IMG/VR virus record: IMGVR_UViG_3300040801_004034
Coordinates: 62,001-126,000 of that record
Direction: 5' to 3' (one strand)
DNA: 64,000 nucleotides
This document shows positions 1 through 64,000 of this stretch, one piece after another. The notes below the pieces were generated by a model. It ran no database searches. It saw nothing but the letters and a program-made list of their open reading frames with translations, and had not been told where the DNA came from. Each line of letters starts with the position of its first letter. Positions within the stretch are counted from its first letter, which is position 1. Made by a program: the position numbers and the translations under genes.

Positions 1-7
1 TATTGTT

Positions 8-823
8 ATGTTTATCGGATTCATTTATATAGTATATTATATAGGTAATAATAGTATAATCAAGGACCACAGTTATATAGGTTCAAGATTATACAACAAA
101 GGTTGGGAGACGTACATGGGATCATCTGTATCAAATAACGAGAAGTGTGTTATTTGGCGAAATGAACTTAAAACCAATCCAGAGAATTTTAAACGTGTGA
201 TTTTAAAAAATGTGACTGATAGTGAGAACATTTACACCGAAGAACATTTAATGATGGAAAAATTTGGTGTTGATTTAAAATCCAATAGTAAGTGGATTAA
301 TAGATCTTTCCCGATATTAAATGGATTATCCGACAATTTCTTAGATGATGATCAGTTACAAGCTATAAAAGAAAAACGTAAACAAACATGCATACAAAAA
401 TATGGTGTTGATCACCCTTCTAAAACAATCATAAATAGAAAAAAATGTAAAGCGCGTTTCAACACTGATGATGTCCGTAAAAGACGAGGTAAAAGTATTT
501 CGAAAGCGTGGAAAAACAAAACAAAAATTGAACTAGAACAAATTACACAAAAACGTACAAAAAAATTACAGAAATATCTCAGTAACCAAAAAAATTATTC
601 AAAACACTGTGAAATGAGAAAACGTACAGCATTAAAATGGTGGGTCACAGTTGAATGTATTGAAACTAATAAAACATTTTCATTTTTTAAAAACGATAGT
701 TTATATCATATACAAGTAGGTCCTGGACAAATAATGAAACGTATAAGGAAAGTCACAATGTCACCTTTTAAAAGTAAAGATGGTATGACATACAGGTTGA
801 TATCATGTATTAAAAAACACTAA
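8..823 (+). CDS. Free-standing GIY-YIG (Seg-like) homing endonuclease
   Basis: N-terminal GFIYIV...YIGS...YMGSS motif; basic C-terminal region with a KRKQTCIQKYGV repeat typical of phage endonuclease DNA-binding tails. Confidence 0.7.
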   Translation: MFIGFIYIVYYIGNNSIIKDHSYIGSRLYNKGWETYMGSSVSNNEKCVIWRNELKTNPENFKRVILKNVTDSENIYTEEHLMMEKFGVDLKSNSKWINRSFPILNGLSDNFLDDDQLQAIKEKRKQTCIQKYGVDHPSKTIINRKKCKARFNTDDVRKRRGKSISKAWKNKTKIELEQITQKRTKKLQKYLSNQKNYSKHCEMRKRTALKWWVTVECIETNKTFSFFKNDSLYHIQVGPGQIMKRIRKVTMSPFKSKDGMTYRLISCIKKH

Positions 824-836
824 ACCAAATCCCATT

Positions 837-1322
837 TTACCAATTATTGATTCTACGTTCTATTTCATATTTCCATGTTTCTTTATCTGTAAAAACAGGA
901 ATATTATATCGTTGACATACGATATCTACGTTGCCTTTACGATAGAAATCATCACAATAAACAACTACCTTATCGTCTTTTGCATGGAGACCAAGCTCTA
1001 ACAAAGATATAGGTGATTGACTTCCGTTTGCAAAATACAGTGCAATAATATCACACTGTTCTAAATGATCTAGCTCCCACTGAACTTGTTCATAAAATTG
1101 TTTTTCGTTCAGACCTTGTTTCCACGATGAATCCCAATCGGATCGACGAGGGTTAAACCACACGCATTTTTTCGATTTAAATTCGTTTGCAAGTTCATCC
1201 TGCCAATCTTCAGCTGCGCCCATATCAATCGACCCTGCTAAAAAAATCCAAGGTCGACTTCGATCATAATGTTTACCCGGGTATATCTCAGGTGGTTTTA
1301 CTATTGTATGCTCTTCACCCAT
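837..1322 (-). CDS. Nucleoside 2-deoxyribosyltransferase-like protein
   Basis: IFLAGSIDMG..DWQ, FNPRR.DW, QVQWEL, SPISLLELGL motifs. Confidence 0.8.
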   Translation of the reverse strand: MGEEHTIVKPPEIYPGKHYDRSRPWIFLAGSIDMGAAEDWQDELANEFKSKKCVWFNPRRSDWDSSWKQGLNEKQFYEQVQWELDHLEQCDIIALYFANGSQSPISLLELGLHAKDDKVVVYCDDFYRKGNVDIVCQRYNIPVFTDKETWKYEIERRINNW

Positions 1323-1323
1323 A

Positions 1324-1845
1324 TTATTTTAATAGTTTGACCGAATCTACTCGGAATTCGATATCTGTCGAACCAAATTCGTTATCTACTTTTGTGCTAT
1401 TAATTTGACCTAACCAGTTAGCAAAAAACGCACAACCATCGCTATTGATATCACTGTTTACAAAGTATGTATTACAATGTTTTTCATGATTATGATCAAA
1501 GTACATATTAAGTAGTACTGCTTGTTTGATGAGTTTTTTAGCATATCCGAACCCTCTGTGGTTCTTACTTGTAGCAATATAATATGTTTTCAATACACCT
1601 AATCCTTTTGTATGTGTTGTAAATGCATGTACTGCTACAATATCTCGTTTTGCTCCTGTCACAGGATTAGGTGTATCATATTCATCATACATAATATGAA
1701 TAGGAAATTCTTCCCACCAGTTACGTGATTCCCATAACCACATGAATGTGTTCATAATGAACCCATCTGTATTATTATACAACCACTCACCTATTTGCAG
1801 TTTTTCTTCATTTGTCGGGCTTAATAGTGCATTTGTTTTTATCAT
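1324..1845 (-). CDS. GNAT-family acetyltransferase
   Basis: Acetyl-CoA binding motif A, YIATSKNHRGFGYAKKLI. Confidence 0.65.
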   Translation of the reverse strand: MIKTNALLSPTNEEKLQIGEWLYNNTDGFIMNTFMWLWESRNWWEEFPIHIMYDEYDTPNPVTGAKRDIVAVHAFTTHTKGLGVLKTYYIATSKNHRGFGYAKKLIKQAVLLNMYFDHNHEKHCNTYFVNSDINSDGCAFFANWLGQINSTKVDNEFGSTDIEFRVDSVKLLK

Positions 1846-1863
1846 AAAAATTTGTTATTGTGT

Positions 1864-2129
1864 TTATTTTTTGTCTGCCCAACGAAAAAACGCTGGTTCC
1901 TGTTCGAGTTCTGATCTCAATTTCTGTTCTTCGTCGCCTTCCAAAGTAGCCCATTTTTCTACTTGAAGTTCTAGTTGACCATCTCTCAACTTATTACGTT
2001 CATTTTCTGCATCAACACGACGTTTAAATTCTTCATAAGTGGCTATTTTTTCGTAGGTTCATAGTCAGAAAGTTTATGATACCACTCTATTGAATTATTT
2101 GATTCTCTATAATGATATGTTCTTTTCAT
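1864..2129 (-). pseudogene. Small gene (~88 aa) broken by a 1-nt frameshift in an A6 run
   Basis: ATG at 2129 reads MKRTYHY...YEPTKK* ; the -1 frame continues IATYEEFKRRVD...FRWADKK* to 1864; one extra A at 2046-2051 would join them. Confidence 0.5.
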
Positions 2130-2155
2130 TATAGGAAATATTAATTTAGGTATGC

Positions 2156-2824
2156 TCATATATTTAAAAATGGTGATCTGTTTTTGAAATTAGCAACTGG
2201 TATAACACCTTCTTTTGTGAATTGATAGATTTTCCCATCTTCAGCTGATATCATATCGTTTTGTTGAATGCTACTAAAGCTATCTTCATCATAGAATAAT
2301 GTACTACCTTGTCTTGCAAGATAAACATTCATTGTTCGTGTATTCACAAGCCATAATGCAAATGTACCGTTTAGTAAACTGATAACGTTCCTGAGAATTT
2401 CATGTTCATTGTTTTCATCATCAATTACACCAAATGTTGCAAGTAAAGCTGGAATTATACTTGTATCGACTTTATTTTCATGTTTCGGTAAATATTCTTT
2501 AACAAGTTTGTTGAAGTTAGTTAAAACACCGTTGTGTGCTACAAACCAATCACCGGATCTGAATGGATGTGTTGTATCATATGACCAATCCCTTTCATTA
2601 CTTGTTGGAGCCTGGTTATGACCGAGATAAAACAGTTCGTTTGAGTCATCCTCTTGTAACCTAACCTTATCCCAAACAAATACACCTTCAGCTTTATGTA
2701 CATTATATGTCCCAGATATACCATTATATCTAAACACACCGCAACTGAAATTACCTCTTTCAGCGTTAATCAAGCCAAGGTCTATAAATTTTTTCTTTGA
2801 AAACGAACCGTACACACCACACAT
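2156..2824 (-). CDS. Class II (Ntn) glutamine amidotransferase
   Basis: N-terminal M-C-G nucleophile, ERG, GHNQAPT, THPF, AHNG and VDT motifs. Confidence 0.85.
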   Translation of the reverse strand: MCGVYGSFSKKKFIDLGLINAERGNFSCGVFRYNGISGTYNVHKAEGVFVWDKVRLQEDDSNELFYLGHNQAPTSNERDWSYDTTHPFRSGDWFVAHNGVLTNFNKLVKEYLPKHENKVDTSIIPALLATFGVIDDENNEHEILRNVISLLNGTFALWLVNTRTMNVYLARQGSTLFYDEDSFSSIQQNDMISAEDGKIYQFTKEGVIPVANFKNRSPFLNI

Positions 2825-2881
2825 TTTAATCTTTCTACTTCAATTATAGTATATAGAATAAAGAAAACAATAAATAATTGT

Positions 2882-4123
2882 ATGAACATTGGTTGGAACA
2901 ACAGAGAAATTATTATTCCAAAGAAGCCTCAGCTTCTTGAAGAGAACACACTTATTGAAGAAAGTATTGCAAAGACACTTAAGCCTGTAATGACAAGACT
3001 TAAGAAAATGAACGTCGGTGTACCGTATCGTGATAGTAGATTGTTTTTCTTCCAATTTCTCAAAGACAAACACCCAGATCTTATTCCGCAAGATTGGCCA
3101 CAAACTCGTAAGCCAGCTGCTAAAGACGTTAATGCTATGGTTGGTCAGATTGCGATAGATAATCCTGATAAGTTAGACAAAATCAGCACTGAATTTGAAA
3201 AGTACGCAAAAGAAGATGTTCAAGGAACAGATGGAGATAGAGTTGCTCAATTCCTCAATACTGCAGCATCACTTAGACACGATAAAGGTGTTAGACCAAA
3301 AGCTGGTGAAGGTTTTGTTAAAAAGGATCTTAGCAAACTTAAAGCAAAAGATATTGCAGCAACAACATACGACGCACCTGTAAAACAGAAAAAAGAAACA
3401 GGTAAGGAAGATGATTACAAGGATATCAAAGATGAGAAGCTTATGCTTCGTGCAGCAATTGGTACAGTTCTTCAAAGAATCCGCGGTGATGGTGAAATCA
3501 ACCCAGAAGCAGTTACAAACGTTGAAGATGCAATTAAAAAGATCGACACAGTTGCAGAAATGGAGCGTTTTATTGCATATCTCAAACCAATGGAAGAGTA
3601 TTGGGAAATTGCAAATTATCTTGAAGATGCTCTTGACCCAATTGAAACAAATCTTGGAGATATGGGTACGGAAAATGAAGAAGGTACACCTGCTAACAAC
3701 TTAGCGGATGAAAGAATTGATCCAAGAGAAGGTCTAGATGAACCCGGTGCAGCTACTGATGAAATTCCAGCTCTTGAATACCTTTTAGATAGTCCAGACT
3801 TTCAACAAGTTAAAAACGGTAGAGATCTATTAGAATTTCCGGAATTGTTTGATGCATTGTTCAGTCACTTTCAACATGAAATGCCATATGGTGTTCAAAA
3901 AGCAAGAGATGGTGACCCTGATCAGTGGATTATGAACAAACTTGAAGAAATGGGTGAACTTAACCATAAACCAAGTGAACAAGAATGTGTTCGTCATAAT
4001 GAATCAGTTAAATTATCACCTCAAGCAGTAAATCAACAGCTTCAAGAAGGTTATCGTCAAAGAATGCAAAACAACCGTGTTGTTGACCAACGTTATGCTG
4101 GTACAGGACGTTACATGAGATAA
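2882..4123 (+). CDS. Hypothetical late protein (possible internal head protein)
   Basis: 413-aa ORF preceded by TAAATA-N5-ATG; acidic, with LxE motifs. Confidence 0.6.
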   Translation: MNIGWNNREIIIPKKPQLLEENTLIEESIAKTLKPVMTRLKKMNVGVPYRDSRLFFFQFLKDKHPDLIPQDWPQTRKPAAKDVNAMVGQIAIDNPDKLDKISTEFEKYAKEDVQGTDGDRVAQFLNTAASLRHDKGVRPKAGEGFVKKDLSKLKAKDIAATTYDAPVKQKKETGKEDDYKDIKDEKLMLRAAIGTVLQRIRGDGEINPEAVTNVEDAIKKIDTVAEMERFIAYLKPMEEYWEIANYLEDALDPIETNLGDMGTENEEGTPANNLADERIDPREGLDEPGAATDEIPALEYLLDSPDFQQVKNGRDLLEFPELFDALFSHFQHEMPYGVQKARDGDPDQWIMNKLEEMGELNHKPSEQECVRHNESVKLSPQAVNQQLQEGYRQRMQNNRVVDQRYAGTGRYMR

Positions 4124-4124
4124 T

Positions 4125-4448
4125 ATGATGTTTTCTAAACTTAGTGAGATGGTGGCAGCTGCTGATTTTGATCATTATAAAGATGTTGACGCAGTGGCTG
4201 AACCAGAGCAGGTCAATGACCAACATGAAGAAGACTTATACAAGTCAATTAAAGTTGATCCTGAAAAATTACTCACATACAATAAAACACAAATTGAACT
4301 ATTAAAAAATATTTTTAGTTCGAAAGGTCTCGCACCTCAGGATGTTGAGTTAGCAATGATGAAAGCACTTAGTAGTGCTATAACACAACGAAGAATACGT
4401 TTACATCTTGCTGCTAATAAGCCTGAGTTATTTGATTACGCTGTGTAA
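4125..4448 (+). CDS. Hypothetical protein
   Basis: 107-aa ORF directly downstream of the previous gene. Confidence 0.55.
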   Translation: MMFSKLSEMVAAADFDHYKDVDAVAEPEQVNDQHEEDLYKSIKVDPEKLLTYNKTQIELLKNIFSSKGLAPQDVELAMMKALSSAITQRRIRLHLAANKPELFDYAV

Positions 4449-5107
4449 TCTTGTTTAGATGTTGCTCTCCATATTAATTTCAACCCTTTATATGGATTAT
4501 TTTTCTTAACCCCACCTTTGAGTTTAATATAAGCCGCTGCGTTGCCGAACACTTTCATGCCATCCTCTGTTGTATCAAACCTATATTGTTTACCTTCATA
4601 TTCAAGTATAAATGGACGTAAACGACTTTTGCGTATTTTTAATTTAACATCATCACGCATGAAAGGATTATCTCTTTTCATCCTTTCAGAACGTGCTTTT
4701 GCAACATCTTTTCTATAATTAGGATTAATTGACTTATCTTTCATCCTTTCACTACATTTTTTCCTACGCTCTTCTGACCATATCTCTTCCTTTTGTTCAG
4801 AACTATATGAAAATTTTGCCCCTGTAGTGTCGAAGCCTTCAGTTGCATATGTAAGATTATAAAACATCGGATCTTCTTTAACACGATATTTCTTCTGCCA
4901 ATAGATTTCTTGTTGCTCAAGTTCCGCAGCAGTTTCACAATCTTGTAGTAATACCCGGGTAAAATTAGATGCACCCAATCTATCGATGTCATCCAATAAG
5001 GCCCATGATGATCCTAAATATGTTTCCCAATTTTTTGAATAAGTCTTACGGCCTATGTATTTTTTACCACTTATATTGTTTGTTGTCAAATAAATAAATC
5101 CTATCAT
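4436..5107 (-). CDS. Free-standing GIY-YIG (Seg-like) homing endonuclease
   Basis: GFIYLTTNNISGKKYIGRK...YLGS...FYNL; late promoter TAAATA at 5113-5118. Confidence 0.8.
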   Translation of the reverse strand: MIGFIYLTTNNISGKKYIGRKTYSKNWETYLGSSWALLDDIDRLGASNFTRVLLQDCETAAELEQQEIYWQKKYRVKEDPMFYNLTYATEGFDTTGAKFSYSSEQKEEIWSEERRKKCSERMKDKSINPNYRKDVAKARSERMKRDNPFMRDDVKLKIRKSRLRPFILEYEGKQYRFDTTEDGMKVFGNAAAYIKLKGGVKKNNPYKGLKLIWRATSKQDYTA

Positions 5108-5140
5108 ACAATTATTTATTGGGATAGGTCAGATGAATTT

Positions 5141-5908
5141 CTATTCTACATCAAATTTATAATCTATATATGGAATTTTTATACAACCGTTTTCTTTATA
5201 CATTTTGTTCAAAGCTTCTTGTTGTTTATATTCTATAGGATCAATATATTTTGCATCTATAAAACCTTTTAATCTTAACGAACTACTTGCTGTTTTAGCA
5301 TCACAAGGTGATGCACCACTATAACATGTAAATGTTTTATCAAATGGTACTTCAAGATTTACACCAAGTTCCATGATTTCTTTCTTCGATAAATCTAATA
5401 GCGGTGCTTCGATTGTAATGCGATGATGTCTATTAAGTTTTGTAATTTCATTTATTGTGTTGACAAAAGGGTAATCGGAATCCCAGTATCCTGCCAAGCT
5501 ATCCACCTGAGCTGCTCCATACCACACAACATCTGCACCGACCGATTCAGCATATGAACAACATACAGTAATAAACAATAGATTTCTAAACGGTACATAT
5601 GTCTTCGGTTGTGCTTCACCAATCACCGTGTCTGTTGTTGGTGTTTCAATATCATTATTGGTTAATGAACTTACATTTGCAAGTCTATTCAATAACATCA
5701 TGTCAATAATCTGATTTGTGATAGTAACATTTGGATATTTTCTACATGCATGTTGAATTAATTTAAGAGCACAACTTATTTCAGTATTATGTCTCTGGTT
5801 GTAATCAAACGTTATAGTATGTACTTCTGAATACTCTTCACAAGCTTTATGAAGTAGAACAGCACTATCTGCTCCACCTGATACTGTTAATACAATTTTT
5901 TTATTCAT
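5141..5908 (-). CDS. queC: 7-cyano-7-deazaguanine synthase QueC
   Basis: SGGADS PP-loop, TITFDYNQRH, YVPFRN, GYWD, APLLDLSKKEI, TFTCY; likely start Met at 5908. Confidence 0.9.
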   Translation of the reverse strand: MNKKIVLTVSGGADSAVLLHKACEEYSEVHTITFDYNQRHNTEISCALKLIQHACRKYPNVTITNQIIDMMLLNRLANVSSLTNNDIETPTTDTVIGEAQPKTYVPFRNLLFITVCCSYAESVGADVVWYGAAQVDSLAGYWDSDYPFVNTINEITKLNRHHRITIEAPLLDLSKKEIMELGVNLEVPFDKTFTCYSGASPCDAKTASSSLRLKGFIDAKYIDPIEYKQQEALNKMYKENGCIKIPYIDYKFDVE

Positions 5909-6155
5909 TTTCATTGTTTTTGATTTGTTCATCAATTGATGCTAAAACTGATTTTAATGTTTCATTATCGTGTGGTAATTGATCAAATACAAATTCAGGT
6001 GTTAATCGAACCTCTTTATTATCATCATTTGTATAAACCAGTTTCGGATGAAGATTTTCATCTATGATTCTTTCTAAAAACGTATACCCTCTTTCACTAA
6101 GATAATATGCTATACACTTTTCATTAATTTTATAATCATCAATCTTCTTGTTCAT
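5901..6155 (-). CDS. Hypothetical protein
   Basis: Short ORF overlapping uvsX and queC in the same operon. Confidence 0.5.
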   Translation of the reverse strand: MNKKIDDYKINEKCIAYYLSERGYTFLERIIDENLHPKLVYTNDDNKEVRLTPEFVFDQLPHDNETLKSVLASIDEQIKNNENE

Positions 6156-7230
6156 CTTCGTCTGGTGTTTCATTATGTTCTTTGCTACCGTATTTCCACT
6201 CTACAGCAATACGTTCTTCAATACGTGGTACAATTCGTTCATCCCACAACTTAGTGTTGTTTTTCCAGGTTCCAAAATATCCTAATTTCTCACCATCAAT
6301 TGTATATGTAGCTCCAGATTGTTCAACTACACCTAATCCTTTTGCTAGTGCAAGAAGACCATAATATTTGTCTAAACCACTAGCAAATGACAGATACATT
6401 TCACCTTCAAGATACTGTTGCACAAAACGATTTTTAACAGTAAGTGCTCGTAAGATAACACCCGGGAAGTTCTTTTGACCTGTTGTAAGTTTACCATCTG
6501 TATTATCTTTACCTTCTTTAATCGGTTTACGAGCTAACTGAACTGTAACCGATGGAAGATATACAACTGCTTTACCACCCGGCATCAATTTCTCAAGTGA
6601 TGGAAACATTGCTGATGGGTCTTCATAAACATGGTTTGTTGCAAGAATGGTTGTCTGTGTAAGACCACTCAACTGCACACATGTTCGTAGAAGCGTCTTC
6701 ATTGCTCTAGCACGGCTACCCATATCTGTACTCGTATTGTCTTTCTCCATACGGTTGATCTGGATTTCACTTTCCATATTACCGAGAGAATCAATTGCAA
6801 TAATGAACTTATCAGTCAAACCTTTTTCTTTGGCCACTGTTAAGAACTTATAAATCGCATTTCGACATTCCTCAATCGAAAAGACCGGTACATACTTGAC
6901 TTTTGAAACATCTAAACCAAGAGCTTCAGCACCTTTTCTATCAATTGCATTTTCACTATCAAAAATAACAACTGTATAACCTTCTTTTTGTGCATTAGCA
7001 AGAATACGTTGAACAATGTATGATTTACCAGCCATTGAAGGACCAGCAAATAGTGTCATACGATTTTTGGGTACACCACCAAAAAGAGAACCGGAAATGA
7101 TGCCGTTAAGCACCATTGATCCGGTATCAAACCACCCACCTGTACTACTCAACGTTTCTTCGTCAAGAAACGAAGAGTAGGGGTTAAGTTTGTCTATCTC
7201 ACCTAAAACAGAAGTTATATCTTTATCCAT
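6139..7230 (-). CDS. uvsX: RecA-like recombinase UvsX
   Basis: DTGSMVLNGIISG, Walker A GPSMAGKS, FDSENA, IDSLG, TNHVY, GG and KNRF motifs. Confidence 0.92.
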   Translation of the reverse strand: MDKDITSVLGEIDKLNPYSSFLDEETLSSTGGWFDTGSMVLNGIISGSLFGGVPKNRMTLFAGPSMAGKSYIVQRILANAQKEGYTVVIFDSENAIDRKGAEALGLDVSKVKYVPVFSIEECRNAIYKFLTVAKEKGLTDKFIIAIDSLGNMESEIQINRMEKDNTSTDMGSRARAMKTLLRTCVQLSGLTQTTILATNHVYEDPSAMFPSLEKLMPGGKAVVYLPSVTVQLARKPIKEGKDNTDGKLTTGQKNFPGVILRALTVKNRFVQQYLEGEMYLSFASGLDKYYGLLALAKGLGVVEQSGATYTIDGEKLGYFGTWKNNTKLWDERIVPRIEERIAVEWKYGSKEHNETPDEDEQED

Positions 7231-7237
7231 GTATTAA

Positions 7238-7585
7238 TTATAACACATGATCGGTATCTTTCAATACCTCTACAATCTTTTTAGAAAGATAATTGTTCTT
7301 ATCTTTGTTCTCATCCAAGAACTCACGCCATGTTTGAATAACACTGCGGATCTTTTGGAGCTCTGGATTTGCAACAGGTCCGAGACCTTTATCAGCTCCA
7401 GCAATTGCGTTTTTCAATACATTGATAGCACCTTCAACACCTGCTGCTTGACCACGAGCAAAGGCCGGGTGCTGTCTTGGCGTATCGTCTGTTTCAGGGT
7501 TGTCTAGATATGATCCATGTTTAATATTTGAAAACTTATAGTCATCATTCGGATCAACTTTTGCTTCTTGATATAATTTACTCAT
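7238..7585 (-). CDS. Hypothetical protein
   Basis: 115-aa ORF in the replication operon. Confidence 0.55.
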   Translation of the reverse strand: MSKLYQEAKVDPNDDYKFSNIKHGSYLDNPETDDTPRQHPAFARGQAAGVEGAINVLKNAIAGADKGLGPVANPELQKIRSVIQTWREFLDENKDKNNYLSKKIVEVLKDTDHVL

Positions 7586-7946
7586 CGAACAAATTGATTA
7601 CCTTGTCATCACCTTGTGCGGGTACATTTTCAACAAGCTTGGGACGAACGATACGTTGATATTGCTCACCGATGCGAGCATCGATGTCAAAGCCTTTACT
7701 CATTGTGATTTGATCATTCTTATAAACGAATGTTACATCACGGTTACCATCTGCATCCGGCTCAACAAACTCACCGAAAAATAAAGGAAATAGCTGAACA
7801 GCCATTTGACCTTGTTGCTGCTGTTGAACGTTAATCATAACCGGATTGGTTACAGCTAGCTCACCAGACTGTTGTTCATCCGCCTTTTCGGCGAAAATTG
7901 TGCGACCTGTTTGGTCAAGGAACATTACGTATTTATTTTCTTCCAT
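7578..7946 (-). CDS. Hypothetical protein
   Basis: 122-aa ORF with TTGACT-N16-TAAAAT upstream. Confidence 0.6.
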   Translation of the reverse strand: MEENKYVMFLDQTGRTIFAEKADEQQSGELAVTNPVMINVQQQQQGQMAVQLFPLFFGEFVEPDADGNRDVTFVYKNDQITMSKGFDIDARIGEQYQRIVRPKLVENVPAQGDDKVINLFDE

Positions 7947-7975
7947 ATCTTATTTTATAAACATTAAACTCGAAG

Positions 7976-10570
7976 TCAACCTAGCAACTCAAGTAATGAT
8001 GTTTTAGTTTGGTTATCTGGTTTCTGAATAGGCCAATGAACTGTTTCATAAAAACGTCGTATACACTGAAACAGAACCTTTTCAAACATTATATTATAAT
8101 CGATTTCAATATTATCTTTAAACTCTTTCGGGTAGTCATATTTGAACCCTAAACAATCAATATTGTACCTATTTGGTTTTTGAACATAGAATGTTCTAAC
8201 TTTATCACCTGATTGAATTTTTTCATAATTAGATGCGATATCAAACCTATCAAGTAACAAGTTATGATAGTATGCAGCTTTTGCATGCATCGGCATACCT
8301 TTACATGTCTTAAACCCATCACACTGTTCGATATATTTTTCAAATTGATGAATACCTGAAATCGAAGCAATATCTTTCACATCCATTGCAATCACATCAT
8401 CATATGCTTTCGATAGAACACGATTAGTCTGCTGTATGCTTTGCGTTCTAAGCATTGTTTCAATGATATCCTTTGCATATGGTTTGATTTTAACTGGCAT
8501 TGTTGATCTTACAACTTCAACACCTTTGTATTTGAATTTATCACATGCAATACCTTCATCATCAAGAATACGGAGTACATAACGTTTCTTACCTGTAAAT
8601 ACACCAACACTTGCAATAACTTCACGCTTAAACACAAATGAGCAATTCTTAGAGTTTAGAGCTTTTGCTCCCCATTTTTTAATACCTACATTCAAGTAAT
8701 CTTCAACCTTTTGAATAGCGTCATAACCATCTTGCGTCACATACTGCTTGTTATCTTTTTCATCAATAACTTTAATACCTTGATGGTCAGTTAAAGCTTT
8801 AATCGATGCATATGTACTGTCTGTATCATTATATATTACAGATTTTTCAAGTGCTAATTCATCTACATCAGGTACTTGTTCTTTGATGTAATCTTTTATT
8901 AATTGATTAGCTTGTTTGATAACACCTTGACCTGTTAATGTAATCGACATACCAATATCTCTATCTCCCATTGGTGCATAACTATTTGCAAAGTATCCAT
9001 AGATTGAGTTAATGAAAATCTTAATACACAACTGTTTTGCATCTAGTTGTTCAATTTTATGTTTTACTTTACGTATTTCATCTTTATCAGCACCGGACTT
9101 TTCCATTTCGGCTTTTTTAACACGAAGTTTTTGCATCTCTTTCTTTACAACAACCCGTTTATCGTAATTGTACTGCAAAATCTTTGGCATAAGACCGAGA
9201 TTCTTTTGTGAAAACATAATATTCGCTTTACTGATTCCGACTTCATGTTTTTTAACAAATTTAACGAAATTCTCCGGCGTAAGTTCATGAACTGTCCCGT
9301 TTATGAGTTGTATTTTGATACATTCATCAGTTTTGCTCAATATCTTACCTAGTTTTGTTTCTGGAGACATATTAAGTGAAATCATCACGTTCGGATACAA
9401 ACTATTCGCATCAAAACTGATTACATTTTCATGAAAACCATCTTGAGGTTCACCTACATATGCTCCTGGAATTCTACCTTGTTCATTTCGTTTGAATGTT
9501 GGTATAATTTGACCTTGACGTCTAGCTTGAATTGCAGCACTACCATTAATAACGGAAATTGCACCAAGAGATTGTTCAAATGTGGTTAACCCAGTGTATG
9601 CTAACATTCGAGCCAATCCGAAATAGTTTAATTTCTCTTCTAGGTTGACAAGAAGTCTAACGTCCTGAATGTTGTATTCAACGAACTTTTGCCAGTTAGT
9701 ACGAGCTAACTCACCAATTGAAATATCACCATAATCGATTTTCTTCTGACCTAACTCGAGTTCGCCGATCGTATCAAGTTTGTAGTTTTCTTTTTCTCCA
9801 GGACTGAACTGTTTATAGACTTCAAGGTAGTCAAGTACCGATACACCTCGAATAGTCCATTTTTTAATAGCCATACCCGCATCGGTAATAATATCCCTGC
9901 ATGATATGTCTCTTGATGGAGATAAACGTTCCATCCATTTACGACCTACTATCTTATCCCCTCTAGCAATAAGGTATGGTAAGTCGAAACCATGTAAATT
10001 CCATGCACTTATGATATCAGGGTAGTCCTTCTCAAAATATAATATAAATCGTTGAAATAACTGTTCTTCATTATCACACTGAACATATTTTACATCAGGG
10101 TCGTTATTTTTATATGGTCCAATACCGAATACAGTATGAATGTTTGTAAGTGAATCATGTAGTGTAACAACATTAACAACTTGTTGCGGATCATGTATAT
10201 TTGGGAAACCTGTATCATCTACCTGTGTTTCAATATCGAGAAAAACACATTTGATAGGATGAATTGAGAAATCTTCATCTTCATTATGTTTCCAATATTC
10301 ATCTACTAAAAACTGCTGTACTGGTGGTAAATTCTCAAAGAACCGATTCGTTGATACATCATTTGTATATTTGTACCGTTCATAAGCAGTTCCAAAAGAT
10401 TTTTTGCGTAGTCCAGTTTTAAAAATAGATTGACCTTCACCATCACTATGCTCGATATAAAGATATGGTGAGTAGTGGTGTCTTACAACTGTTCTCTCAC
10501 CATTTTCATCCCATGTATGTACATATACACTTCTTCCTTTGGGATCATAATAAGCATTTCTATAACTCAT
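7976..10570 (-). CDS. gp43: Family B DNA polymerase (gp43-like)
   Basis: ExoI DIET, ExoII WNLHGFDLPY, YNIQD; Pol motifs FDANSLYP, KIFINSIYG, YNDTDS, KKRY. Confidence 0.97.
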   Translation of the reverse strand: MSYRNAYYDPKGRSVYVHTWDENGERTVVRHHYSPYLYIEHSDGEGQSIFKTGLRKKSFGTAYERYKYTNDVSTNRFFENLPPVQQFLVDEYWKHNEDEDFSIHPIKCVFLDIETQVDDTGFPNIHDPQQVVNVVTLHDSLTNIHTVFGIGPYKNNDPDVKYVQCDNEEQLFQRFILYFEKDYPDIISAWNLHGFDLPYLIARGDKIVGRKWMERLSPSRDISCRDIITDAGMAIKKWTIRGVSVLDYLEVYKQFSPGEKENYKLDTIGELELGQKKIDYGDISIGELARTNWQKFVEYNIQDVRLLVNLEEKLNYFGLARMLAYTGLTTFEQSLGAISVINGSAAIQARRQGQIIPTFKRNEQGRIPGAYVGEPQDGFHENVISFDANSLYPNVMISLNMSPETKLGKILSKTDECIKIQLINGTVHELTPENFVKFVKKHEVGISKANIMFSQKNLGLMPKILQYNYDKRVVVKKEMQKLRVKKAEMEKSGADKDEIRKVKHKIEQLDAKQLCIKIFINSIYGYFANSYAPMGDRDIGMSITLTGQGVIKQANQLIKDYIKEQVPDVDELALEKSVIYNDTDSTYASIKALTDHQGIKVIDEKDNKQYVTQDGYDAIQKVEDYLNVGIKKWGAKALNSKNCSFVFKREVIASVGVFTGKKRYVLRILDDEGIACDKFKYKGVEVVRSTMPVKIKPYAKDIIETMLRTQSIQQTNRVLSKAYDDVIAMDVKDIASISGIHQFEKYIEQCDGFKTCKGMPMHAKAAYYHNLLLDRFDIASNYEKIQSGDKVRTFYVQKPNRYNIDCLGFKYDYPKEFKDNIEIDYNIMFEKVLFQCIRRFYETVHWPIQKPDNQTKTSLLELLG

Positions 10571-10600
10571 AGGCTTATTATATATGACAAATACTGTTTA

Positions 10601-11655
10601 TCAATTATACCTAGAAAGATTTTTGCGTAAGTCGCTACCATACCCATATTTGTACATCTCTAAATAACAATCGATATTTCGATCTGTTTCTAACCAACGT
10701 GTTTCAGCATATTGCCGAGCTTTCTTGCTCTGTGATTTATACTGTTTTGTGTTTGATAGCGTTTTTTGTATTTGATCAATCATCTCATCACCGGTCGAAA
10801 ATTTTATAGGTGCATTCTGATATGTACAAAGATCTTGACATGCAATAGGTAAACCAAATGCACTCGATTCAATATATTTCAGATCAGATTTTGATTTGTT
10901 AAATGTGTTATCCATTAATGGTGCAATCATCATATTACAATTCAGATCTTGTATAGTTTGCCCATAATCATAAAACTGAGCCCAAGGGTGAAATTCAATT
11001 TTACCACTTCGAACAAGATCACCTAAAGGTAAAGGATATGCTCCCATAAACACCCACTGATATTTGTCTACTGTCTTACGGATGACATCATTTACATGAT
11101 AAAAATCATCCTTATGCTTTACTCTACTATCAACATCAAAGTGCGCACCACTGCCTGTATATAATATACGAGGTTTTCTTTTGTATTTTTCTAAATTCTG
11201 CATGATCTTACTCTGATCATAGAAATGACCTAACCAGAATTTCGGCATAAAGTTTGGTAGCACTGTGATATTTTTATTACCTGTTTTTTCACTATAATAA
11301 TCTCTCATGAAATCATTTGTTACAGTAATTTCATCACACAGTGCCATAATCTGTTGAGTGGATTCTCTGATCTTCGGATCTGCAAATGCTTCTCTGTATT
11401 TGTTATAACCAGGAATGTCTTCATAGAAACAGATATCATCAATTTCATAAACAATTCTAAAACCGTCTTTATCAGCAACTTGTCTTAAGAACTTAACAAA
11501 TTCAAGCTGTTGCGGTGTTGCTTGTCGTTGTATCCTAACACATTTTGTACTTACATAATAACGCGGGTCAAGATTCATTACAGTGGTAGATTGTACAACA
11601 GCTTTTCTATGACCGTTCATTACCTGCTCTGGCCAAATCATACGCCAGTGACCGC
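10601..11655 (-). CDS. GT-B glycosyltransferase, exon 2
   Basis: After splicing reads ...ADYSG-C-GHWRMIWPE; YEIDD, DEITVT and APL..N.FNKSKSDLKYIE motifs of phage GT4-like enzymes. Confidence 0.85.
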
Positions 11656-11900
11656 CAATATCTTCAATACAGATCGTTACTCTGTACCCGTTTTAAACTG
11701 CTTTACGTTTCCGTAAAGATGAGACTATATCATCACCCTATTTTTGGGTGTTCTGCGCTTCCACTCACTTGAGTGTACTCCTTACGGATAGTCGTTGAAC
11801 CTTCTTCTTTCGAAGCTTGGCTGCTGATTGCCATTTTACAGGTTTCCAGCAATTCACAGAATTTTTCAATATATGTTACCATATAAAGGGTCACTAATTT
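11656..11900 (-). ncRNA. Group I self-splicing intron (ORF-less, IA-like, 245 nt)
   Basis: 5' exon ends in U pairing with G of the guide (GGUU/GACC); terminal omega-G; P/Q/R/S cores AAUUGCUGGAAA, AAUCAGCAG, GUUCAACGACUAU, GAUAUAGUC; P3 UUCUGUG/CGCAGAA; P7.1, P7.2, P8 and P9 hairpins; removal restores the frame. Confidence 0.92.
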
Positions 11901-12051
11901 AACCAGAGTAGTCAGCGAGGTAATTCAAACACCTAGGTAAGTCCATTTCTGGGAGTACAGGTGGTTTATGTTGCTTTGGTGCAGCTTGTTGTGTTGACGA
12001 GATACCTGCTTGCATCGGTATTCTCTGACTGAACTGTTGATTCATTATCAT
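11901..12051 (-). CDS. GT-B glycosyltransferase, exon 1
   Basis: MIMNQQF...PRCLNYLADYSG+T; joined to exon 2 gives a 401-aa protein. Confidence 0.8.
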
Positions 12052-12055
12052 AATA

Positions 12056-12928
12056 TTAAGATTTAATACCAAATATAATAAAATCAATATCGTAACCTTG
12101 TTCAATACAAGCATCGTGTTTACAAATATTTTGTTCAAGATGTTTATTCATTGTGTACGTAGATTTAACTTCAATTATCAAATTATCTTTTGGTATAAAA
12201 ATATCAGGAAAGTACTTTTTGTTTTTCGTTTTAAATGTATAATCTATAACAGGTATCAAATTATTATCTGTAACGATGTCATCAACTGTGTATCCGCATT
12301 CAAGAAGAAGTTTTATAGCTTTATCTTCATATCCTTGATATGCAAATGTCTTTCCGTTTATACTGAGTTGTTTTGTTTTAAACGCTGATTTTTGTTGTTT
12401 TGATAAAACTTGAGGTATATGCATCACATTACACACCCCGTATTTTTTCATAACAGCATCCTGATGTTTTTGTTGTATTATAGACCATCCACCATTTTTA
12501 ATAATTGTCTGTCTAGTCAATTCAACAGTTTTTTGTTTAAATAGTTGCTGCTCTTCCCAATTTCTTATATGATTACCATTCTCTGTTAGTACTCTTTGTA
12601 TAACACAAGGGTCGACACTATGCTGATTAGCTATGTAATTTATACCATACCCTTCTGAATATTGTTTAGTCATTCGACCTATTTCATTTTCTGTGAATGA
12701 TTTTTGAATAGTTTCATTACGCTTTTTGTTATACCTACTAAGATTTCTTGATTCAGCAGGAGATCTCAAGCATAGATCATTTTTCAAAATTATATTCTTT
12801 ATAACACTGACATTTACATTGTATTCTCTCGCCAGTTCTGTAACCGAGTACTCATCACAATATTTTACGATAATTTCCGCACTCTTACCGATCAATTTTT
12901 TACTTTCTCATACATTTTCCACGACCAT
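12056..12928 (-). CDS. Free-standing PD-(D/E)xK homing-type endonuclease (start uncertain, possibly disrupted)
   Basis: N-terminal HTH-like repeats, KKYGV repeat, C-terminal YFPDIFIP...IIEVKS; the promoter-linked ATG at 12928 is followed by an in-frame TGA at codon 7, alternative TTG start at 12895. Confidence 0.7.
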
Positions 12929-12954
12929 AATAATATTTATGGGTATAGACAATG

Positions 12955-14760
12955 TTACTCAGTAAAATCTATACGCTTTGTTATACCGTTAGATTTTTCT
13001 AAGTACACAATTTCACCTGTCGCTTGTTTGATACTTTCTTTACGGTGACTAATAACAAAAACGCACTCGTTATATTTTTCAACACGTTCATTCAATATAT
13101 CCAATACAAGACCAACACCTTTTTCGTCAAGACTACTATCAAACAATTCATCGTAAAAATTCACGTTGTAATATACATCACCTTGTGCTTTACGCATATC
13201 AATAAACGAGAACAAGCATCCAATATCAATAGCTTTACGCTCAGCACCGCTAAAGTTATCATACATACACTGCTTACCTCGTTCGGAAACAATTTCTTCT
13301 TCAAAATACTCATTGAATCTACACACACAATTACTATCTAATTTTTTCAAGTAATAAGCAAGCTTGCTGTTAAAGTGTTGTAGTATTTTTCTTACAATAT
13401 AGCTTTTAACACCCTCTTCACTCACAACGAATTTAACAACATCGAGCATATTGATAGTCATCTTGATATTATCAAGTTCGGTTTTGATATCATCAATTTC
13501 ATTTTGTATTGTCGAAATTGTATCCCCAAATGATTCCTTTTCTTTTTGAATTTTTTGTATATCACCTTTTAGTGTTTTATTATACTCTTCAAGTTCAGTT
13601 ATGCGTTCAGCAATATGAGGTAATGATGTCAGCTGAGCTTGTATATCTTGTACCTTGGTTTCAACTGTCTTAATTGCATTGTTCACCATTTGACGTTCTT
13701 TAACGAGTTGATCATGCTCGTTCTGCTTGGTATCACAATCTTGTTTATGTTGTTTGATTTGTAATCTTATTTCATCTTTACTCTGATCAATGTGTTGTTT
13801 ATCATGATCAGAAATTGAACGTAAACACATCTCACAAACATCATCTTCAGTACCAATCTTTTTATATTTTTCACTAAGACTTTGTAATGCATGTTTGTGT
13901 TCAGCAATTACAGTTTTTATTTCATCAATGCTGCTATTATGTTTTTCTACCAATACATTGAGTTGTTCAGCTTTATCTTTAAACGGTTTAACGTCTTTAT
14001 CTTTTAACTCATCATACTCCTGTTTTTTACTCAGTATTTGCCTGTCATTAGACTCGATTTTTTCCTTAATTGTTTTGATACGCTTATTTTTACGTTCATC
14101 GAAGTCTTTTTGTTGTTCTGTTTGTGAGTTAAGAAACTTATTTTTTTCTTCAAGTCGTGTTATTTCAATTTCAAACGACTGTTTTATTTCACTGTAGTTT
14201 TGACGCAATTCCTGCATCATCTTAGAAAACATTTCAAGATTAAAAATCTGCTCAACGAACTTACGTTTATCACTTTTCTTTTTGCTCATGAACGGTACAT
14301 GATTATTAAGTGTCATAATAACACAATTTTGAAATATTTCAGGTGTTGATGATAATAATGTATGAATATATTCATTAGTATTCGCAATACTATCTCTCGT
14401 TTTATCAACATTATTTTTATATATTCTACACGCTGATGGGTTGAGTGTTCTTTCAATTAAGAACTCATTTTGGCCATGTTTCGGATCATCAACAGTAAAT
14501 GTTAATGTTACTCTACATACACCATTTGTTGTGTAGTTAGGTATGTATTTCTTTGATAAATTACGAAGAGTGTTACCGAATATAGCAAAATAAAATGCAT
14601 CAACGATTGTGCTCTTTCCAATACCGTTTCTACGATCTTCTTTATCTTTGTTGATACCAGTAATGATGTGGAGACCTTTTTTGAAGTCTACAACTACTGG
14701 TTCTTCACCCACTGAAAGAAAATTTTCAATAGACAGCTGTTTAAAGTATACTTTTTTCAT
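12955..14760 (-). CDS. gp46: Recombination endonuclease subunit gp46 (Rad50/SbcC-like)
   Basis: NFLSVG, Walker A NGIGKST, coiled coil with CEMC hook, FSGAE signature, DELFDSSLD, VISH. Confidence 0.95.
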   Translation of the reverse strand: MKKVYFKQLSIENFLSVGEEPVVVDFKKGLHIITGINKDKEDRRNGIGKSTIVDAFYFAIFGNTLRNLSKKYIPNYTTNGVCRVTLTFTVDDPKHGQNEFLIERTLNPSACRIYKNNVDKTRDSIANTNEYIHTLLSSTPEIFQNCVIMTLNNHVPFMSKKKSDKRKFVEQIFNLEMFSKMMQELRQNYSEIKQSFEIEITRLEEKNKFLNSQTEQQKDFDERKNKRIKTIKEKIESNDRQILSKKQEYDELKDKDVKPFKDKAEQLNVLVEKHNSSIDEIKTVIAEHKHALQSLSEKYKKIGTEDDVCEMCLRSISDHDKQHIDQSKDEIRLQIKQHKQDCDTKQNEHDQLVKERQMVNNAIKTVETKVQDIQAQLTSLPHIAERITELEEYNKTLKGDIQKIQKEKESFGDTISTIQNEIDDIKTELDNIKMTINMLDVVKFVVSEEGVKSYIVRKILQHFNSKLAYYLKKLDSNCVCRFNEYFEEEIVSERGKQCMYDNFSGAERKAIDIGCLFSFIDMRKAQGDVYYNVNFYDELFDSSLDEKGVGLVLDILNERVEKYNECVFVISHRKESIKQATGEIVYLEKSNGITKRIDFTE

Positions 14761-15794
14761 TTTACAGATTCATATAATGAGCATGAATATTCAATAACAT
14801 CCTTTTTGTTATTGATGTCAAGCATATTCACAAAATCATTAATAGCTTGTTTAATATCGATACCTGAAAGATCAAAATCATCATCTTGTTCAACACTTAG
14901 TGTATTATAATTAACATCATAATCAACCCGTAGCTCTGATGGCTTGTAACTTAGTATGACTGTTGAAAGATGGTCCAAATGTTCAACAGATATATTTTTA
15001 TCAATTATAAGTTTAATGATATTACCAGGTACAACTTTTTTGAAATATGTTTTAGGAGCGGTGACATTTATCAGTTTTGAAAGAACAACTTTAATATGTT
15101 TAGGTGTTACATCATTCTGTTTAAACTCATATTCAAGTGTATCTAAATCAAGAATATAATATCCTTTCTCTTGTTCGGTATCACTGAAATCCATTTGAAA
15201 CGGGTTACCAACATACAGGATTTTTGAACCGTTAATGATTTTCTCATCCCTCATATGGAAATGACCTGTAATTATTAATTTAGCTTTCTTCGCAACAACT
15301 TCAGGATCATCTCCATGATCACAAATCTTGAATGTGTTCATCTTGAAATTTTCTAGCTCAAAGTGTCCGAAAATGACATCACTAGGTTTAAGATCCACTA
15401 TTTTAGTACCCCAAGGACAAAATGTAAGTGTCTTATCACCAACATCTACAGATGTAACCGATTCATATACAGTAACATTCGTTCTACCTGAAAAAATAGA
15501 TACACTATTGATTTCACTTGTATCTTTATACCAAGCATCATGGTTACCAGGAATCATGTACAACTTAAACTCTGATAGTTGGTCTAATAATCTATTTGCA
15601 AAACTAAGAGTTTTGACACTGACTTCAGCGCGGTAATGAAAAAAATCTCCGCAAAACGCAATATCTGTTATACCTTGTTTTCTTAAGTCTTTAACAAACC
15701 ACTTTACCCAATCATCAGCAATTCTTAACCAAAAATCACTGTTCTGATGAACACCCAAATGAATATCCGAAAATATTGCTATTCTTCTATTCAT
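14757..15794 (-). CDS. gp47: Recombination endonuclease subunit gp47 (Mre11/SbcD-like)
   Basis: SDIHLG, GDFF, GNHD, GHFE and TGHFH phosphoesterase motifs. Confidence 0.95.
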   Translation of the reverse strand: MNRRIAIFSDIHLGVHQNSDFWLRIADDWVKWFVKDLRKQGITDIAFCGDFFHYRAEVSVKTLSFANRLLDQLSEFKLYMIPGNHDAWYKDTSEINSVSIFSGRTNVTVYESVTSVDVGDKTLTFCPWGTKIVDLKPSDVIFGHFELENFKMNTFKICDHGDDPEVVAKKAKLIITGHFHMRDEKIINGSKILYVGNPFQMDFSDTEQEKGYYILDLDTLEYEFKQNDVTPKHIKVVLSKLINVTAPKTYFKKVVPGNIIKLIIDKNISVEHLDHLSTVILSYKPSELRVDYDVNYNTLSVEQDDDFDLSGIDIKQAINDFVNMLDINNKKDVIEYSCSLYESVK

Positions 15795-16275
15795 AATCAT
15801 GCTCATCGGAGTTTGGTTTTATATAAACCATACCATCTGATGACTCAATCATTTGCTGTTCGTATACTCTTTCTTTATATTCATTTAATGTATCGTGATA
15901 TTTTTTCTCTTTCTTGATTCTATTGATAAATGCATGAAATGCAATTGTAGTGAAATATGAAAACGGGTTGAAATCTGAGTCTAAATTAAATTTTTTATTC
16001 TTGACTGCCATGAACATTTTAACCCTGGCATCACCAACCATCTCTTGTTTATACGAGTAGTTAATAAAATTGCTCTTAAAACTCAAGCCTGTGGCAATCT
16101 TATCGATCATCGTAGCAAGCTCTTTCGTAAAATCTTCTGTTTCATAGTATTTGCGAAGTTCTTCCCTAAATTCCACGGAACCGACATAGTACTCTTCCGA
16201 TTTTGGTTTAGGTCCTCGTCTTTTACCTGTTGCTTTTTTAGATACTACCTTTTTCGTTGACTTCTTCACTGCCAT
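15787..16275 (-). CDS. gp55: Late-transcription sigma factor gp55
   Basis: IATGLSFKSNFINYSYKQEMVGDA, NPFSYFTTIAFHAFINRIKKEKK. Confidence 0.9.
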   Translation of the reverse strand: MAVKKSTKKVVSKKATGKRRGPKPKSEEYYVGSVEFREELRKYYETEDFTKELATMIDKIATGLSFKSNFINYSYKQEMVGDARVKMFMAVKNKKFNLDSDFNPFSYFTTIAFHAFINRIKKEKKYHDTLNEYKERVYEQQMIESSDGMVYIKPNSDEHDYE

Positions 16276-16309
16276 ACATAATTATAGACACACGGATACG
16301 TTAATCAAC

Positions 16310-17725
16310 CTATTCATTGATTTTTGTTATACTATAATCTATCTGTTCCTTTTTATATGTAGCACGTCTTTTCATTCCATGTGCAGAACCATATTTGATA
16401 TTATCAACGATATCAATGATGTTGAGTTTATCTTTTAGTTCATGTAATCTCAAACCACGACCAACAGACTGCACGATTCTTATAAAACTTTTACCACCAG
16501 AAGCAAAAATGATGTTATGTAAATTTTTAACATTAACACCTGTTGAAAAAATTGAACTCATCGCTATACATATAATATCATTGTTTGTTTCCATCTCTGC
16601 TCTAATTCGTTCACGTTCATCAACCGGCATTTCACCACTAATAAAATATACACGTTTATCTGAAAGCTGTGAAATCAGTTCTAAAAGAGTTTCACCATGT
16701 CGTAAATGATTAACAAGTACAAGAGTATTATTCTTACATCCATTACATGTTGATTTTATGACATTGTTACGGAAAACATTATCATATATGAAATCGAGTT
16801 CGTTATAGTAGTTGTTTTGACCTTTAACAATTTTCGGTGGATTTTGATATGATATTTCAACTTGAAACACATTAACTGGTGTAAGGTATTTTTCTTTACG
16901 AAGTTCAAAGCTGTCTTTATCAAATAACACCGGACCTATTTTACCTAACACGCTCCATTCATCTATTTTATTTTCCGGTAACGTACCAGTGCAACCGAAT
17001 TTTATATTGGTATTTATTTTACCTACAATTTTACTGATAGAATTATTTTTCTTAATACCATGACATTCATCAATGACTGCCATATCAACAAAATTGATCC
17101 AATGTGAGTCATCATAATTTGTTTGTATAATATTTCTGTTTGCTATAATTACATTCGCATCTAGATCAGGTTCTGCATTACCATGCCACATTGTATATGA
17201 AAATGGTACATTATACTCCTGAAAATCTTTATAGGTCTGCGAAACAAGACTCAATGTTGGTACGATAATTATCACTTTCCATGATTTATCAACCATGTAG
17301 TATGATGATATAAGAGATGCAAGTGTAAGTGTTTTACCACCACCAGTACCTATCTTAAGAATGCCTCGACCTTTTTTAAGAGCTTTCTCATTTGCTGTTA
17401 ATTGATAGTCTCTAAGCGGCAACATTAATCTATCAAACACCTCTGTACCTTCTACTTTTGGATTGATTATCTCATAAACATCTGGGTCAATGACTACTTG
17501 TTCATCCGGATACTGCTCCTTTATAAGTTTCAAGATAGTAAATAACATACCTGGTTCGAATAACCCTGTTGGTGTTATACAGTAAAGTCTATCAGGTACT
17601 CTATAGTTTACTTTCTTTTTGATCATGTGCGCATTTTCATTAGGTATCGATAGATACTCCCTAATATAATCAATGTGCTCCGTATTCATACGGATCATAT
17701 TATGGCTGTGAGAAAACCGGATCAT
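16310..17725 (-). CDS. uvsW: UvsW SF2 helicase
   Basis: LRDYQ, TGGGKT, DECH, TGT, STGVN and QSVGRGLR motifs. Confidence 0.93.
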   Translation of the reverse strand: MIRFSHSHNMIRMNTEHIDYIREYLSIPNENAHMIKKKVNYRVPDRLYCITPTGLFEPGMLFTILKLIKEQYPDEQVVIDPDVYEIINPKVEGTEVFDRLMLPLRDYQLTANEKALKKGRGILKIGTGGGKTLTLASLISSYYMVDKSWKVIIIVPTLSLVSQTYKDFQEYNVPFSYTMWHGNAEPDLDANVIIANRNIIQTNYDDSHWINFVDMAVIDECHGIKKNNSISKIVGKINTNIKFGCTGTLPENKIDEWSVLGKIGPVLFDKDSFELRKEKYLTPVNVFQVEISYQNPPKIVKGQNNYYNELDFIYDNVFRNNVIKSTCNGCKNNTLVLVNHLRHGETLLELISQLSDKRVYFISGEMPVDERERIRAEMETNNDIICIAMSSIFSTGVNVKNLHNIIFASGGKSFIRIVQSVGRGLRLHELKDKLNIIDIVDNIKYGSAHGMKRRATYKKEQIDYSITKINE

Positions 17726-17771
17726 TTTGTTATTTTGTGTTCCATCTGTAATGTTTTTACTAAATATTGTT

Positions 17772-18680
17772 ATGGATTCTTCATTTTACGTATACGCATA
17801 CAAAAAACCTGACAATACAATTATATATGTCGGGAAAGGTAAGTCAATGAGATATAAAGATCATTTACTTGGTAGATCGTCAAACAATATTCTTAAAGGT
17901 AAAATCGAAAAAGGTGAAAAATATGAAGTAGTTTTTCTTGAAGAAAACCTTTCAGAAGAAAGAGCATTTGAATTAGAGAAATATTATATTAAAAAATATG
18001 GTAGACTAGATAAAGGTGAGGGTCTCCTTTATAACTTGACAGATGGTGGAGAAGGTGTGTCTGGTTTTATATATACAGATGCAGAAATATTACGACGGTA
18101 TGATAATTTGAGAACTGTAAGGGTACAGAATATTATAACAGGTGAGATAAAGGAATGGATTAGTTTAGGTGCAGCAGCTAGAGAAACAGGTATCTGTGTA
18201 GGTGGTTGGTGGTCATTACTTGAAGGTAAAACTCAAACATTATATAAAACGTGGTCATTACCTGGATACAAAAACACAAAATATGATGATAGAAGAAAAG
18301 AGGTAGTTATTTATGATAATTTATCCGAAAATTATTTAAAATATAAAAGTCGTGTTGAATGCAGTAAACAACTAGGTATTAATTTAATTCAAGTTTCTGG
18401 ATTAATGACAGGTAAATATACTCATCTAAAACGTAGATATACAATAGAACCCGAACCATATAGTGTGTTACAATCTTTACCAGTCGGTAATCAACACAAA
18501 ACAAGAAAATATTTTAACAAACCTATAAGTTTGATAGATAATCAAAACGGTGAAATTTTACATTTTGAATCAAGAAAAGAGGCTGCTGAACAACTAGATG
18601 TGTATCAAGGTGATCTATCTGGTCTTGTTCGTGGGAGAATCAAAAGTATAAAAAAAGGTCGTTTTACAGTTGCTCCATAG
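17772..18680 (+). CDS. GIY-YIG homing endonuclease with NUMOD1-like repeats
   Basis: FYVYAY...IYVGKG..R, E..AFELE, NLTDGGEG; three repeats of the F.S..EAA..L type; inserted antisense between uvsY and uvsW. Confidence 0.85.
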   Translation: MDSSFYVYAYKKPDNTIIYVGKGKSMRYKDHLLGRSSNNILKGKIEKGEKYEVVFLEENLSEERAFELEKYYIKKYGRLDKGEGLLYNLTDGGEGVSGFIYTDAEILRRYDNLRTVRVQNIITGEIKEWISLGAAARETGICVGGWWSLLEGKTQTLYKTWSLPGYKNTKYDDRRKEVVIYDNLSENYLKYKSRVECSKQLGINLIQVSGLMTGKYTHLKRRYTIEPEPYSVLQSLPVGNQHKTRKYFNKPISLIDNQNGEILHFESRKEAAEQLDVYQGDLSGLVRGRIKSIKKGRFTVAP

Positions 18681-19059
18681 CTATTATCTTGATGATATTG
18701 GTCACGTCGAATCCAAGCTGACTGAAAACCCTCTCAACCTTTTCAAGGTATTCAATAACAATTTTTTCATCATCGATATCTTGCCGTAATTTTTTAACTT
18801 CATCGTGTTTTTCAGATGCTTGTAATGCTGTAGCATATGAAACTGCGACTTGACCATCGGCTTTGATTTGATTTGCAATTTTTTGCTTTTTTACATCAAT
18901 CCCTTTCTCAAGTGCTTTGAGATGTCTTTTATGATCAATCAATCTCGCAACCCAAAAGTGTTTCTTTGACGGTACCTGAAGTGCTGCTTCTTTAAGGTTA
19001 AATTGGTTAATTTCGAGATCAGCTTTTATCATATCTCTGTATTTATCTAGGGTCTCCAC
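18664..19059 (-). CDS. uvsY: Recombination mediator UvsY-like
   Basis: DLEINQFNL..AALQVP..H.W, helical protein ending GFDVTNII; position next to uvsW. Confidence 0.75.
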   Translation of the reverse strand: METLDKYRDMIKADLEINQFNLKEAALQVPSKKHFWVARLIDHKRHLKALEKGIDVKKQKIANQIKADGQVAVSYATALQASEKHDEVKKLRQDIDDEKIVIEYLEKVERVFSQLGFDVTNIIKIIAMEQL

Positions 19060-19080
19060 AATATAATTGTAAATACTTAC

Positions 19081-19491
19081 ATGGGTAAGTCAATAACACT
19101 ATTTGAAAAAGCTTTTATAGGTGAATTAACACCTGTCGATCCTGATGTTGAGAAGAATGTAGATAAAAAAGAACTGCAGATAGGTATTGAGGTTGAGATG
19201 GAGCATACGAAAGATAGGAAAGTAGCAAAACTTATTGCATTACAACATCTTGATGAAGATCCTAGATATTATACTAAGCTTAAGACAATTCATACTGATG
19301 AAGAAGATGAAAACACAGTAGGTGATGGTGTTCTCGGACCAAATTCATTTGCTAAGTCAAGTAGCCTTACAAGTACCGATAGTTATGCAGTAGGAGATGC
19401 AAGGGTACCAAAAAGTTTATTTAGTGGTGTTGTTAAACGTAACGGCTTAAGTAACTCAAAGCGCAAGAAGAAGAAAAAGAAAAAAACATAA
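19081..19491 (+). CDS. DUF5661-like late protein
   Basis: ELQIGIEVEMEHT....AKLIALQHLDEDPRYYTKL; TAAATA promoter. Confidence 0.75.
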   Translation: MGKSITLFEKAFIGELTPVDPDVEKNVDKKELQIGIEVEMEHTKDRKVAKLIALQHLDEDPRYYTKLKTIHTDEEDENTVGDGVLGPNSFAKSSSLTSTDSYAVGDARVPKSLFSGVVKRNGLSNSKRKKKKKKKT

Positions 19492-20219
19492 TGAAAAATT
19501 TTTATTACACAATACCGCAATCAAAATATACATTATTGTGTGATTTCTATGCTTTAGAATTGATTAACCACTATCGTGTTTAACACGATTGTGTATTTCC
19601 AACTAAATTATCGTTCTCTATCGATTGTGCAAGAGATACGATTTGTAATTATCTCATTCCATATCTATGTGATCAAATGTTTGTTGGTATTATCGCTGAA
19701 TTCTGTTTTGAAGGTCTTGACGAAGCTAATATTGTTGAGCAAAGCAAATTTAATTATCTCACACAGTTTTTTGATACGATCAATGAAATGAAGCACTTGC
19801 CTGATTTAGTTATGTTACACAGGATTAACGTTATTTCTAACGATATTAAATTACAAATAGCCTGTCACAATCACACACGTATTGATTTTGTTCGGTTCTT
19901 TAAGTCTTTATTAGATCATGACGATTTTTGGGTAAATATCGCTGATACATACATAGAGTTACACAGTTGTAATGATATAGACAAAAAAATATTATACATA
20001 GATCAATGCATACATATTCAACATTATTCTGGTTCAGTGCTTGATAAATCATTAGATCTACTACCTATTATTGATATGTTTTTACGTATGAAACGAAAAA
20101 TAACCTGTCTTTCTGATTATATCAATATTGGTGTGTCAGTGACTATGCACAAAATACTATTAAATACTATACAGATAGTTACAAGATATGATAAAAGATT
20201 TAGGACACTGGGAATATAA
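19491..20219 (+). pseudogene. Hypothetical gene (242 codons) with an internal TAA at 19581-19583
   Basis: ATG 19491 overlaps the previous stop and is in frame with ORF 19677..20219; only one stop lies between them. Confidence 0.55.
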
Positions 20220-20592
20220 TGGTGAAATACCAGATGATTGTTTTGGTTTCATTTATGAAATCACAAACAACAAAACTAACCGTAAATACATAGGCAAAAA
20301 GCAAATGCAGAAGCGTATTAAACGCAAACCACTTAAAGGTAAGAAGCGAAACCGTATTTGCTGGTTAGAAAGCGACTGGAAAACATATACTGGTAGCTGC
20401 AGGGAACTTAATGAGGAAATAGAACAGTATGGTAAGGAACACTTTACGTTTGAAATACTAAAACTATGTTGTTCTAAATCAGATCTTGCATATAATGAAA
20501 TTAAGTTACAACTAGAAAAAGATGTGTTGTTAAGAGAAGAATATTTCAATGGCATTATCAACTGCCGTCTTGGGAAAGTTAAGCTATCTTGA
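20188..20592 (+). CDS. Short GIY-YIG nuclease conserved in T4-like phages
   Basis: FGFIYEITN....KYIGKK...ESDWKTYTGS; catalytic domain only. Confidence 0.8.
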   Translation: MIKDLGHWEYNGEIPDDCFGFIYEITNNKTNRKYIGKKQMQKRIKRKPLKGKKRNRICWLESDWKTYTGSCRELNEEIEQYGKEHFTFEILKLCCSKSDLAYNEIKLQLEKDVLLREEYFNGIINCRLGKVKLS

Positions 20593-20625
20593 TTTTAACT
20601 TGTTCATAAGCTATAATGCTGTTAT

Positions 20626-21174
20626 ATGGTAGTAGAGCCACATAACTTTGAAATCGTTGATTTTAATAAACTTCTAAAAAGTAGTATTCAGATTAATATC
20701 GTTGATAATCTGTTTGATCTTAGCCTGGATGAAAATAAAAAACTTGGTAATGATATAAGAAATATAATGTTTCACCATATCATACATGGGTTATGTGAGC
20801 ATATTCTCAAAAAACAGAGTAAAGTGGTTGTGATATGTTGTGAAACAGAGTTTGAGTGTAGTGATCTTTACACGTTATATAGTAAAGAATCAGTTGATAA
20901 AGCTATTGTTAGTGCAATACGTAAGATTTCATCTTCATTACCAATATGCGTTTATAGAACACAACGAAATTTCAACACGATCGTTAAAATACTTGAGTCT
21001 AATGATGGTATGAGCGGAACACTTATAAATTCATTCAAATGTGCTATTGAAAAGAAGAATATTTCATCATATAACTTCAGCAAAATTAAAAAGATAGCTC
21101 AAACATACAATTTAACATTTTTAAACAAAGAATATTTTAACAACCTATCAACAAAGTTACTTCTAGTAAGGTAA
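20626..21174 (+). CDS. Hypothetical protein
   Basis: 182-aa ORF with TTGATT/TATAAT promoter. Confidence 0.55.
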   Translation: MVVEPHNFEIVDFNKLLKSSIQINIVDNLFDLSLDENKKLGNDIRNIMFHHIIHGLCEHILKKQSKVVVICCETEFECSDLYTLYSKESVDKAIVSAIRKISSSLPICVYRTQRNFNTIVKILESNDGMSGTLINSFKCAIEKKNISSYNFSKIKKIAQTYNLTFLNKEYFNNLSTKLLLVR

Positions 21175-21220
21175 ATCAAAAACTACTTAGAGTCATAGTT
21201 CGATATACATAAATAATGAT

Positions 21221-21847
21221 ATGGATAAGTTTACACGATTAGCAGAATCAGTTTGTCATACAATTAACGAGAATGCAGAAACACAGCAAGCACAGAGTGC
21301 TGCTATTGCGTTCAGGGATGAATTTTACGAACTGTATAAAAAATACTCAATAGATGATATCAGTCTTCAAGAATACAATGACAAGTATGATATGATCAAA
21401 ACCAAAGCTAAAGCAACACTTGATGCAAAAGCTCCTATCTGGGCGATTGATCCTGAAAAAGCTGGTGAATTCTCTGATGACTATAAGTCTGAAAATGGTG
21501 TTAGACCAAATCTCGATCAATGGGATGAACAAGAAGTGGATGATTGGACTGAAAGAAACAGATCGAGCAGCGAAGATGGTGAATCGCTTGCTTCAACTGT
21601 TCGTCCATTAGATGGTTTCTTTACAGGTGCTGATCAACCTTATATTAGTGATGAAGAAAGTACTGAAGAAGGGTTTCTAACACCAGACCAAACAACAGCA
21701 TTGAATACAGCTAAATCTCTTGCAACAAAACCAAAAGGTGGTATAAATCCATTCAACAAGCCACAGAAACAGATTGATAAAGCTCTTGGTGATATGTATA
21801 GTAAAGTAGCTAATAAAGTAACAAAAGTTTCAAGCCAAATCAAATAA
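21221..21847 (+). CDS. Hypothetical late protein (possible internal head protein)
   Basis: TAAATA-N5-ATG; N-terminus MDKFTRLAES..TINE. Confidence 0.6.
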   Translation: MDKFTRLAESVCHTINENAETQQAQSAAIAFRDEFYELYKKYSIDDISLQEYNDKYDMIKTKAKATLDAKAPIWAIDPEKAGEFSDDYKSENGVRPNLDQWDEQEVDDWTERNRSSSEDGESLASTVRPLDGFFTGADQPYISDEESTEEGFLTPDQTTALNTAKSLATKPKGGINPFNKPQKQIDKALGDMYSKVANKVTKVSSQIK

Positions 21848-21848
21848 T

Positions 21849-22166
21849 ATGAGTAAATTTCTAGAATCATTAAACCGTTATTATGAAAACACAGGTCTTG
21901 ATCAACCAGTTGAAGACCCGAATGCAGAAATGCCTATGCCTGAACCAGAAGGTGAGCCAGAAGCAGCTCCTGAACCGGAAGTTGATCCATTAACATCTGA
22001 AGGTGAAGTTCATTTAACAAGATTACTTCGTAAAGCTCTTCTAATGAATGTTGAAGAAGGTGATGTGGATGACATCGCACTTGAAGATGATATCAACGAA
22101 ACAAATAGTCGCCAGATGGTAGATAAAATCATCGGTGTTATGCGGAAGTATACAGACGATATTTAA
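21849..22166 (+). CDS. Hypothetical acidic protein
   Basis: Pro/Glu-rich 105-aa ORF; N-terminus MSKFLESLNRYYE. Confidence 0.6.
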   Translation: MSKFLESLNRYYENTGLDQPVEDPNAEMPMPEPEGEPEAAPEPEVDPLTSEGEVHLTRLLRKALLMNVEEGDVDDIALEDDINETNSRQMVDKIIGVMRKYTDDI

Positions 22167-22169
22167 TTT

Positions 22170-23150
22170 ATGGTAATACCAGATAATAACGTCCGTATAT
22201 TTGCGAAGATAAACGGACGCGAGATGCTTCATATCGGTGATGTTGTAACAAACTATTATCATGATGTATTGGTTAAACATGTTGAATTAGGTTCTATTGA
22301 AAAGGTCCGAATACGTAAACTCATCAAAGAACGACTTGATAGTTGTGGTGGTAATATCAATCAAAATGTCGATATCTGGCAAGATTATATAAATGAGGGT
22401 AATTTTGACCTCGTTGATGAAAAGTTTTTACGTTGTGAAAACATGTTACTCGATAAAATTCAGAATCATGATGTTTTCAGTCTTAATGAACTCATTTCAG
22501 CTGGTTGGAATGAAGCAAACATTAACAATCAATATTTTGACCAGGCATTTGAAACCGTACCAGAAGCGCCATTGTTTGGTAGACCAGGAGCTAGTGAGTT
22601 ATATTTAGCTTTCTTCTGTAATGGTGAAAAACCGAAAAAAGGTGATTTGAATGTCGGTGGGGTTGATATTGAACTTAAAGGCCCGGGCGGTAGATTATAT
22701 AAGACACCAAAACTTGTTACTGATTTTTCAGTACTCGATCAACAACTCGAAACAACCAGTGAAATTTTAAATGCTGTTGCGGATTTTATCAGTGGTTATG
22801 CTGGTACATTACATTTGAGATCACAAATTGGTGATATGGTTAATTTATTCGCAGCTGAATGTGAAAGGGAATACTTATACTATAAAGACAGAAACAAATT
22901 AAGACCAAAGAACATTCTTGTATATATAGGTGGGTTATCTCAATTATTTTCATATCAGAGTGCACAGGGGTTTGATGTTTTTACATCCTTTTCAAAATCA
23001 GATGATAATATCCAATTTAAAACTATCGACTTCAGACAAATATCCAATTTATTAGAGTTACACGCTGCTATTAAAAAAAATACATGGTTGAAATTTTCAA
23101 GAAATATTGATGGTAACGGTTGGTGCTTAGATAGAACACAAATAAAATAA
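22170..23150 (+). CDS. PD-(D/E)xK restriction-endonuclease-like protein
   Basis: GASELYLAF...KGDLNVGGVDIELKG motif. Confidence 0.55.
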   Translation: MVIPDNNVRIFAKINGREMLHIGDVVTNYYHDVLVKHVELGSIEKVRIRKLIKERLDSCGGNINQNVDIWQDYINEGNFDLVDEKFLRCENMLLDKIQNHDVFSLNELISAGWNEANINNQYFDQAFETVPEAPLFGRPGASELYLAFFCNGEKPKKGDLNVGGVDIELKGPGGRLYKTPKLVTDFSVLDQQLETTSEILNAVADFISGYAGTLHLRSQIGDMVNLFAAECEREYLYYKDRNKLRPKNILVYIGGLSQLFSYQSAQGFDVFTSFSKSDDNIQFKTIDFRQISNLLELHAAIKKNTWLKFSRNIDGNGWCLDRTQIK

Positions 23151-23154
23151 AATT

Positions 23155-23916
23155 ATGGGCGGAAATGCTGTAACAAATGTAGGACCAATTCATATTGACG
23201 AAATTGGTCCCACAATAGAAGCTCTCGAACAGGCACTCGGTATAAAATTGAGAGATAATACTCTTGGTTCAGTTGGTAAAAAAGACATATCAGGTGACAT
23301 CGATATAGCTATTGATATAAAAGTTGAAGACAGGCTTGATTTTATTGAACATCTTAAAACTTGTTGGATTGTACATGAAGTATCATTATCCTCTGTTGCA
23401 AGTACAAAAGTTGAGATAGTTAATTATAATCCAGATGTTAAAGCTGATAATCGAACAGGTTATGTACAGGTTGATTTTATGTTTGGTGATCCTGAATGGC
23501 TCAAACTTTTTTACCATTCACCATCTCAAAGTGAATCTAAATGGAAAGGCGCACATCGAAATGCTATGATATGTGCAATAACACAAGTTCATAAGTATAC
23601 AACTAGAGAAGGTATTACCTGGAGATATTCATGGTCACCGAAACGAGGTTTAATATATGTTAGGCGAGAACCAAAAATAGGTAAAAATGGTCGATTACTT
23701 AAAGCAACTATTGAAACACCAATTCATGGACCATATAGAACCGCTAGCGGAATAATTGATAATCTAGGTTTAAATTTTGTAAATGATTTAACCTCATATG
23801 AATCTCTTAGAGATGCTGTTAAGCTTAATTACTCACCTGTAAAAGCTGCATTAGTTATGGAGAAATTTAGAGAAAGTAGTCACTTAGAAAAAATGGGTGG
23901 AATCCCGCAAGATTAA
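23155..23916 (+). CDS. Pol-beta superfamily nucleotidyltransferase
   Basis: LGSVGKK..SGDIDIAID (GS...DxD) plus a third Asp in VQVDFM. Confidence 0.8.
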   Translation: MGGNAVTNVGPIHIDEIGPTIEALEQALGIKLRDNTLGSVGKKDISGDIDIAIDIKVEDRLDFIEHLKTCWIVHEVSLSSVASTKVEIVNYNPDVKADNRTGYVQVDFMFGDPEWLKLFYHSPSQSESKWKGAHRNAMICAITQVHKYTTREGITWRYSWSPKRGLIYVRREPKIGKNGRLLKATIETPIHGPYRTASGIIDNLGLNFVNDLTSYESLRDAVKLNYSPVKAALVMEKFRESSHLEKMGGIPQD

Positions 23917-23917
23917 C

Positions 23918-24802
23918 ATGAGTTCACGCAAAAGTATACAACATCTTTACTCATTAAATAAGCCTGATGTTTACTCAATGGATTTCTTTACTCTCAAAGA
24001 GTTCGCTGAAGAATTATCTAAGATAAATGGAATCATCGAACCTGGTAATACAACAGTATCTGAAAAAGTGGATGGTTCGGCTATATTCTTCGGTAAAGAA
24101 GACGGTAAGTTTTATATGGAAAGTAGCCATTCAGGTAAGGTATTCAAAGCAGAAGATTTTGAAGATGGTTCTCATGTACGATACCCTCAACACCCTTTAG
24201 CTCGAAAAGCATTTAGGGATAATTTTGATTCAATATTTGCTTTGGTAGGTCATACAATTAGTGATTATAACAACGTTCGAATTCAAGCTGAATGGTTTTA
24301 TACACCAATGGCTAAAAGATGTGTTAATCGTCATGGTTACGTGTTATTCATCGAGACTGATTACATTAAAGCTAAGCTTGGAAGATTGAGTACGTTTGTT
24401 GTGATTGATGCACCGAAAGAAGTTCAAAACAGATTGCTTGCTATTAATACTGTTGATGTCAAATTCTTATCACCTAAAATATCATCATTTCTTATTGTTG
24501 ATCTTAGTAAAGAACTGCAACAGCTCCAAGAAGCATTAAATATAGTTGAAGAGGAAACTGATATAGAAGCATTAAACCAACCAGCACGAAAGAAAGAAGA
24601 TAGACAAAGAAGAAACACAGTATTGGAATCAATTGAAAGACACTTATTACCACTTCAGGAATCTATTTATCATAAAATATATAATAAACTAACTAATGGT
24701 ACTGGTATACTTGGTGATATTGAAGGTTTTGTAGTAACATTAGGTCATATAACATTTAAAGTAAACAATCCACAATTCATGAAACGTAAATTCAACTTAT
24801 GA
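23918..24802 (+). CDS. ATP-dependent ligase-like covalent nucleotidyltransferase (RNA-ligase-like)
   Basis: Motif I EKVDG, motif III QAE, motif IV EGFVV, motif V FKV. Confidence 0.7.
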   Translation: MSSRKSIQHLYSLNKPDVYSMDFFTLKEFAEELSKINGIIEPGNTTVSEKVDGSAIFFGKEDGKFYMESSHSGKVFKAEDFEDGSHVRYPQHPLARKAFRDNFDSIFALVGHTISDYNNVRIQAEWFYTPMAKRCVNRHGYVLFIETDYIKAKLGRLSTFVVIDAPKEVQNRLLAINTVDVKFLSPKISSFLIVDLSKELQQLQEALNIVEEETDIEALNQPARKKEDRQRRNTVLESIERHLLPLQESIYHKIYNKLTNGTGILGDIEGFVVTLGHITFKVNNPQFMKRKFNL

Positions 24803-25500
24803 AACGAAAATTTAAAATACCGACACCAAAAACAAAAACCATTAACTTTGAATCAGCATACGATAAATTCAGTGATATTTCATCGCTACTGAATGAGTTT
24901 GATGAACAGAAGCATAAAAACGTGTTCGTTTTTTATCCTGGTAGGTTTCATCCATTCCATACCGGTCATACATCTATTTATCATGCATTGCAACAGCAAT
25001 TCCCTGACAGTCATGTTATTATAACAACATCTGATAAAGTTGATCCGCCAAATTCTCCATTCACGTTTGATGAAAAATACAAAATGATGGTTGTAGCTGG
25101 TGTTGATCCAGATTCAATTGCTGAAACACAATCACCATACCGAGCTACTGAAGTAGTGGAAGTACTTCCTGAAAATGCAATTACCATTTTTGCAATATCA
25201 GAAAAAGATATGAAAGGATCCAAAGCTAGAATCAACTTCAATCCTAAGAAAGATGGTTCACCAAGCTATCTTCAACCATTTGAATCAATTGAGGAATGTA
25301 AAGGTAGAATGGAGCACGGTTATGTAACAACATTACCTACATTGGATTTTGATTTAATGGGTAGCAATATCAATTCTGCAAGTGAATTAAGAAAAATATA
25401 TGCAGATGCAGATGAAATTAAGCGCCAGCAAATTATACAATATTTGTATGGTCGATTAGATGAAGAAATCTATAAGATCTTCAACCTTAAGATCGATTAA
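24799..25500 (+). CDS. HxGH (cytidylyltransferase/NMNAT-like) nucleotidyltransferase
   Basis: YPGRFHPFHTGH, PFTFDEK and SASELR motifs. Confidence 0.85.
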   Translation: MKRKFKIPTPKTKTINFESAYDKFSDISSLLNEFDEQKHKNVFVFYPGRFHPFHTGHTSIYHALQQQFPDSHVIITTSDKVDPPNSPFTFDEKYKMMVVAGVDPDSIAETQSPYRATEVVEVLPENAITIFAISEKDMKGSKARINFNPKKDGSPSYLQPFESIEECKGRMEHGYVTTLPTLDFDLMGSNINSASELRKIYADADEIKRQQIIQYLYGRLDEEIYKIFNLKID

Positions 25501-25880
25501 GATAACTCATTCATCGCTTTTATAATAAGCGCTTTAGCTAATTTCGGTGATTGGTTTATTTCATTTTCGATTTCACCTAAAAGTCTTACCACATCTTCAA
25601 CGAAAACGAGATCTCCATCAGCTTTCGGTTTGGTTATTGATTCTGAATCTTCAAAATCCCACCCTCCTGAATAATTATAACTTATACCATCATAACGTTG
25701 TATAAAACTACTCGTCTCTTCATCAGATGGAAATTCGATAGAAGTCTTTCCATCTAAAGGTACTGCATTTCCGAGATCTGTTACTCGTCTTGGTGCATTA
25801 GCTGGGTTACCACCAGCATTTGGTCCTAAACCAACATTTTCGGTGTATATTTCATATATAAGATTAAGTTCATGCTCCAT
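25497..25880 (-). CDS. Hypothetical late protein
   Basis: TAAATA-N5-ATG; N-terminus MEHELNLIYEIYTE. Confidence 0.6.
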   Translation of the reverse strand: MEHELNLIYEIYTENVGLGPNAGGNPANAPRRVTDLGNAVPLDGKTSIEFPSDEETSSFIQRYDGISYNYSGGWDFEDSESITKPKADGDLVFVEDVVRLLGEIENEINQSPKLAKALIIKAMNELS

Positions 25881-25884
25881 GTAA

Positions 25885-26787
25885 TTATTTAAGCTTATGC
25901 ATAATAGCTAAACCTTCATCTAATTTGATAGATGGCACCCACCCTATATGTTCCCGTATCTTCGAGCAATCGACTCTACAACCATTGTAATCATTTGCTC
26001 TTGCTGGCTTGTTAACAACTCTTGAAATACTATCTGTTAGATTGATAATCTTTTCAGCAAGTTCCTTCATAGTAACTATTTCATCACCATCAATATTGTA
26101 TGTCTGGTTTGCGCATATCGGGTTTAATACTGCTACATTAGCACTAGCATGGTCATTAACATTAAGAAATGAACGTGTTGGTCCATTATCATCACCTTGT
26201 ACAACAATATTCCAATGTTTGTTAGCACTTTCAAAAAATCTCATAACAACACTGCTCGGATGACCATTAGGACCATATGCTGTACCATATCTCAAAATTG
26301 TATAATCAATACCATATACTGCACTATACATCTTCACGATTTGTTCACCAATGAGTTTACTTTGTGAGTATATATTACGTTGTGTTTCATCAGGTAAACG
26401 AGTTGTTTCATTCGCTGAATCTAATCCTGAATATACATGCACACTACTAGGAAAAATAAACCGTTTTATGTTATGCTTTCTGCATAATTCAAGTGCGTTG
26501 GTCAGTCCTTTAATATTAAGTTCGTTACCCTTCTCAGGATTTTGTTTATATTCATTTACAATTGTAACAGCTGGAAAGAAAAACATGCAATCAAATTCCT
26601 TGTTATCTAACAATTTATCAACCGTATCCAGGTAACATATGTTACCGTATGTTTCATAGAATGATTCAGTAAACCGATTATGTGTATGTGAAATATCAAT
26701 ACTAACAACTTCATGATTATCATCAAGTAATTTTTGACATGTTTTTTGGCCTATAAATCCTGATCCACCTAATACTACAATTTTCAT
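25885..26787 (-). CDS. NAD-dependent nucleotide-sugar epimerase/dehydratase
   Basis: GGSGFIG, SS..VY, YSQSK and LRYGTAYGP motifs. Confidence 0.9.
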   Translation of the reverse strand: MKIVVLGGSGFIGQKTCQKLLDDNHEVVSIDISHTHNRFTESFYETYGNICYLDTVDKLLDNKEFDCMFFFPAVTIVNEYKQNPEKGNELNIKGLTNALELCRKHNIKRFIFPSSVHVYSGLDSANETTRLPDETQRNIYSQSKLIGEQIVKMYSAVYGIDYTILRYGTAYGPNGHPSSVVMRFFESANKHWNIVVQGDDNGPTRSFLNVNDHASANVAVLNPICANQTYNIDGDEIVTMKELAEKIINLTDSISRVVNKPARANDYNGCRVDCSKIREHIGWVPSIKLDEGLAIMHKLK

Positions 26788-26845
26788 ATGATATTATTAT
26801 ACATTGTCATTCTTTGATGTCAATCATATCTGCATAAATAATATT

Positions 26846-27604
26846 ATGTCAACAATTTCAAATACGGGTCCGATTAGTGCAAGTCAAATCGAGAACGTGA
26901 GTTTCAATTCTATCGCAAGTAATTCACTCGATAGAGATGCTATCAGTGTTAACCAACACTTTACTTTCCTTCAGACAAATGGTGCTACCCCTAGTAAAGA
27001 TGGGGACCCGGATAAGAAATTCAGCGATTTTAGAAATAGTTCTATACCAACAATTTTAATTGAAATTACTGGTGAAACAGCTACACGATATCAAAATGTG
27101 AATGATGGATTACTAGATATTTATATTGATACAAACACATTCGTGAGAGATAGTAGTGGTACAATTTCCGTTTTTTATTCATTGAATAAAATTCAACCAG
27201 CAACTAGATACGTCGCTGAAAGTGAAGTGGGGGTTGTTCCATGGACTGAATTTACCACATCATCTACAGACGAAAGTCTTGTAATTGATAATGGTGATGG
27301 TACTATAAACAATTTAGATGCAGGTACACAATATATTTTATATGTATATGATGGTAATTCTAATGATATAGCAGTAGATTTAACACTATTAAAAAAATTC
27401 ATTACTGTAGGTTACAGTACAACAACATCTGATGTTATAGGTGTACCAGATGTATCATTATGGACAAAACGAGATCGATTAATAAGATCTGGAAATAATA
27501 CAATATATAATAATGGTACATATTGGAATGAAACAACCGAATACATTAACGCAGTTAATACAGCTAGAGTAGCGGAGATACAAAAACACAACGACGATTT
27601 ATAA
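26846..27604 (+). CDS. Hypothetical Ser/Thr-rich protein, possibly virion-associated
   Basis: Late promoter at 26835-26840; TGPISASQI N-terminus resembling fibre-like proteins. Confidence 0.5.
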   Translation: MSTISNTGPISASQIENVSFNSIASNSLDRDAISVNQHFTFLQTNGATPSKDGDPDKKFSDFRNSSIPTILIEITGETATRYQNVNDGLLDIYIDTNTFVRDSSGTISVFYSLNKIQPATRYVAESEVGVVPWTEFTTSSTDESLVIDNGDGTINNLDAGTQYILYVYDGNSNDIAVDLTLLKKFITVGYSTTTSDVIGVPDVSLWTKRDRLIRSGNNTIYNNGTYWNETTEYINAVNTARVAEIQKHNDDL

Positions 27605-27605
27605 T

Positions 27606-28409
27606 ATGACAATAAAAGAAAGACGATTAGATTTACTTAAGAAATACATCATAAAAATAGAGGGTGAATTTTTTACACTATGCAATGATTTTTTTGCACC
27701 GTTTGAAGGAGCTGGTCAGTTTATTGATGATCATACATTGAAAGTTTTTAATATCACAACAAACCAGCCTTGTACAATCGATATTAGAAGTAGTTTCGTA
27801 TTTACCTTTTCTGACCCTGCAAATGAGCACCCAAGCTTATTATTATTAAAGACTGAAGATGAACAATTTGAATATAATATGTTTGTTATATCAAATTTTG
27901 TTGAACGCGCTAAACTATTTGAATTAATCGTAAACCGTGCATCTTTATTCAATAAAAAAATATATAAAACAGTAAAGGAATCATGTGAAAAATTATTTAC
28001 AACACATAAAATCGATGATCATTCTACAATGTTTTGTCTAATGTTTAATATTAACCCTATAACCGGTAGCGTTAGATTACCACAGTTTAGAAAAACATGG
28101 AAAATGGTAGTTGCGGTGTATAGTGAGAAGGCAAAAACGAAACTACGTTCTGAGATTGAAAAGAATGCAGAAAATGCGGATGATCTTGAAACTCTTATTG
28201 ATGTAGTCGACCAGTCTGTGTCACACTGTTATGATGAAATAGATGAAATTACTGATATTGAAGATGCAATGTTAACATGGCCGAGAGTTTTGTTACCCGC
28301 ACCGGAGTTTATTGTAAATAGTAACACCGGTCGGTTTATTTACATGGATTTACCGAGTTCAGTGAGTAAAATAAAGGATGACGACTCAGACGAAAACGAA
28401 GCCGGTTAG
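27606..28409 (+). CDS. Hypothetical protein
   Basis: 267-aa ORF; C-terminal helical region ending TWP..LLPAP. Confidence 0.5.
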   Translation: MTIKERRLDLLKKYIIKIEGEFFTLCNDFFAPFEGAGQFIDDHTLKVFNITTNQPCTIDIRSSFVFTFSDPANEHPSLLLLKTEDEQFEYNMFVISNFVERAKLFELIVNRASLFNKKIYKTVKESCEKLFTTHKIDDHSTMFCLMFNINPITGSVRLPQFRKTWKMVVAVYSEKAKTKLRSEIEKNAENADDLETLIDVVDQSVSHCYDEIDEITDIEDAMLTWPRVLLPAPEFIVNSNTGRFIYMDLPSSVSKIKDDDSDENEAG

Positions 28410-29031
28410 AAACGTACTCGTAATAGCTCCACACGCTGACGACGAAATATTAGGTTGTGGCGGTACACTTTTGAAGCTTGTTGAACAAGGGTACACAACA
28501 TATTGCGTTATCTGCTGTAAGCGAAAAGATGAGAAACAGATACAAGCAGTAAGAGGCAATAAAAAGATACATACAAAAAACCTCTTTTTTTTAAATTACC
28601 CGGATGAGCGTCTTTATACCAAGAAAGATGAATGTCTTAAGAAAATAGAAGCTGTATATAACAGTCTACAACCTGAAATAGTATTCATCCCATCATATAA
28701 TGACATCAATTTAGATCATAAAGTGGTAAACGAGTTAAGTTTGATTGTTTGTCGACGTTTTCAGGAACATACACCTTCAGTTGTGTATGAATATGAAGTA
28801 CCATCAACATCTACCCAGTCTCCTGGAACATTTCAACCTAATGTTTATTTTACTCTTACTACTGATCATGTCGATACGAAAGTTCTAGCATTTTATCATT
28901 ATATTGATGAAATAAGAGAGTTTCCTAACCCACGATCTATTATAGGTTTACAAACATACTGTAAGTTTAGAGGTATGGAATGTAATAGTGAATATGCTGA
29001 AGGTTTTAAGGTTGTTTTTCAGAAATTATAA
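28378..29031 (+). CDS. PIG-L/LmbE family N-acetyl-sugar deacetylase
   Basis: VIAPHADDEILGCGG, D.N.DH, YEYE and AEGF motifs. Confidence 0.9.
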   Translation: MTTQTKTKPVRNVLVIAPHADDEILGCGGTLLKLVEQGYTTYCVICCKRKDEKQIQAVRGNKKIHTKNLFFLNYPDERLYTKKDECLKKIEAVYNSLQPEIVFIPSYNDINLDHKVVNELSLIVCRRFQEHTPSVVYEYEVPSTSTQSPGTFQPNVYFTLTTDHVDTKVLAFYHYIDEIREFPNPRSIIGLQTYCKFRGMECNSEYAEGFKVVFQKL

Positions 29032-29045
29032 GATATAATTGATGA

Positions 29046-29687
29046 ATGAAAACAACATGGGAAAATGTAGAACTGTTTGAAGAGCTTGTAGCATGTTTTG
29101 CAGGAGCAACATATGGTGTAGCTGTTGATAGTTGTACTAATGCAATATTTCTCTCATTGAAATATTATCATGATATGATTGCTAATGATGTTCTTGATAA
29201 TACACTTGTTGTCCCGTCAAGAACATATATTTCTGTTCCTATGCAGTGTAAACATGCTGGATTTGATGTTGTGTTTGAAGATATCAAATGGGAAGGTTCC
29301 TATAACTTCAGAGGACTACCAGTTATTGATAGTGCACAACGTTTTGAAAGGAACATGCACATACCAGGTAGTGTTAGATGCTTATCATTCAACTTCAAAA
29401 AGATTTTAAGCTGTGGTAAAGGCGGTATGATATTGACTGATAGTCAGATAATGAGGGATTGGCTTGTTCGTATGAGATATGATGGACGTTCGACAGAGAA
29501 ATATGGTGATATTAACAACGTGACCGTTCCAGAAATAGGTTATCATATGTATATGACACCAGAAACAGCAGTAAGAGGTATTGAAGCTTTTTATAGGCTC
29601 CTTGAACATGAAAATAAGATGTGTGGTGTAAGTGGTAGAAGTTCAGACTACGGTATCGATCTTTCAACTTTAGATTGTTTTAAATGA
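29046..29687 (+). CDS. DegT/DnrJ/EryC1/StrS PLP aminotransferase (C-terminally short)
   Basis: AVDSCTNAIFLSL, IDSAQ, CLSFNFKKIL..GKGGMILTD, GYHMYM. Confidence 0.9.
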   Translation: MKTTWENVELFEELVACFAGATYGVAVDSCTNAIFLSLKYYHDMIANDVLDNTLVVPSRTYISVPMQCKHAGFDVVFEDIKWEGSYNFRGLPVIDSAQRFERNMHIPGSVRCLSFNFKKILSCGKGGMILTDSQIMRDWLVRMRYDGRSTEKYGDINNVTVPEIGYHMYMTPETAVRGIEAFYRLLEHENKMCGVSGRSSDYGIDLSTLDCFK

Positions 29688-30517
29688 AAAAAATTATTAT
29701 TGTTGGAAGTAACGGTATGCTTGGTCGATATATGACAACATACCTCAAACAGTATTATACTGTTGTTGGTTTAACAAGATATGATTACGATATTGCAGCT
29801 CAAACCAATAAGAGTGTTAAATTTTTCACTGATACAACATCACCAGGTGATGTTGTCATTAACTGTGCTGGTATATTGAAACCGTATTATAAAACACTCA
29901 GTTTTGATGAAACATATCTGGTAAATGCATTTTTTCCGTCATCGCTGAGTCATGAATGTATTGTAAATAACCGACACTTCATTCATTTTAGTTCAGATTG
30001 CGTATTTGGTGATAAAGGTGATTACGTTGAAACAGACGAAAAGGATGGGTATGGTGAATATGCAAGACAAAAAGGTAAAGAGCCGTTATTTGGTGTGACT
30101 TTTAGAACATCATTCATAGGTGAACAACCAAATCATACCGATCCTAGTACTGCAGGTCTTTTACAGTGGTTGAGACTGAATAATAACACTCAACTCAATG
30201 GATATACTAACTGTTTATGGAATGGTCTTACTTGCTACCAAGTCTGTAAGATTGTAAAAGATACAATTGATGAGCGCTATTTTGGTAACAGAACCCAACA
30301 CCTTTTTACTCCAGAGAAGATATCTAAACATGATTTATGTAAATTGATAATCGATGAATATGATCTAAATATTGATCTAGTACCAACTGAAGCTGGAAGT
30401 ATTATGGGTACACCTATTCATGGTGTTTTAGATAGAACACTTTCAACAATTCATGAACCTATAAAAGTACCTGATATAAAAACACAAATCAATGAACAAC
30501 ATAGTTTCAAGTTATAA
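29684..30517 (+). CDS. RmlD-like sugar-nucleotide reductase
   Basis: GSNGMLG, INCAG, HFSSDCVF, YARQK and RTSFIG motifs. Confidence 0.88.
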   Translation: MKKIIIVGSNGMLGRYMTTYLKQYYTVVGLTRYDYDIAAQTNKSVKFFTDTTSPGDVVINCAGILKPYYKTLSFDETYLVNAFFPSSLSHECIVNNRHFIHFSSDCVFGDKGDYVETDEKDGYGEYARQKGKEPLFGVTFRTSFIGEQPNHTDPSTAGLLQWLRLNNNTQLNGYTNCLWNGLTCYQVCKIVKDTIDERYFGNRTQHLFTPEKISKHDLCKLIIDEYDLNIDLVPTEAGSIMGTPIHGVLDRTLSTIHEPIKVPDIKTQINEQHSFKL

Positions 30518-31589
30518 TGAGTGGGACCCACTCGAAGAGGTCATAGTAGGAGCAGGTTTACCTGATACAATACCTGGTATCGATATTTCGTTTAGGTTAT
30601 TCTTTTATGAAAACATCGGAAATGCTCAATTTGATGTATATGATTACATTACAAAACAGCATATCGAAGAACATGGTGAAGACCTTGATAAATTCGCTGA
30701 TTTACTCAAATCCTTAGGTGTAGTTGTAAGGAGACCTGTTGTACCACCTAAGATTAATAAGGTTCAAACACCATGGTGGGAATCAGGTTTACACCCTGCT
30801 CTTAATGTTAGAGATCAGTGTATGGTCGTTGGTGATACCATTATAGAATCGCCGCCAACACTTAGATATAGATATTTTGAAAATGATTTGTTAAAGCCTT
30901 TGTTTCTTGAATATTTCAAACAAGGGTGTGGATGGATTCAAGCTCCCAAATCGACGATGGTTGATAATAGTTTCGATAAATCATGGGTAAATGATGATGG
31001 TATTTTGTTAAAGGATCAATGTGATATATTTTCATCAAAGGAAACATATATTGACCATGGATTAGAAATGATGTTTGATTGTGCTAACTGTATGAGACTC
31101 GGAAAGCATATATTGATGAATGTGAGTAATAAGAACCAAGCTCTTGGTTTACAATGGTTACGTAAAGTTCTTCCGGATTATACAATTTGGGATTGTCCTG
31201 TTGCTGATTCACATATAGATTCATCATTCTTACCACTTAAACCTGGTTTAGCTATTATTACGAAACCTGAAATTGTTTCAAAATTACCCGAACCATTACA
31301 AAATTGGGATCTAATTCATATACCAATGATACAACGCACATCTGATGAATATTCACATCAAAACATCAAGCTTGCATCACCGAGAATTGAACTTAATGTA
31401 TTTTCAGTATCACCCGAATTAATTATTTGTCATCCCCAGTATGAGAAAGAGCTTAATAAAGTTCTCAAGCCATATAAAATAGAAGCAATTGGATCACCAT
31501 TCAGACATTGTGAAATATTTTCTGGAGCTCATCACTGTACAACATTAGATATAAGAAGAAATGGAAAATTACAAAATTACTTTGAGTAG
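30492..31589 (+). CDS. Amidinotransferase (glycine / inosamine-phosphate amidinotransferase family)
   Basis: VSSYNEWDPLEEVIVG, RD, HID and GAHHCTTLD catalytic motifs. Confidence 0.92.
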   Translation: MNNIVSSYNEWDPLEEVIVGAGLPDTIPGIDISFRLFFYENIGNAQFDVYDYITKQHIEEHGEDLDKFADLLKSLGVVVRRPVVPPKINKVQTPWWESGLHPALNVRDQCMVVGDTIIESPPTLRYRYFENDLLKPLFLEYFKQGCGWIQAPKSTMVDNSFDKSWVNDDGILLKDQCDIFSSKETYIDHGLEMMFDCANCMRLGKHILMNVSNKNQALGLQWLRKVLPDYTIWDCPVADSHIDSSFLPLKPGLAIITKPEIVSKLPEPLQNWDLIHIPMIQRTSDEYSHQNIKLASPRIELNVFSVSPELIICHPQYEKELNKVLKPYKIEAIGSPFRHCEIFSGAHHCTTLDIRRNGKLQNYFE

Positions 31590-32358
31590 TGTAAGCGTAC
31601 CTAGAAAGTACACTAATGCTATTTGTTTTAACAGCGACTTTAAGTATTTAAAGTTTGCAGTGCCGTTATACAATTCACTTGTTGCTAATAATATCAAAGC
31701 GGATCTCGTTTGTAGATGTATAGATTTTACAGATGACGAAAAACAACAAGTACGCCAAATGTTACCTGGTTGTAATCTGATTTTTGATAACCCAAACATT
31801 TCACCAGCTAAAAATATGCTTAAAGAAACAGGGTTGAATTTTCACCAGGTTTTTAAATCATCACCATACACAACCGATGGTATTCAGAATATGATAGCTG
31901 GTGGTTTATATAGTAAACGAGCTGCTTATTCATGCCATGTAAGGTTCAACACTATTCTTGATCTACTTAACTCGGATTATGAAAAAGTATTATGTCTTGA
32001 TTGTGATACTATTTGTATACGAGATTTCAGTCATATATTCGAATTAGAACATGGTGATATTTTTACTGTTTTCGATAACGGTGAGTATTTTATGAATGAG
32101 GGTTTGTTGATGTTTTCAAATAATGAACTGACATATCAATTTGTTCAAAATGTAAGGGATCAAATATTCACTGATGATAATTGGTTACGATGGGATGCAG
32201 ATTCTGAAGCACTTGTTGATAACTTCATAGATGATCTCAAAATCATTGATTTAGGGTATGAATATAAAGATAGATCACATAGTGATGATGCATTTATGTG
32301 GTCTGGGGATGCTCTTAGTAAATTCAAACAAAAATTTAAAACAAAACTTGGTGAATAA
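31561..32358 (+). CDS. GT-A glycosyltransferase (GT8-like)
   Basis: RF...LL....VLCLDCD DxD motif, NEG, W..D. Confidence 0.7.
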   Translation: MENYKITLSSVSVPRKYTNAICFNSDFKYLKFAVPLYNSLVANNIKADLVCRCIDFTDDEKQQVRQMLPGCNLIFDNPNISPAKNMLKETGLNFHQVFKSSPYTTDGIQNMIAGGLYSKRAAYSCHVRFNTILDLLNSDYEKVLCLDCDTICIRDFSHIFELEHGDIFTVFDNGEYFMNEGLLMFSNNELTYQFVQNVRDQIFTDDNWLRWDADSEALVDNFIDDLKIIDLGYEYKDRSHSDDAFMWSGDALSKFKQKFKTKLGE

Positions 32359-32983
32359 AGTAGTACATATTTTATGGTGGGACATTACTGAAAAACCAGA
32401 CTTCTTCGATGAAAATATCAGTTCATGGACTGAACATAACCCTGAATGGACTGTTAAAGTATGGGGTAGACAGGAATGCTATTCATTGTTAAAAGTATTC
32501 TACCCTAGATACTTCTGTATGTTCGAAGAATATGAACATGATATTCAAAGAATTGATGCAATAAGATATTTTATACTTCATTTAGATGGTGGGTTATATG
32601 CTGATATCGATATCAAGTGTAATAAATGTATTGATAATATTATCGATAATGAGGATGTTTTATTTAAAGAAGGAAAGAATCAAACAAAGTTATTCCCGAA
32701 TCTTACAAACATTACAAATAGTATAATGTATAGTACAGGTAAGAGTGTTTTTTTCAATTACATAATTAAAATGCTGTTTTTAACTAAACAGAAAGATGAA
32801 CAGAATGATGTGTTAAATGTATTATACTCAACTGGACCTGGTTTAGTAACTGCCGCTCATGATTTATTCAATACAAGACATGTTACAGTTCACCCAAGTA
32901 CATTTTTCGATGAACCACCTTGTATATATGGACAGCATTTGTATATGAATTCATGGTTTAATAAAGAGAATGTTATTATATGA
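32351..32983 (+). CDS. GT32 (OCH1-like) glycosyltransferase
   Basis: SW...NPEW, QRIDAIRYFILHLDGGLYADIDI, TGPG, H....SW; GTG start at 32351. Confidence 0.88.
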   Translation: MNKVVHILWWDITEKPDFFDENISSWTEHNPEWTVKVWGRQECYSLLKVFYPRYFCMFEEYEHDIQRIDAIRYFILHLDGGLYADIDIKCNKCIDNIIDNEDVLFKEGKNQTKLFPNLTNITNSIMYSTGKSVFFNYIIKMLFLTKQKDEQNDVLNVLYSTGPGLVTAAHDLFNTRHVTVHPSTFFDEPPCIYGQHLYMNSWFNKENVII

Positions 32984-33972
32984 TTTTAACTAAAAGACAA
33001 ATAGATGCAATGGTAAATACTATACCAAATACATTTGATAATATTCTTCATGAATCTAGTATACTGGTCGATAAGAGTAAGTTTGATATCAGCACTATTG
33101 ATGATCATGGTGATATAATAACTATTGATACGATCAGTAAATGTAACTTACACTGTTCATTTTGTAGAGGTAGTATATCTAATATAGGTGAACTTTCAAA
33201 ATTACAAACAATGACTCAAACTGCATTTGAAATATTTGTAAAAAGAGCAACTGATTATGGTATTAAGCATATTGAAATGACACCTGCTATAGGAGAGCCG
33301 TTTATTGATAAGGGTATTATCGATAAGCTTAAACATCTTGAAGAGAATGATAAAATAGAGAGTTACATCATAACAACAAACCTCACTATGTGGAAGGATG
33401 TACATTTTGAATTCATAAAAACATGTAACAAGATTGTATTTAATATTTCACTTTATGGATATGATGAAGAATCATACAGCAAATCAACAAACCGTAAAAA
33501 CAAGTTTCAAACGTTCTATGCAAATTTTACACGTTTAGCAGATATCGTTCATGAGTATGACAATGTATATATGATTATTTTCATGAGATGCGGATTACCA
33601 TTTAATCACAGGTTTCCGAGAACTCCTATTTTTTACGATGTATTCAATTTAGCAAACCTTAAAAACTGTTGGTTAAATAACGGTGATATTGAAAATATCA
33701 ATCGTGCTGCAAATCTTGAAGGGTTTGAAAAGAAGTCACGTCAACGTTCTGGTATATGTCCGAATGGCCCTGGAATCGGCGGTGGTGTAATAGCGAATGG
33801 TGATTTTCTCTTCTGTCCATTCAATGATATCAACAGAGTTGGTGTTGTCGGTAATTTATATACCCAGTCGTTAGAAGAAATATACAGTGGTGATAAATGG
33901 CAAGAAATTTTAAATAATCATATGAATAATACATATATCGGTATTTGTAAAAACTGTGATGAGACGTGGTAG
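32980..33972 (+). CDS. Radical SAM / SPASM-twitch protein
   Basis: CNLHCSFC, GEP, TTN; C-terminal C..NGDFLFC..VGNL..C..C. Confidence 0.9.
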   Translation: MILTKRQIDAMVNTIPNTFDNILHESSILVDKSKFDISTIDDHGDIITIDTISKCNLHCSFCRGSISNIGELSKLQTMTQTAFEIFVKRATDYGIKHIEMTPAIGEPFIDKGIIDKLKHLEENDKIESYIITTNLTMWKDVHFEFIKTCNKIVFNISLYGYDEESYSKSTNRKNKFQTFYANFTRLADIVHEYDNVYMIIFMRCGLPFNHRFPRTPIFYDVFNLANLKNCWLNNGDIENINRAANLEGFEKKSRQRSGICPNGPGIGGGVIANGDFLFCPFNDINRVGVVGNLYTQSLEEIYSGDKWQEILNNHMNNTYIGICKNCDETW

Positions 33973-33987
33973 AGCATAAATAAATGT

Positions 33988-34281
33988 ATGATGTTTGATT
34001 TTGCAACTTTTTTTGAAGCTTCACAATGTGATAAGGATGATCTTGATAAGATGATCAACAACCCTGACCCTAAACGTATTAAAGAATATGGTGATGATAA
34101 ATATATCAAAATGCTGAAAAAGAAGAGAGCAGATCTCGATTCTGAAGACCAAGAAGATGCAATGACAGCAAATGATATCAAACATTACAAGAAGGTTAGA
34201 AAACCTACTATACCAACGAAAAAAATTCTTTCTAAAAAGGAAAAACTTCGTAATAAGCGTAATAAAAAGGTTGAATATTAA
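33988..34281 (+). CDS. Hypothetical late protein
   Basis: TAAATA-N5-ATG; N-terminus MMFDFATFFEA; basic tail. Confidence 0.55.
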   Translation: MMFDFATFFEASQCDKDDLDKMINNPDPKRIKEYGDDKYIKMLKKKRADLDSEDQEDAMTANDIKHYKKVRKPTIPTKKILSKKEKLRNKRNKKVEY

Positions 34282-34304
34282 GTTGTAGCTCAATAAGTTA
34301 TTGT

Positions 34305-34487
34305 ATGGAAAATGATAACATATCAACACTAAACGAACAAGTATCAAACTTCAGCGATGATATCGCAAAGTTTAAAGAAAATGGTAATAATGCTGCTGGT
34401 ACTAGAGCACGTAAAGCTCTTCTTGAAATCTCAAAACTCTGTAAAGAGATTCGTAAAGAGATTCAAGAAGCAAAGAATGCTAAGTAA
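34305..34487 (+). CDS. Histone H1-like Hc1-family DNA-binding protein
   Basis: KF..NGNNAAGTRARKALLEI.K..KEIRKEI. Confidence 0.75.
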   Translation: MENDNISTLNEQVSNFSDDIAKFKENGNNAAGTRARKALLEISKLCKEIRKEIQEAKNAK

Positions 34488-34518
34488 CATATAGTAATGG
34501 TAGATATTAAATAATAGT

Positions 34519-34932
34519 ATGCTATCATTTAAAATGTTCTGGGAGGCTAAAGCACTTGGTCTCATTGAAAACCTCACAATCGACGGAATCGGTACTATAC
34601 CATCTAAGATTGATTCAGGTAATGGTGCATATAACGTCCTACATGGGGTGGATATCAACATAAGCGGAGATACTGTTCAATTTACATCTGTTGATAACCA
34701 CCCTATTGAGGCACAAATGGTAGACACAATCGAAATTAATATCGGAAGTGGTGTTATCGAAAAACGACCTGTTATACATCTCAATGTCACAATAGGTGAT
34801 CATAAATTTGAGAATGTAAGATTTTCTATCGGTGATAGAACAGAAAATGAGTATAAGATCCTTGTCGGGAAGGATTTCATAGAAGAACTCGGAGGGCTTA
34901 TTGACGTCACCACCGAGTTCAATTATAAGTAG
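34519..34932 (+). CDS. Retropepsin-like (RimK-associated type) aspartic protease
   Basis: KIDSGN, RPVI, FSIGDR and ILVGKDF motifs. Confidence 0.8.
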   Translation: MLSFKMFWEAKALGLIENLTIDGIGTIPSKIDSGNGAYNVLHGVDINISGDTVQFTSVDNHPIEAQMVDTIEINIGSGVIEKRPVIHLNVTIGDHKFENVRFSIGDRTENEYKILVGKDFIEELGGLIDVTTEFNYK

Positions 34933-34940
34933 TGTACAGC

Positions 34941-35969
34941 TTATTTAAGCATTGATTCGTATACCTCTTTTGGCACACCTGCTGTAAAGCCACCTGGTAC
35001 ATTCTTAACGATTACCGAGATAGCATCATGACTATGTAAACTCTCCCAATGTCCAGCAACAATCTTAAAGTCAAGAATCCGTTCATCATCATCAAGCTGT
35101 TCATACATTAATCTTACAGCATCTTCAACAAACTTAAGATTAGCACCGTTCAATTCTGCAAATGCTTGTTCATCTTCACGCTTAACGATAACTTGCGTTT
35201 CCGTCTGTAACGCTTCAAGTAACATTTCTTGGAGATCCTCAATCCATACATCTTCATCAAACACGATTGATACTCTCGCTGTAGAACGTTGTGAATGCGG
35301 TACTGTTGCTCTGTTTCTATATTTTTCAGCATGTTCTGCTAGCTCAAAACTACATGGGCATGCTGATGAGTATACAAAGTCAAAGTGTATAAGTTTTTTC
35401 ACACTTCCGTCTTTAGCAATATCACATTCAAAACACACATCATAATATTGATAACCCTCATTATCTGATCTTAGACTCTTTTGTAAGATAGGGTATGAAA
35501 ACTTAAGCATGATTCTTGCATCGAACACTTCAAGATTTTTCTTATAATCATTCAATATATTCACAATATTTTCGAAATCAAACACTTTATCTTTATGAGC
35601 ATAGAACGATCTCATAATACGTGACATGTTGATTCCCTTTTTATGTGCTTCAAGCGAGACAGAACCAGTAATTGATGTTTCTAACGTAATTGTTGAACCA
35701 TCTCTTTTAAGAACTTTAAGTGGTAACCTAAAATTATGAATACCTACTTGCTGAATTGCAACAGGGGCTCCTTGAATCAAACTTGATGGACCATTTTGTA
35801 AATCAGGTAAAGATTTAATGTATTTTTTATTAGCTACGACAGTATCATCGTATTCCCTAATAGGCGGTTTATATGATGATGCATATTCATCACCCATAAT
35901 ATCATGAGCAATTTTATCTTTATCGCCACTCATCTCGTCATCACCTAACCAAATATATTTCTTATTCAT
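34941..35969 (-). CDS. folE2: GTP cyclohydrolase IB FolE2
   Basis: LPDLQN, IQQVGI, KGINMSRI, YSSACPCS, HSQRS, KREDEQAF, FVEDAVR, ESLHSHDA. Confidence 0.95.
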   Translation of the reverse strand: MNKKYIWLGDDEMSGDKDKIAHDIMGDEYASSYKPPIREYDDTVVANKKYIKSLPDLQNGPSSLIQGAPVAIQQVGIHNFRLPLKVLKRDGSTITLETSITGSVSLEAHKKGINMSRIMRSFYAHKDKVFDFENIVNILNDYKKNLEVFDARIMLKFSYPILQKSLRSDNEGYQYYDVCFECDIAKDGSVKKLIHFDFVYSSACPCSFELAEHAEKYRNRATVPHSQRSTARVSIVFDEDVWIEDLQEMLLEALQTETQVIVKREDEQAFAELNGANLKFVEDAVRLMYEQLDDDERILDFKIVAGHWESLHSHDAISVIVKNVPGGFTAGVPKEVYESMLK

Positions 35970-36023
35970 ATGTCTATTATATAATGCTGCAATCTGTAAT
36001 CAACTGATATATTAAATAATAAT

Positions 36024-36551
36024 ATGAATAAACTTAATCTCAATAAAGAAATTTTGAAGGAAAAATTTGATGAAACAAAATTCAATCAATATAGTAATAG
36101 TATATTAAATGAAATTGCAACACCTAATGATAGTGGTTCATTAGCAAGTAAAACAGCGTCAGCAGTTTCAAGCTTCATCCCAGGTTCAATAGCTAATCTA
36201 CAAAAACGCGTACAAAAAAAGAGATTAAATGATGAGCTTAGTGGAAAAACAGATAAATTTAATCGACGTATCGATCAAACTAAACCTACGCAACAACCAC
36301 AAAAAACAGGTAAATCAAAATTTTATGCTTGCTTAAATCAATTCCTTGTTAAAAATAAACTAAATGCACAACAGTTAAATATTAATGTTGTATATAATTT
36401 CGTTAAATCACTCGGTGTGAAAGATGTAAAAAGAACATTGAAGAGCGCAGGAATGAATTTTGATACATATCATGAAAAACGTATAATTAACAACAATGAA
36501 TTATCATCATTAAAAGCGTTACTACAAAAACGTGGTTTTGTTTCTGAATAA
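36024..36551 (+). CDS. Hypothetical late protein
   Basis: TAAATA-N5-ATG; KFNQYSNSILNE motif. Confidence 0.55.
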   Translation: MNKLNLNKEILKEKFDETKFNQYSNSILNEIATPNDSGSLASKTASAVSSFIPGSIANLQKRVQKKRLNDELSGKTDKFNRRIDQTKPTQQPQKTGKSKFYACLNQFLVKNKLNAQQLNINVVYNFVKSLGVKDVKRTLKSAGMNFDTYHEKRIINNNELSSLKALLQKRGFVSE

Positions 36552-36619
36552 AATAATAAAATACTGGTTGATTACTGGATTTCGGCCGGTATAATTGATG
36601 TAGAGAAGAAGAGAAAACA

Positions 36620-36877
36620 ATGAACTTACAAATAACACGTCAACAATTAAATACCCTAAAAGTTAATCTTACTGAAATACATGAAATCATATCTAGTTTA
36701 ACACCAGTACCTGAACAATCAATACAATCAGAAGAATCACCTAAACAAATAGATAAACCAGTGAAGAAGTCAGAACCAGCTAAACAAGGTCCAAACGGTG
36801 TACCAAGAACAAAAGTTACATCAGGTTTTGGTGACCCATTTGCAGGTACTAGTTGGGGAAATTCAAAAATAAAATAA
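36620..36877 (+). CDS. Hypothetical protein
   Basis: 85-aa ORF with TTGATT-N16-TATAAT upstream. Confidence 0.5.
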   Translation: MNLQITRQQLNTLKVNLTEIHEIISSLTPVPEQSIQSEESPKQIDKPVKKSEPAKQGPNGVPRTKVTSGFGDPFAGTSWGNSKIK

Positions 36878-36878
36878 T

Positions 36879-37154
36879 ATGAATCTAGGAGATATTTATT
36901 CACAACAAGTTAATGGTAGAAGAGTACCACAACAAACGATTACGTCAGGTAATTTTGAAGGTATTCAAAGAAGATCAGATGGTAAGATTGAAAAATTAGA
37001 AGCTGATACACTTTCAAAACTTAGCCAAGCTCAACAACAGTTATCACCGACACCCAAGATTGATGATCAAAAAAGAGTTACACCGCAAGATAGTTTACAA
37101 CCTGTATCTCTAGAAGATGCAATGAAAGAGTTACTTGAACTTGAAAATTCTTAA
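36879..37154 (+). CDS. Hypothetical protein
   Basis: 91-aa ORF coupled to the previous gene. Confidence 0.5.
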   Translation: MNLGDIYSQQVNGRRVPQQTITSGNFEGIQRRSDGKIEKLEADTLSKLSQAQQQLSPTPKIDDQKRVTPQDSLQPVSLEDAMKELLELENS

Positions 37155-37326
37155 ACAATTTTTCTGTAGACATCATTGGAAGAGAATTGAACGTCAATTC
37201 CTAAGACCAGGTATAGAAAGGTCTGGACCGTTTATTGATAAAATATACTATTTTGAAATTACTGATGAATGTACATTATGTAAAAAAATCAGAAAACAAG
37301 AAAAATATACATATGTTAATTTTTAA
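37135..37326 (+). CDS. Small putative zinc-ribbon protein
   Basis: C.H.W ... CxxC pattern. Confidence 0.45.
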   Translation: MNLKILKQFFCRHHWKRIERQFLRPGIERSGPFIDKIYYFEITDECTLCKKIRKQEKYTYVNF

Positions 37327-38099
37327 TCATTGTTTATAGATTCAAGACGTTCAACAATAAATCTCAATATTTCACTTCTTACGATATCATCACCATTGAA
37401 CTTGAAAGTATCAATACCTTCATCAGAACAACTAGGGTGATCGAATGCTTTAAAGATGTCTTTAAATCCTGTTTTGGATCCAATATCAGCTTGATATGTA
37501 TCACCAACAACAAGATATTTACTATCAACACCAAATCTTGTTAAAATAGTGATAAGCTCGGATCTAGTCATATTTTGTGCTTCGTCAATTATTACACAAC
37601 TATTTTTAAATGTTAAACCTCTTGTAAAATTAACTGGTATACATTTTATATAATTTTTTGACATCAAATTTTTACTTACATTACCATCCAAAATCTCATC
37701 AAGCTTATCAATCAACGGCATAGACCAAGGAGCAAACTTCTCTTCTAATTCCCCAGGGAGAGCACCCATACTACGGGATGCACTTTCTACGATTGATCTG
37801 ATATAAATGATGTTGTCTATTCGATGTTCATTTAAAAGTTTAAGAGCTGCTAGAACGGCAATATATGTTTTAGCTGTTCCAGCCGGGCCATCAACAATAC
37901 ACATATGATTTGATGGATTAATTGCTGATGAAAGAAAAACTTTTTGTCGTTCAGTTAGTTCATAATCTTGGTTGATTTTGAAATCTAAATCCCATGTTTC
38001 ATCTTGTGCTGGTATGACAAGTTCAATTTCAGTGCGAGGAGCTGTTACTTTTTTTCGAACAACTTTTTTACTCTTACGAGTAGACTTTTTTGTTGGCAT
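37323..38099 (-). CDS. phoH: PhoH-family ATPase
   Basis: GPAGTAKT, MGALPG..EEK, RGLTF, IIDEAQN, TRFG and GD..Q motifs. Confidence 0.95.
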   Translation of the reverse strand: MPTKKSTRKSKKVVRKKVTAPRTEIELVIPAQDETWDLDFKINQDYELTERQKVFLSSAINPSNHMCIVDGPAGTAKTYIAVLAALKLLNEHRIDNIIYIRSIVESASRSMGALPGELEEKFAPWSMPLIDKLDEILDGNVSKNLMSKNYIKCIPVNFTRGLTFKNSCVIIDEAQNMTRSELITILTRFGVDSKYLVVGDTYQADIGSKTGFKDIFKAFDHPSCSDEGIDTFKFNGDDIVRSEILRFIVERLESINND

Positions 38100-38188
38100 A
38101 TACTTGTATTTATTGATTTTTAACATATCAAAACAATGGTCTCCAAATCAGTTGTTTTTCATAAATAATATACTACAATGTAGACAAT

Positions 38189-38947
38189 ATGATCGATACA
38201 GCTAAAGAAACATTGTTTATGAGTGATGACAAGGTATTTTACACTTGTGAAGGGGAAGGTGAATATGTCGGTAAGCCATCAGTATTCTTTAGAGTATCGA
38301 TGTGTAATTTAACTTGCAAAAATTTCGCATCAGAAGATTCACCACATGGGTGTGATTCATACATTTCATGGAGTGTTAAAAATAAAATGACATTTGATGA
38401 AATCTTTGAATATATGGAAGAAAGACGCTATATTGAATTTCTTAGAAACGGAGCATTACTTAAATTAACAGGCGGTGAGCCATTAGTAAGTCAAAAGAAA
38501 TTACTCAAGTTCATCGAAGCATTTATAGAGAGATATGAGTTTTATCCTAGAATCGATTTTGAAACGAATGCTACCATTATGCCAGACAAAAGATGGGTAG
38601 AAGAATTTGGTGCAACATTTACAACATCACCTAAGCTTTCTACGAATGGTGATCCGGAGAGTAAAACATACAAACCTGATGTGCTTAAATGGCACGTTGA
38701 AAATAATAGTGGTTTCAAATTCGTTATTACTTGTTCAGAAGATATTGAAGAAATTTGGAGAAAGTATGTCGATGAGCGTAATGATATTAATGTTCCGCTA
38801 GATCGTGTATGGTTCATGCCTTGTTGTGGTTCACGCAGTGAGCATATAGAGAACGCACCTGCTGTAGCAGAATATGCTAAAGCGTGTGGTGTTAATTTCA
38901 GTCCTAGAATGCATTTATTAATCTGGGACTTAGCTTTACGAGTTTAA
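38189..38947 (+). CDS. queE: 7-carboxy-7-deazaguanine synthase QueE
   Basis: FYT.EGEG...G.PSVF.R..CNL.C...CDS, TGGEP, ETN, SPK, SPR.H. Confidence 0.92.
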   Translation: MIDTAKETLFMSDDKVFYTCEGEGEYVGKPSVFFRVSMCNLTCKNFASEDSPHGCDSYISWSVKNKMTFDEIFEYMEERRYIEFLRNGALLKLTGGEPLVSQKKLLKFIEAFIERYEFYPRIDFETNATIMPDKRWVEEFGATFTTSPKLSTNGDPESKTYKPDVLKWHVENNSGFKFVITCSEDIEEIWRKYVDERNDINVPLDRVWFMPCCGSRSEHIENAPAVAEYAKACGVNFSPRMHLLIWDLALRV

Positions 38948-38970
38948 GGAACAAATATAACATTCATGCT

Positions 38971-39366
38971 ATGATAAAATACGAAACAAAAAGAATTATT
39001 AGCGTACAAGATTGGGACGAACTTGTATCTGAAACATATGGTAAACCATATTCATTACAACAACAAGATGGTTGTAAAGAACGACAAGTTGAGAATATTA
39101 CCGTACCAGACTTAGAAGCCTGGGATTTTGAGAATGATACTATTCCGGAAGAAGTTAATGGAGATGAAATGGGGGTAAGCTTTAAATCATGGCTTGCAAG
39201 AGATCCAAAACAACCACTTAATACAGGTGATGACTGGGATAGAAAGCATGGGGTACGATTATTCTGGGAACGTAATTTTTATCCTGCTCTAGGTATAATT
39301 ATTAACGACTTACATAAAAAGGGTTTAATTGAAGCTGGTGAATACGGCATTGATATAGACTGGTAA
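38971..39366 (+). CDS. Hypothetical protein
   Basis: 131-aa ORF with its own GGAAC-type promoter. Confidence 0.6.
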   Translation: MIKYETKRIISVQDWDELVSETYGKPYSLQQQDGCKERQVENITVPDLEAWDFENDTIPEEVNGDEMGVSFKSWLARDPKQPLNTGDDWDRKHGVRLFWERNFYPALGIIINDLHKKGLIEAGEYGIDIDW

Positions 39367-39407
39367 AAAAAATTTAAGCAGAAATCAATTACAGGTGCTT
39401 AACGAAC

Positions 39408-39444
39408 AAAAAAAGAGCAGCTTCATTTACGAGGCTGCTCTTTT
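39408..39444. terminator. Bidirectional intrinsic terminator
   Basis: AAAAGAGCAGCTTC-loop-GAGGCTGCTCTTTT between convergent genes, with A/T tracts on both sides. Confidence 0.85.
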
Positions 39445-39462
39445 AATGTTAAATGTTAATGC

Positions 39463-39834
39463 TTAAACGTAACCGAGATGATGAAGTCTTGCTAAGTTAG
39501 CTGAAACTGAATCATAACCAGGTCCTGCTGATACTGTTTGTAGTGTTGTACCAGATGCAACTGTAAACTGTGTTGAAAGACGACCGCTATCAATAATAGC
39601 AATTGTTGAACTATCATAACCAGCATACATTAAGAATACAAACTCATCACCATTATGTATGGTGCTTAAAGTAACAACTGTCGTGTCGGTTCCTTTATCA
39701 GCTGCATTATAAAGTAGCTTTGCTGTACTATCTGCACTCAATGACTGTGCTGTTACATCGTTAAGTGCTGAAACACCATCTGTTACACTTCCTGTGCCGA
39801 AAATTAGTTCATCTGTAAATTGAATATTGCTCAT
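39463..39834 (-). CDS. Late Ser/Thr-rich protein, probably virion structural
   Basis: Full TATAAATA promoter at 39840-39847; amino-acid composition. Confidence 0.55.
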   Translation of the reverse strand: MSNIQFTDELIFGTGSVTDGVSALNDVTAQSLSADSTAKLLYNAADKGTDTTVVTLSTIHNGDEFVFLMYAGYDSSTIAIIDSGRLSTQFTVASGTTLQTVSAGPGYDSVSANLARLHHLGYV

Positions 39835-39876
39835 ATTATTATTTATAGGTTATCATAACCGGATTACAAAAATATC

Positions 39877-40362
39877 TTATTTTAATCTCCCACCTGGGGT
39901 AAAGTAGAAACCTATTACAGCTGCTAATGTTATAATCGAAACAAGTGTTATATGACCAGTTGTAATTACAACAGTAGAATCAAGATTAAGTGGTATAGTA
40001 ATCATACCCCAGAGAAAATCTAAACTCTCTTTGTTAACTGGTGGAAAAAACGTTATCAATTCCACGCTTGGGAATAATGTACATAATACTGAAATAACAA
40101 AAAAGTTTATCATACCTATTACAGCAAGAATACGTCTTGTTTGTCTTGCAAACATCGATGTTTCTGGTGATGAGTCACCAAACACCATTTTCTGAACTTC
40201 AACATCAAGTTTTGATCGTTCTAGATCACGGATCATTTCACGTTTTTCATGAGCTTCTTTAGCTCCGGCAATTCTATCAATAATGCCAGCACCTACTTTA
40301 AGTAAAGACCCCATTCCGGTAGCCCCTAAAGTAGAGAAAATCATTGTAAGTAACCCGATCAT
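39877..40362 (-). CDS. Membrane protein (holin-like candidate)
   Basis: N-terminal amphipathic helix plus two hydrophobic segments, ending IGFYF. Confidence 0.5.
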   Translation of the reverse strand: MIGLLTMIFSTLGATGMGSLLKVGAGIIDRIAGAKEAHEKREMIRDLERSKLDVEVQKMVFGDSSPETSMFARQTRRILAVIGMINFFVISVLCTLFPSVELITFFPPVNKESLDFLWGMITIPLNLDSTVVITTGHITLVSIITLAAVIGFYFTPGGRLK

Positions 40363-40366
40363 AACA

Positions 40367-40477
40367 CTATGCGTTTGACTTACCTGGTTTTACACCGAAT
40401 GTAAGTACTGGTTCTGTCTTAGCTTTAGCATTAGTTGTTTTAGCTTTTGGTTGTTTTGTTTCTTTTTTCTTAAACAT
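40367..40477 (-). CDS. Small basic late peptide
   Basis: TAAATA-N5-ATG at 40477; MFKKKETKQPK. Confidence 0.45.
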   Translation of the reverse strand: MFKKKETKQPKAKTTNAKAKTEPVLTFGVKPGKSNA

Positions 40478-40493
40478 ATAATTATTTATTAAA

Positions 40494-40697
40494 TTACCAG
40501 CTCTGCCATAAAGGTGGTGATTTATAAATAGTTGTTCTAGGTTGTTGCTCTTGTCGCTCACCTTGTTGTTCTATAAAGGGTCTTGTATTTAATTCACGTA
40601 CTGGTTGAGGTCGATATTCTGGTAAACTACTGGGTGATTTACAACCGATAAAAAAACCTGAAACAATGATACAACTAACTAAAACAAACATCTTCAT
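40494..40697 (-). CDS. Small lipoprotein
   Basis: Signal peptide with lipobox-like FIG-C; TAAGTA-N5-ATG. Confidence 0.55.
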   Translation of the reverse strand: MKMFVLVSCIIVSGFFIGCKSPSSLPEYRPQPVRELNTRPFIEQQGERQEQQPRTTIYKSPPLWQSW

Positions 40698-40705
40698 AAC
40701 AATAC

Positions 40706-41407
40706 TTATTTAAGAATATCATATTTTTGTGAATTCATATGTACTGCTAATAATGTCCGTATCTCAGTTTTCATGTAATTGAGATTGATATATTTCCACT
40801 GACCATCTACAAGATAATATATAACAAGATGCTTACATTTTTTACCTGTCATTTCTTCATATAAATGAGCATACATAGAAAGCTGTAAACAGTAACTATT
40901 GAATTCACAAACAGAAAGATGCTGCAGCGGGTATTTATGGTAGTCATTATATGTACTAAAAAATCTAAATCGTCTATTTGTTTTAAAATCCCCTATAAAG
41001 AAACTATCCCCGTCTACAAATATTAAGTCAGCTAAGCCTGCAATGTTATATTCTGTATTATAAACCAAGAACTCACTTTCAATGTTTTTAAACTTCGGGA
41101 TATGAGGCTTACTTTCTTCAAATGTACTATACAACTGTGCAAACTGAGGTTCTTGTTTATTATCAACAATATAGTCTTCCATAACTTTGTGAATCTTAGT
41201 ACCTTTTTCGCATGCAACATCGCATTTATTTTGCCACTGATCTAAAACCATCTGCTTTGGTACACCTTCACGTTTTGCAACTCGTGCAGCATGAAGATGT
41301 TTATCGAATTTAGGTTTATATTGACCAAGCAGTGTTGTCACCGATGTCATTTTTTTACCATTTTCGGTATTTGTATATGTATGTGTTGGCTCGTCGAATA
41401 CAATCAT
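40706..41407 (-). CDS. PD-(D/E)xK (Cas4-like) exonuclease
   Basis: FDEPTHTY, SVTTLL, GT.IH, E, AGLAD, DFKT and Y.LQLS.Y motifs. Confidence 0.85.
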   Translation of the reverse strand: MIVFDEPTHTYTNTENGKKMTSVTTLLGQYKPKFDKHLHAARVAKREGVPKQMVLDQWQNKCDVACEKGTKIHKVMEDYIVDNKQEPQFAQLYSTFEESKPHIPKFKNIESEFLVYNTEYNIAGLADLIFVDGDSFFIGDFKTNRRFRFFSTYNDYHKYPLQHLSVCEFNSYCLQLSMYAHLYEEMTGKKCKHLVIYYLVDGQWKYINLNYMKTEIRTLLAVHMNSQKYDILK

Positions 41408-41465
41408 TTGAATTTATTATAACATAAATGTTTGAAAAACCAAATCCGGTTGTTATAATAAGAAT

Positions 41466-42284
41466 ATGAGATTAAGTATCAGCGGAACAGCAAGCATCGG
41501 AAAGTCAACATTAATAGGTGATATGCTTGCTACATGGCCAGCATTCGAACACACAAAAGTGTCATATAGAGATATTCTTACGAATCAAAATTTACCACAT
41601 AGTAAAGAGTCAACAAAAGAGACACAATGGGCTATTTTGAATCATATGGTTGATCAGATGCAAGGGTACACACCACAAGATAAAGTAATCTTTGATAGAT
41701 GCCCTCTTGATAATTTAGTTTATAGCATGTGGTTATTTGATAAAGGTCTTGGTGGTGTCGACGAGAAGTTTATTGATAAGTGTCTTCCTATTGTATCTGA
41801 AAGTATGAAATCACTTGATATCATATTTTTCATTCCTATGACAAAATTCAATAAAATGAATATTGTAGATAACGGTACAAGAGAAACAGATCCGGTTTAC
41901 ATTTCTGAAATTGATCAAATATTCAAAGGTCTCCAAGCTCAGTACCAACAGCACCCGCAAGAAAATCCTTTCTTTCCGCGAGATGATTCACCAGCTCTTA
42001 TAGAGATTTTCGGATCAAGAAAAGAACGTATTCAAATGATAAAACTTTATCTTGATGATGATGGTGATGTTATTGGTGGGGAAAATGGAGCTAATGAAGT
42101 TTTCTCTCCGGAAAATATCAGTTTAGTTGAAGATCTTTTAAAGGAGCAACAAAAACTAAATGATAGTGAAAAAGCTTATACCGCTGAAATGGACAAAATT
42201 AAGGACTTTGTTAGACATAACAAAGGTGTAGATGTCGGTGTTGATATCAGAAAGCTTTCAAAAGATAAATATGATCTTTATTAA
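41466..42284 (+). CDS. P-loop nucleotide/nucleoside kinase-like protein
   Basis: ISGTASIGKST and IFDRCPLDNLVY motifs. Confidence 0.75.
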   Translation: MRLSISGTASIGKSTLIGDMLATWPAFEHTKVSYRDILTNQNLPHSKESTKETQWAILNHMVDQMQGYTPQDKVIFDRCPLDNLVYSMWLFDKGLGGVDEKFIDKCLPIVSESMKSLDIIFFIPMTKFNKMNIVDNGTRETDPVYISEIDQIFKGLQAQYQQHPQENPFFPRDDSPALIEIFGSRKERIQMIKLYLDDDGDVIGGENGANEVFSPENISLVEDLLKEQQKLNDSEKAYTAEMDKIKDFVRHNKGVDVGVDIRKLSKDKYDLY

Positions 42285-42592
42285 GCGTTTGCTATGGTGG
42301 TTACAGTACCACTTGAACCTTTATATTTAAAAGCACCGTTCTGTACATAAAATGTACCACCATTTACTGGTGTATCAGGTTCGGATGTATTTTTAACTGT
42401 AATAGCAGTATCAAATGTACCAGAACCTATATCAGCTATAGCTGATCCAAAAGTGGTGTTATCCAAATCAATGACAAAATTACTGAATGGTATTTTAAAT
42501 GTACCGCCTTGTGTTTCTACAATCAGATAATCACTAGGATTTATTTCGGATGCTTCTGGTAATGTTTTAATTGATTTTGAATTGCCTGCCAT
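42281..42592 (-). CDS. Late protein, possibly virion structural
   Basis: TAAATA-N5-ATG; IKTLPEA...DYLIVET and fibre-like C-terminus GAFKYKGSSGTVTTIA. Confidence 0.55.
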   Translation of the reverse strand: MAGNSKSIKTLPEASEINPSDYLIVETQGGTFKIPFSNFVIDLDNTTFGSAIADIGSGTFDTAITVKNTSEPDTPVNGGTFYVQNGAFKYKGSSGTVTTIANA

Positions 42593-42638
42593 ACAATTAT
42601 TTATTGGATTCTCAGAATTAACAACATATAATCATGTT

Positions 42639-43238
42639 ATGTGGAAAATAGCTAAACAATTCGATTTCTGTTACGGTCATCGCGTATGGAATCAAACTCT
42701 CAATACTGACTTTTCGATTGACGGTCGTTGTGTATGTCGTCACCTTCATGGTCACCAAGGAACAGTTAAAGTGTTTCTTGAAGGTGATGAATTAACAGCT
42801 GGTATGGTAACAGATTTTAAGCACCTTAACTGGTTAAAGAAATTTCTTGATGATGTTTTAGATCATAAGTTCATTATTGATAAGAATGATCCGATGATTG
42901 ATGCTATTATACCATTCAATTGTATTGATGGTGTTGAAAAACGAGAGAACGGTTGGGTATTTGATGGACAACTTAATATAACTACATTATGTTTTACAAA
43001 ACATTTTATACACAACACAGGTTATTCGACGATTAATACAAATCTAATTGCAAAACAAACACCTGATATGCAAGATATTCTTGAAGGGTTCGTTATCGTG
43101 GATTTTATACCAACATCAGAAAATCTCTCTAAATGGATTTGTGATATTGCTAATGCAAAGATGAATAAGATTGGTGTGAAAGTAAGTAGGGTTCAATTCT
43201 TTGAAACTCCTAAATCACAAGCAAACTATTATGTGTAA
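42639..43238 (+). CDS. queD: 6-carboxytetrahydropterin synthase QueD
   Basis: F.FCYGHR, C.HLHGH, GMVTDF, LDHKF, PTSEN and ETP motifs. Confidence 0.92.
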   Translation: MWKIAKQFDFCYGHRVWNQTLNTDFSIDGRCVCRHLHGHQGTVKVFLEGDELTAGMVTDFKHLNWLKKFLDDVLDHKFIIDKNDPMIDAIIPFNCIDGVEKRENGWVFDGQLNITTLCFTKHFIHNTGYSTINTNLIAKQTPDMQDILEGFVIVDFIPTSENLSKWICDIANAKMNKIGVKVSRVQFFETPKSQANYYV

Positions 43239-43536
43239 TAAATTAGGAGCTAAAAAACGACGAGAAATATGTCATCAGCGTTTAACAAGTGATGCAAATG
43301 ATTCTTGGGCAAGAGTTGAACTTTATAGATGGCAACATGGTCATTTACCATCAGGTGATGAACAAAAACCGTTAGATATTTCAGAAGGGTTGATGAAAAT
43401 GTCGGAAGCTCTTATAGCAGGAAACAGTAATGCTGAAATACCTACACCATTTAATGTTTCATCTGTCTTAGCATATATTTCTAAAGAAATAAATAACCTT
43501 AAGGTCTCTCAAGAAACACCTCAAAATGGTCTTTAG
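43231..43536 (+). CDS. Hypothetical protein
   Basis: ORF coupled to queD. Confidence 0.5.
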   Translation: MCNKLGAKKRREICHQRLTSDANDSWARVELYRWQHGHLPSGDEQKPLDISEGLMKMSEALIAGNSNAEIPTPFNVSSVLAYISKEINNLKVSQETPQNGL

Positions 43537-44023
43537 ATGTATTCCAGCCAGTGTTGTGTTTGAATGATTTTGTTTTATGTATCTCCTTTTCAAGAGCTTG
43601 AACGTATGAACCGAAATCGGAAAGAAACCAATCACCTTTAGATTTTTTGATACTTCTACATTCTAAATGATGCCAAACATCTCCTCGATAATTAAATTTT
43701 TTAGGTCTTAATGCTTTTCGCTTTTTTATATAGGTTTTACCGTTTTGTTCGTGCTCATAGTTGTAATCCGACTGTTTTAGCATTTTCTCAAATACATCAG
43801 GATTATCTTCTTTTGTTATCGGTCGTCCTTTTGAGTCTTTTAACTTAAAATCTGTTTTTGACGTAGTGCATTCTGCACCAAGAAGGAATGGTTCAATATG
43901 TGGCCAAGGAAACGCGTAAATACCTTTTCTAGCAGGTGGTGTATGGTAACCAATATCACCTTGCTTGTGTAATTTAAACCCTCTTTGTCTAACTGGTGCA
44001 AGACCGCCCCATCTAATGAACAT
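43499..44023 (-). CDS. Hypothetical protein
   Basis: FIRWGGL..HTPPARKGIYAFPWP...EVFLE. Confidence 0.6.
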   Translation of the reverse strand: MFIRWGGLAPVRQRGFKLHKQGDIGYHTPPARKGIYAFPWPHIEPFLLGAECTTSKTDFKLKDSKGRPITKEDNPDVFEKMLKQSDYNYEHEQNGKTYIKKRKALRPKKFNYRGDVWHHLECRSIKKSKGDWFLSDFGSYVQALEKEIHKTKSFKHNTGWNTSKDHFEVFLERP

Positions 44024-44108
44024 GAGTTTATTATTTATGATTCTAATTGTGTTTCTACCTACAAACATTGTATCTTGATTATAATGTTACTTATGCTATA
44101 ATCAACAT

Positions 44109-44948
44109 ATGGGTAAAATAGGAATTGCAATAATAACTTGTGATCGACCAAAATTTCTTGAAAAATGTTTGGAATCGATACCGTTTAATTATAATAGATC
44201 ACCAAAAGTTGTAGTTAATGATGGTAATCACAAATACAATCTTGAACAGATTGAAAACATGTATAGTAAGAAACTTGTATCTACCGACATGAAACTCATC
44301 CAGGAACACGGCAAGGAATACCAGGGTGTTTGTAAGTCAAAGAATAAAGCTTTCAAATACCTTCTCGAACAAGATTGTGATTACATTTTTATCATAGAAG
44401 ATGACATGGTCTTTACAGGTGATGTATTCGAGGAATATATCAGAGCTTATAAATCAACAGGTATTCATCACTTCAGCTTTGCTTACCATGGTCCTGCTAA
44501 TAGAGGTAATGTATCCCATGGTACACCACAGCCACGTAAGGTGGTTAACTATGGTGATGTACAAATTTCTCTAAATGCTAACTGTGTCGGGGCTGTATGC
44601 TTTTACACACGTCAATGTCTTGAAGATGTAGGTTTGTTTGATGAAAACTTTGATAAAAATAACTTTGAACATGTTGATCATACATATAGATTAGCTAAAG
44701 CAGGTTATACCACACCTTATTGGTGGTTTGCTGATATTGCAAACAGCTATGATTATATAGATGAACAAGCATGTAGTGAAGAAAATTCGTCTATCCGTAG
44801 AGGTGATAATTGGCAACAAAAAATATGGGAAAGTGCTCAGTTGTTTAAAGATAAACACGGATATATGCCAGCATGGCAAGGGTGTGTACCAGATACACCA
44901 CTTGATAGTGTTTTAATCAATCTCAAAAAGCTCTGTATAACAAGATGA
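44109..44948 (+). CDS. GT2-family glycosyltransferase
   Basis: IITCDRP, VVVNDG, IEDD, VGLFDENF and EH.D motifs. Confidence 0.9.
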   Translation: MGKIGIAIITCDRPKFLEKCLESIPFNYNRSPKVVVNDGNHKYNLEQIENMYSKKLVSTDMKLIQEHGKEYQGVCKSKNKAFKYLLEQDCDYIFIIEDDMVFTGDVFEEYIRAYKSTGIHHFSFAYHGPANRGNVSHGTPQPRKVVNYGDVQISLNANCVGAVCFYTRQCLEDVGLFDENFDKNNFEHVDHTYRLAKAGYTTPYWWFADIANSYDYIDEQACSEENSSIRRGDNWQQKIWESAQLFKDKHGYMPAWQGCVPDTPLDSVLINLKKLCITR

Positions 44949-46537
44949 ACAATCCAATATCATTGATTGTTGCATACAAGCCTGATACTATAGAACGTAT
45001 CAAAAACCTTGTTCATTTCAAACTGTACTACTCTAATCTATTACCATTTGGCGAGATTATCGTCGTAGAAAGTGAAAACGATGTGTTTGAAAAATGTAAA
45101 TTGTATAACGAAGGTTTTTCACGTGCAAAATATGATACAGTATGCTTTATCGATAGTGATATATTTGTTTCCGAATCAGCATTACAGACAGCATATGATT
45201 ATGCTCAGAATCCAGATAACGTTGTATTAGGATATAGTGGTAATGCTATATACATGACATACAAGTTCAAAAATGAGTTAAAAACAGCATTTACATATGA
45301 TGATCTTATCAAACCTATCAGACCATATGATCAATTAGTATTAAATGAAAAAACAGATGATTATCTTGTCGGTAATCTTAATGCAGTAGGTGGTTGCCTT
45401 ATGATGCATAGAAAAGCTTTTGAAGATATCAATGGTTTCAATCCTAACTTTAAAAACTGGGGGTATGAAGATGATGAAATTGTTAAACGTGCTCATATTC
45501 TTAAGAAAAATGTTATTAAGCTGAAAAGATCGCAGCAAAACATGCTGATTCATCTTCCGCATCTAATAGCTAACCCAGATCGTTCAAAACATGAATTTTA
45601 TGAACATAATCACAAGGTAGCAAGTGCACTCGGTAGAATGAACTTCGAACAAGCATCAGAATACATTAAAACATGGGAAATTGATGCTCCTCGAAAGGAG
45701 TTAATCGATGTTGATATAGATGATACTAATTTTGTTGGTTATGATCCGAGCTGCTGTAGGTTTCAACGACCAACTCATTTTAATTGGGATGGATCACGCA
45801 ACTCTAACAGTAAAAGCTTGTTCTTTACAGATAACACACTTAGAAACGCTAAAATACAGACAGAACAATTAAAAGTAGCATGGATACTTGAACCGAGAGC
45901 TGTTGCACCGCATGTTTATAGTTATATTGAACAGAATTACAAGGATTTCAACTATGTATTGACTTATGACAAGCAGCTCCTTAGTTTAGACAAGAGATTC
46001 TTGATATATCCATATGGTACCAGTTGGGTACATAACTTCACTGATGAAAAACAGTTAACTAAGGAGAAACATATCTCAATCATTGCATCTACTAAGAATA
46101 CAACAGTTGGGCATAGGTTAAGACATGAAGTAATACAAAAATTTGATATGCTTAACCATCCTTATATTGATGTATTCGGATCTGGTTATAATAAGATCGT
46201 TAATAAGAAGGATGCATTGGAAAAATATGAATTTTCAATTGTTATTGAGAACTCTATACAAGATACATACTTTACTGAAAAGCTCATTGATTGTTTTGCA
46301 ACTAAAACAGTGCCAATTTACTATGGTACTCCAGATGTTAACCATTACTTTAACAAAAACGGTATTTTGTTTTTTAGCACAGTAGATGAGCTTGAAACCA
46401 TACTTCAAACACTTACAAATCATAGTTATGATGGAATGAAATACGCAATTGAAGATAATTACAAGAGATACCAGGATTTTATAATTCCTGAAGATTATAT
46501 CTACGAAAACTACAAATTTTTATTTGATGATGAATAA
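44945..46537 (+). CDS. Fused glycosyltransferase (GT2/GT7-like N-terminus, GT10-like C-terminus)
   Basis: FIDSD, GG, NGFNPNFKNWGYEDDE; C-terminal YEFSIVIENS..YFTEKLIDCF..TVPIYYG. Confidence 0.85.
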   Translation: MNNPISLIVAYKPDTIERIKNLVHFKLYYSNLLPFGEIIVVESENDVFEKCKLYNEGFSRAKYDTVCFIDSDIFVSESALQTAYDYAQNPDNVVLGYSGNAIYMTYKFKNELKTAFTYDDLIKPIRPYDQLVLNEKTDDYLVGNLNAVGGCLMMHRKAFEDINGFNPNFKNWGYEDDEIVKRAHILKKNVIKLKRSQQNMLIHLPHLIANPDRSKHEFYEHNHKVASALGRMNFEQASEYIKTWEIDAPRKELIDVDIDDTNFVGYDPSCCRFQRPTHFNWDGSRNSNSKSLFFTDNTLRNAKIQTEQLKVAWILEPRAVAPHVYSYIEQNYKDFNYVLTYDKQLLSLDKRFLIYPYGTSWVHNFTDEKQLTKEKHISIIASTKNTTVGHRLRHEVIQKFDMLNHPYIDVFGSGYNKIVNKKDALEKYEFSIVIENSIQDTYFTEKLIDCFATKTVPIYYGTPDVNHYFNKNGILFFSTVDELETILQTLTNHSYDGMKYAIEDNYKRYQDFIIPEDYIYENYKFLFDDE

Positions 46538-47291
46538 ACTATACTGGAGCGGAGGAGCTAACTTCGGAGATGCATTATCTCCGGTTTTATACAAGTTAAT
46601 AACTGGTTTTGAACCTATTAGTGTTAACGAGCACCAATCACCCAAGCATGTAGCAATAGGATCTATATTAAACCATGCAAAACCAGGGGATACAGTGTGG
46701 GGATCCGGGTTGGCATGGCGATATGATAAGGTTTCACAGGGTATTAACATAAAAGCAGTAAGAGGACCGTTATCCCGTGATATTTGCTTAAGAAATGGTG
46801 TTGATTGTCCTGAAATCTACGGTGACCCAGCTATGTTACTACCTCGTTTCTTTGAAAAATCGGAAACACAGTATAAACTAGGTATAATACCACATATTGT
46901 TGATTTTAAGCTTGTAAACATACCAGCTCAGTATAAAAATGATGTTTTGAAGATAGATTTAACACAATCGATTGATGAATGTATCAAAAACATAACAAGC
47001 TGTGATAAAATAGTGTCAAGTTCATTACATGGACTCATTGCAGCTGATGCATATAACATACCTAACACATGGTGTCGGTTTAGTAATGGTGTTTTAGGTG
47101 ATGGTACGAAATTTGCTGATCATTTCCTTGCTATAGGTAAACGAGATATGAAATGTATTGATTTATCACGGAACAACACAAAGAAATACTCATTTGATGA
47201 TATTATTAACCATATAAACGATTGTGATGTGTCTAAATATACAGATATACAGGGAGATGAATTGCTCAATGCATGTCCATTTGAATATTAA
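46524..47291 (+). CDS. Polysaccharide pyruvyl transferase family protein
   Basis: NFGDAL, IGSIL, WGSG, AVRGPLS, GDPA, SSSLHGLIAADAY. Confidence 0.88.
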   Translation: MMMNKLYWSGGANFGDALSPVLYKLITGFEPISVNEHQSPKHVAIGSILNHAKPGDTVWGSGLAWRYDKVSQGINIKAVRGPLSRDICLRNGVDCPEIYGDPAMLLPRFFEKSETQYKLGIIPHIVDFKLVNIPAQYKNDVLKIDLTQSIDECIKNITSCDKIVSSSLHGLIAADAYNIPNTWCRFSNGVLGDGTKFADHFLAIGKRDMKCIDLSRNNTKKYSFDDIINHINDCDVSKYTDIQGDELLNACPFEY

Positions 47292-47314
47292 CAATACCAC
47301 ACTTAAATACTACT

Positions 47315-47833
47315 ATGCCTTGTAACTTCAATCCTAAAGATCTTTGTGATCATAATATTTTCATTGAAACCGGTACGTATACAGGTGTAACAGTTGATAA
47401 ATTTAAACATTTATACAAAACATACCATACAATTGAAATAGTTGAACGGTTCTATAATGAAACTAAACATAGATTTGATAGCAATCCTGATATAGGTCAT
47501 AATATCCAATTCCATCTTGGTCATTCACCTGTAATGATACAAAAAATACTAGATGAAATAGACGAACCGGTTACTTTTTGGCTTGATGCACACTATCAAG
47601 GTGGTCAACAGCCGGGTGATACAAGAGCTCCTATTAAAGATGAACTCAAAATTATCAAAAACCATCATATTAAGACACATATGATTATGATTGATGATGT
47701 GAGATTGTTTCAATCTTATGGTACATCAGTAAATGAAGTGACAAAGCTCATGCTTGATATAAATCCTGATTATACCATAGAACGAAAACTAGGGATTAAA
47801 GAAGGTGATGTAATTGTTGCATATATTAAGTAA
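47315..47833 (+). CDS. Class I SAM methyltransferase-like protein
   Basis: FIETGTY.G, TIE, G.S, FWLDAH and IDD motifs. Confidence 0.75.
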   Translation: MPCNFNPKDLCDHNIFIETGTYTGVTVDKFKHLYKTYHTIEIVERFYNETKHRFDSNPDIGHNIQFHLGHSPVMIQKILDEIDEPVTFWLDAHYQGGQQPGDTRAPIKDELKIIKNHHIKTHMIMIDDVRLFQSYGTSVNEVTKLMLDINPDYTIERKLGIKEGDVIVAYIK

Positions 47834-47872
47834 TAAGGTTGAAAACTACTATCTATACAGTATAATTGTTAT

Positions 47873-48463
47873 ATGATTATAAAAAATATTGCTTGTTATG
47901 ATGGTGAATTAATTCATGGACGGTTTGCTTACGATTTCTTTCGTAAAAAGACACTACCTATCGGTAATATTGTTGCATTCCGTGCTCCTATGAACGTAGA
48001 AACGTCAGGAATGATTGACAAAGAGGATCTGATTTCTTCCGATTTCATTTACAGTGATGATGCATTGAGTTTCTGTTGGGAAATTCCCAATTTGTGCCCG
48101 ACTGGTGCAGTAGCATTTCAAAGATTGTTTAATACTTTGATGGCAAACATTCTCAGTAGTAAATACCTCCAAAAACCTATTGAAGTTGATGGGGATGACC
48201 TTTTAGTTCATGATGAATTCGAAGGTAGTGATGGATCACTTCAAAAGGTTGGTAAATGTTCGGTGAGTATTACATATTCGAAGAATAATGTTGCAATTGG
48301 TCATACTGGTATCAATGTTAATGCTGGTTCTAAAGCTCCTAACTTTGCATACGGTACAAAAATGACAGATGAACAGTGTAATCAGTTTATGCAAGATGTG
48401 ATCGATATGTTTTACAATCTAGCTGATGATTTGTTTTTATCTTCAACCAAGATAACACTATAA
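47873..48463 (+). CDS. DUF366-like protein (BPL/LplA fold)
   Basis: YDG..I, M.D.ED..DFIYSD, AFQRL, GDDL, GK.SVSI and H.GIN motifs. Confidence 0.7.
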   Translation: MIIKNIACYDGELIHGRFAYDFFRKKTLPIGNIVAFRAPMNVETSGMIDKEDLISSDFIYSDDALSFCWEIPNLCPTGAVAFQRLFNTLMANILSSKYLQKPIEVDGDDLLVHDEFEGSDGSLQKVGKCSVSITYSKNNVAIGHTGINVNAGSKAPNFAYGTKMTDEQCNQFMQDVIDMFYNLADDLFLSSTKITL

Positions 48464-48465
48464 TC

Positions 48466-48747
48466 ATGAAAGAATCAAAAATATTCATATTTCAGCACGG
48501 TGAATCTGTTGATGATAGTCTTAGAAATATAGGATTGGAAGAATTGAGCCATTTACCATTTAAAACGCAAGTTGCGGACAATAAATGGCATGATATAGGT
48601 TCAGGTAAGTTAACAATGATTTTTTACTGCATTAAAACACCAGCAGAAACTGTCGAACATGATGAATTTACACTTGTAAATATTTCAATTGAAGCAGCAT
48701 ATGTAGTTGTCCGGTACCCGAAAAAAGAAAATGAATCAGAAAACTGA
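48466..48747 (+). CDS. Hypothetical protein
   Basis: 93-aa ORF in operon. Confidence 0.45.
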   Translation: MKESKIFIFQHGESVDDSLRNIGLEELSHLPFKTQVADNKWHDIGSGKLTMIFYCIKTPAETVEHDEFTLVNISIEAAYVVVRYPKKENESEN

Positions 48748-48898
48748 ACATGAACTTGATATTGCTATCACCACTGCTGAAAATCAGTGGAAAAAATATA
48801 GAAGAGAATCGCAAGATGCAAATCTCAAAGCTGGAATGGCTGAACAATTCTATTTTGAGTTGAAAAATCTCAAAGATAAATTAGAATCGACTATATGA
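48731..48898 (+). CDS. Hypothetical coiled-coil protein
   Basis: Short ORF with overlapping start/stop. Confidence 0.45.
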   Translation: MNQKTEHELDIAITTAENQWKKYRRESQDANLKAGMAEQFYFELKNLKDKLESTI

Positions 48899-49260
48899 CA
48901 ATATTTTCATACTTAAATTCACTACTTTATTCGAAGAAACGTATTGATATGAACTGCGAAGACGAATCGCAGTTCAATCTTTATATGATTAACAGGTGGA
49001 CAAGTATGTATTCACCAGAATTGGCAAATTATGTCAATAACACTACAAATTACTACTGGAGTTTATTTGATGATAAGCGTAGTCAGTATGACTACTGTTA
49101 TAATGTGCTTCCGAAGATTAGATTCAAGAGAATGCAGTACATTAAAAAGAATAAAGGCGAGAAAAAGGTAAAATCAGATGAACAACCAAGAATACCTGAT
49201 TTTACCAGTCAAAGAGAGTATAAAAACAATGTTGAACTACTTGAGCAGTTATGTAAATAA
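48895..49260 (+). CDS. Clamp loader small subunit (gp62-like)
   Basis: F.YLNS....K, F..YMINRW.SM, QYDY, LPK..F. Confidence 0.65.
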   Translation: MTIFSYLNSLLYSKKRIDMNCEDESQFNLYMINRWTSMYSPELANYVNNTTNYYWSLFDDKRSQYDYCYNVLPKIRFKRMQYIKKNKGEKKVKSDEQPRIPDFTSQREYKNNVELLEQLCK

Positions 49261-49266
49261 CTGTAT

Positions 49267-49722
49267 ATGGCACAAGCAAGTATCGATTCCCTCGCTCCGA
49301 AAAGAAGTTTAATCAATCTAGATGATGAACGGTTAGATGATTTCGGAAATATAGTAACAGATGATTATATTCTGTCATTCATCTTTGATGATATCCTTCT
49401 CGTTAAATTCACTGATGAAGGTGATGATGAAGGTCAAGGAGATGTTGTTGAAAGAGGTGGTATTTTTATACCTGTTAACGCAATGCAACGTGCATGGCGG
49501 AAAGGTGTGGTATTAATGGCTGGACCTGAAGTGAAATACGTTAAAACAGGTCAGATTGTTATTTTTCCAAGCAACTATGGTGTTGGGCTTGGTAATGTCG
49601 AGATTAAAGACTATGGATTCCTTAAGAAAGGTATTTTCTTGAACGAAAGCCGTATATTTGGTATCTGTGATAAGAAGAATGAAGGTAAATCTACAAAGTC
49701 TAAGACAAAAGCTGCAAAATAA
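49267..49722 (+). CDS. GroES-like co-chaperonin (gp31-like)
   Basis: D.LLV, GGIFIP, G.V...GP.V..VK.G..V, LNE..IFG. Confidence 0.8.
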   Translation: MAQASIDSLAPKRSLINLDDERLDDFGNIVTDDYILSFIFDDILLVKFTDEGDDEGQGDVVERGGIFIPVNAMQRAWRKGVVLMAGPEVKYVKTGQIVIFPSNYGVGLGNVEIKDYGFLKKGIFLNESRIFGICDKKNEGKSTKSKTKAAK

Positions 49723-50050
49723 CGTTTGTGAAATTCATTTTCTTCGTCGTCGACCTATAAAAGGTCATAGTCCTATAAGAAGAATGATATGTACACTCGA
49801 TATGGGTTTGTTGACCAGTAATGATGGTAAGATATCCCTTAATTTTAAGGCCGGATCTGGTCCATTACCGTATAATTCGATGGCGAAAAACTTACTTTGT
49901 GTGTGGGATATCTTTATGCAAGACTGGAGAATGATCAATATGGATGATTGTTATATTGATAATGAAATTCCTAACACACAATTTTGGGATTACTTTAATG
50001 AGAAGCTTCGACCAATGTCAGCTGATGAAAAAGCACAATATATGAAATAA
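49679..50050 (+). CDS. SH3/WYL-like beta-barrel protein
   Basis: V.EI.F.R....R.M.CTL...VWD....WR. Confidence 0.6.
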   Translation: MKVNLQSLRQKLQNNVCEIHFLRRRPIKGHSPIRRMICTLDMGLLTSNDGKISLNFKAGSGPLPYNSMAKNLLCVWDIFMQDWRMINMDDCYIDNEIPNTQFWDYFNEKLRPMSADEKAQYMK

Positions 50051-50052
50051 TT

Positions 50053-50391
50053 ATGATGAGTGAAAAGACAGTCGACATGCTCACAAAGTTTTTACTTAGA
50101 GATATTGTCATATTTAACGAAAAAAAGCAATTTAAACAAGGTAAACTGAAATTGTTTCATACTAAAGAGTTTTATTACATTTTAACTCTAGAAATGCCTG
50201 ATGGGGGTATGAAAGATTATGAAATTCCATACCCATTTGATATTGTTGATTATGGGGATCATTTAAAATTAGACTACACACTTGAACAATTTGCTCAGGA
50301 AAAAGATGACGTGTTTTTCAAATCGAAAATCATAAACACGAAGCGTAGAAGCAAGCTTTTCAACACAGTTGTTGTTTTATCAGCATACTAG
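50053..50391 (+). CDS. Hypothetical protein
   Basis: 112-aa ORF. Confidence 0.55.
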   Translation: MMSEKTVDMLTKFLLRDIVIFNEKKQFKQGKLKLFHTKEFYYILTLEMPDGGMKDYEIPYPFDIVDYGDHLKLDYTLEQFAQEKDDVFFKSKIINTKRRSKLFNTVVVLSAY

Positions 50392-50406
50392 ATTATAATC
50401 TAGTCA

Positions 50407-52038
50407 ATGATAAACAAATTACTTAGCTCCTTCCCTGAAGGTTACGAGCCGAACACAGCTCAAACACAGATATTAACACAAATGCATAAAGCATTTGAGG
50501 ATGGTTATAAGTTTGTTATTGTTTCTGCTCCAACTGGCTCAGGAAAAAGCTTCATATCAAAGACATTAGCAAATGCTAGCGATCGCTGCACTGACACATG
50601 GGACAAATTGATTACCAGCTATGATGCTTTCCAGGTTAACCAAATGGGGGAATATACGAACGAAGAAGCCTGCTTAGATGAGCCGCCGCATGGTGCTTTT
50701 GCTTTAACAATTACAAAATCACTTCAGGAGCAATACAAACAACTGTTCGATAGTGCTACATTACTTAAAGGTAAGAGTAATTACCCGTGCGAATTGGATA
50801 ATGAGTTCGATGTAGAAACAGCACCATGTGTTTTTACTACAGGTCTTAAACAAACATGCTGGATGCAGAACAAATGTCTATATTACAATGCAAGAAACAC
50901 TGCTTTAAAAAGTGATTTCACTGCTTTGAACTATAAAATGTTTCTAAGCACACCAAACCATGTTAAACACAGAAATTATATTGTATGTGATGAAGCATCT
51001 GAACTAGAAGGTGAACTTGTAAGCCAATTTTCATGTAATATAACAAGAAGTAAATGGAAAAAAGCTGGGATCAACATACCAAAACTGCTTAGTAAGAAGC
51101 CATCTCAGATCAGACAATGGGTTATGGATATTATCGATGATGTTGAAACAGAACTGAGGAAATTGAAAGATAAGCTTGCGAAAAATCCAAAGCTTATGAC
51201 GCAATCTGAAAAATACAAGTTTCTTGCATTGAGAACATTCAATATGAAGTTGTCGTTAATATACAAAACATGGCCAGACTGTGAATATGTAGCTCAAAAT
51301 GATGATGATGAAATCAAATTAATGCCGCTTAAGATTGATACACTTACAGATACAATTTTTAAGTATGGTGATAAGATTGTTTTAATGTCTGCTACCATTA
51401 TTGATCATAAAAACTTTGCTAAAACACTGGGTATAGACAAATACAAGTATATCGAAGTAGGTAGTGCATTTGATCCTGAAAAATCACCTATTCATATCAA
51501 TACAAAGATAAGGCTCAACTACAAAAACATGCAAACAAGTTTACCTACTGTGATTAAGCAAGTAAAACAACTCTGTGATCATCATAAAGGTGTAAAGGGC
51601 ATCATTCATACACATACATCCTATATTGCTAACCAGATACAACGAGCTGTCGGTAATGACCCGAGGTTTTTGTTTAGAAATGATGAACAAAACAATGAAC
51701 ATATTCTTGAAATGCATGAAAATAGTAGTGAGCCTACTATACTCGTATCACCAAGCTTAGGATATGGTGTTGATCTCAAAGATGATCTTGCAAGATTTCA
51801 AATTATTGTAAAAGCTCCGTATTTACCATTAGGTGATGAACGAATCAAAAAGCTCTTTGAACTAGATAAAAACTGGTACTCAAATGCAATGTTGTGTAAT
51901 GTAGTTCAGCAATGCGGACGAGGAGTTCGTAATAAAAACGATTTCTGTGATACATATATCATGGACGGGTGCATTTATGACGCGATTGTCCGTAATAAAG
52001 ACAAGCTTCCAAAGCATTTTATTGATAGATTTGTTTAA
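50407..52038 (+). CDS. DinG/Rad3-like SF2 helicase
   Basis: APTGSGKS, four Cys (Fe-S), DEAS, MSAT, GVD and QQCGRGVR motifs. Confidence 0.9.
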   Translation: MINKLLSSFPEGYEPNTAQTQILTQMHKAFEDGYKFVIVSAPTGSGKSFISKTLANASDRCTDTWDKLITSYDAFQVNQMGEYTNEEACLDEPPHGAFALTITKSLQEQYKQLFDSATLLKGKSNYPCELDNEFDVETAPCVFTTGLKQTCWMQNKCLYYNARNTALKSDFTALNYKMFLSTPNHVKHRNYIVCDEASELEGELVSQFSCNITRSKWKKAGINIPKLLSKKPSQIRQWVMDIIDDVETELRKLKDKLAKNPKLMTQSEKYKFLALRTFNMKLSLIYKTWPDCEYVAQNDDDEIKLMPLKIDTLTDTIFKYGDKIVLMSATIIDHKNFAKTLGIDKYKYIEVGSAFDPEKSPIHINTKIRLNYKNMQTSLPTVIKQVKQLCDHHKGVKGIIHTHTSYIANQIQRAVGNDPRFLFRNDEQNNEHILEMHENSSEPTILVSPSLGYGVDLKDDLARFQIIVKAPYLPLGDERIKKLFELDKNWYSNAMLCNVVQQCGRGVRNKNDFCDTYIMDGCIYDAIVRNKDKLPKHFIDRFV

Positions 52039-52046
52039 ATATTTAA

Positions 52047-52544
52047 ATGTCACTCTTCAACGAGCAATATAATCAAATAATATCAGAAATTTTTGGTCCA
52101 AATGAAGCATTCCCACTAAATTGGACTGAAAAATCTGATGACTTTTGGGAATGTAATTTTGAAACAAAAAAATCAGGACGATTTGAAGTAACTATTATCA
52201 TGGAACTTCCCGGTAAATGGGAAATTATATTTGCTGCGATGAAATTTCATGGTGAAAATGAATATGGTGAAAATGAATATATACCACAGCTTGATCCAAC
52301 TAATGCAAAGACCGGTGAAGAATTATTGATTTATGGTTCTGTTATAAATGCAGCTAGAGAGTTCATGACACAAATGCAACCACCAATGATATTTTTTACC
52401 AATGATAAAACTACATCACCTAAAAGAACAAAACTCTATCATGCACTTGCAAAAAAAATATCGACAGAATTCCCTAATTATAAACAGCAAGCTACGGGTC
52501 TTAGAAATGGTAAAGATGTGATTGCATTTGTGAAGGTTAATTAA
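52047..52544 (+). CDS. Hypothetical late protein
   Basis: TAAATA-N5-ATG; N-terminus MSLFNEQYNQIISE. Confidence 0.6.
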   Translation: MSLFNEQYNQIISEIFGPNEAFPLNWTEKSDDFWECNFETKKSGRFEVTIIMELPGKWEIIFAAMKFHGENEYGENEYIPQLDPTNAKTGEELLIYGSVINAAREFMTQMQPPMIFFTNDKTTSPKRTKLYHALAKKISTEFPNYKQQATGLRNGKDVIAFVKVN

Positions 52545-52554
52545 GTATTAACAA

Positions 52555-53130
52555 ATGAATTTCGAAAGTTACCACTACATCGACGAAGGTATTAAGGATC
52601 AACTTAAATCCGGTGCTATAACTCTTGCTACAGCTACTGCATTAAATGCAGCTAACTTAGACCCTATTGAATTGTATAATCAGATCGCTGATCATGAAGG
52701 TGTTGTACAACAAGCTTACGTTGATTCAACAGGTCATAAAACGATTGGTATAGGGTTTAACTTGGATGATGCTTCAAATATTAAAAAGCTTGAAAAAATC
52801 GGAGTTTCAGTTGAGGATTTACTTTCTGGTAAACAATTATCTGATAGCGAAATAAAAACATTGTATAATATTTCAATATCTCAAGCATACCGAGATGCAA
52901 AAACATTTTTACCGGATTTAGAGTCTCATCCTTCAGATGTTCAGAAAGCTGTCGTAGATATGTCGTTCAATCTAGGGTTGACTCGATTATTGAAGTTCAA
53001 ACAAGTAAGACAAGCACTTTTTCAACGCAACTATCGTAAAGCTGCAGATGAAATGTTAAATTCATTGTGGGCAAAGCAAACAGGCCGAAGAGCACAAAAG
53101 CTAGCTAATATGGTACGTAATGCTACTTAA
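52555..53130 (+). CDS. T4-type lysozyme (GH24)
   Basis: HEG....YVDSTGHKTIGIG catalytic E-D-T; DMSFNLG, AADEM..S.WA.Q..RA. Confidence 0.92.
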   Translation: MNFESYHYIDEGIKDQLKSGAITLATATALNAANLDPIELYNQIADHEGVVQQAYVDSTGHKTIGIGFNLDDASNIKKLEKIGVSVEDLLSGKQLSDSEIKTLYNISISQAYRDAKTFLPDLESHPSDVQKAVVDMSFNLGLTRLLKFKQVRQALFQRNYRKAADEMLNSLWAKQTGRRAQKLANMVRNAT

Positions 53131-53489
53131 GTAGCTTGATAAAAGGAATGTATATCTTTATCTTCATCGTATAGAACAAAGATATCGTGGTATTTGAAGT
53201 TGTCACCATTCATTTCTACCTGTCTACCAAACTCTGACATACTTCCGAAGATGGTATTAACAAGGTCCTCATCAATGCAGGTACCTATTAGCTCCATTTC
53301 TTCATCACTCGGCAACATAAAATGAGCTGCTTTTGGGTTAGGTGTAAGATTACCAAAGCTTCCTGCTCGTGCAGGTGTTTTAATCATCGTATTGTTTGGT
53401 GAATCATCTTTTGCATTTACTCTACGCTGGATAGCAATAGGTGCATTAAAATCCTCAAGTAGGTCTGTTACTAAAGAGTTGAATTTCAT
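53127..53489 (-). CDS. Hypothetical late protein
   Basis: TAAGTA-N5-ATG; N-terminus MKFNSLVTDLLE. Confidence 0.55.
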   Translation of the reverse strand: MKFNSLVTDLLEDFNAPIAIQRRVNAKDDSPNNTMIKTPARAGSFGNLTPNPKAAHFMLPSDEEMELIGTCIDEDLVNTIFGSMSEFGRQVEMNGDNFKYHDIFVLYDEDKDIHSFYQAT

Positions 53490-53507
53490 ATAAATACTTA
53501 TACAATT

Positions 53508-53870
53508 ATGTTAATGAAAAAAACTCAAAAGCTTCAATGTGTTGTAACAGGTAAAGATAGTATATTCTCAGGAGACTACTTACTTAAAAAAATAAAAGAA
53601 CACGGGAGCTTAGAAAAACTTGAAAAAAATTATATTTGTAAAGATGTAAAATCGTTAATCAAACGAGGCTACAACATTGAACAAATAAGAAACGCTCTTA
53701 ATGTATCTGAAAATGTCGATTACCCTTCTGATGATGTGATCAAAACGATAGAAGAAATGCATAAAACAAATTCGTTTAAGCTCCCTACAATTAACAATAA
53801 TTTGACAGGATTTACACATAATAAATCAGACCCTGAGGTTGATTCTTTCATGAGTTTACTATATAATTAA
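53508..53870 (+). CDS. Hypothetical protein
   Basis: C..TG...YICK pattern. Confidence 0.6.
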   Translation: MLMKKTQKLQCVVTGKDSIFSGDYLLKKIKEHGSLEKLEKNYICKDVKSLIKRGYNIEQIRNALNVSENVDYPSDDVIKTIEEMHKTNSFKLPTINNNLTGFTHNKSDPEVDSFMSLLYN

Positions 53871-53873
53871 AAC

Positions 53874-54104
53874 ATGAACGGACAAATATTAGTACCAAGA
53901 ATAGTAGGTGATAAACTTAACTTTTATAACGCAACAGCTGGTGGCATGGTAAGATCAGTTAGCTTACCAGCTGGAGGTACATATGATGGACCTATTGTTT
54001 CAGGAGATGTAGTTGCAGTTACGGTTACAAGACCATCAACACGTCCTACAATTTATACATACAAGCTATCAACTGGTACATTAATCGGAGCTAACTCTAT
54101 CTAA
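53874..54104 (+). CDS. Hypothetical protein
   Basis: 76-aa beta-rich ORF. Confidence 0.5.
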   Translation: MNGQILVPRIVGDKLNFYNATAGGMVRSVSLPAGGTYDGPIVSGDVVAVTVTRPSTRPTIYTYKLSTGTLIGANSI

Positions 54105-54619
54105 TGATTGATATCGGACTAGTAGATGAGCAGGTAAATTTAAACGATTTCCTTGATAAAGATGAACTAAATTATAACGTACCATGTATATTTTTCGGGT
54201 TTGTAATTAAGAATGAATATGATAACAAACGGTTATGCATACAGCCAAAATACGCACCGAAAAAAATCATCCATAAGTATAAAGATGCGGATGGTGTAGT
54301 GCACATGTTACCACTTTATGGTTGTATATTGCCTGTATCGGGTCAGTACAAACAACTGAGTACAATACTAATACAACAACAAGCTGATATTACAATTTCA
54401 ACCTACAAAAATATACTTGAACAATTTGATTTATCGTGTGATGATTGTTATTTACACTATGCTGTTGGGACATATCCAGTAGACCTTGCTCATTTTAAAC
54501 GGTTGACTAACAATGAAATATCAAAGGATAAGAAGATATTTCAGCACATTCTTGGCATGGAGGATGATGAATTTGACTTCCAAAAAATGGGGTCTCTCGA
54601 GTTGTTCATACTTACGTAA
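54104..54619 (+). CDS. Hypothetical protein
   Basis: 171-aa ORF. Confidence 0.55.
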   Translation: MIDIGLVDEQVNLNDFLDKDELNYNVPCIFFGFVIKNEYDNKRLCIQPKYAPKKIIHKYKDADGVVHMLPLYGCILPVSGQYKQLSTILIQQQADITISTYKNILEQFDLSCDDCYLHYAVGTYPVDLAHFKRLTNNEISKDKKIFQHILGMEDDEFDFQKMGSLELFILT

Positions 54620-54693
54620 ACTGTTAACTCTTAATAGTTTATAAAAAGTTTACGCAAAAACGTAGGAAATAAAAATCCAACTTAAATAATATT

Positions 54694-57600
54694 ATGTCAA
54701 TTAAAGCCTTATCAGATTATACAGTATACGCGAAGTATGCAAAATATATTCCAGAACAAAAACGCCGTGAAACATGGAAAGAGCAAGTCGACCGTGTTTT
54801 TGAAATGCATGAGCATAAATACCAGCTACAGTTAGCATCAAATTCAGAGTTCAAAGAGTTATTTTATCAAGCAAAACAAGCTGTGATGAAAAAACAGGTG
54901 CTCGGATCTCAACGAGCATTGCAATTTGGTGGACCGAGTATTGAACGCCATAATGACAAGATGTACAACTGTTTTTCAGGAGATACTAAACTGATAACAT
55001 CAACAGGAGTAATGCAATTTGATGATTACACCCCTGGTGATCAAATTTCAGTTCTAACACATAATGGTCGATGGAAATCAGCTGTTGTAAATCAATATGG
55101 TAAACAGCAACTTTATAAATTAACCTTTAAAAACGGTCAAAATATACATACAGTCAAATGTACACGTGATCATAAATGGATTTTAAAAAATGGTAATGAA
55201 ACTACGAATATCAATATAGGTGATAAAATATTAACATCTAAGACGACATTTACGTTCGATTACGATAATGCAACACCGATTGAAAGGTTATACTGGTGTT
55301 ATGGTTATGTGTTTGGTGATGGAACAACTGTTAAAACAGATAGCGGAACATATTCATCTGCAAGATTATGCGGCGATGATGCAAAATATGAATATAGATT
55401 TACAGAACAAGGATTTAAATCATCATCTTCAGCGTCATTAAATGGTGATGTAATAGTATATACAGGTAAATATGATAAGACAGCACCAGATCCGAAAAGA
55501 GATTCTATCGAATTAATACAAGCATTTACAAGAGGTTATCTTGACGCTGATGGATCAAAAAGTAGTAACGTTAGGAAGGGGGATATGACAAAACCTAACC
55601 CGTTTAATATGATTTCTGCTGAAGATTTCGAACATCAACAGTTTATCGAAACATGTTTTCCTATTGCTGGTGTGTTTATCAAAAAAGTATATGATAAAAC
55701 AGGTACAAAAACAAACTTAGGTACTATCAAAAACGGTAAAACATATTCTATACAAACAACTTTTGACAGAGAAAACAAACATGCAAAGTCATTTAAATTG
55801 ATTGATATAGAAAAATTACACATTGATAATGTGTGGTGTGTAAGTGTTGAAGATGATAAATCATTTACTATGCCAAATGGTATGGTTACCGGTAATTGCG
55901 CAACAACATACATCGATAGACATACCGTCTTCGGTGAGATTATGTATATGTTACTATGCGGTTGTGGTGTCGGGTTCAGTGTTCAGTATAAGCATATTAA
56001 CCAACTACCTAAGATACAAAAACGTAATGGTAATACCGAAAAATTTATTATTGATGACTCAATTGAAGGTTGGGCTGATAGTATCAGTGCATTAGTGAAC
56101 TCATATTTTGTATCAAAAGGTAAATTTAGTGCGTTCAATGGTAAGAAAATCGAATTTGATTACTCGCTTATCAGACCAGAAGGTGCGTTTATATCTGGCG
56201 GCTTTAAAGCACCTGGACCAAACGGTCTTAGAAAAGCTCATGAAAAGATTGCTGCTATTATTGAAAAAAGACTTTCAGAAAACAGTAATAAACTCAAACC
56301 AATTAATGCTTATGATATAATCATGCATACTGCAGATGCTGTCCTTAGTGGTGGTGTTAGAAGAAGTGCAACAGCTTGTGTATTTTCTTATGATGATAAA
56401 GAAATGATCACAGCTAAGACAGGTAATTGGTTCTACGATAACCCTCAACGTGGCCGTAGTAACAACAGTGCTCTTCTCATAAGAAATAAGACAACGTTTG
56501 AACAATTCCAAGAAATAATGATCTCTGTTAAGGAATGTGGTGAGCCAGGCTTTGTTTTTGCTGATAATGAAGATATTGTTTTTAATCCATGCTTTGAAAT
56601 CGGTATGAGACCAAAACTTAACGACGGCAGAAGTGGGGTACAGTACTGTAATCTTACAGAAACAAACGGAAAGAAATGTACTACTAAGGAAGAGTTCTTT
56701 CATGCATCAGAAATGGCAGCTATCCTTGGTACCTTACAAGCAGGCTATACAGATTTCAAGTATCTCGGTGAAGTTACTGAAAAAATTGTAAGACATGAAG
56801 CATTACTCGGTTGTTCTATCACAGGCATGATGGATAACCCTGATATATTGTTCAGTCCTGCAAACCAACGTAAAGCTGCTGAAATTATCAAGGATACTAA
56901 CAGAAAAGTTGCAAAAATGATTGGTATCAACCCTGCAGCAAGAACAACATGCTGTAAACCAGCTGGTACTACGAGTTGTGTACTTGGGACAGCTAGTGGT
57001 ATTCACCCTCACCATGCAAAACGTTATATCCGTCGTGTTCAAGCCAATCGCCTTGAATTTCCACTGAGAAAATTCACAGAAGTTAATCCACTAGCAGTAA
57101 ATGAGTCTGTTTGGAGCGAAAACAAGACAGATATGGTAATTAGCTTCCTTTGCGAGGTGCCAGCCGGTGCTGTAACAAAGAATATGATGTCTGCTTTGGA
57201 TCTTCTTGATAAAGTTAAGACAACACAGCAAAATTGGGTAGAATATGGTACAAATAAAGAGTTATGCATTGATAATACACTAAGGCACAATGTATCAAAC
57301 ACAATAACCGTACAACCAGATGAATGGGACCAAGTAACAAAGTATATTTACAGAAATCGCCAGTGGTTTGCAGCTATTTCATTGCTTCCAGCTAGTGGGG
57401 ATAAAGATTATCCACAAGCACCGTTCACAACAGTGCACACACCTATTGAAATGGCAAAAGAATATGGTGATGCATCTGTTCTTGCATCAGGTGTAATTGT
57501 AGATGGGCTAAAGGCGTTCGATGACTTATGGCCGGCATGTGATGCAGCACTTGGAAAAGGAGCACCACTACCAGAATTGCCAAAAGAGCCGAAATATCCA

Positions 57601-57900
57601 ACAAAACGCGATAATAAAGACCTTGCTCAGTATTTCAATGATAAGGAAGCATATGAAACTATTCTTCTCAAGCATGATTGGGTACGTAGAGCAAGACAAT
57701 TTGCTGATCGATACCTTGATGGCGATGTTCAGAAGATGACTTACTGTTTGAAGGATGTTAATAACTGGAAGACATGGTGTGATCTACGTAGAGAATATAA
57801 GGAAGTTGATTGGTCAACAGTTGTTGAAGATGAACCGTTCTACATTGATATCAATACCACTGCTGCGCAAGCTTGTCAGGGTGGTAAATGTGAATTATAA
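54694..57900 (+). CDS. nrdJ: Class II (AdoCbl-dependent, monomeric RTPR-type) ribonucleotide reductase with intein
   Basis: RRETW, GCGVGF, SGGVRRSA, GEPG, NPCFE thiyl Cys, CNLTE, KPAGT and C-terminal CQGGKC. Confidence 0.93.
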   Translation: MSIKALSDYTVYAKYAKYIPEQKRRETWKEQVDRVFEMHEHKYQLQLASNSEFKELFYQAKQAVMKKQVLGSQRALQFGGPSIERHNDKMYNCFSGDTKLITSTGVMQFDDYTPGDQISVLTHNGRWKSAVVNQYGKQQLYKLTFKNGQNIHTVKCTRDHKWILKNGNETTNINIGDKILTSKTTFTFDYDNATPIERLYWCYGYVFGDGTTVKTDSGTYSSARLCGDDAKYEYRFTEQGFKSSSSASLNGDVIVYTGKYDKTAPDPKRDSIELIQAFTRGYLDADGSKSSNVRKGDMTKPNPFNMISAEDFEHQQFIETCFPIAGVFIKKVYDKTGTKTNLGTIKNGKTYSIQTTFDRENKHAKSFKLIDIEKLHIDNVWCVSVEDDKSFTMPNGMVTGNCATTYIDRHTVFGEIMYMLLCGCGVGFSVQYKHINQLPKIQKRNGNTEKFIIDDSIEGWADSISALVNSYFVSKGKFSAFNGKKIEFDYSLIRPEGAFISGGFKAPGPNGLRKAHEKIAAIIEKRLSENSNKLKPINAYDIIMHTADAVLSGGVRRSATACVFSYDDKEMITAKTGNWFYDNPQRGRSNNSALLIRNKTTFEQFQEIMISVKECGEPGFVFADNEDIVFNPCFEIGMRPKLNDGRSGVQYCNLTETNGKKCTTKEEFFHASEMAAILGTLQAGYTDFKYLGEVTEKIVRHEALLGCSITGMMDNPDILFSPANQRKAAEIIKDTNRKVAKMIGINPAARTTCCKPAGTTSCVLGTASGIHPHHAKRYIRRVQANRLEFPLRKFTEVNPLAVNESVWSENKTDMVISFLCEVPAGAVTKNMMSALDLLDKVKTTQQNWVEYGTNKELCIDNTLRHNVSNTITVQPDEWDQVTKYIYRNRQWFAAISLLPASGDKDYPQAPFTTVHTPIEMAKEYGDASVLASGVIVDGLKAFDDLWPACDAALGKGAPLPELPKEPKYPTKRDNKDLAQYFNDKEAYETILLKHDWVRRARQFADRYLDGDVQKMTYCLKDVNNWKTWCDLRREYKEVDWSTVVEDEPFYIDINTTAAQACQGGKCEL
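54970..55896 (+). mobile_element. Intein with LAGLIDADG endonuclease (309 aa)
   Basis: YN|CFSGDT start, T.DHKW block B, GYVFGDG and RGYLDADG motifs, ends VTGN|C. Confidence 0.93.
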
Positions 57901-57923
57901 ACGGAACATCTATAATATTCAGT

Positions 57924-58484
57924 ATGAAATATGCTAATTTATACACCGCTAAAGGTGATACTGGTATGACCGACCTTTGGTCTGGTGGAAGAGTATTGAA
58001 AAATCATTTCCGTATTAAAGCGGTTGGTAAAATTGATACATTCCATGCAACTCTTGGTCTTTGTCATCAATATGAGCCTTCTTCGGATCATTATACAATA
58101 CTCAAAGAGTTTTTACATAAAGTACAGACAGATCTTACCAAAATTATGGGTGTAATTGCTAGTGAAACTATCAAAGATGGTTTTGTTGTTGAGTTTGATG
58201 TGATGAATCAGTTTTTATATAAACACATTGTTAAATATGCTGAATGGCTTGATGATCAATCAATAAAACAACAGGGTTGGAAGATGTATGGTGAAGGAGG
58301 AGCAGCCGCTGCTCAGTATGATTACACAACCACTATTTGCCGTGAAGTTGAGATCATGATTTATGATCTGGAAAATGTTTACGGAATGACTATCAGTGAT
58401 GGAATGAAACAGTATTTCAATATGTTGAGTAAAGTCCTATATCTCATTGCACGCATATATGAACATCAGGATGATATTAAATAA
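57924..58484 (+). CDS. pduO: PduO-type cob(I)alamin adenosyltransferase
   Basis: YTAKGDTGMT.L..G.RV.K...RI.A.G.ID; CREVE; YFN.LS..LY..AR. Confidence 0.88.
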   Translation: MKYANLYTAKGDTGMTDLWSGGRVLKNHFRIKAVGKIDTFHATLGLCHQYEPSSDHYTILKEFLHKVQTDLTKIMGVIASETIKDGFVVEFDVMNQFLYKHIVKYAEWLDDQSIKQQGWKMYGEGGAAAAQYDYTTTICREVEIMIYDLENVYGMTISDGMKQYFNMLSKVLYLIARIYEHQDDIK

Positions 58485-58488
58485 TATT

Positions 58489-58758
58489 ATGGGTAATGAT
58501 GATTGTTTAATTTTTGAAGCGTATAAAGGTTCTGATTTGATTACAGAGCAGTATAATGAATGGTGGGATGCAAAGATGCAAATTGATGAACTCAAACCCG
58601 GGTATTATATTGGGTATCAATCAGGTAGTGTTATCAAAATAAATGAAAAAGAATATAAAGCAGGTGATACCGTCCGTGGAATGAATTTTCCATTCGTTTT
58701 GAGAGTTCAACGAAATGGAAAAGTATTTAAGCATTATATCCCGAATGAACGTGGTTGA
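58489..58758 (+). CDS. Hypothetical late protein
   Basis: TAAATA-N5-ATG; N-terminus MGNDDCLIFEAY. Confidence 0.5.
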   Translation: MGNDDCLIFEAYKGSDLITEQYNEWWDAKMQIDELKPGYYIGYQSGSVIKINEKEYKAGDTVRGMNFPFVLRVQRNGKVFKHYIPNERG

Positions 58759-58788
58759 ATTATTATTTTCGTATGATATAATCATCGA

Positions 58789-59337
58789 ATGATCAAATAT
58801 AAAAGTGATATTTTCGGTGCAACGGTTTATCCAGATGAAAAAATAATTGCGTTTTGGGGAGGAATCTTAAGTCAATGGGCACCATGTATGTTTACATGTG
58901 AAAAATATCTGCCTGGTATTGAATTAAATTCTGCTGAACAAGGTATGATGCTTTTAAAAGCAAAAGAGTTCAATGACACTGAAATATTTGATGCAATATT
59001 GAAATCGAACGATCCAAGAGAACAAAAAGCTCTTGGTCGTAAAGTATCTGGGTTTGTACCAGAACAGTGGGATAAGGTTTGTGTAGATTATGTAACAGCT
59101 ATTAACATTGATAAGTTTGAACAAAACTATGCATGGAAAGAAGCTTTGAAACTTGTGCCAGATTTTACATTCGTTGAAGCATCGCCTTATGATCGCGTTT
59201 GGGGCGTTGGTTTAGGTGAAGATAATCCCGATGTAGTTGATCCATCTAAATGGGATGGTAAAAATTATCTTGGTATTGCTATCATGAGAGCTCGTGATGC
59301 TATCATTGAAAGATCTGCAATTAATAATCATGAATAG
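58789..59337 (+). CDS. NADAR (YbiA-like) family protein
   Basis: LSQW, SAEQ.MM.KA..F.D, KALGRKV, VEASPYDRVWGVG, G.N.LG. Confidence 0.92.
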   Translation: MIKYKSDIFGATVYPDEKIIAFWGGILSQWAPCMFTCEKYLPGIELNSAEQGMMLLKAKEFNDTEIFDAILKSNDPREQKALGRKVSGFVPEQWDKVCVDYVTAINIDKFEQNYAWKEALKLVPDFTFVEASPYDRVWGVGLGEDNPDVVDPSKWDGKNYLGIAIMRARDAIIERSAINNHE

Positions 59338-59530
59338 ACGCACATTTTTCAAAAATCTGATTGTCAGTTCTATAGCAGTTGCAGCAGCTCCAGCAATTGT
59401 TGCTAAAACACTAACACCTGTATATGAACCGTATAATGTTGAACAGAGATTAGCAGATATACTATCAAAAGAAATCCAAGATGAAATAGATAAAGAAATG
59501 ATTAATCGTATGGCTGGGTTGATAAATTAA
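59330..59530 (+). CDS. Small protein with twin-arginine signal and a gp23-like helix
   Basis: MNRRTFFK plus hydrophobic stretch; C-terminus VEQRLADILSKEIQDEIDKEMI. Confidence 0.55.
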   Translation: MNRRTFFKNLIVSSIAVAAAPAIVAKTLTPVYEPYNVEQRLADILSKEIQDEIDKEMINRMAGLIN

Positions 59531-59595
59531 GTTCATTGTATAAATATTTTTAGAAATCGCCAGTAGTGGCGCTCGTCCGAAAGGAAGTAAATAAT

Positions 59596-60411
59596 ATGAA
59601 TAAACAAAAATACGCTGTTACCGTCCAAGTTAACGGCAAAAAAGTGAAGGAATACACGAAAGACGGTCGTGTATATATCGAAGGAAGAGATGGTACACCT
59701 TACACAATTAAGGTTGGTAACAGTTCTGGTAAACGGGTCAAAGCAGTTATAACTGTAGATGGTTTCTCTATCATAAATGACGATAAAAAAGATTATCACA
59801 CTGGTTATATCATAAATCCATATAGTAGCATCACCGTTAATGGTTTCAGAACCAGTAATGAGACAGAAGCACAATTTGTGTTCTCGACAAAAGGTGATAG
59901 CCGTGCTCAAAAAGTACAAGGCTATGCAAAGGATTGTGGTGTCATAGGTGTTCGTATTTATCCTGAGAAGGTTAAACCAGAACAGTATATTAGGGAGTTT
60001 CTCGAATCAGCACCTAGAAAATCATTCCCAGGTCCTCTATACAGCAAATCAATCGATTACGAAAATACAAGCTGGAGCAATCCAAATGATTCATTCCCTG
60101 TAACAATGGATTTCATGGAAAATGAAACATTAAATAGCTTACCCTCACCAGGTGTTAGTATTAAGGAAACCGATTATTCATTGTACTCAGCAAGTGTTGC
60201 TGCACCATCGTTTGATCTTGGTAGTGAAATGGGTAAAGATGTTCAATCACCAGTTAAAATTGTTGAATTTGAATCTGATACGCTCGATACACAAATTGAT
60301 ATCTATTATGCATCACGCAACTCGCTTAAAACAGCAGGTATTGATTTTAAGCCAGCGAAACAGTTGCATATCCCGCAATCATTCGGAGGTTATTGTAAGA
60401 GACCGAAATAG
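59596..60411 (+). CDS. Hypothetical protein
   Basis: YIEG..G..Y.I...N....VDG...GVIGV; preceded by TATAAATA, a GC hairpin and AAGGAAG. Confidence 0.65.
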   Translation: MNKQKYAVTVQVNGKKVKEYTKDGRVYIEGRDGTPYTIKVGNSSGKRVKAVITVDGFSIINDDKKDYHTGYIINPYSSITVNGFRTSNETEAQFVFSTKGDSRAQKVQGYAKDCGVIGVRIYPEKVKPEQYIREFLESAPRKSFPGPLYSKSIDYENTSWSNPNDSFPVTMDFMENETLNSLPSPGVSIKETDYSLYSASVAAPSFDLGSEMGKDVQSPVKIVEFESDTLDTQIDIYYASRNSLKTAGIDFKPAKQLHIPQSFGGYCKRPK

Positions 60412-60435
60412 GAACAAATAGAAAATAAACATTTC

Positions 60436-60469
60436 AAATACCTATTCGTAATTGGATAGGTATTTTTTT
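60436..60469 (+). terminator. Intrinsic terminator
   Basis: AAATACCTATTC-loop-GGATAGGTATTTTTTT. Confidence 0.8.
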
Positions 60470-60502
60470 GGAGACGGAACAACACTATACTAGACATACA
60501 TT

Positions 60503-61108
60503 ATGAAAAAGACACGATACTACTGCAAGCCAAGCGATGACGTTTGCTTGTTACTTACTCAAGCATGGACACCACTTGGCGTGACATCTGCTAGAGAAGC
60601 GTTTCATAAATTGATCAGACAAGCACATAAAGCTAACCCATCTGTTAAAGCAATTGATGCAAATGGTAACATGCTAATGTATGATGAATGGATCAAACAA
60701 GGAGAATACTTTGATAATCATCCATTCATGCGTGGTGTCAACCAAGATTACCCAGTTCCAACAGTTCTTGTAACATCCGATTCGTTTTTCTATCGCACAA
60801 GTAATCCAAAGGTTACTCTTCGTATGCTTTACAAGCACTACAATGGTAAGTGCCGTATTTGTGGTAAGAAGAAGCCAATGAGTGAAATGAGTAAAGAACA
60901 CATCAAACCAAGAAGTAAAGGTGGTGGTAACGGTCCTGATAATTTAACACTAACATGTCGTGATTGTAACTCTAAGAAAGGTGATTTATTTCCATATCTT
61001 GTAGATGGCAAGCCATTGGAGCCAGTTGCTGTAGTTCAGGAAAAGATTCGTATGCGTCGTCCAGAATGGCGCGATATTGTCAAGAAAGAACAACAATCTG
61101 AAGATTAA
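60503..61108 (+). CDS. HNH endonuclease
   Basis: CRICG...EHIKPRSKGG....NLTLTCRDCNSKKG. Confidence 0.9.
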   Translation: MKKTRYYCKPSDDVCLLLTQAWTPLGVTSAREAFHKLIRQAHKANPSVKAIDANGNMLMYDEWIKQGEYFDNHPFMRGVNQDYPVPTVLVTSDSFFYRTSNPKVTLRMLYKHYNGKCRICGKKKPMSEMSKEHIKPRSKGGGNGPDNLTLTCRDCNSKKGDLFPYLVDGKPLEPVAVVQEKIRMRRPEWRDIVKKEQQSED

Positions 61109-61127
61109 TAGATATTGGTCAACAGAT

Positions 61128-61386
61128 ATGTTTTTCAAAGCCTGCTCCTCTTGAAAAGGACTCAAGAGGAGCAGTTATTGCTATCGGTAAAAACGTCGCA
61201 TACAACTATCAAGGTAGTGTAACGGTCGGAACGATCAAAGAAATCAAACGTAATAAGTGGAAAAAATGTAGACCTGGTTTCGAAGGACAACATTGGTATC
61301 AATTAAAATTTGTGATGACAGTTGATCATGAATCAGGTGAATTCACATCAACAATTAAAAATCCGAATAGTTTCATTATCATTTGA
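61128..61386 (+). pseudogene. Probable small gene with a 1-nt frameshift in the T5 run right after its ATG
   Basis: 85-codon open frame 61129-61386 without an upstream ATG; deleting one T at 61131-61135 gives MFSKPAPLEKDSRG...NPNSFIII. Confidence 0.45.
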
Positions 61387-61403
61387 TAACTAATTTAAAT
61401 TTT

Positions 61404-61637
61404 ATGCAAGAATTAAAACAATTTGTAGAAGAAGGTGGTAATGTTGTAGAGTGTGAGCCTAGAACATATTATTATGATACTGGTTATTCATACTCATTTT
61501 CAAAACCTGGTGATGATGGGTGTATCGTAATGGTTAACTCTATAGGCGACGCTATTAAAAAATACAATTTAAAATACATTAAGTCATATACAATTAAACA
61601 GCCTCAACCTAGTGATGGTGAATTAACGGAACAATGA
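61404..61637 (+). CDS. Hypothetical protein
   Basis: 77-aa ORF. Confidence 0.45.
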   Translation: MQELKQFVEEGGNVVECEPRTYYYDTGYSYSFSKPGDDGCIVMVNSIGDAIKKYNLKYIKSYTIKQPQPSDGELTEQ

Positions 61638-61649
61638 TATCATATTAGT

Positions 61650-62162
61650 ATGAAAAAGGTTATTTATTACCAAGGTATTCGAAGAGAAGGTGCATGGGAC
61701 AGCACTGAGCACTTTAACTCTAAAGTTGACGGGCTTGAAAAGGCCGGTTATGTTGTAGAGCGTGTACCATCTTGCAGAGATTATGATCTATCTCTTAGAA
61801 AGTTTCTAGACATTACACCAACTACAGATGTCGAAATGATTGTTGGTTGTTCTCTTGGTGGTTTTTGGGCAAATAAACTTGCATGCAAATATAACATTCC
61901 TGTTTTGCTGATTAACCCGCAATTGCTACCGCTTTATTATACCATGGATGAGCGCGCAATTGATACAAAACAAATCGAACGTACATTCTTTCTTGCAAAA
62001 GATGATGATATTCTAGATTATAGACTCACACAACATTTTATTGAAACCAACAGTATCAATGGTGATGTGCGTGTTTTTGATTATGGTCAACACCATTTTG
62101 GTTCTGAGAAATGTGTTAATGAAATTGTTGAGTACATAAATAACTATGTACCATGCGATTAA
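61650..62162 (+). CDS. YqiA/YcfP-like alpha/beta hydrolase
   Basis: GCSLGGFWA nucleophile elbow, LINP, DD.LD, HHF. Confidence 0.85.
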   Translation: MKKVIYYQGIRREGAWDSTEHFNSKVDGLEKAGYVVERVPSCRDYDLSLRKFLDITPTTDVEMIVGCSLGGFWANKLACKYNIPVLLINPQLLPLYYTMDERAIDTKQIERTFFLAKDDDILDYRLTQHFIETNSINGDVRVFDYGQHHFGSEKCVNEIVEYINNYVPCD

Positions 62163-62752
62163 ATTTTCAAGAGTTCTTTTGTGAATCATTTTCAAACCTT
62201 TTCATTAACAAAGATGATGAAAAGCGTAGACAGTTAGCAGATCAAATCCATAGTATGGTGGGTGCATCATATCAGAAAGCTACTGGTCAGCAAAACTTAG
62301 CTTTTGGTATGCAGTCTCCAGAAGCTATGCTTGAAACCATACCATTTTGGAAAATCGCAAAACGTGATGGACGTATAAGAGCAGTCATTCTTTATAAAGA
62401 TAAGAATGGAAGAAAATCGATGGCAATTGCAACCGATAGTACTAAAGAAGGAAAAAATCTTCTCAAACAAATGCTGCATGATGACATGATACGAAATCGA
62501 GCATACAGTGAAATTTCCGATCCATCACTTTCATTCAGAAAGAAAATTCTCCCAGCAAATTTATCAATTCAAGACATAGCTATACCATTTGAAGAAGTTC
62601 AGAAGATGATGCCTAATATAACTAGACCACCACAAGATGATCCGCATGTTATAAAACATCCTGAACTTGAGCCATATTTCTATCAGAGAGAGTTCGGTGG
62701 AGATCTAAAGACAAAAATAATGGTCGGTCAAATTGGTAATGAAATATCATAA
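62153..62752 (+). CDS. Hypothetical protein (possible internal head protein)
   Basis: N-terminus MRLNFQEFFCES; FWK...LYK.K.GRK, YSE.S, Y.R..GG....K.M.G. Confidence 0.6.
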   Translation: MRLNFQEFFCESFSNLFINKDDEKRRQLADQIHSMVGASYQKATGQQNLAFGMQSPEAMLETIPFWKIAKRDGRIRAVILYKDKNGRKSMAIATDSTKEGKNLLKQMLHDDMIRNRAYSEISDPSLSFRKKILPANLSIQDIAIPFEEVQKMMPNITRPPQDDPHVIKHPELEPYFYQREFGGDLKTKIMVGQIGNEIS

Positions 62753-62876
62753 AGGGAACTATCATATAATAGAGACAGAAATACGTTCTTTATCAGAAAA
62801 ATCAAAAATAGTTCAAAAAAAAATAGTTTAAAAAGAAGGAACTATGATATACTTGGCATAAGTAATAACAACGACA

Positions 62877-62978
62877 ATGAATTTACATACACAATATAGC
62901 TTTAACAAATGTGAGTCTGATATTAGACAATCACGCCCGATAGCGAATGTGCTGAATACAGGAGGTAGCGGGGATTGA
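62877..62978 (+). other. Candidate leader peptide (33 aa) upstream of a terminator
   Basis: MNLHTQYSFNKCESDIRQSRPIANVLNTGGSGD* downstream of the 62838 promoter. Confidence 0.35.
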
Positions 62979-63023
62979 CCACGAGATAATTTTAAGTTCT
63001 GAAAAAGAACAATAATAGAATTG

Positions 63024-63056
63024 AACTCGGGTCAGAAAAAGGACACCGGGTTTTTT
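63024..63056 (+). terminator. Intrinsic terminator / attenuator hairpin
   Basis: AACTCGG-GTC...GAC-A-CCGGGTT followed by a T tract. Confidence 0.6.
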
Positions 63057-63231
63057 AATGATTTTAAAGATAGACAAAAATAGGAACACAGATATAATTT
63101 AAACATAATTTAGTAAATGGCGCCTTGAGCCAAATAAAGAATCAAGGTTAGTACGTCCACTGTAAAAGCATCATGGGCACCTAAACCAATTATATAATTG
63201 AGAGAGGTGAAAGTAAGATTTATAAAATGGT

Positions 63232-63275
63232 GGCTGCACCAGTGAAGTTGAGATTTTTCTCCTTCTGGTGCAGCC
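63232..63275 (+). ncRNA. GC-rich hairpin element in the RNA array
   Basis: GGCTGCACCAG...CTGGTGCAGCC perfect 11-bp stem. Confidence 0.5.
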
Positions 63276-63380
63276 TTAACTTTCAGGAATATGGCAGCTG
63301 TTCGATTCAGTAACTCTTCGGAGATGTGGTGTTGTCAGATACGTTCAAAGTTAGACTCCTTGTATTCCTCAATTTTCAAA

Positions 63381-63451
63381 TCCTAGTCGTCTAGAAGCAG
63401 AGGACACCAGCCAGTTCGTGCTGGAAACGATAAGTTGCGATTATCCTAGGA
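63381..63451 (+). tRNA. Degenerate tRNA-like element (Glu-like)
   Basis: TCCTAG/CTAGGA acceptor, GTCTAG..AGGAC D-arm, CCAGC/GCTGG stem with 8-nt loop containing TTC, aberrant T-loop, no CCA. Confidence 0.45.
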
Positions 63452-63549
63452 CGTTTTAATCCATATAATCTAGGCAAGAGCTTGCAGGCTTATCATTTAG
63501 GTTATATGGCGCCAGATATATAGTAACTGCAATTACAAATATACCTGCG

Positions 63550-63617
63550 TTGTATCGGTCGGCTGGCGGAGACGCCCTCGTGAAGAGGGAGGTGATTGGT
63601 TCGATTCCAATATACAA
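63550..63617 (+). tRNA. Degenerate tRNA-like element (identity unclear)
   Basis: Canonical T-arm ATTGG-TTCGATT-CCAAT, CCCTC/GAGGG stem with GTGAA loop, short TTGTAT/ATACAA acceptor. Confidence 0.45.
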
Positions 63618-63710
63618 ATTCGATATTTATACCTATGCAAGTCATGTGTGAGTCATGGGGACGAAACATATAATAAACCACATGTCATGTATATGTTTCA
63701 AATTTTATAA

Positions 63711-63797
63711 GCCTAGGTGGCTCAGTTGGTCGACAGCGCCTGCTTTGTAAGCAGGATCCTACAGGACTCGTGGGTTCGAATCCCACCCTAGGCTCCA
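63711..63797 (+). tRNA. trnT: tRNA-Thr(UGU) with extended variable arm
   Basis: GCCTAGG/CCTAGGC acceptor, CCTGC-TTTGTAA-GCAGG anticodon arm, GTGGG-TTCGAAT-CCCAC T-arm, encoded CCA. Confidence 0.9.
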
Positions 63798-63839
63798 TTT
63801 TGATTGTAGTTTTCGAGTTACGTTTGATTAAGTATTTAT

Positions 63840-64000
63840 ATGATAACATGTATGCAATGCAATAAATTGATTCCTAATCAGGAATCGATAGCTCATAAAT
63901 ATCAAAAACGTTTTTGTGATAGTTCTTGTAGTGCAAAATACAATAACACAAAACGTAAATATAAAAAACAACCAAAAAGCAAGTGTTTGAATTGCGATAA
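63840..64000 (+). CDS. Partial ORF: zinc-ribbon N-terminus of a probable homing endonuclease
   Basis: MITCMQC...FCDSSCSAKYNN...CLNC; TAAGTA-N5-ATG; runs off the window. Confidence 0.6.
   Translation, partial: MITCMQCNKLIPNQESIAHKYQKRFCDSSCSAKYNNTKRKYKKQPKSKCLNCD

Follow-up and report, generated by a model that had tools for sequence, protein, structure and literature searches.

A predicted GNAT-family gene alternates with dpdN, the gene of a predicted formyltransferase, in a 7-deazaguanine operon of uncultured T4-like phages

Known routes to 7-deazaguanines in phage DNA

Eight 7-deazaguanine derivatives are known in phage DNA (PMC10516641), and each new one came from spotting an unexplained gene in a que/dpdA cluster. 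Two of the described routes are of particular relevance here. In phage 9g, a fused Gat-QueC protein, in which a class II amidotransferase domain precedes QueC in a single polypeptide, gives dG+ (PMC6884629), and a Gat-QueC fusion is also found in Crenarchaeota. In DpdA3 systems such as that of the fdPreQ1 phage immuto, the published view is one of post-replicative exchange by DpdA3, with replacement of all G, and the formyl group is attributed to DpdN, itself only a predicted formyltransferase (PMC10516641). A third group, the KVP40-like Schizotequatrovirus phages, use DpdA2 and DpdM, and modify under 1% of G.

We examined a window of 64,000 nucleotides (positions 62,001 to 126,000 of IMG/VR record IMGVR_UViG_3300040801_004034) from the complete 221-kb genome of an uncultured T4-like phage. 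The original prediction for this window was that a block of four same-strand genes, encoding a class II glutamine amidotransferase (GATase), a small frameshifted ORF, a GNAT and a nucleoside 2-deoxyribosyltransferase (NDT)-like protein, forms a candidate tailoring module for a new 7-deazaguanine derivative downstream of queC. We confirm that all four features are present (Table 1), with the GATase start lying 2317 nt downstream of the QueC stop. However, our results indicate that they are not one module.

Table 1. Features of the analysed window and the rest of the genome (window positions unless marked as genome positions).
Feature	Position	Strand	Size	Basis of assignment
MazZ-like dATP/dGTP diphosphohydrolase gene, start only	1-5 (gene at genome 61661-62005, about 340 nt beyond the left end)	-		tblastn and phmmer E about 1e-34 to the 112-aa PF18909 protein that follows GNAT or DpdN in relatives
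Seg-like GIY-YIG homing-endonuclease-like ORF	8-823	+	271 aa	N-terminus 33% identical to the SegE-like endonuclease at 4436-5107 (E 3e-9)
NDT-like protein	837-1322	-	161 aa	PF15891, 111 bits against a cut-off of 30, E 3e-32; PDB 4mcj, E 3.8e-24
GNAT, proposed preQ1/dPreQ1 N-acyltransferase	1324-1845	-	173 aa	PF00583, 22.4 bits against a cut-off of 20.7
Orphan small reading frame in two pieces	1864-2159 (ORF A 2043-2159)	-		Translations; ORF B in the -1 frame
Class II (Ntn) GATase, proposed partner of QueC	2156-2824	-	222 aa	PF13522 (GATase_6), 38.4 bits against a cut-off of 27; GATase_7
Two ORFs of unknown function	2882-4123 and 4125-4448	+	413 aa and 107 aa	No family hits
SegE-like GIY-YIG homing endonuclease	4436-5107	-		PF19835, phrog_314
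QueC	5141-5935	-	264 aa	PF06508, E 6.5e-50; TIGR00364, 158 bits against a cut-off of 150.3
QueE-like radical-SAM enzyme (candidate)	38189-38947	+		phmmer E 1e-6 to immuto QueE and 5e-10 to pf16 QueE; Fer4_12
P-loop kinase (AAA_28), more distant relative of tmkL	41466-42284	+		PF13521, E 1.4e-8; phmmer E 1.7e-7 to the immuto thymidylate-kinase-like protein
QueD (PTPS family)	42582-43238	+		PF01242, E 2e-27
DpdA3	genome 147360-148256			E 6e-72 to immuto DpdA3

The amidotransferase and its pairing with QueC

The GATase begins Met-Cys-Gly, and residues C2, R23, R78, H86, N98-G99 and D120 are invariant across 15 relatives. Profile matches to the glutaminase domains of GlmS and PurF align N98-G99 and D120 with the HNG motif and the Asp of the GFAT1/PurF domains, where N98-G99 probably forms the oxyanion hole and R78 and D120 probably bind glutamine. 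A stand-alone class II amidotransferase of this kind lies directly beside QueC in at least six phage lineages: KVP40 and 48 related records, pf16, Vibrio phage 2.275.O, and three sets of loci from our survey (here given L numbers), namely L123-125, the L148 type and L215. Furthermore, every partnered QueC has Y[W/H]Dx where 11 unpartnered QueCs keep YPDC. Thus the original prediction that the stand-alone GATase partners QueC is supported, although the GATase is not universal among phage QueCs, and it could instead act as an Ntn amidohydrolase or make an amidine. Structure prediction of the QueC-GATase complex from paired 15-row alignments gave no verdict (score 0.27 against a mark of 0.32), which is evidence neither for nor against binding.

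The QueC of this phage retains the SGGxDS, YxQxHxxE and VPxRN motifs of the canonical enzyme (PMC13329287) as SGGADS, YNQRHNTE and VPFRN. However, YWDS replaces YPDC, and two of the four cysteines of the C(x)8CxxCxxC zinc site are replaced by Thr and Ser, such that preQ0 might come partly from the host. QueCs in DpdA3/DpdN clusters resembling that of immuto lack all four Cys, so the loss need not inactivate the enzyme. In this clade QueC and the GATase are separated by two opposite-strand ORFs, which have homologues at the same place in many relatives, but upstream of QueC in L124. The 413-aa ORF has no match in the phage collection searched, no Pfam, PHROG or NCBIfam hit and a poor, uninformative structural model, and we found no support for it being a hidden DpdA or FolE. 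The SegE-like endonuclease just downstream of QueC is found at this place in only one relative, L103.

The remainder of the genome argues indirectly against G+ as the product. It encodes DpdA3 and a bimodular QueF (E 2e-76 to that of immuto) with the cluster kinase, tmkL, between them, as well as QueD, a QueE-like protein, a PRT and the MazZ-like gene. Neither the Pfam TGT model nor Vibrio or pf16 DpdA2 queries detect a DpdA here, the former as reported for DpdA3 (PMC10516641), but the immuto DpdA3 query does. A second radical-SAM hit, at 32980-33972, carries a SPASM domain and was rejected as QueE. No FolE was found in the complete genome, using PF01227 and two phage FolEs as queries. In addition, phi-Grn1 and phi-ST2, which carry the same unfused QueC-GATase pair, hold dPreQ1/mdPreQ1 and no dG+ (PMC10516641, Table 1). 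The case for a split Gat-QueC that makes G+ rests on the class II domain shared with the phage 9g fusion (27% identity over 101 aa), and on the NDT-like protein discussed below. Given the evidence against it, we regard this model, in which the GNAT acylates G+ and the NDT-like enzyme with a kinase loads or cleanses the base in place of DpdA, as very unlikely.

Alternation of the GNAT with DpdN

The Pfam score of the GNAT is marginal, but the fold is confirmed by an AF2 model (pLDDT 85.3) for which Foldseek returns SpeG amine N-acetyltransferases as the best PDB matches (probability 1.0 and TM 0.6-0.66 to SpeG and other GNATs). The acyl-CoA pyrophosphate-binding motif R/Q-x-x-G-x-G/A is present as R-G-F-G-Y-A, and R/K-G-x-G-x-A/G is conserved in 15 relatives. 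A word search recovered only the protein itself and a single-sequence locus scan found nothing, and an alignment was needed. The GNAT follows the GATase in about 33 related contigs, with a 4-nt overlap in the relatives where both ORFs were delimited.

In 11 loci of the same clade this slot holds instead a protein with PF00551 and 42% identity (E 2e-44) to immuto DpdN. On the GATase tree the two states are interspersed, with at least 4-5 forced changes and sister pairs with near-identical GATases, and blastn shows 93-94% identity up to the GATase stop and from the MazZ start, with nothing in between. Two complete GNAT-type genomes have DpdA3-tmkL-QueF and no PF00551, while the positive control found PF00551 in 4 of 4 DpdN-type contigs. 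The genome studied here has no PF00551 anywhere and no DUF3109/DpdM. It is important to note that many of the related contigs are fragments from similar marine samples, so the counts of loci overstate the number of independent observations.

There are two possible explanations for this alternation. The first is that the GNAT does the job that DpdN does in sister phages. The second is that the GNAT, and possibly the GATase, are unrelated accessory genes in a hyperplastic stretch between uvsX and the gp41 helicase, with the GNAT acetylating a host protein, a polyamine or an antibiotic, and its alternation with DpdN reflecting only a shared insertion hot spot. In favour of the latter, the best structural matches are polyamine and protein acetyltransferases, the same stretch holds homing endonucleases, sugar-nucleotide enzymes and other variable genes, this phage took up three extra ORFs after the GATase, and L065 and L123-125 have nothing in the slot. 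A swap alone could therefore be chance. An exhaustive profile search for the GNAT family finds only 48 clusters. Of seven contexts looked up, three were too short or uninformative, and all four informative ones are deazaguanine clusters: DpdA3-GNAT-tmkL-QueF; DpdA3-tmkL-GNAT-QueF; GATase-QueC-QueE-DpdA3-GNAT-tmkL; and, in L210, a tmkL::GNAT fusion next to QueF-QueD-PRT-dUTPase-FolE. The 309-aa protein after QueF in L210 is not recognisably DpdA3 (E 2e-3). These contexts outside the clade answer the hot-spot objection, but they are few. Together with the lack of DpdN and DpdM in GNAT-type genomes and the QueC-GATase adjacency and motif covariation across six lineages, they lead us to consider the accessory-gene explanation unlikely.

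The remaining two members of the block are insertions specific to this phage. The small reading frame has a start that overlaps the GATase stop and is broken by a -1 shift at an A6 run near 2045. The break is identical in contigs of four runs of the source sample, although, being one sample, those runs are not independent. In relatives the GNAT start lies directly at the GATase stop, and ORF B has no counterpart in the related loci. The NDT-like gene is absent from all 57 related loci, while of 58 loci carrying such genes one has QueC within 10 kb, and only 2 of 40 NDT-bearing viral records have QueC anywhere. It does retain the conserved Glu of the superfamily (E109, invariant in 37 sequences), and its AF2 model (pLDDT 91.5) matches 4mcj, then MilB, NDTs and DNPH1. 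However, it lies beside the Seg-like ORF, which is absent at this place in relatives, and the two form the insertion between the GNAT and the MazZ-like gene, the conserved next gene of the operon. Since DpdA3 is encoded, nothing needs to replace it. Thus the predicted role of the NDT-like gene in bypassing DpdA is not supported. A promoter and terminator scan of 1-6200 gave fewer sites than the shuffled controls, and a nucleotide search of 1-8000 against isolated phages gave only an 85-nt chance-level match.

A proposed pathway and its comparison with known systems

Our preferred explanation, held with moderate confidence in the absence of biochemistry for any step, is that the GATase and the GNAT are conserved members of a DpdA3-type, preQ1-based DNA modification pathway. 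In this model QueD, QueE and QueC make preQ0, with the GATase inferred to hydrolyse glutamine and hand ammonia to QueC; QueF, by homology to tested phage QueFs, is inferred to reduce preQ0 to preQ1; and DpdA3, again by homology, is inferred to put the base into DNA. From the gene swaps, fusion and neighbourhood we infer that the GNAT uses an acyl-CoA, most simply acetyl-CoA, to acylate the 7-aminomethyl group of preQ1. The predicted product is 7-(acetylamino)methyl-7-deazaguanine in DNA (acetyl-dPreQ1), with a predicted mass of dPreQ1 [M+H]+ 296.1 plus 42.0, about 338.1; this product is not described in the literature we consulted.

The fusion to a nucleotide-kinase-like protein hints at a nucleoside or nucleotide substrate. 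This raises the alternative that the GNAT works on a preQ1 nucleoside or nucleotide made by the cluster's phosphoribosyltransferase and P-loop kinase, with the modified dNTP used during replication and DpdA3 having a lesser or different role. Consistent with this, tmkL accompanies DpdN in 66 of 80 DpdN loci, PRT and a dNTP hydrolase (MazZ, MazG or dUTPase-like) recur in many of them, and DpdA3 systems replace all G. Given the published view of post-replicative exchange and the conservation of DpdA3 here, we consider this alternative unlikely.

More tentatively, it is possible that a widespread, uncultured T4-like phage lineage from marine and microbial-mat samples replaces guanine with acetyl-dPreQ1 made by a dedicated GNAT family, that near-identical phages switch between this base and formyl-dPreQ1 by exchanging a single-gene cassette, and that the same clusters reveal a glutamine-dependent two-subunit QueC. 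Such exchange would be a modular way to diversify DNA chemistry against restriction, and to do so quickly. New modified bases and their enzymes are also useful for restriction- and CRISPR-resistant DNA.

Compared with the closest described DpdA3 system, DpdA3, the tmk-like kinase and the bimodular QueF lie in the same order, at 46-65% identity, and QueD, QueE, QueC, PRT and an NTP pyrophosphohydrolase are present. The differences are that a non-homologous GNAT takes the place of DpdN, that QueC has a stand-alone GATase partner and a changed YPDC motif, that no FolE was found, and that the genes are spread over three regions of a T4-like genome. The Gat-QueC fusion likewise combines a class II Ntn amidotransferase with a QueC-family PP-loop enzyme, but here they are two genes, usually in the order QueC then GATase, and QueF is present. 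The unfused pair KVP40.0124/KVP40.0125 (QueC plus a 'PF00310' hypothetical protein) also lies inside a deazaguanine cluster with QueF, but identity is only 29-33% and there is no GNAT after the GATase. This GATase is present even in KVP40, nt-1, VH7D and pf16, yet it is not listed among pathway proteins in PMC6884629 (Supplementary Data 1) or PMC8056088. In asparagine synthetase B and the split GMP synthetase of archaea (the latter cited in PMC13329287), a glutaminase supplies ammonia to a PP-loop ATP pyrophosphatase that amidates an adenylated carboxylate; here the synthetase is QueC, the substrate is CDG, and the coupling is inferred. Finally, the NDT-like protein is 36% identical to PDB 4mcj (putative nucleoside deoxyribosyltransferase BDI_0649), with a TM of 0.8 and the conserved Glu in the LLELG motif. 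The function of the whole PF15891 family is unknown, and in phages its recurrent neighbours are NAMPT, a PRPP-synthase-like protein, NUDIX and NADAR, not que genes.

The locus and the remaining pathway genes

The virus record is a 221,292-bp IMG/VR entry that CheckV rates complete, and it is a T4-like genome with UvsX, a gp43-type polymerase, a gp41-type helicase and a T4 portal. The nearest isolate UvsX, from cyanophages, is only about 32% identical, so the lineage is uncultured. Features of the locus and of the wider genome are listed in the table. Reading downstream from uvsX on the minus strand, QueC is followed by a homing endonuclease, two opposite-strand ORFs, the amidotransferase, a small broken frame, the GNAT, the deoxyribosyltransferase-like (NDT-like) gene, a further endonuclease-like ORF and, just beyond the left edge of the window, a MazZ-like dATP/dGTP diphosphohydrolase. 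The original prediction's observation of an amidotransferase, a small frameshifted ORF, a GNAT and an NDT-like gene downstream of queC is therefore confirmed.

Features of the locus, of the wider genome and of related loci (window coordinates, bases 62001-126000 of the record, unless marked genome or with a locus handle)
Feature	Coordinates	Strand	Remarks
QueC	5141-5935	-	
SegE-like homing endonuclease (GIY-YIG)	4436-5107	-	
Two ORFs without family hits	2882-4448	+	413 aa and 107 aa
Class II amidotransferase (GATase)	2156-2824	-	
Small ORF	1864-2159	-	broken at an A6 run
GNAT	1324-1845	-	
PF15891 deoxyribosyltransferase-like protein	837-1322	-	
Seg-like GIY-YIG endonuclease ORF	8-823	+	N-terminus resembles the Seg endonuclease
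MazZ-like dATP/dGTP diphosphohydrolase		-	just beyond the left edge of the window
Radical-SAM protein with a SPASM domain	32980-33972	+	not QueE
QueE-like radical-SAM protein	38189-38947		
QueD	42582-43238		
NADAR-domain protein	58789-59337	+	E 1e-38
gp41-type helicase	genome 59696-61030	-	weak Intein_splicing hit at the C-terminus, E 7e-4
Sugar-nucleotide genes	genome 60997-61755; L115 11531-13409; L148 7675-8628; L089 9741-10835		
DpdA3	genome 147360-148256		outside the window
DpdA3 cluster	genome 147360-149725		outside the window
Thg1-like tRNA-His guanylyltransferase homologue	genome 174490-175326	-	outside the window; E 4e-27
DpdA3 of contig L215	L215 3474-4295		called as two ORFs (113 + 137 aa)

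In addition to QueC, QueD and the QueE-like protein, the genome encodes DpdA3, a P-loop kinase that we call tmkL, a bimodular QueF and a phosphoribosyltransferase (PRT). DpdA3 and QueF match those of Flavobacterium phage immuto_2-6A, in whose DNA all G is replaced by formyl-dPreQ1 (PMC10516641), at E 6e-72 and 2e-76. No DpdN and no DpdM/DUF3109 were found. Nor was a GTP cyclohydrolase I (FolE) detected, although most of the longer DpdA3/DpdN loci examined encode one, and the phage may depend on the host for the first step. A DpdA therefore exists and the expected base is of the preQ1 type, which already argues against the proposals that the product is G+ and that DpdA needs to be bypassed.

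The stand-alone amidotransferase and QueC

The amidotransferase keeps the Ntn nucleophile Cys2, the Asn-Gly oxyanion hole and the glutamine-binding Arg and Asp. In 57 related loci the order is UvsX-QueC-(opposite-strand ORFs)-GATase, while in the more distant relatives L123-125 the GATase follows QueC directly. The opposite-strand ORFs, for which we obtained no family or fold assignment, lie between QueC and the GATase in many relatives, but upstream of QueC in L124. The same unfused pair, end to end, occurs in all 49 Vibrio phage records that hold it, nearly all KVP40-like (KVP40.0124/0125), including nt-1, VH7D, phi-Grn1 and phi-ST2. It also occurs in Pseudomonas phage pf16, in Vibrio jumbo phage 2.275.O and in a DpdA3/DpdN lineage (the L148 type), while in the short contig L215 the order is GATase then QueC. 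All of these except the L215 fragment carry QueF beside the pair, the present lineage carrying it elsewhere in the genome.

Every partnered QueC has Y[W/H]Dx in place of the YPDC substrate-pocket motif, whereas eleven unpartnered phage QueCs keep YPDC. This may partly reflect shared descent, but it marks the pair as a unit. Separately, the zinc site is eroded, with 2 of 4 Cys lost in the QueC studied here and all 4 being Ser in QueCs of DpdA3/DpdN-type clusters. Notably, phi-Grn1 and phi-ST2 contain dPreQ1 and mdPreQ1 and no dG+, and VH7D QueF is a proven preQ0 reductase (PMC10516641). For these reasons, and in the absence of biochemical data, we read the GATase as the glutamine-hydrolysing ammonia donor of QueC. 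QueC is a PP-loop amidating enzyme known to use ammonia (PMC13329287), which gives a split asparagine-synthetase-like design. The protein is not listed in the pathway tables that we examined.

Alternation of the GNAT with DpdN

In about 33 loci of the clade the GNAT follows the GATase, with a 4-nt start/stop overlap wherever both ORFs could be delimited, and is itself followed by the MazZ-like gene. In one locus of the clade, L115, that slot instead holds a 177-aa PurN-like protein (PF00551, TIGR00639) that is 42% identical over its full length to immuto DpdN (E 2e-44), and ten further loci of the clade have the same arrangement. Many of the related contigs are fragments from similar samples, and the slot after the GATase also accepts unrelated insertions. 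On a maximum-likelihood tree of the GATase the two states are interspersed, with at least 4-5 changes forced by well-supported branches and some sister pairs having almost identical GATases. At the DNA level, L092 (GNAT) and L115 (DpdN) are 93% identical up to the GATase stop and 94% identical from the MazZ start, yet share nothing in between, and the loci L131 and L093 show the same pattern. Both complete GNAT-type genomes, this one and a 209-kb record with terminal repeats, have DpdA3-tmkL-QueF and no formyltransferase, while the same search finds DpdN in 4 of 4 DpdN-type contigs. In several relatives, sugar-nucleotide genes (GDP-mannose 4,6-dehydratase, epimerases, a cytidylyltransferase-like protein and a Glyco_tranf_2_5 protein) sit right after the deazaguanine operon, and these may bear on further DNA or surface glycosylation.

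Independent confirmation came from an exhaustive search, in which a profile of the GNAT found only 48 clusters among 1.84 billion representatives. All four contexts long enough to read are deazaguanine clusters: DpdA3-GNAT-tmkL-QueF (L217), DpdA3-tmkL-GNAT-QueF (L218), GATase-QueC-QueE-DpdA3-GNAT-tmkL (L215) and, in a phage with a PolIII-alpha replication module (L210), a single protein that fuses tmkL (33% identity, E 6e-35) to the GNAT (27%, E 3e-11), directly before QueF-QueD-PRT-dUTPase-FolE. In L215 DpdA3 is called as two ORFs, although tblastn aligns it contiguously, and this may be a frameshift or an assembly error. None of the four has DpdN, whereas in most other lineages DpdN lies exactly between DpdA3 and tmkL (66 of 80 loci).

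The predicted structure of the GNAT is confident and resembles amine N-acetyltransferases such as SpeG, and the acyl-CoA motif is conserved. The simplest chemistry is N-acetylation of the 7-aminomethyl group, giving acetyl-dPreQ1, although this inference is not biochemical and the activity of DpdN itself is only predicted. We found no paper that combines dPreQ1 or preQ1 with an acetyltransferase in this sense. An alternative possibility concerns the level at which the pathway acts. DpdA3 clusters almost always include, between DpdN and QueF, the P-loop kinase (AAA_28/NadR-like, annotated thymidylate kinase), and often also a phosphoribosyltransferase and a dNTP hydrolase (MazZ-, MazG- or dUTPase/DCD-like). 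Together with the kinase fusion, this leaves room for nucleotide-level steps in a pathway thought to be post-replicative.

Inserted genes and comparison with known systems

The NDT-like protein, to which the original prediction had given a possible role in loading or cleansing the base, is a solid member of PF15891, close to the uncharacterised structure 4mcj and more distantly like MilB, NDTs and DNPH1. It is missing from every related locus, and sits between the GNAT and the MazZ-like gene together with the Seg-like endonuclease ORF. Of 58 viral loci that carry a homologue, one has QueC within 10 kb, and of 40 whole records, two have QueC. Its recurrent neighbours in other phages are NAMPT, a PRPP-synthase-like protein, NUDIX and NADAR, and a NADAR-domain protein is also encoded in this window, which suggests a link of the family to NAD or ADP-ribose metabolism and points to NAD or nucleotide salvage, if anywhere.

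The small broken ORF is also unique to this phage. Its start codon overlaps the GATase stop, as that of the GNAT does in relatives, and the frame then breaks at G-AAA-AAA-TAG, where a -1 shift would give a protein of about 97 aa. The break is identical in all four assemblies of the source, which are four runs of one microbial-mat sample. It could be a pseudogene, two mini-ORFs or a programmed shift, and its second part, ORF B, has no homologue in the related loci. The two related Seg-like GIY-YIG endonuclease genes bracket the operon and are absent from nearly all relatives, so the locus has recently been invaded by homing endonucleases.

Our conclusion is that the original prediction is partly right, in that its pairing of the GATase with QueC and its view of the GNAT as a tailoring enzyme hold, while G+ and a role for the NDT-like gene do not. 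Phage 7-deazaguanine systems are already known; in this new variant the GNAT is inferred to stand in for DpdN, which gives a concrete and testable prediction of a new DNA base.

Follow-up and report, generated by a model that had tools for sequence, protein, structure and literature searches.

Why do so many genes of an uncultured T4-like phage start at the same short distance from a promoter-like box, and do their messages carry a leader at all? In a window of 64,000 nucleotides (positions 62,001 to 126,000 of IMG/VR record IMGVR_UViG_3300040801_004034, a 221-kb genome with 35.5% GC), the first-pass annotation listed 18 gene starts preceded by TAAATA-N5-ATG and three preceded by TAAGTA-N5-ATG, found that no Shine-Dalgarno (SD) fits in the gap, and inferred a leaderless late translation programme that differs from T4 and hints at the translation style of the host. 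We found that the observation holds and is stronger than first described. As proposed in that annotation, motif-to-start spacing was compared with shuffled sequence. TAAATA-N5-ATG occurs 20 times in the window (2.96 ± 1.70 expected), and none of 100 shuffles reached 20. All 18 listed sites exist, whereas the two additional matches (24967-24980 on the minus strand and 33911-33924 on the plus strand) lie inside genes and are not gene starts. Seventeen of the 18 ATGs open ORFs of 36-1068 aa, mostly as the first ATG after the upstream stop; the exception is the 12928 site. In the whole genome, the motif occurs 47 times at N5, nearly always at the first ATG of an ORF, against about 6 per other spacing and 8.7 ± 3.0 in Markov simulations. 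The TAAGTA variant is not significant in the window on its own (4 versus 1.22 expected; 7 of 100 shuffles reach 4); however, the three listed sites all start ORFs of 67-174 aa, and TAAGTA at gap 5 is 59-fold enriched at gene starts genome-wide. The features of the window are listed in Table 1.

Table 1. Promoter boxes and associated genes in the 64,000-nt window (N, nucleotides between box and ATG).
Position	Strand	Box	Gene or remark
1..10	+	TAAGTA-N5-ATG (box starts just before the window)	ORF 8-823, 271 aa
2871..2884	+	late box TAAATA-N5-ATG	ORF 2882-4123, 413 aa, unknown
5105..5118	-	late box N5	GIY-YIG homing endonuclease 4436-5107
7228..7264	-	sigma70-type promoter TTGAAA-16-TATAAT-N6-ATG	UvsX-like recombinase
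10568..10604	-	sigma70-type promoter TTGATA-16-TATAAT-N6-ATG	DNA polymerase gp43
12926..12939	-	late box N5	6-codon ORF, in frame with the downstream DUF7487 ORF (12056-12895) but cut from it by one TGA
15787..16275	-		gp55-type late sigma factor gene (162 aa), itself behind a sigma70-type box (TATAAT 16281-16286, N5)
16273..16308	-	sigma70-type promoter TTGATT-16-TATAAT-N5-ATG	gp55 gene
17725..17847	-	best sigma70 promoter 94 nt upstream of the ATG	exception: uvsW; a mini-ORF ends in ATGA on the uvsW start
17761..17774	+	late box N5	homing endonuclease 17772-18680
19030..19045	-	late box N7	ORF 18664-19032
19070..19083	+	late box N5	ORF 19081-19491
21210..21223	+	late box N5	ORF 21221-21847
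25878..25891	-	late box N5	ORF 25497-25880
26835..26848	+	late box N5	ORF 26846-27604
33977..33990	+	late box N5	ORF 33988-34281
34508..34521	+	late box N5	ORF 34519-34932
35967..35981	-	TATAAT-N6-ATG	FolE2 (GTP cyclohydrolase)
36013..36026	+	late box N5	ORF 36024-36551
39832..39845	-	late box N5	ORF 39463-39834
40475..40488	-	late box N5	36-aa ORF
40695..40708	-	TAAGTA-N5-ATG	67-aa ORF with a hydrophobic N-terminus
41405..41468	.	divergent pair of TATAAT boxes (N8 minus, N6 plus)	58-nt gap
42590..42603	-	late box N5	ORF 42281-42592
47304..47317	+	late box N5	ORF 47315-47833
49254..49269	+	late box N7	ORF 49267-49722
50394..50409	+	TATAAT-N7-ATG	DEAD_2/Helicase_C_2 helicase
52036..52049	+	late box N5	ORF 52047-52544
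52542..52557	+	TAAGTA N7	ORF 52555-53130
53487..53510	.	overlapping divergent late boxes: TAAGTA-N5 (minus gene, ATG 53489) and TAAATA-N11 (plus gene, ATG 53508)	18-nt intergenic gap
54683..54696	+	late box N5	intein-bearing ribonucleotide reductase 54694-57900
57902..57926	+	class A promoter GGAAC-N3-TATAAT-N7-ATG	ORF 57924-58484
58478..58491	+	late box N5	ORF 58489-58758
62137..62155	+	late box N10	ORF 62153-62752
63829..63842	+	TAAGTA-N5-ATG	ORF 63840 onward (174 aa)

Could the pattern be a product of chance in AT-rich DNA, or of the choice of start codons? Our refined gene starts preferred motif-bearing ATGs; however, the raw spacing histograms and shuffles do not depend on gene calls, and a gene caller restricted to the first ATG still gives TAAATA at gap 5 in 37 genes and TATAAT at gap 6 in 44. 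In the cultured Pelagibacter phage HTVC008M, moreover, the sites fall on independently annotated starts. This explanation is already refuted by the shuffles.

What, then, are the boxes? The phage is a distant T4 relative and encodes a gp55-type late sigma factor, which was identified by tblastn with T4 gp55 (42% identity over the region-2-like core), by a match to phrog_234 “late sigma transcription factor” (E 1.2e-22) and by BLASTP (1e-12). The hexamer is invariant apart from A/G at one position, and shares with the T4 late promoter TATAAATA the TAAATA core, the absence of a -35 element and an AT-rich segment downstream. Position -12 is A/T and the first two T4 positions, -13 and -12, are relaxed; no conservation was found upstream of -13, as in T4, and no information upstream of -14. 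The box precedes 10 of 11 identified structural genes and 0 of 8 replication genes (p = 1.2e-4), in addition to homing endonuclease genes and a tail fibre gene; as in T4, it stands before structural and homing-endonuclease genes on either strand. The designation “late” nevertheless rests on analogy, as some box-bearing genes are metabolic, such as ribonucleotide reductase. With regard to the remaining T4 late machinery, the clamp loader gp44 is present, whereas the clamp gp45 was not detected with PF09116, PF02916 or transitive tblastn, and the co-activator gp33 was not detected either, although without a query sequence for it.

The distance from box to gene start bears on where transcription would begin. 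TAAATA lies 5-12 nt before 71 gene starts and never 13-20 nt before one; counting TAAGTA as well gives 79 sites. The spacing is thus not always exactly 5, as the first-pass annotation had it, since 34 further late boxes sit at N6-N12. In T4 the box occupies -13 to -6, so that the sixth base after it is +1. Here that base is the A of the start codon in 45 genes and lies 1-7 nt upstream of it in 34 more. In the N6-N12 class the sixth base after the box is A in 25 of 31 cases, compared to 66 of 217 for boxes elsewhere (p = 1.2e-7), so the A tracks the box and not the ATG. A position weight matrix scan put the predicted +1 within 0-7 nt of a start for 72 of 111 high-scoring sites, and off-target sites were fewer than chance. 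In addition, TAAATA is depleted inside genes on both strands (92 versus 130 ± 8 sense; 86 versus 117 ± 7.5 antisense), although about 180 copies persist there, indicating that the hexamer alone is not sufficient. In the T4 control, by contrast, the box sits 14-28 nt from the ATG, leaving a leader with a Shine-Dalgarno.

Is the arrangement specific to late genes? Further analysis showed that the scope of the first-pass annotation was too narrow, because sigma70-type boxes are fused to ATGs in the same way (TATAAT-N6-ATG, 59 copies; 44 genes), either with a -35 TTGA (class B) or with a new GGAAC box (class A). TATAAT peaks at N6 and TAAATA at N5, each of which is the known box-to-+1 distance of its sigma type. 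Twelve of 17 class B sites have TTGA at a 16-17 nt spacer, in agreement with a canonical sigma70 promoter, and an independent scanner placed its three best promoters, with 10-11 of 12 matches, 5-6 nt before the gp43, UvsX and gp55 ATGs. Promoters, late and early alike, abut the start codons of about 150 genes. The same boxes abut tRNA-His and a suppressor tRNA, and 39 of 48 heads of divergent units carry an abutting box, some in gaps of 18-28 nt. A Bacteroidota-type promoter (TTTG / TAnnTTTG) is not supported, with 302 copies compared to 345 in the reversed-sequence control and only 16 near gene starts. It is true that no Shine-Dalgarno fits in the gap, but this is not special to these genes: SD-like words occur before 0% of motif genes, 6.3% of other genes and 4.3% of random windows. 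No gene class uses Shine-Dalgarno, and its absence is therefore no argument about the gap. Genes without a promoter are tightly coupled to the upstream gene, with a median gap of 1 nt. Predicted 5' structure does not separate promoter-abutting starts from operon-internal starts.

An alternative is that the motif acts on the RNA, as a non-SD ribosome-binding or enhancer element, or as the operator of a translational repressor such as T4 RegA. The 5-12 nt spacing indeed resembles SD spacing, the sequence between box and ATG is itself conserved (T at -4 in 88%, T at -1 in 79%), and T4 RegA operators are AU-rich and overlap start codons. However, RegA of T4, HTVC008M and S-PM2 gave no hit better than E 0.5, although RegA is about 50% identical among those three. 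Two different boxes, each with its own sigma-specific spacing, and class B with a -35 TTGA 16-17 nt upstream, cannot be read as RNA signals; the antisense depletion, the boxes before tRNA genes, the association with a temporal gene class and the encoded gp55 also argue against it. We consider this alternative very unlikely. It is likewise very unlikely that the pattern is mostly a mobile cassette, in which homing endonuclease genes would have spread a compact promoter-plus-ATG module around the genome. At least 7 box-bearing genes are GIY-YIG or HNH endonucleases, and several share near-identical box-to-ATG strings; yet most of the 79 box-bearing genes are not endonucleases, and conserved structural genes carry the box with different flanks and spacings and keep it in relatives at about 50-60% protein identity.

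Taken together, the interpretation of the first-pass annotation is partly supported: its core reading, gp55-type late promoters whose geometry puts +1 on or next to the AUG, unlike T4, holds up, but it is not a late-specific programme. We propose, as the likely explanation, that the TAAATA (rarely TAAGTA) boxes are the -10-type late promoters of a T4-like phage, read by host RNA polymerase carrying the phage gp55-type sigma factor, and that the late mRNAs are leaderless or nearly so, with leaders of 0-7 nt. They would be translated by direct binding of the ribosome and initiator tRNA to a 5'-terminal AUG, without Shine-Dalgarno pairing. In this view the late boxes are one face of a genome-wide design, in which sigma70-type promoters (TTGAnn-16/17-TATAAT, or GGAAC-N5-TATAAT) are fused to ATGs at N6, again their canonical +1, and genes without their own promoter overlap or abut the gene upstream and would be translated by coupling, so that most messages probably begin at the AUG. 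The motif, its spacing, its association with gene class, its conservation in relatives and the presence of gp55 were established by this analysis, whereas the actual transcription start, the primary 5' end at the start codon, the timing of each class and the leaderless translation mechanism are inferred, as the sequence was found only in DNA runs from one microbial-mat study. Leaderless initiation is not the only mode: the major capsid gene has no box of its own and sits behind a 99-nt gap, and uvsW seems leadered.

It is also possible, though unlikely, that the promoters are real but leaderless mRNAs are a minor product, with most protein coming from long read-through polycistronic transcripts and the boxes lying next to ATGs only because intergenic space is minimal. 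The classes are interleaved gene by gene on one strand and few terminator-like sites were found (6 versus 7.8 expected in 20 kb), so read-through is likely; moreover, operon-internal genes are clearly translated without SD, and the capsid gene lacks a box. Nevertheless, compaction alone does not explain an exact N5 or N6 mode that matches the +1 of each sigma type, the complete absence of boxes at N13-N20, or a T4 genome of similar density keeping N = 14-28. Genes at the head of divergent units, in gaps of 18-60 nt, have no other place for a promoter. A more speculative and rather doubtful possibility, not excluded by the data, is that this phage clade runs an expression system without Shine-Dalgarno, in which a cistron is translated only if it is at the 5' end of its mRNA or tightly coupled to the gene upstream. 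Promoter choice would then gate translation directly, and read-through copies of a late gene on early transcripts would stay silent, which would replace RegA-type control. The phage might also disable SD-dependent host translation to favour its own messages, and the GGAAC box, 5 nt upstream of TATAAT, would be the site of a new phage-directed promoter-recognition factor.

How far does the arrangement extend beyond this genome? A -10 element 5-7 nt upstream of an AUG start without SD, as found here, is a sequence hallmark of leaderless bacterial mRNA. Such a -10 motif adjacent to ORFs occurs in Deinococcus-Thermus and Actinobacteria; that arrangement is cellular, however, and leadered genes there still use GGAG, whereas in this phage no class uses SD. 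In the Thermus phages phiYS40 and Lalka27a, the A or G of the initiator codon is the 5' end of most transcripts in a phage-wide programme with class-specific -10 elements (bioRxiv 10.64898/2026.04.20.719267). Those phages are unrelated, and their hosts are thermophiles of a phylum where leaderless genes are common (39%; PMC3160421), whereas the present phage is T4-like, has a mesophile-like proteome and uses a gp55 sigma. The arrangement has not been described for the T4-like family. T4 is the textbook model for timed phage gene expression; this lineage keeps the gp55 late sigma but has collapsed every promoter class onto the start codon and dropped the Shine-Dalgarno, and apparently RegA as well, a different answer to the same regulatory problem. 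It defines a promoter-plus-start unit of about 14 bp and gives gene callers an exact start-codon signal for such phages.

Comparison with other genomes showed that two clade relatives share the layout, with promoter class concordant between orthologs (p = 5e-5) and spacing that drifts, whereas T4 and six other T4-like phages do not. HTVC008M, a T4-like pelagimyophage whose gp55 is 34% identical, has the late version, with TAAATA-N5-ATG on the GenBank-annotated starts of gp4, gp48, gp25, gp29 and gp2. However, it uses strong SDs for 46% of its genes, including other late genes, which weakens the inference from this layout to the translation style of the host, and its early promoters are not fused to ATGs. 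HTVC008M would also show whether a host that uses SD, such as SAR11, translates leaderless phage messages efficiently. Late-promoter prediction was reported to have failed in pelagimyophages (PMC7029224), which the arrangement would explain. In addition, phages related to HTVC008M (Melnitz and relatives) carry tmRNA genes (PMC9004378), and the present phage has one too.

The 221,292-bp contig (35.5% GC), of which the window covers bases 62001-126000, comes from a microbial-mat metagenome and is rated complete by CheckV. It encodes T4-type core proteins, including a family B DNA polymerase, a UvsX-like recombinase, gp46/gp47, a UvsW-like helicase and an intein-bearing ribonucleotide reductase, in addition to gp23, gp20, gp18, gp19, gp21, gp17, gp13, gp6, gp25 and gp4, which are found elsewhere in the genome. 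A search of the phage collection revealed no near-identical phage. The polymerase and portal share only 29-35% identity with those of any catalogued phage, the best hits being cyanophages, the pelagiphage HTVC008M and vibriophages. It is thus a distant, uncultured T4-like phage.

Motif counting showed that TAAATA-N5-ATG occurs 20 times in the window against 2.96 expected, and no shuffled sequence reaches 20. In the whole genome, the spacing histogram has one sharp peak, with 47 occurrences at N5 against about 6 at other spacings and 8.7 +/- 3.0 in simulations. Of 48 in-frame cases, 42 are the first ATG of their ORF. The observation made in the first-pass annotation held, as 17 of its 18 TAAATA sites and all three TAAGTA sites open real ORFs. 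The exception is the site at 12928, where the ATG opens a 6-codon ORF that is in frame with a DUF7487 gene but separated from it by one TGA. The alternative start of this gene would be a rare TTG, and the arrangement could represent a mini-ORF, a decaying gene or an assembly error. Further analysis revealed a longer motif than first described, with G at -14, A at -13, A/T at -12, TAAATA, A/T at -5, T at -4 and T at -1.

Several features indicate that the box is a late promoter. A gp55-type sigma factor is encoded next to gp47 (window 15787-16275, minus strand). In T4, the late TATA box occupies -13 to -6 and nothing is conserved at -35 (PMC2988020), and the same holds here. The TAAATA box lies 5-11 nt before 10 of 11 identified structural genes, but before none of 8 replication genes (p = 1.2e-4). 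It also precedes a tail fibre gene and several GIY-YIG or HNH homing endonucleases; however, it also stands before the ribonucleotide reductase gene, which is unexpected for a gene of nucleotide metabolism. Genome-wide, the box ends 5-12 nt before 71 starts (79 when TAAGTA is counted) and never 13-20 nt before one. Searches with Pfam profiles and by transitive tblastn detected neither the clamp gp45 nor gp62 by sequence.

By the T4 geometry, +1 is the sixth base after the box, which in the 45 N5 genes is the A of the ATG. In the 31 TAAATA sites at N6-N12, this base is still A in 25 cases, compared to 30% for boxes elsewhere (p = 1.2e-7), and it is usually preceded by a pyrimidine. The A thus follows the box and not the ATG, as a start site would. 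The predicted leaders are 0 nt (45 genes), 1 nt (8), 2 nt (12) and 3-7 nt (14). By contrast, TATAAATA in T4 itself lies 14-28 nt from annotated starts, with a mode of 27-28. The motif, its spacing, its association with gene classes, its conservation in relatives and the presence of a gp55-type gene are read from the sequence, whereas the transcription starts, the timing and the translation mechanism are inferred from geometry, conservation and analogy with T4, as a search of sequencing runs returned only DNA runs from a single microbial-mat study. The 5' structure did not discriminate between promoter-abutting and operon-internal starts, which are equally unstructured.

The interpretation of the first-pass annotation, a leaderless programme of late mRNAs, is only partly supported, because the pattern is not confined to late genes. 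An unbiased hexamer-by-offset scan revealed two more signals, TATAAT at gap 6 (44 starts, 120-fold) and GGAAC at gap 16-17 (up to 480-fold), which resolve into two classes. Class B is a canonical sigma70 promoter, with TTGAnn, a 16-17 nt spacer, TATAAT, N6 and ATG, and stands before gp43, gp55, UvsX, gp44 and metabolic genes; an independent promoter scanner puts its best hits exactly there. Class A is GGAAC-N5-TATAAT-N6-ATG without a -35 element, with 36 exact copies against 0 expected, mostly before small ORFs at 162-221 kb. In this new promoter-like class, the GGAAC box, at about -22 to -18, matches no promoter element known to us and may be read by a phage factor. N6 is the canonical distance from a sigma70 -10 box to +1, and N5 is the T4 late distance. 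The two promoter types therefore point independently at the same +1, the A of the ATG. In total, 154 of 346 genes have a start-abutting promoter. Of the other 192 genes, 183 follow a same-strand gene with a median gap of 1 nt, including 24 ATGA overlaps, so they look translationally coupled. Moreover, 39 of 48 heads of divergent units carry a box, some in gaps of 18-28 nt. SD-like words are at background level in every class.

We also considered whether the boxes might act as RNA signals, but several results favour a promoter at the DNA level. These are the -35 element of class B, the sigma-specific spacings, the depletion of TAAATA inside genes on both strands, the presence of the same boxes abutting tRNA-His and a suppressor tRNA, and the absence of any RegA homolog in the Pfam and transitive tblastn searches, although RegA is about 50% identical among T4, HTVC008M and S-PM2. 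In addition, a PWM that leaves out the TG of the ATG places 72 of its 111 hits within 0-7 nt of a start, and off-target hits are fewer than chance. There are exceptions to this layout. The major capsid gene has no abutting box and follows a 99-nt A-rich gap after the putative scaffold gene; it is probably co-transcribed with the gene upstream, so the most abundant late protein would be made by internal initiation. The uvsW gene seems to have a leader of about 88 nt; its best sigma70 promoter lies inside the divergent homing-endonuclease gene, 94 nt upstream, and a coupled 7-codon mini-ORF ends in ATGA on the uvsW start codon.

Comparison with relatives showed that 12 IMG/VR contigs with portals 62-64% identical keep TAAATA just before the portal ATG, at N9 rather than N6. 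A 93-kb relative has 24 N5 sites against 0 in the control, plus TATAAT at gap 6 and no SD, and a 34.5-kb relative is similar. The promoter class is concordant between orthologs (late p = 5e-5, TATAAT p = 6e-5), whereas the spacing drifts, as for gp21 with N6, N5 and N10. Selection therefore keeps the box close to the ATG. The cultured Pelagibacter phage HTVC008M has TAAATA at gap 5 before 12 called starts (98-fold). These fall on GenBank-annotated starts of gp4 (18943), gp48 (19456), gp25 (31132), gp29 (16007, minus strand) and gp2 (18916, minus strand), and also of the CsgF gene, with TAAATAGTA..ATG as the common form; however, 46% of its genes use strong SDs and its early promoters are not fused to ATGs. 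No excess was found in T4, S-PM2, P-SSM4, RM378, VH7D, C48C1 and AG-345-E15. Mostly leaderless transcripts are known for the Thermus phages phiYS40 and Lalka27a, and a -10 box adjacent to ORFs is known in Deinococcus-Thermus, whereas our literature search found nothing linking T4-type late promoters to leaderless mRNAs. One study reports that late-promoter prediction failed in pelagimyophages, and another listed TATAAAT sites in a related phage without comment on leaders.

The first-pass annotation had further suggested that the layout hints at the translation style of the host. HTVC008M shows that the late arrangement can coexist with SD use, so the layout is not a simple read-out of host translation. 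A Bacteroidota host, prompted by the lack of SD, found no support, as there is no TAnnTTTG or TTTG promoter signal and no phage bS21. Similarly, no WhiB was found that would suggest an actinobacterial host. A thermophilic host (Thermus or Aquificae) was disfavoured by the IVYWREL fraction of 0.375 against 0.376 for T4, which makes the proteome look mesophilic. A search for phage-encoded IF3 returned none, and the epimerase, examined as a possible host-derived gene of cellular type, has no bacterial relative above 34% identity.

Coordinates of individual features in the window, in the whole genome and in HTVC008M
Sequence	Position (strand)	Feature
Window	57902-57926	Class A promoter-like element (example)
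Genome	162-221 kb (-); 135-148 kb (+)	Class A promoter-like elements
Window, continuing in genome	63549-63797 (window), on to 125.5-143.2 kb (genome)	tRNA block with tmRNA and suppressor tRNA
Window	2156-2824 (-); 5141-5935 (-); 34941-35969 (-); 38189-38947 (+)	Glutamine amidotransferase, QueC, FolE2 and a 4Fe-4S (QueE-like) protein
Window	22170-33972 (+) and 25885-26787 (-); 44945-46537 (+)	Sugar-nucleotide and glycosylation cluster
Window	54694-57900 (+)	Ribonucleotide reductase (1068 aa) with intein-like insert
Genome	21311-23625 (-) and 38653-41562 (-)	Split clamp loader gp44 and large terminase gp17
Window	12908-12939 (-)	Late box with N5-ATG and 6-codon ORF at the DUF7487 gene
Window	17725-17847 (-)	uvsW upstream region
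Genome	149846-151441 (-)	Major capsid gene
HTVC008M, NC_020484	6280, 7562, 11972, 16007 (-), 18916 (-), 18943, 19456, 31132	TAAATA-N5-ATG on annotated starts of late structural genes and of the CsgF gene

The tRNA block consists of about 39 tRNA genes plus a one-piece tmRNA (tag GENQLMAA) and the suppressor tRNA, which has a CUA anticodon. Most of these tRNAs are directly preceded by TTTAT, TATAT or TATAAT. The suppressor tRNA raised the possibility of stop-codon recoding; nevertheless, TAG is a normal stop that ends 58 of 346 genes, so there is no sign of recoding, and table 11 was used throughout. The clamp loader gp44 and the large terminase gp17 are each split into two ORFs, and in gp44 an endonuclease gene with its own late box lies between the halves. 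The glutamine amidotransferase, QueC, FolE2 and the QueE-like protein together look like a 7-deazaguanine pathway, so the DNA may carry a modified guanine. In addition, the sugar-nucleotide and glycosylation cluster comprises epimerases/dehydratases, a DegT aminotransferase, a PIG-L deacetylase, a cytidylyltransferase, several glycosyltransferases and a radical SAM/SPASM enzyme.

What the first reader, a model, noticed from the sequence alone, without database searches (positions are those of the whole stretch)
5141..43238. Complete but scattered preQ0 pathway (folE2, queD, queE, queC): probable 7-deazaguanine-modified genome
All four GTP-to-preQ0 steps are present at separate loci (5141, 34941, 38189, 42639). 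queC sits in the uvsX/polymerase operon, the neighbourhood where T4 keeps its own DNA-modification genes. The cyclohydrolase is FolE2, not the FolE usually described in phage dpd clusters. No DpdA/TGT, QueF or ArcS was recognised in this window, so the final base and its insertion route are open. DNA modification is inferred; tRNA queuosine supply is an alternative.
Basis: partly seen in the sequence, partly recalled or inferred. Interest (0 to 1): 0.72.

Follow-up and report, generated by a model that had tools for sequence, protein, structure and literature searches.

The report
Phage kit for deazaguanine DNA
This uncultured T4-like phage carries all the genes to make the guanine substitute preQ1 and, just outside the window, the enzyme type that swaps it into DNA, so its genome is very probably 7-deazaguanine-modified, like a few cultured relatives.

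Summary
queC (5141-5935), folE2 (34941-35969), queE (38189-38947) and queD (42639-43238) are all real. The window has no transglycosylase or QueF, but the 221-kb genome does. About 21 kb past the window end lies an overlapping three-gene block: a 262-aa DpdA3-family DNA-guanine transglycosylase, a nucleoside/nucleotide-kinase-like protein, and bimodular QueF. The transglycosylase is 49% identical to that of Flavobacterium phage immuto_2-6A and 46-47% to Campylobacter CP220-type phages. Its model has pLDDT 97.7 and a TGT fold, and the three catalytic Asp are kept. Pfam TGT and PHROGs do not name it, which is why it looked absent. No DpdN, DpdM, ArcS, QueA or tRNA-type TGT was found. The best reading is DNA G replaced by preQ1, likely at high level as in the DpdA3 phages that have been measured. 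FolE2 is not a one-off. Among five large relatives, two have FolE2 and three FolE, never both, and at least 195 IMG/VR contigs carry this FolE2. The scattered layout is conserved in a distant complete relative. The tRNA-queuosine rival is weak but not excluded, because the phage has about 39 tRNAs, five with GUN anticodons. The conserved kinase and a purine phosphoribosyltransferase are unexplained. This is a new variant of a known kind.

The parts
5141..5935 (-). queC, 7-cyano-7-deazaguanine (preQ0) synthase. PP-loop SGGADS is present. Three of the four canonical Zn-ligand cysteines are replaced.
   Evidence: Pfam QueC E 6.5e-50. NCBIfam TIGR00364 is above its cut-off. Alignment to QueC structures 2pg3 and 3bl5 shows the loss of the CGxCxxC motif.
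34941..35969 (-). folE2, GTP cyclohydrolase IB, with an N-terminal extension of about 54 aa. It is preceded by TATAAT-N6-ATG.
   Evidence: PF02649 E 4.3e-71. NCBIfam FolE2 equivalog 270 bits against a cut-off of 215. No FolE in the genome.
38189..38947 (+). queE-like radical-SAM enzyme (7-carboxy-7-deazaguanine synthase). It is divergent, with Cys spacing C39-x3-C43-x11-C55.
   Evidence: The five best NCBIfam hits are all QueE models but lie below their cut-offs. The only PDB hits are three QueE structures. It is 53% identical to the counterpart in relative G001.
42639..43238 (+). queD, 6-carboxytetrahydropterin synthase with an insertion. The CxxxHGH motif is kept, so it is QueD and not DpdL.
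   Evidence: PF01242 E 2.3e-27. Motif CRHLHGH is seen in the translation.
41466..42284 (+). kinB, a paralogue of the cluster kinase kinA, which lies outside the window. It has an AAA_28/dNK-like P-loop domain plus a C-terminal extension of about 116 aa, and sits just upstream of queD. Its role is unknown.
   Evidence: Pfam AAA_28 E 1.4e-8. PHROG 'thymidylate kinase' E 1.2e-15. 25% identical to kinA. Conserved in G001 at 52%.
2156..2824 (-). Stand-alone class-II glutamine amidotransferase domain, 2.3 kb from queC. It is a possible ammonia donor for QueC. The association is weak.
   Evidence: Pfam GATase_6/7. Homologous to KVP40.0125, which abuts KVP40 queC. The same position relative to queC is kept in G001. 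Among GenBank phages its homologues are not specific to que-carrying phages.
63549..64000 (+). Start of a tRNA array of about 39 tRNAs plus a tmRNA that runs to genome 143.2 kb, beyond the window. The part outside the window includes Tyr-GTA, Asp-GTC x2, Asn-GTT and His-GTG, the anticodons that receive queuosine. It matters only for the rival explanation. The parts of the system outside the window (DpdA3, kinA, QueF, PRT) cannot be entered here; their genome coordinates are given in the full report.
   Evidence: ARAGORN.

Best explanation
The phage makes preQ1 from GTP with its own enzymes: FolE2, QueD, QueE and QueC give preQ0, and QueF reduces it to preQ1. A DpdA3-type transglycosylase then exchanges guanine in phage DNA for preQ1, giving 2'-deoxy-preQ1 DNA that resists restriction enzymes and other DNA-targeting defences. 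What is shown here: the genes exist, they are intact, and they are conserved in relatives. The transglycosylase has a TGT fold, keeps the three catalytic aspartates, and is close to the DpdA3 of phages whose DNA was measured. What is inferred: that the substrate is DNA, that the inserted base is preQ1 without further decoration, and that replacement is high or complete. Most of the genes (folE2, queD, kinB and dpdA3, like uvsX and the DNA polymerase; not queC, queE or queF) carry a TATAAT-N6-ATG start-site motif. This suggests they are expressed with replication rather than late.
For: All five base-synthesis enzymes are identified. The DpdA3 homologue shows 46-49% identity to immuto and Campylobacter phages. 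Its fold search returns only tRNA-guanine transglycosylases. D52, D83 and D204 are invariant or nearly invariant in 125 homologues. They match the Asp95/Asp130/Asp256 pattern of bacterial DpdA. The DpdA3-kinase-QueF block recurs in 76 of 79 IMG/VR loci, mostly next to gp23. A complete relative that shares only 111 of 375 ORFs, at a median 45% identity, keeps every pathway gene in the same scattered layout. Published measurements give 100% replacement of G in the three DpdA3 phages tested, CP220, phiST and immuto_2-6A; DpdA is proposed as the signature of DNA deazaguanine (PMC10516641). There is no tRNA-type TGT, QueA or ArcS. There is no DpdN or DpdM.
Against: No chemical or sequencing-signal data exist for this genome. 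The public runs that hold it are kept as contigs only. DpdA3 activity has never been reconstituted; the authors' attempts in E. coli failed (PMC10516641). QueE is divergent with an unusual cysteine spacing, and QueC lacks most Zn ligands. The immuto QueC also lacks them, and that phage is modified. Palindrome statistics give no clear sign of relaxed restriction avoidance.
Confidence: 0.78

Rival explanations
1. The modified base enters DNA before or during replication. The purine phosphoribosyltransferase and the two kinase-like proteins would turn the 7-deazaguanine base, or a base-exchanged dGMP, into a nucleotide. The phage reductase and polymerase would then carry it into DNA. DpdA3 would act on nucleotides or only mop up residual G.
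For: The kinase has a nucleoside/nucleotide-kinase fold, not that of a DNA-acting ATPase. It is glued to QueF or DpdA3 in 76 of 79 loci and in CP220 and immuto. PRT homologues among 50,697 GenBank phage records are almost confined to DpdA3 phages, 19 of 23. DpdA3 is a minimal 262-aa barrel. DpdA3 alone did not modify DNA in E. coli, and an ADG nucleoside was seen in CP220-infected cells (PMC10516641). From my own knowledge, a preQ0 phosphoribosyltransferase (ToyH) exists in toyocamycin biosynthesis.
Against: No HD, MazG or dUTPase_2-type dGTP-clearing enzyme was found in this genome. PRT is absent from relative G001 at the sensitivity used. The kinase may simply be a ribosylnicotinamide or dNMP kinase. 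The complex prediction for DpdA3 with the kinase gave no answer. The published view is post-replicative insertion.
Confidence: 0.18
2. The genes are an auxiliary metabolic set that supplies preQ1 for queuosine in tRNA. The tRNAs could be the host's or the phage's own five GUN tRNAs, with insertion by the host TGT. DNA is not modified.
For: The phage encodes about 39 tRNAs, including Tyr-GTA, Asp-GTC x2, Asn-GTT and His-GTG. preQ1 is the substrate of bacterial TGT. Metagenome surveys file viral queC/D/E under tRNA queuosine (PMC13288924).
Against: A DpdA3 gene overlaps the kinase-QueF block and is conserved with it. DpdA3 lacks the Zn and tRNA-binding parts of TGT. No QueA and no tRNA-type TGT were found. 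In the DpdA3 phages that have been measured, the DNA is modified.
Confidence: 0.06
3. The DNA base is preQ1 decorated further by an enzyme not yet linked to deazaguanines, for example one of the glycosyltransferases next to queD and kinB.
For: The aminomethyl group of preQ1 is formylated or methylated in other phages. DpdN is present in 27 of 79 related loci but absent here. A GT2 glycosyltransferase stays next to kinB in relative G001.
Against: There is no direct link. Phage glycosyltransferases usually act on other targets. The larger GT genes have no counterpart in G001.
Confidence: 0.15

Closest known systems
[quoted passage not shown]
   Same: DpdA3 is 49% identical. The order DpdA3-(DpdN)-kinase-QueF is the same. 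A homologous PRT is present. QueC lacks the Zn cysteines in both.
   Different: There is no DpdN formyltransferase here, so plain dPreQ1 is predicted. FolE2 stands in place of FolE. QueD and QueE are only distantly related. The genes are scattered over 85 kb rather than about 7 kb.
Campylobacter phages CP220/CP21 (Eucampyvirinae; DpdA3; DNA fully dADG)
   Same: Both are T4-like myoviruses. DpdA3 is 46-47% identical, next to a homologous kinase (34% identical). A PRT homologue is present.
   Different: CP220 has no QueF and stops at ADG. Its QueC homologue keeps the Zn cysteines. An HD plus P-loop protein flanks its DpdA3, whereas no HD protein is found here.
Schizotequatroviruses KVP40/nt-1/6E35.1a (DpdA2; dPreQ0/dG+/dPreQ1 at 0.1-15% of G)
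   Same: They are large T4-like phages with FolE-QueD-QueE-QueC-QueF. QueF is strongly homologous (E 1.7e-57) and QueC is 32% identical. A GATase homologue lies beside queC.
   Different: The transglycosylase subfamily differs (DpdA2). They use FolE, not FolE2. Their genes are clustered, and measured modification levels are low.
Bacterial Dpd system (bDpdA plus the DpdB ATPase; preQ0/ADG in DNA)
   Same: The TGT-like barrel and the three active-site aspartates are shared. The profile weakly aligns to 7ui4 over the nucleophile motif.
   Different: No DpdB-like ParB ATPase was seen. The neighbouring P-loop protein has a small-molecule-kinase fold. The protein is 262 aa, against 436 residues in the crystallised bacterial DpdA chain (7ui4). 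There is no restriction module.

Membership tests
DpdA3 subfamily of DNA-guanine transglycosylases | Sequence homology to the DpdA3 proteins of phages with measured modification (phiST CGPG_00065, CP220, immuto_2-6A) | tested here: met
   49%, 46-47% and 26% identity over 92-100% of the length.
DpdA3 subfamily of DNA-guanine transglycosylases | TGT-like TIM-barrel fold | tested here: met
   AlphaFold2 pLDDT 97.7. The Foldseek PDB top 50 are all tRNA-guanine transglycosylases, E 4e-8, TM 0.65.
DpdA3 subfamily of DNA-guanine transglycosylases | Three active-site aspartates of the TGT/DpdA families (general acid, base recognition, nucleophile) | tested here: met
   D52 (LDNSIF), D83 (VPD) and D204 (DTSNP) are invariant or at least 90% conserved in 125 homologues. 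D204 aligns to the SID motif of 7ui4. D52 and D83 are mapped to Asp95 and Asp130 by motif and spacing, which is an inference.
DpdA3 subfamily of DNA-guanine transglycosylases | Exchanges guanine in DNA for a 7-deazaguanine base | not testable with these tools
   This needs an enzyme assay or DNA mass spectrometry. It has not been shown for any DpdA3 in vitro.
preQ0/preQ1 biosynthesis (FolE or FolE2, QueD, QueE, QueC, QueF) | GTP cyclohydrolase I activity provided by FolE or FolE2 | tested here: met
   The FolE2 equivalog model is above its cut-off.
preQ0/preQ1 biosynthesis (FolE or FolE2, QueD, QueE, QueC, QueF) | QueD signature CxxxHGH | tested here: met
   CRHLHGH is present. The NCBIfam score is below cut-off because of an insertion.
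preQ0/preQ1 biosynthesis (FolE or FolE2, QueD, QueE, QueC, QueF) | QueE radical-SAM cluster motif and family score | tested here: inconclusive
   The best hits are all QueE models but score 45 bits or less against cut-offs of at least 200. The Cys spacing C-x3-C-x11-C is non-canonical.
preQ0/preQ1 biosynthesis (FolE or FolE2, QueD, QueE, QueC, QueF) | QueC PP-loop and Zn-binding cysteine cluster | tested here: inconclusive
   The PP-loop SGGADS is present and the equivalog cut-off is met. Three of the four Zn cysteines are missing. The same loss occurs in the QueC of the modified immuto phage.
preQ0/preQ1 biosynthesis (FolE or FolE2, QueD, QueE, QueC, QueF) | QueF motif E(S/L)K(S/A)hK(L/Y)(Y/F/W) and catalytic Cys | tested here: met
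   ESKSIKLYLNS and LLKSNC align with V. cholerae QueF.
Bacterial tRNA queuosine pathway | tRNA-guanine transglycosylase (PF01702) and QueA | tested here: not met
   The six-frame genome searches found nothing at E <= 1. QueG and QueH were not searched.
fdPreQ1 / mdPreQ1 / dG+ variants | DpdN (Formyl_trans_N), DpdM (DUF3109) or ArcS (DUF5591) | tested here: not met
   No matches at E <= 1. There was also no phmmer hit to immuto DpdN.

The most novel reading that the evidence does not exclude
In DpdA3 phages the complete replacement of G may not be a purely post-replicative base swap. A conserved trio would work at the nucleotide level. The trio is DpdA3, a nucleoside/nucleotide kinase and a purine phosphoribosyltransferase. 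It would make a 7-deaza-dGTP analogue for the polymerase, much as T4 makes hmdCTP. Alternatively it would run a closed loop that recycles released guanine through GMP and GTP back into preQ1. Either way, the kinase and PRT would be unrecognised components of the system. That could explain why DpdA3 alone was inactive in E. coli.
Probability: 0.2. Interest if true: 0.85.

Novelty: new variant of a known kind. Interest (0 to 1): 0.55.

Why it matters
It places a large, uncultured group of aquatic T4-like phages in the DpdA3 class of 7-deazaguanine DNA modifiers. At least 568 IMG/VR contigs and 1,426 protein clusters at 50% identity belong to this group. The key enzyme is invisible to Pfam and PHROGs annotation. 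As a result, viral queC/D/E, folE2 and purN-like genes in metagenomes are being read as tRNA or folate 'auxiliary metabolism'. The analysis predicts a combination not yet measured: DpdA3 with QueF but no DpdN, which should give DNA carrying plain dPreQ1 at high level. It also shows FolE and FolE2 replacing one another within one phage lineage. Finally, it flags two conserved neighbours, the kinase and the PRT, that published pathway schemes do not include.

Tried and rejected
- **Pfam TGT over the genome:** the six-frame search found nothing. This was a false negative for DpdA3, resolved by looking at the neighbours of QueF.
- **KVP40 proteins as probes for DpdA2:** no DpdA2 homologue was found.
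- **Complex prediction, DpdA3 with the kinase:** it returned 'no answer', so it counts neither way.
- I rebuilt it without those rows.
- **Sequencing runs:** four runs from one microbial-mat sample hold the sequence, but only as contigs. No read-level signal of modification can be sought.
- **Palindrome avoidance:** CATG, GTAC and GATC are mildly under-represented (ratios 0.79-0.87). The result is not informative.
- **T4 late promoter TATAAATA:** absent upstream of all pathway genes.
- **GATase as a specific partner of QueC:** synteny supports it in one relative, but its GenBank phage homologues are unrelated to que genes. I kept it only as a weak candidate.
- **The 131-aa ORF after queE:** it is conserved in unrelated Vibrio, Aeromonas and Pseudomonas phages, so it is not part of the system.
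- **Host inference from GTDB genomes:** only 9 MAG contigs of mixed taxonomy carry a relative, which gives no host clue.
Full report
**What the window is.** The window is bases 62001-126000 of a 221,292-bp IMG/VR virus record. CheckV rates it 100% complete, and its GC content is 35.5%. It is a very divergent T4-like myovirus. Its UvsX is only about 32% identical to the best cultured matches, which are cyanophages. It has a gp23 capsid protein, a prohead protease and a family-B polymerase. No GenBank phage matches it at the DNA level. The public runs that hold it come from one microbial-mat metagenome.

**The observation.**
- queC lies at 5141-5935(-): Pfam E 6.5e-50, and above the NCBIfam equivalog cut-off.
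- folE2 lies at 34941-35969(-): E 4.3e-71, and above the FolE2 equivalog cut-off.
- A QueE-like radical-SAM gene lies at 38189-38947(+).
- queD lies at 42639-43238(+), with the QueD signature CRHLHGH.

QueE is the weakest call. Every good hit is a QueE model or a QueE crystal structure, but the scores are far below family cut-offs. Its cysteine spacing is C-x3-C-x11-C. It is 53% identical to its counterpart in a distant relative.

queC lies immediately downstream of uvsX and the DNA polymerase on the same strand. The genome has no FolE.

**Parts of the system outside the window.** The report form accepts only window coordinates, so these are given in genome coordinates. Window coordinate equals genome coordinate minus 62000.
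- DpdA3: genome 147471-148259(+), locus L007:6471-7259, 262 aa.
- kinA: genome 148249-148824(+), locus L007:7249-7824, 191 aa.
- queF: genome 148817-149725(+), locus L007:7817-8725, 302 aa. It is convergent with gp23 at genome 149846-151375(-).
- Purine phosphoribosyltransferase-like gene (PRT): genome 161385-161849(-), locus L008:3385-3849, 154 aa.
- tRNA array: genome 125549-143167(+).

**The missing pieces are in the genome.** A six-frame search with Pfam TGT found nothing. Proteins from the KVP40 que cluster, used as probes, picked up a strong QueF homologue. Pfam confirmed a bimodular QueF. The QueF motif and catalytic cysteine align with V. cholerae QueF at E 6.9e-49.

Two genes overlap it upstream: a 191-aa P-loop kinase-like protein, and a 262-aa protein whose only Pfam trace was a sub-threshold match to DUF6610. 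DUF6610 is the Pfam family that the archaeal-virus DpdA4 protein (Halovirus HVTV-1 gp69) matches (PMC10516641).

Evidence on that 262-aa protein:
- It has at least 3,359 metagenomic relatives in the 90%-identity cluster search, the listed ones bearing no functional name, and 1,426 clusters at 50% identity.
- Of 125 diverse relatives, 22 touch DUF6610 and 2 touch TGT; the other families are touched by one or two members.
- tblastn against 50,697 phage records found 26 hits. These include Flavobacterium phage immuto_2-6A, annotated 'DNA guanine transglycosylase' (49% identity over 99%), 14 Campylobacter records including CP220 and CP21 (46-47%), and Cellulophaga phiST (26%). These are the founding members of the DpdA3 subfamily.
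- The AlphaFold2 model has pLDDT 97.7.
- Its best 50 PDB matches are all tRNA-guanine transglycosylases.
- D52, D83 and D204 are invariant or nearly so.
- D204 aligns with the nucleophile motif of bacterial DpdA (7ui4). The D52-x3-F56 pattern mirrors Asp95/Phe99.

PHROGs files the protein under 'unknown function'. That explains why annotation pipelines miss it.

**What base, and how much.** The genome has no DpdN, DpdM, ArcS or QueA. The pathway therefore ends at preQ1, and dPreQ1 is the predicted DNA base. In 79 related IMG/VR loci, DpdN is present in 27 and absent from most of the clade closest to this phage.

The three cultured DpdA3 phages measured (CP220, phiST, immuto_2-6A) have complete replacement of G. 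High replacement is therefore expected here, but that is an extrapolation. No cultured phage with DpdA3 and QueF but no DpdN appears among those described in the papers read.

**FolE2 and the scattered layout are features of the clade.** Among five large relatives that encode DpdA3, two have FolE2 and three have FolE. None has both. At least 195 IMG/VR contigs encode a relative of this FolE2, the 80 best at 72-76% identity, and two of them also carry DpdA3. Only 3 weak FolE2 matches exist in GenBank phages.

The complete relative G001 (209 kb, with terminal repeats) shares only 111 of 375 ORFs at a median 45% identity. It still keeps every element in place:
- GATase and queC beside uvsX and the polymerase;
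- folE2 next to the same small protease-like gene;
- queD;
- PhoH and queE;
- kinB and GT2;
- DpdA3-kinA-QueF next to gp23.

The genes are dispersed but held together by selection.

**Unexplained conserved neighbours.** kinA sits directly upstream of QueF in the IMG/VR loci where both were detected, even where DpdA3 lies 6 kb away. It sits next to DpdA3 in CP220, which has no QueF. Its model resembles deoxynucleoside kinases, thymidylate kinases and the ribosylnicotinamide-kinase domain of NadR. It does not resemble the ParB-like ATPase DpdB that the bacterial enzyme needs.

A xanthine/guanine phosphoribosyltransferase-like gene is also present. Its GenBank phage homologues are nearly confined to the same DpdA3 phages, 19 of 23 records. 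It is found in 4 of 5 large relatives. The paper that defined DpdA3 mentions neither 'kinase' nor 'phosphoribosyl'.

Possible roles for these two genes:
- recycling released guanine into GTP for more preQ1;
- making deazaguanine nucleotides for the polymerase;
- for the kinase, supplying NAD(P) for QueF.

Against a strictly pre-replicative route, the genome shows no HD, MazG or dUTPase_2-type enzyme that could clear dGTP. The complex prediction for DpdA3 with kinA gave no answer.

**The tRNA rival.** The phage carries about 39 tRNAs and a tmRNA, starting at window 63549. Five of these tRNAs have GUN anticodons. Phage-made preQ1 could therefore also feed the host TGT. This cannot be excluded as a side use. 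It does not explain a conserved DpdA3 fused into the QueF operon.

**Verdict.** The finding is real, and its interpretation is supported once the whole genome is read. It is a new variant of the known DpdA3 type of phage DNA hypermodification. It uses FolE2 instead of FolE, has no DpdN, and its genes are dispersed. It represents a large uncultured lineage. Chemistry on the DNA is still needed.

Noticed in passing
window 7228-7242, 10568-10582, 35967-35981, 41454-41468, 42627-42641, 44097-44111 and others; genome-wide about 45-60 genes: TATAAT-N6-ATG sits directly on the start codon of many genes, which implies leaderless or near-leaderless transcripts. These include uvsX, the DNA polymerase, folE2, kinB, queD, GT2, dpdA3 and most small ORFs of the 190-215 kb block. 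The window has 12 matches against 2.5 expected, and no shuffle out of 100 reached 12.
   Followed up: partly
window 5141-5935 (QueC C-terminus): QueC lacks three of the four canonical Zn-ligand cysteines: it reads TCYSGASPCDAKTASSS where the canonical sequence is C-x8-C-x2-C-x2-C. The QueC of the modified phage immuto_2-6A lacks them too, whereas the CP220 homologue keeps them. Together with the Zn-independent FolE2, this hints at a zinc-sparing pathway.
   Followed up: partly
window 63549-64000 and on to genome 143.2 kb (L006): This is a very large tRNA array of about 39 tRNAs. It includes a suppressor-like tRNA with anticodon CTA, a tRNA with the odd anticodon ATA (called Tyr by ARAGORN), and a phage-encoded tmRNA with tag peptide GENQLMAA.
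   Followed up: no
window 54694-57900: A 1068-aa ORF has weak ribonucleotide-reductase barrel and intein-splicing matches. It is probably an intein-containing RNR large subunit.
   Followed up: no
window 4436-5107: A SegE-like GIY-YIG homing endonuclease lies between the GATase and queC. It may have helped to disperse the genes.
   Followed up: no
window 44109-47291: A run of glycosyltransferase genes (GT2; a 530-aa protein with GT2/GT7C and GT10 fucosyltransferase-like parts) lies just downstream of queD. The first GT2 stays next to kinB in relative G001.
   Followed up: partly
window 32980-33972: A radical-SAM/SPASM protein of unknown role lies 1 kb upstream of folE2. It has no counterpart in relative G001.
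   Followed up: no
window 38971-39366: A 131-aa ORF after queE is 50-62% identical to hypothetical proteins of unrelated Vibrio, Aeromonas and Pseudomonas phages (phrog_27943). It is a highly conserved protein of unknown function.
   Followed up: partly
L055, L059, L063, L066, L071, L075, L076 (IMG/VR relatives): In these loci about 6.3 kb is inserted between DpdA3 and the DpdN-kinase-QueF block. The purN-like 'AMG' reported in marine viromes may often be DpdN.
   Followed up: no
GenBank Streptomyces phages such as Karimac and Starbow: Homologues of the cluster kinase (about 30% identity) occur in 89 Streptomyces phage records. These did not appear among the DpdA3 hits, so the kinase family is not exclusive to deazaguanine phages.
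   Followed up: no

What the first reader, a model, noticed from the sequence alone, without database searches (positions are those of the whole stretch)
11656..11900. Unannotated group I intron inside a glycosyltransferase gene
On the minus strand, exon 1 ends TCT GGT T and exon 2 starts GC GGT CAC TGG. Removing 245 nt rebuilds the codon TGC and the motif ADYSG-C-GHWRM. The insert has a U.G wobble at the 5' splice site, a guide (AGUGACC) also complementary to exon 2 (GGUCACU), an omega-G, P3/P4/P7 pairings and the two extra P7.1/P7.2 stems of subgroup IA. Phage group I introns are mostly known in td, nrd, polymerase, terminase, lysin and psbA genes; a glycosyltransferase host is unusual to my knowledge.
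Basis: seen in the sequence. Interest (0 to 1): 0.75.

Follow-up and report, generated by a model that had tools for sequence, protein, structure and literature searches.

The report
Phage intron with a neighbouring nuclease
A 245-base self-splicing group I intron really does interrupt a sugar-transferase gene of an uncultured T4-like phage, and in every lineage that carries it a free-standing nuclease gene sits next to it, so the two probably spread together as one selfish DNA cassette.

Summary
Window 11900..11656 (minus strand, 245 nt) matches Rfam RF00028 at 112 bits. Removing it joins a 50-codon exon 1 to a 350-codon exon 2. The joined 401-aa protein reads ADYSG-C-GHWRM, which 119 of 119 close homologs and 79 of 80 related IMG/VR loci read without interruption.

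Six further diverged copies (58-93% identical) show compensatory changes in 34 of 63 base pairs, including P1. P7 is invariant, and P7.1/P7.2 mark subgroup IA. The host protein models as a GT-B (GT4-like) glycosyltransferase.

There is also an uncharacterised 279-aa gene, with tandem HTH domains and a PD-(D/E)XK nuclease (Pfam DUF7487), between the Rad50-like gene and exon 1. It is present in all 7 intron lineages. About 130 intron-less loci with upstream flank lack it; three distant intron-less lineages carry a homolog.

A ~90% identical strain pair differs by exactly nuclease + exon 1 + intron. Two lineages carry the intron 13 nt upstream.

[quoted passage not shown] Neither splicing nor cleavage has been shown experimentally. 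It is a new member of a known kind, in an unusual host gene.

The parts
11901..12051 (-). Exon 1 of the glycosyltransferase gene: 50 codons plus the first base of the Cys codon. An in-frame TAA is formed across the 5' splice site.
   Evidence: Translation gives MIMNQQ...LADYSG. The spliced protein is 401 aa, matching homologs of about 402 aa.
11656..11900 (-). ORF-less group I intron, 245 nt, subgroup IA (IA2-like).
   Evidence: RF00028 at 112.1 bits. Excision restores YSGCGHWR, which is contiguous in 119/119 homologs and 79/80 loci. Covariation is seen in 34 of 63 pairs over 7 copies.
10601..11655 (-). Exon 2 of the glycosyltransferase gene (last two bases of the Cys codon, 350 codons, stop).
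   Evidence: Translation. Hit to phrog_7162 glycosyltransferase. 87 of 89 family-invariant residues are kept in the spliced product.
11889..11904 (-). P1: exon GGUU plus intron A (11904..11900) paired with the internal guide UGACC (11893..11889). The U.G wobble lies at the splice site.
   Evidence: The Gly-codon third base and the guide covary: UA in 2 lineages, CG in 5.
11723..11793 (-). P7 pseudoknot (GACUA 11793..11789 with UAGUC 11727..11723). It encloses P7.1 (11788..11779), P7.2 (11775..11762), P3' (11757..11751) and P8 (11750..11734).
   Evidence: P7 is invariant in 7/7 introns. P7.1, P7.2, P3 and P8 show compensatory changes.
11656..11656 (-). Omega-G, the last intron nucleotide.
   Evidence: G precedes the 3' splice site in 7/7 related introns. 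Only this G keeps the frame.
12056..12895 (-). Free-standing nuclease gene, 279 aa: tandem HTH domains plus a C-terminal PD-(D/E)XK domain (Pfam DUF7487). It is the candidate homing endonuclease. It ends 4 nt before the start of exon 1.
   Evidence: Pfam PF24308, E 6.8e-35. Invariant D231, E242, K244. The model's residues 168-279 match TnsA at Z 8.8, Vsr at 7.4 and I-Bth0305I at 6.6. The gene is present in all 7 intron lineages and absent from 73 marine and about 58 other intron-less loci.
12955..14760 (-). Rad50/gp46-like gene (context). In intron-less relatives it directly abuts the glycosyltransferase gene.
   Evidence: Pfam AAA_23/SMC_N. The gap to the glycosyltransferase gene is 0-162 nt in intron-less loci, against 907-1336 nt in intron-bearing ones.
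7976..10570 (-). Family B DNA polymerase (context). It is 29% identical to cyanophage and pelagiphage gp43.

Best explanation
[quoted passage not shown] In the transcript it folds into P1-P9.2 with a P3/P7 pseudoknot. Exogenous guanosine attacks after the exon U that wobbles with guide G9. The freed exon 1 then attacks after the omega-G. This joins GGT T to GC GGT and restores the Cys codon in the beta1-loop-alpha1 glycine-rich loop of a GT-B glycosyltransferase. An in-frame TAA at the 5' splice site stops ribosomes on unspliced RNA. All of these splicing steps are inferred from structure and homology; none was observed.

The intron has no endonuclease of its own. The gene immediately upstream encodes a tandem-HTH + PD-(D/E)XK nuclease (DUF7487). 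I infer that this is a free-standing homing endonuclease that cuts intron-less alleles in or near the conserved YSGCGHW-coding stretch. Repair from the donor genome would then copy nuclease gene, exon 1 and intron together. The intron, or in other lineages sequence divergence, would protect the carrier's own gene.

My confidence differs by claim: it is a group I intron at these exact borders, about 0.97; it is splicing-competent, about 0.9; it is mobilised by the neighbouring nuclease, about 0.65.
For: Intron identity:
- RF00028 scores 112 bits here and 82-112 bits in six diverged copies.
- 34 of 63 pairs change compensatorily, P7 is invariant, and P1 covaries with a synonymous Gly codon base.
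- Excision restores a motif that is contiguous in 119/119 homologs and in 79 marine, 50 clade-b and 20 distant loci.
- The spliced proteins keep 85-89 of 89 invariant residues.
- The nearest DNA relatives are IA2 phage introns: Twort, beta22 thymidylate synthase, and Staphylococcus and Bacillus phages.

Nuclease link:
- The nuclease's closest relatives (41-55% identical) whose context could be read all lie between gp46 and a split glycosyltransferase gene.
- Co-occurrence is 7 of 7 intron lineages against 0 of 73 marine intron-less loci, and 0 of about 58 further intron-less loci with upstream flank.
- L087 (nuclease+, intron+) and L197/L198 (neither) are about 90% identical in gp46, exon 2 and the polymerase. 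Their exon 1 is only 65% identical. Control pairs give 88-97% (n=4). Nuclease, exon 1 and intron therefore look like one imported block.
- The distribution on the gp46 tree is patchy and needs at least 3 changes.
- The nuclease tree conflicts with the glycosyltransferase tree (AU p 0.018).
- The nuclease has a PD...E-V-K motif and a Vsr/TnsA/I-Bth0305I-like fold.
- The genome holds at least 3 DUF7487 genes, as T4 holds seg and mob gene families.
- The target stretch is invariant at all first and second codon positions in 49 distinct intron-less alleles.
Against: - No spliced RNA was found. The only transcriptome match is one 255-nt contig that crosses the 5' splice site unspliced. It could be precursor RNA or contaminating DNA.
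- No cleavage data exist, and the DNA-protein complex prediction was not run by the tool.
- Three distant lineages carry the nuclease without an intron (L092-L094), so the nuclease does not need the intron.
- The window's own glycosyltransferase shows no co-conversion signal around the junction (2/45 against 11/321 sites, p 0.67).
- The clade used in the AU test was named after seeing the identity tables.
- The control for exon-1 divergence rests on only 4 pairs.
- Many joint losses from an ancestral nuclease+intron state would also give a patchy distribution.
Confidence: 0.75

Rival explanations
1. The intron is real and splices, but it is an immobile relic inherited vertically. The upstream nuclease is an unrelated free-standing selfish gene, and the two co-occur only because they are 155 nt apart and were lost together in most lineages.
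For: Nuclease-only lineages exist (L092-L094). The gp46/glycosyltransferase junction also holds unrelated inserted ORFs in other lineages, so it is a general insertion hotspot. No co-conversion signal was found in the window's own gene.
Against: Precise joint loss of two separate segments (840 nt and 245 nt) with the reading frame kept would have to happen repeatedly. L087 and L197 differ by the whole block, with a diverged exon 1 between otherwise 90%-identical flanks. That fits import better than two clean deletions. The nuclease tree is incongruent with the host gene tree.
Confidence: 0.15
2. The intron spreads by itself through reverse splicing into RNA sites that match its 4-5 nt guide (GGYU), followed by reverse transcription and recombination. 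The nuclease plays no part.
For: Two insertion sites 13 nt apart both follow GGCU or GGUU and both match the guide. Related introns at two nearby sites are the classic circumstantial sign of reverse splicing (PMC3984707).
Against: This does not explain why all seven intron lineages also carry the nuclease gene. It also does not explain why exon 1 travels with the block. 31 of 44 distinct intron-less alleles offer GGYT at the site yet are empty. No reverse transcriptase was looked for or seen at the locus.
Confidence: 0.07
3. The insert is a decayed intron that no longer splices, and the glycosyltransferase gene is a pseudogene.
For: No spliced RNA has been observed.
Against: All core helices are intact and maintained by compensatory changes in seven lineages. 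Both exons are open, in phase, and keep 85-89 of 89 invariant residues.
Confidence: 0.02
4. There is no intron. Either two separate small genes lie here, or the locus is a chimeric assembly.
For: Gene callers report separate 49/50-aa and 346-aa ORFs.
Against: The covariance-model E-value is 2.6e-28. The identical locus occurs in several independent assemblies and runs. Homologs are single proteins of about 402 aa.
Confidence: 0.01

Closest known systems
Phage subgroup IA2 group I introns (T4 td/nrdB/sunY, Staphylococcus phage Twort orf142, Bacillus phage beta22 thymidylate synthase, SPO1/Bastille polymerase introns)
   Same: Same core, with P7.1/P7.2 between P7 and P3', a U.G at the 5' splice site, an omega-G, and an early in-frame stop. 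The DNA is 68-78% identical over 70-90% of the intron to such introns. The intron sits in a highly conserved active-site loop of an enzyme gene of a T4-like phage.
   Different: The host gene is a GT-B glycosyltransferase, not a nucleotide-metabolism, polymerase, structural or psbA gene. The intron carries no internal ORF. The phage is uncultured, and its polymerase is only 29% identical to known T4-like phages.
Collaborative homing: F-CphI and the psbA intron of cyanophage S-PM2 (Zeng, Bonocora and Shub 2009, as summarised in PMC6083498 and PMC3984707)
   Same: [quoted passage not shown] The intron would interrupt the nuclease's presumed target.
   Different: The nuclease family differs: PD-(D/E)XK DUF7487 with tandem HTH domains here, against the Endo VII motif in F-CphI. 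Cleavage at the insertion site is untested here. This case adds population evidence (7 lineages, two insertion sites, nuclease-only relatives).
Trans homing: T4 MobE and the nrdB intron with defunct I-TevIII (PMC2790892)
   Same: A neighbouring free-standing endonuclease mobilises an intron that cannot move itself. Flanking sequence is co-converted. The nuclease gene and the intron lie well within the roughly 2-kb co-conversion range.
   Different: MobE is an HNH enzyme that nicks away from the insertion site. Here the cut site is unknown and the intron never had an ORF.
I-Bth0305I (EDxHD) and I-Ssp6803I (PD-(D/E)XK) homing endonucleases
   Same: The catalytic domain has a Vsr/restriction-endonuclease-like fold and is joined to a separate DNA-binding region (I-Bth0305I, Z 6.6 over 77 residues).
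   Different: There is no detectable sequence relationship to any solved structure. Those enzymes are intron-encoded, whereas this one is free-standing here.

Membership tests
Group I intron (Rfam RF00028) | Covariance-model score above the curated gathering score | tested here: met
   112.1 bits against 50. Six relatives score 82-112 bits.
Group I intron (Rfam RF00028) | P1 formed by the exon end and an internal guide, with U.G at the 5' splice site | tested here: met
   GGUU|A pairs with UGACC. The U.G is conserved in 7/7. The neighbouring pair covaries, UA in 2 and CG in 5.
Group I intron (Rfam RF00028) | Conserved core P3-P8 and P4-P6 with the P7 guanosine-binding helix | tested here: met
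   All helices were found. 34 of 63 pairs are compensatory. P7 (GACUA/UAGUC) is invariant.
Group I intron (Rfam RF00028) | Terminal omega-G, and excision that restores the host reading frame | tested here: met
   G at 11656. The spliced product reads YSGCGHWR, as do 119/119 homologs.
Group I intron (Rfam RF00028) | GTP-dependent self-splicing, or a spliced junction in RNA | tested here: inconclusive
   Four metatranscriptome runs were laid on the locus. Only one contig matched, and it was unspliced.
Subgroup IA2 | Extra stems P7.1 and P7.2 between P7 and P3', and no P5abc extension | tested here: met
   P7.1 lies at 11788..11779 and P7.2 at 11775..11762, both with compensatory changes. P5 is a short hairpin.
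Subgroup IA2 | Best match to the subgroup-specific (GISSD) model | not testable with these tools
   No subgroup models are available. The only support is DNA similarity to introns that the literature classes as IA2 (PMC11878797 notes that IA2 is heterogeneous).
Collaborative / trans homing cassette | Intron without its own endonuclease ORF | tested here: met
   The intron is 245 nt. The only internal ORF (53 aa, GTG start, 11733..11894) overlies the ribozyme core, where the substitutions across copies are compensatory base-pair changes. The corresponding frame in L090 is broken by stops.
Collaborative / trans homing cassette | Free-standing endonuclease gene within co-conversion distance, co-distributed with the intron | tested here: met
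   The nuclease stop codon lies 155 nt from the insertion site. Co-occurrence is 7/7 against 0/73 and 0 of about 58. One strain pair differs by the whole block.
Collaborative / trans homing cassette | The endonuclease cleaves intron-less alleles at or near the insertion site, and the intron-bearing allele is resistant | not testable with these tools
   This needs a cleavage assay.
PD-(D/E)XK nuclease superfamily | Catalytic D ... (D/E)-x-K motif on a restriction-endonuclease-like fold | tested here: met
   P-D231 ... E242-V-K244 is invariant in 10 sequences. The fold matches TnsA, Vsr, I-Bth0305I, Bax1 and XisH at Z 5.6-8.8.
GT-B glycosyltransferase (GT4-like) | Two Rossmann-like domains superposable on GT4 enzymes | tested here: met
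   The model of homolog P0004 (pLDDT 86.8, pTM 0.82) matches BshA, SenB, PglA, WaaG and MshA at E 4e-11 to 1e-8, TM about 0.6.
GT-B glycosyltransferase (GT4-like) | Match to the Pfam Glycos_transf_1 / Glyco_trans_4 profiles | tested here: not met
   There is no Pfam or NCBIfam hit. The only sequence hit is phrog_7162. It has the fold but is not a sequence-level member. Donor and acceptor are unknown.

The most novel reading that the evidence does not exclude
DUF7487 proteins are a so-far unrecognised family of free-standing PD-(D/E)XK homing endonucleases. This locus is a natural population snapshot of collaborative homing. The nuclease targets the YSGCGHW-coding stretch of the glycosyltransferase gene. 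An ORF-less intron that landed in that stretch protects the carrier and is carried along. The intron has since shifted 13 nt to a second guide-matching site in one lineage, by reverse splicing or imprecise repair. Nuclease-only lineages would represent the stage before intron capture.
Probability: 0.45. Interest if true: 0.6.

Novelty: new member of a known kind. Interest (0 to 1): 0.5.

Why it matters
Only two phage systems have been described in which a free-standing endonuclease and an intron that cannot move by itself share a target: F-CphI/psbA and MobE/nrdB. They underpin the leading model of how mobile introns arise.

This locus offers a third candidate, with a different nuclease fold. 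It also offers carriers, empty alleles, nuclease-only alleles and two insertion sites, all sampled from nature. The model can therefore be tested with a handful of synthetic substrates.

The finding also gives a first functional lead for Pfam DUF7487. It corrects a split gene call for a widespread marine and freshwater phage glycosyltransferase. And it extends the list of phage genes known to host group I introns.

Tried and rejected
- Megablast of the gene against 50,697 phage records found no match. Relatives had to come from metagenomes.
- Sequence searches of the nuclease and the glycosyltransferase against PDB chains found nothing useful. Pfam and NCBIfam gave no hit for the glycosyltransferase.
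- RNA evidence was sought in two run searches and one read-laying run. Only one unspliced contig turned up, so splicing is not shown.
- The prediction of the nuclease on a 50-bp intron-less target was not folded by the tool, and it counts for nothing.
- A test for co-converted donor-like residues around the junction in the window's own gene was negative (p 0.67).
I reject it as a conserved P10.
- The 53-aa ORF inside the intron is dismissed as a by-product of the conserved RNA core.
- One Rfam batch call missed the L044 intron because of its speed filters. A focused call scored it at 96.6 bits.
- The careful glycosyltransferase tree and its AU test did not finish in time. Only the quick tree is cited.

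Full report
**1. What is in the sequence**

The window is bases 62001-126000 of a 221-kb IMG/VR virus record. The region around the finding reads on the minus strand. From upstream to downstream it holds:
- a Rad50/gp46-like gene (12955-14760);
- a 279-aa ORF (12056-12895);
- a 50-codon ORF ending ...ADYSG (11902-12051);
- 245 nt without a convincing ORF;
- a frame that opens GHWRMIWPEQ... and runs 350 codons (10601-11653);
- a family B DNA polymerase (7976-10570).

The polymerase is only about 29% identical to the gp43 of cyanophages and of Pelagibacter phage HTVC008M. This is therefore a distant, uncultured T4-like phage. The DNA runs that hold it come from a microbial-mat metagenome.

**2.

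Rfam RF00028 matches 11910..11701(-) at 112.1 bits, E 2.6e-28. It is the only such match in the genome.

Exon 1 ends GGT T at 11901. The intron runs 11900..11656. Exon 2 starts GC GGT at 11655.

Splicing in silico gives a 401-aa protein with ADYSGCGHWRM. The 119 best database homologs are about 402 aa and 71-74% identical. All of them read the DYSGCG-x-W-R/K motif contiguously across the junction, and 117 have the preceding Ala as well. Of 80 related IMG/VR loci, 79 are uninterrupted. Identical copies of the interrupted locus occur in three other assemblies.

**3. Structure and covariation**

I found six further diverged introns in the same gene: L044, L087, L091, L089, L086 and L090. They are 58-93% identical to one another and score 82-112 bits against RF00028.

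In the seven-way alignment, RNAalifold predicts 66 pairs, 34 of them with compensatory changes. My own count on the classical helices, pseudoknot included, gives 34 of 63.

In window coordinates the elements are:

| Element | Coordinates |
|---|---|
| P1 | 11904-11900 / 11893-11889 |
| P2 | 11885-11870 |
| P3 | 11861-11855 / 11757-11751 |
| P4-P5 | 11851-11822 |
| P6/P6a | 11821-11799 |
| P7 | 11793-11789 / 11727-11723 |
| P7.1 | 11788-11779 |
| P7.2 | 11775-11762 |
| P8 | 11750-11734 |
| P9 | 11717-11702 |
| P9.2 | 11686-11668 |
| omega-G | 11656 |

P7 is invariant in all seven copies.

In P1, the third base of the Gly codon and its guide partner change together. They are U-A in the window and L089, and C-G in the other five. 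All seven carriers use GGY for this codon, while 13 of 44 distinct empty alleles use GGR.

P7.1 and P7.2 place the intron in subgroup IA. Its nearest DNA relatives are introns of Twort, beta22, and Staphylococcus, Bacillus, Acinetobacter and Clostridioides phages.

All seven introns put an in-frame stop within two codons of the 5' splice site.

But it competes with P1 and is weak elsewhere (-4.5 to -9.7 kcal/mol).

**4. The host gene**

Pfam and NCBIfam find nothing. PHROG 7162, annotated as glycosyltransferase, matches at E 5.5e-20.

An AlphaFold model of the intron-less homolog P0004 has pLDDT 86.8 and pTM 0.82. It superposes on GT-B/GT4 enzymes (BshA, SenB, PglA, WaaG, MshA, WclY) at E 1e-8 to 2e-12.

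The insertion site lies in the loop between the first strand and first helix of the N-terminal domain. This is the most conserved N-terminal motif. All of its first and second codon positions are invariant in 49 distinct empty alleles.

The spliced proteins of six carriers keep 85-89 of 89 invariant residues. The gene is therefore under selection, and splicing must work. The substrate of the enzyme is unknown.

**5. The neighbouring nuclease**

The 279-aa ORF belongs to Pfam DUF7487 (E 6.8e-35). No paper in the library mentions this family.

Ten relatives share an invariant P-D ... E-V-K motif. The model (pLDDT 86) has tandem helix-turn-helix units at residues 1-118. Its C-terminal domain matches TnsA (Z 8.8), Vsr (7.4) and the catalytic domain of the homing endonuclease I-Bth0305I (6.6).

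The genome holds at least two more strong DUF7487 genes.

**6. Distribution of nuclease and intron**

- Marine relatives: in 73 empty marine loci with upstream flank, gp46 abuts the glycosyltransferase gene with a gap of 0-162 nt, and no nuclease homolog is found in those loci.
- Nuclease relatives: I looked up or fetched the context of six of the nuclease's closest full-length relatives (41-55% identical). All six lie between gp46 and a split glycosyltransferase gene.
- Intron lineages: all seven intron lineages therefore carry the nuclease.
- Wider scans: two further IMG/VR scans gave 77 loci from the two other clades of the gene. None has an intron. Only two of them have the nuclease, and those two are the already known nuclease-only phages.
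- Nuclease-only lineages: L092, L093 and L094 have a different motif at the site (GMDGCFFYRRG, SGDGCMQYRRG, DRQGCGQWRVG).

**7. Signs of movement**

- On a gp46 tree the carriers are scattered, and at least three changes are needed.
- The glycosyltransferase tree groups the window with L044 and L089 (support 100). The nuclease tree instead groups the window's nuclease with those of L086/L090 and L087/L091. An AU test rejects the host-like grouping (p 0.018). The group was chosen after I had seen the identity tables.
- The sharpest case is L087 against L197/L198. The two are about 90% identical in gp46, exon 2 and the polymerase. L087 has nuclease and intron; L197/L198 have neither. Exon 1, which lies between the two inserts, is only 65% identical. 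Four control pairs of empty alleles at a similar distance give 88-97%. This fits import of nuclease + exon 1 + intron as one block, with a short tract downstream of the intron.
- For the window itself I found no such signal.

**8. Two insertion sites**

In L086 and L090 the intron lies 13 nt upstream, between the Ala and Asp codons (YLA|DYSG). It again follows GGCU, which matches the guide.

These two phages are sisters in both the glycosyltransferase tree and the nuclease tree, so one relocation event is enough. Three causes are possible: reverse splicing into a second guide-matching site, imprecise repair, or an independent capture.

If the nuclease's site spans both positions, either insertion would protect the carrier. 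This is inference only.

**9. Mechanism and its status**

Shown by computation:
- the identity of the intron, its borders and its structure;
- an intact host gene;
- the nuclease fold and catalytic motif;
- strict co-distribution of nuclease and intron;
- block-wise presence or absence between near-identical strains.

Inferred:
- self-splicing;
- the nuclease cutting empty alleles;
- protection of the carrier by the intron.

The literature describes both variants. In collaborative homing the cut is at the insertion site and the intron protects (F-CphI/psbA; PMC6083498, PMC3984707). In trans homing the cut is nearby and the intron rides along (MobE/nrdB; PMC2790892). My data do not tell the two apart.

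**10. Verdict**

As an intron it is a new member of a well-known kind, in an unusual host gene. The added interest is the partnership with an uncharacterised nuclease family and the natural series of allele states.

Noticed in passing
L086:4544-4785 and L090:3488-3729: In two related phages the homologous intron sits 13 nt upstream of the usual site (YLA|DYSG instead of DYSG|CG). It again follows a guide-matching GGCU. The intron has therefore changed site within the same conserved motif.
   Followed up: partly
L092:2501-3328, L093:1207-2037, L094:2501-3256: Three distant relatives carry a homolog of the nuclease (31-40% identical) between gp46 and an uninterrupted glycosyltransferase gene. 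The motif at the site differs in these genes. These are nuclease-only alleles.
   Followed up: partly
L200:1995-2753(-), L235:1994-2758(-), L177:2351-2962, L249:2142-2738: The gp46/glycosyltransferase junction is an insertion hotspot. Other lineages hold unrelated ORFs there: one with a NUMOD3 motif, one with C2H2 zinc fingers, a family of unknown 200-220-aa proteins, and a TylF-like methyltransferase.
   Followed up: partly
L132:555-2004: On a Tara scaffold, a gene resembling a giant-virus major capsid protein is followed by a group I intron (RF00028, 104.9 bits, 631-909). A 326-aa DUF7487 ORF comes right after the ribozyme core. It is possibly an intron-encoded member of the same nuclease family.
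   Followed up: partly
L167:1190-3433: Another group I intron (85.6 bits) lies at the start of a 300-aa ORF that I take to be PCNA-like from its sequence alone (not tested). A 328-aa DUF7487 ORF lies just downstream. A further ORF upstream has a PD-(D/E)XK-like motif.
   Followed up: no
genome G000:C1:154519-155088(-), 46571-47005(+); window 248-454(+): The same phage genome holds two more strong DUF7487/TnsA-like nuclease genes with HTH domains, plus two weak matches. This resembles the multi-copy seg and mob endonuclease families of T4.
   Followed up: partly
window 63711-63797(+): A tRNA-Thr (anticodon TGT) is 87 nt long, with a 12-nt insertion in the variable region. That is unusual for a threonine tRNA. 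A normal tRNA-Phe lies at 63549-63619.
   Followed up: no
window 11718-11971: A 2025 sediment metatranscriptome holds a 255-nt contig, about 97% identical, that crosses the 5' splice site unspliced. It may be precursor RNA or contaminating DNA of a close relative.
   Followed up: yes
window 11899-11901(-): The splice junction itself creates an in-frame TAA (GGT T|AA). All seven related introns place a stop within two codons of the 5' splice site. Ribosomes are therefore kept out of the ribozyme.
   Followed up: yes
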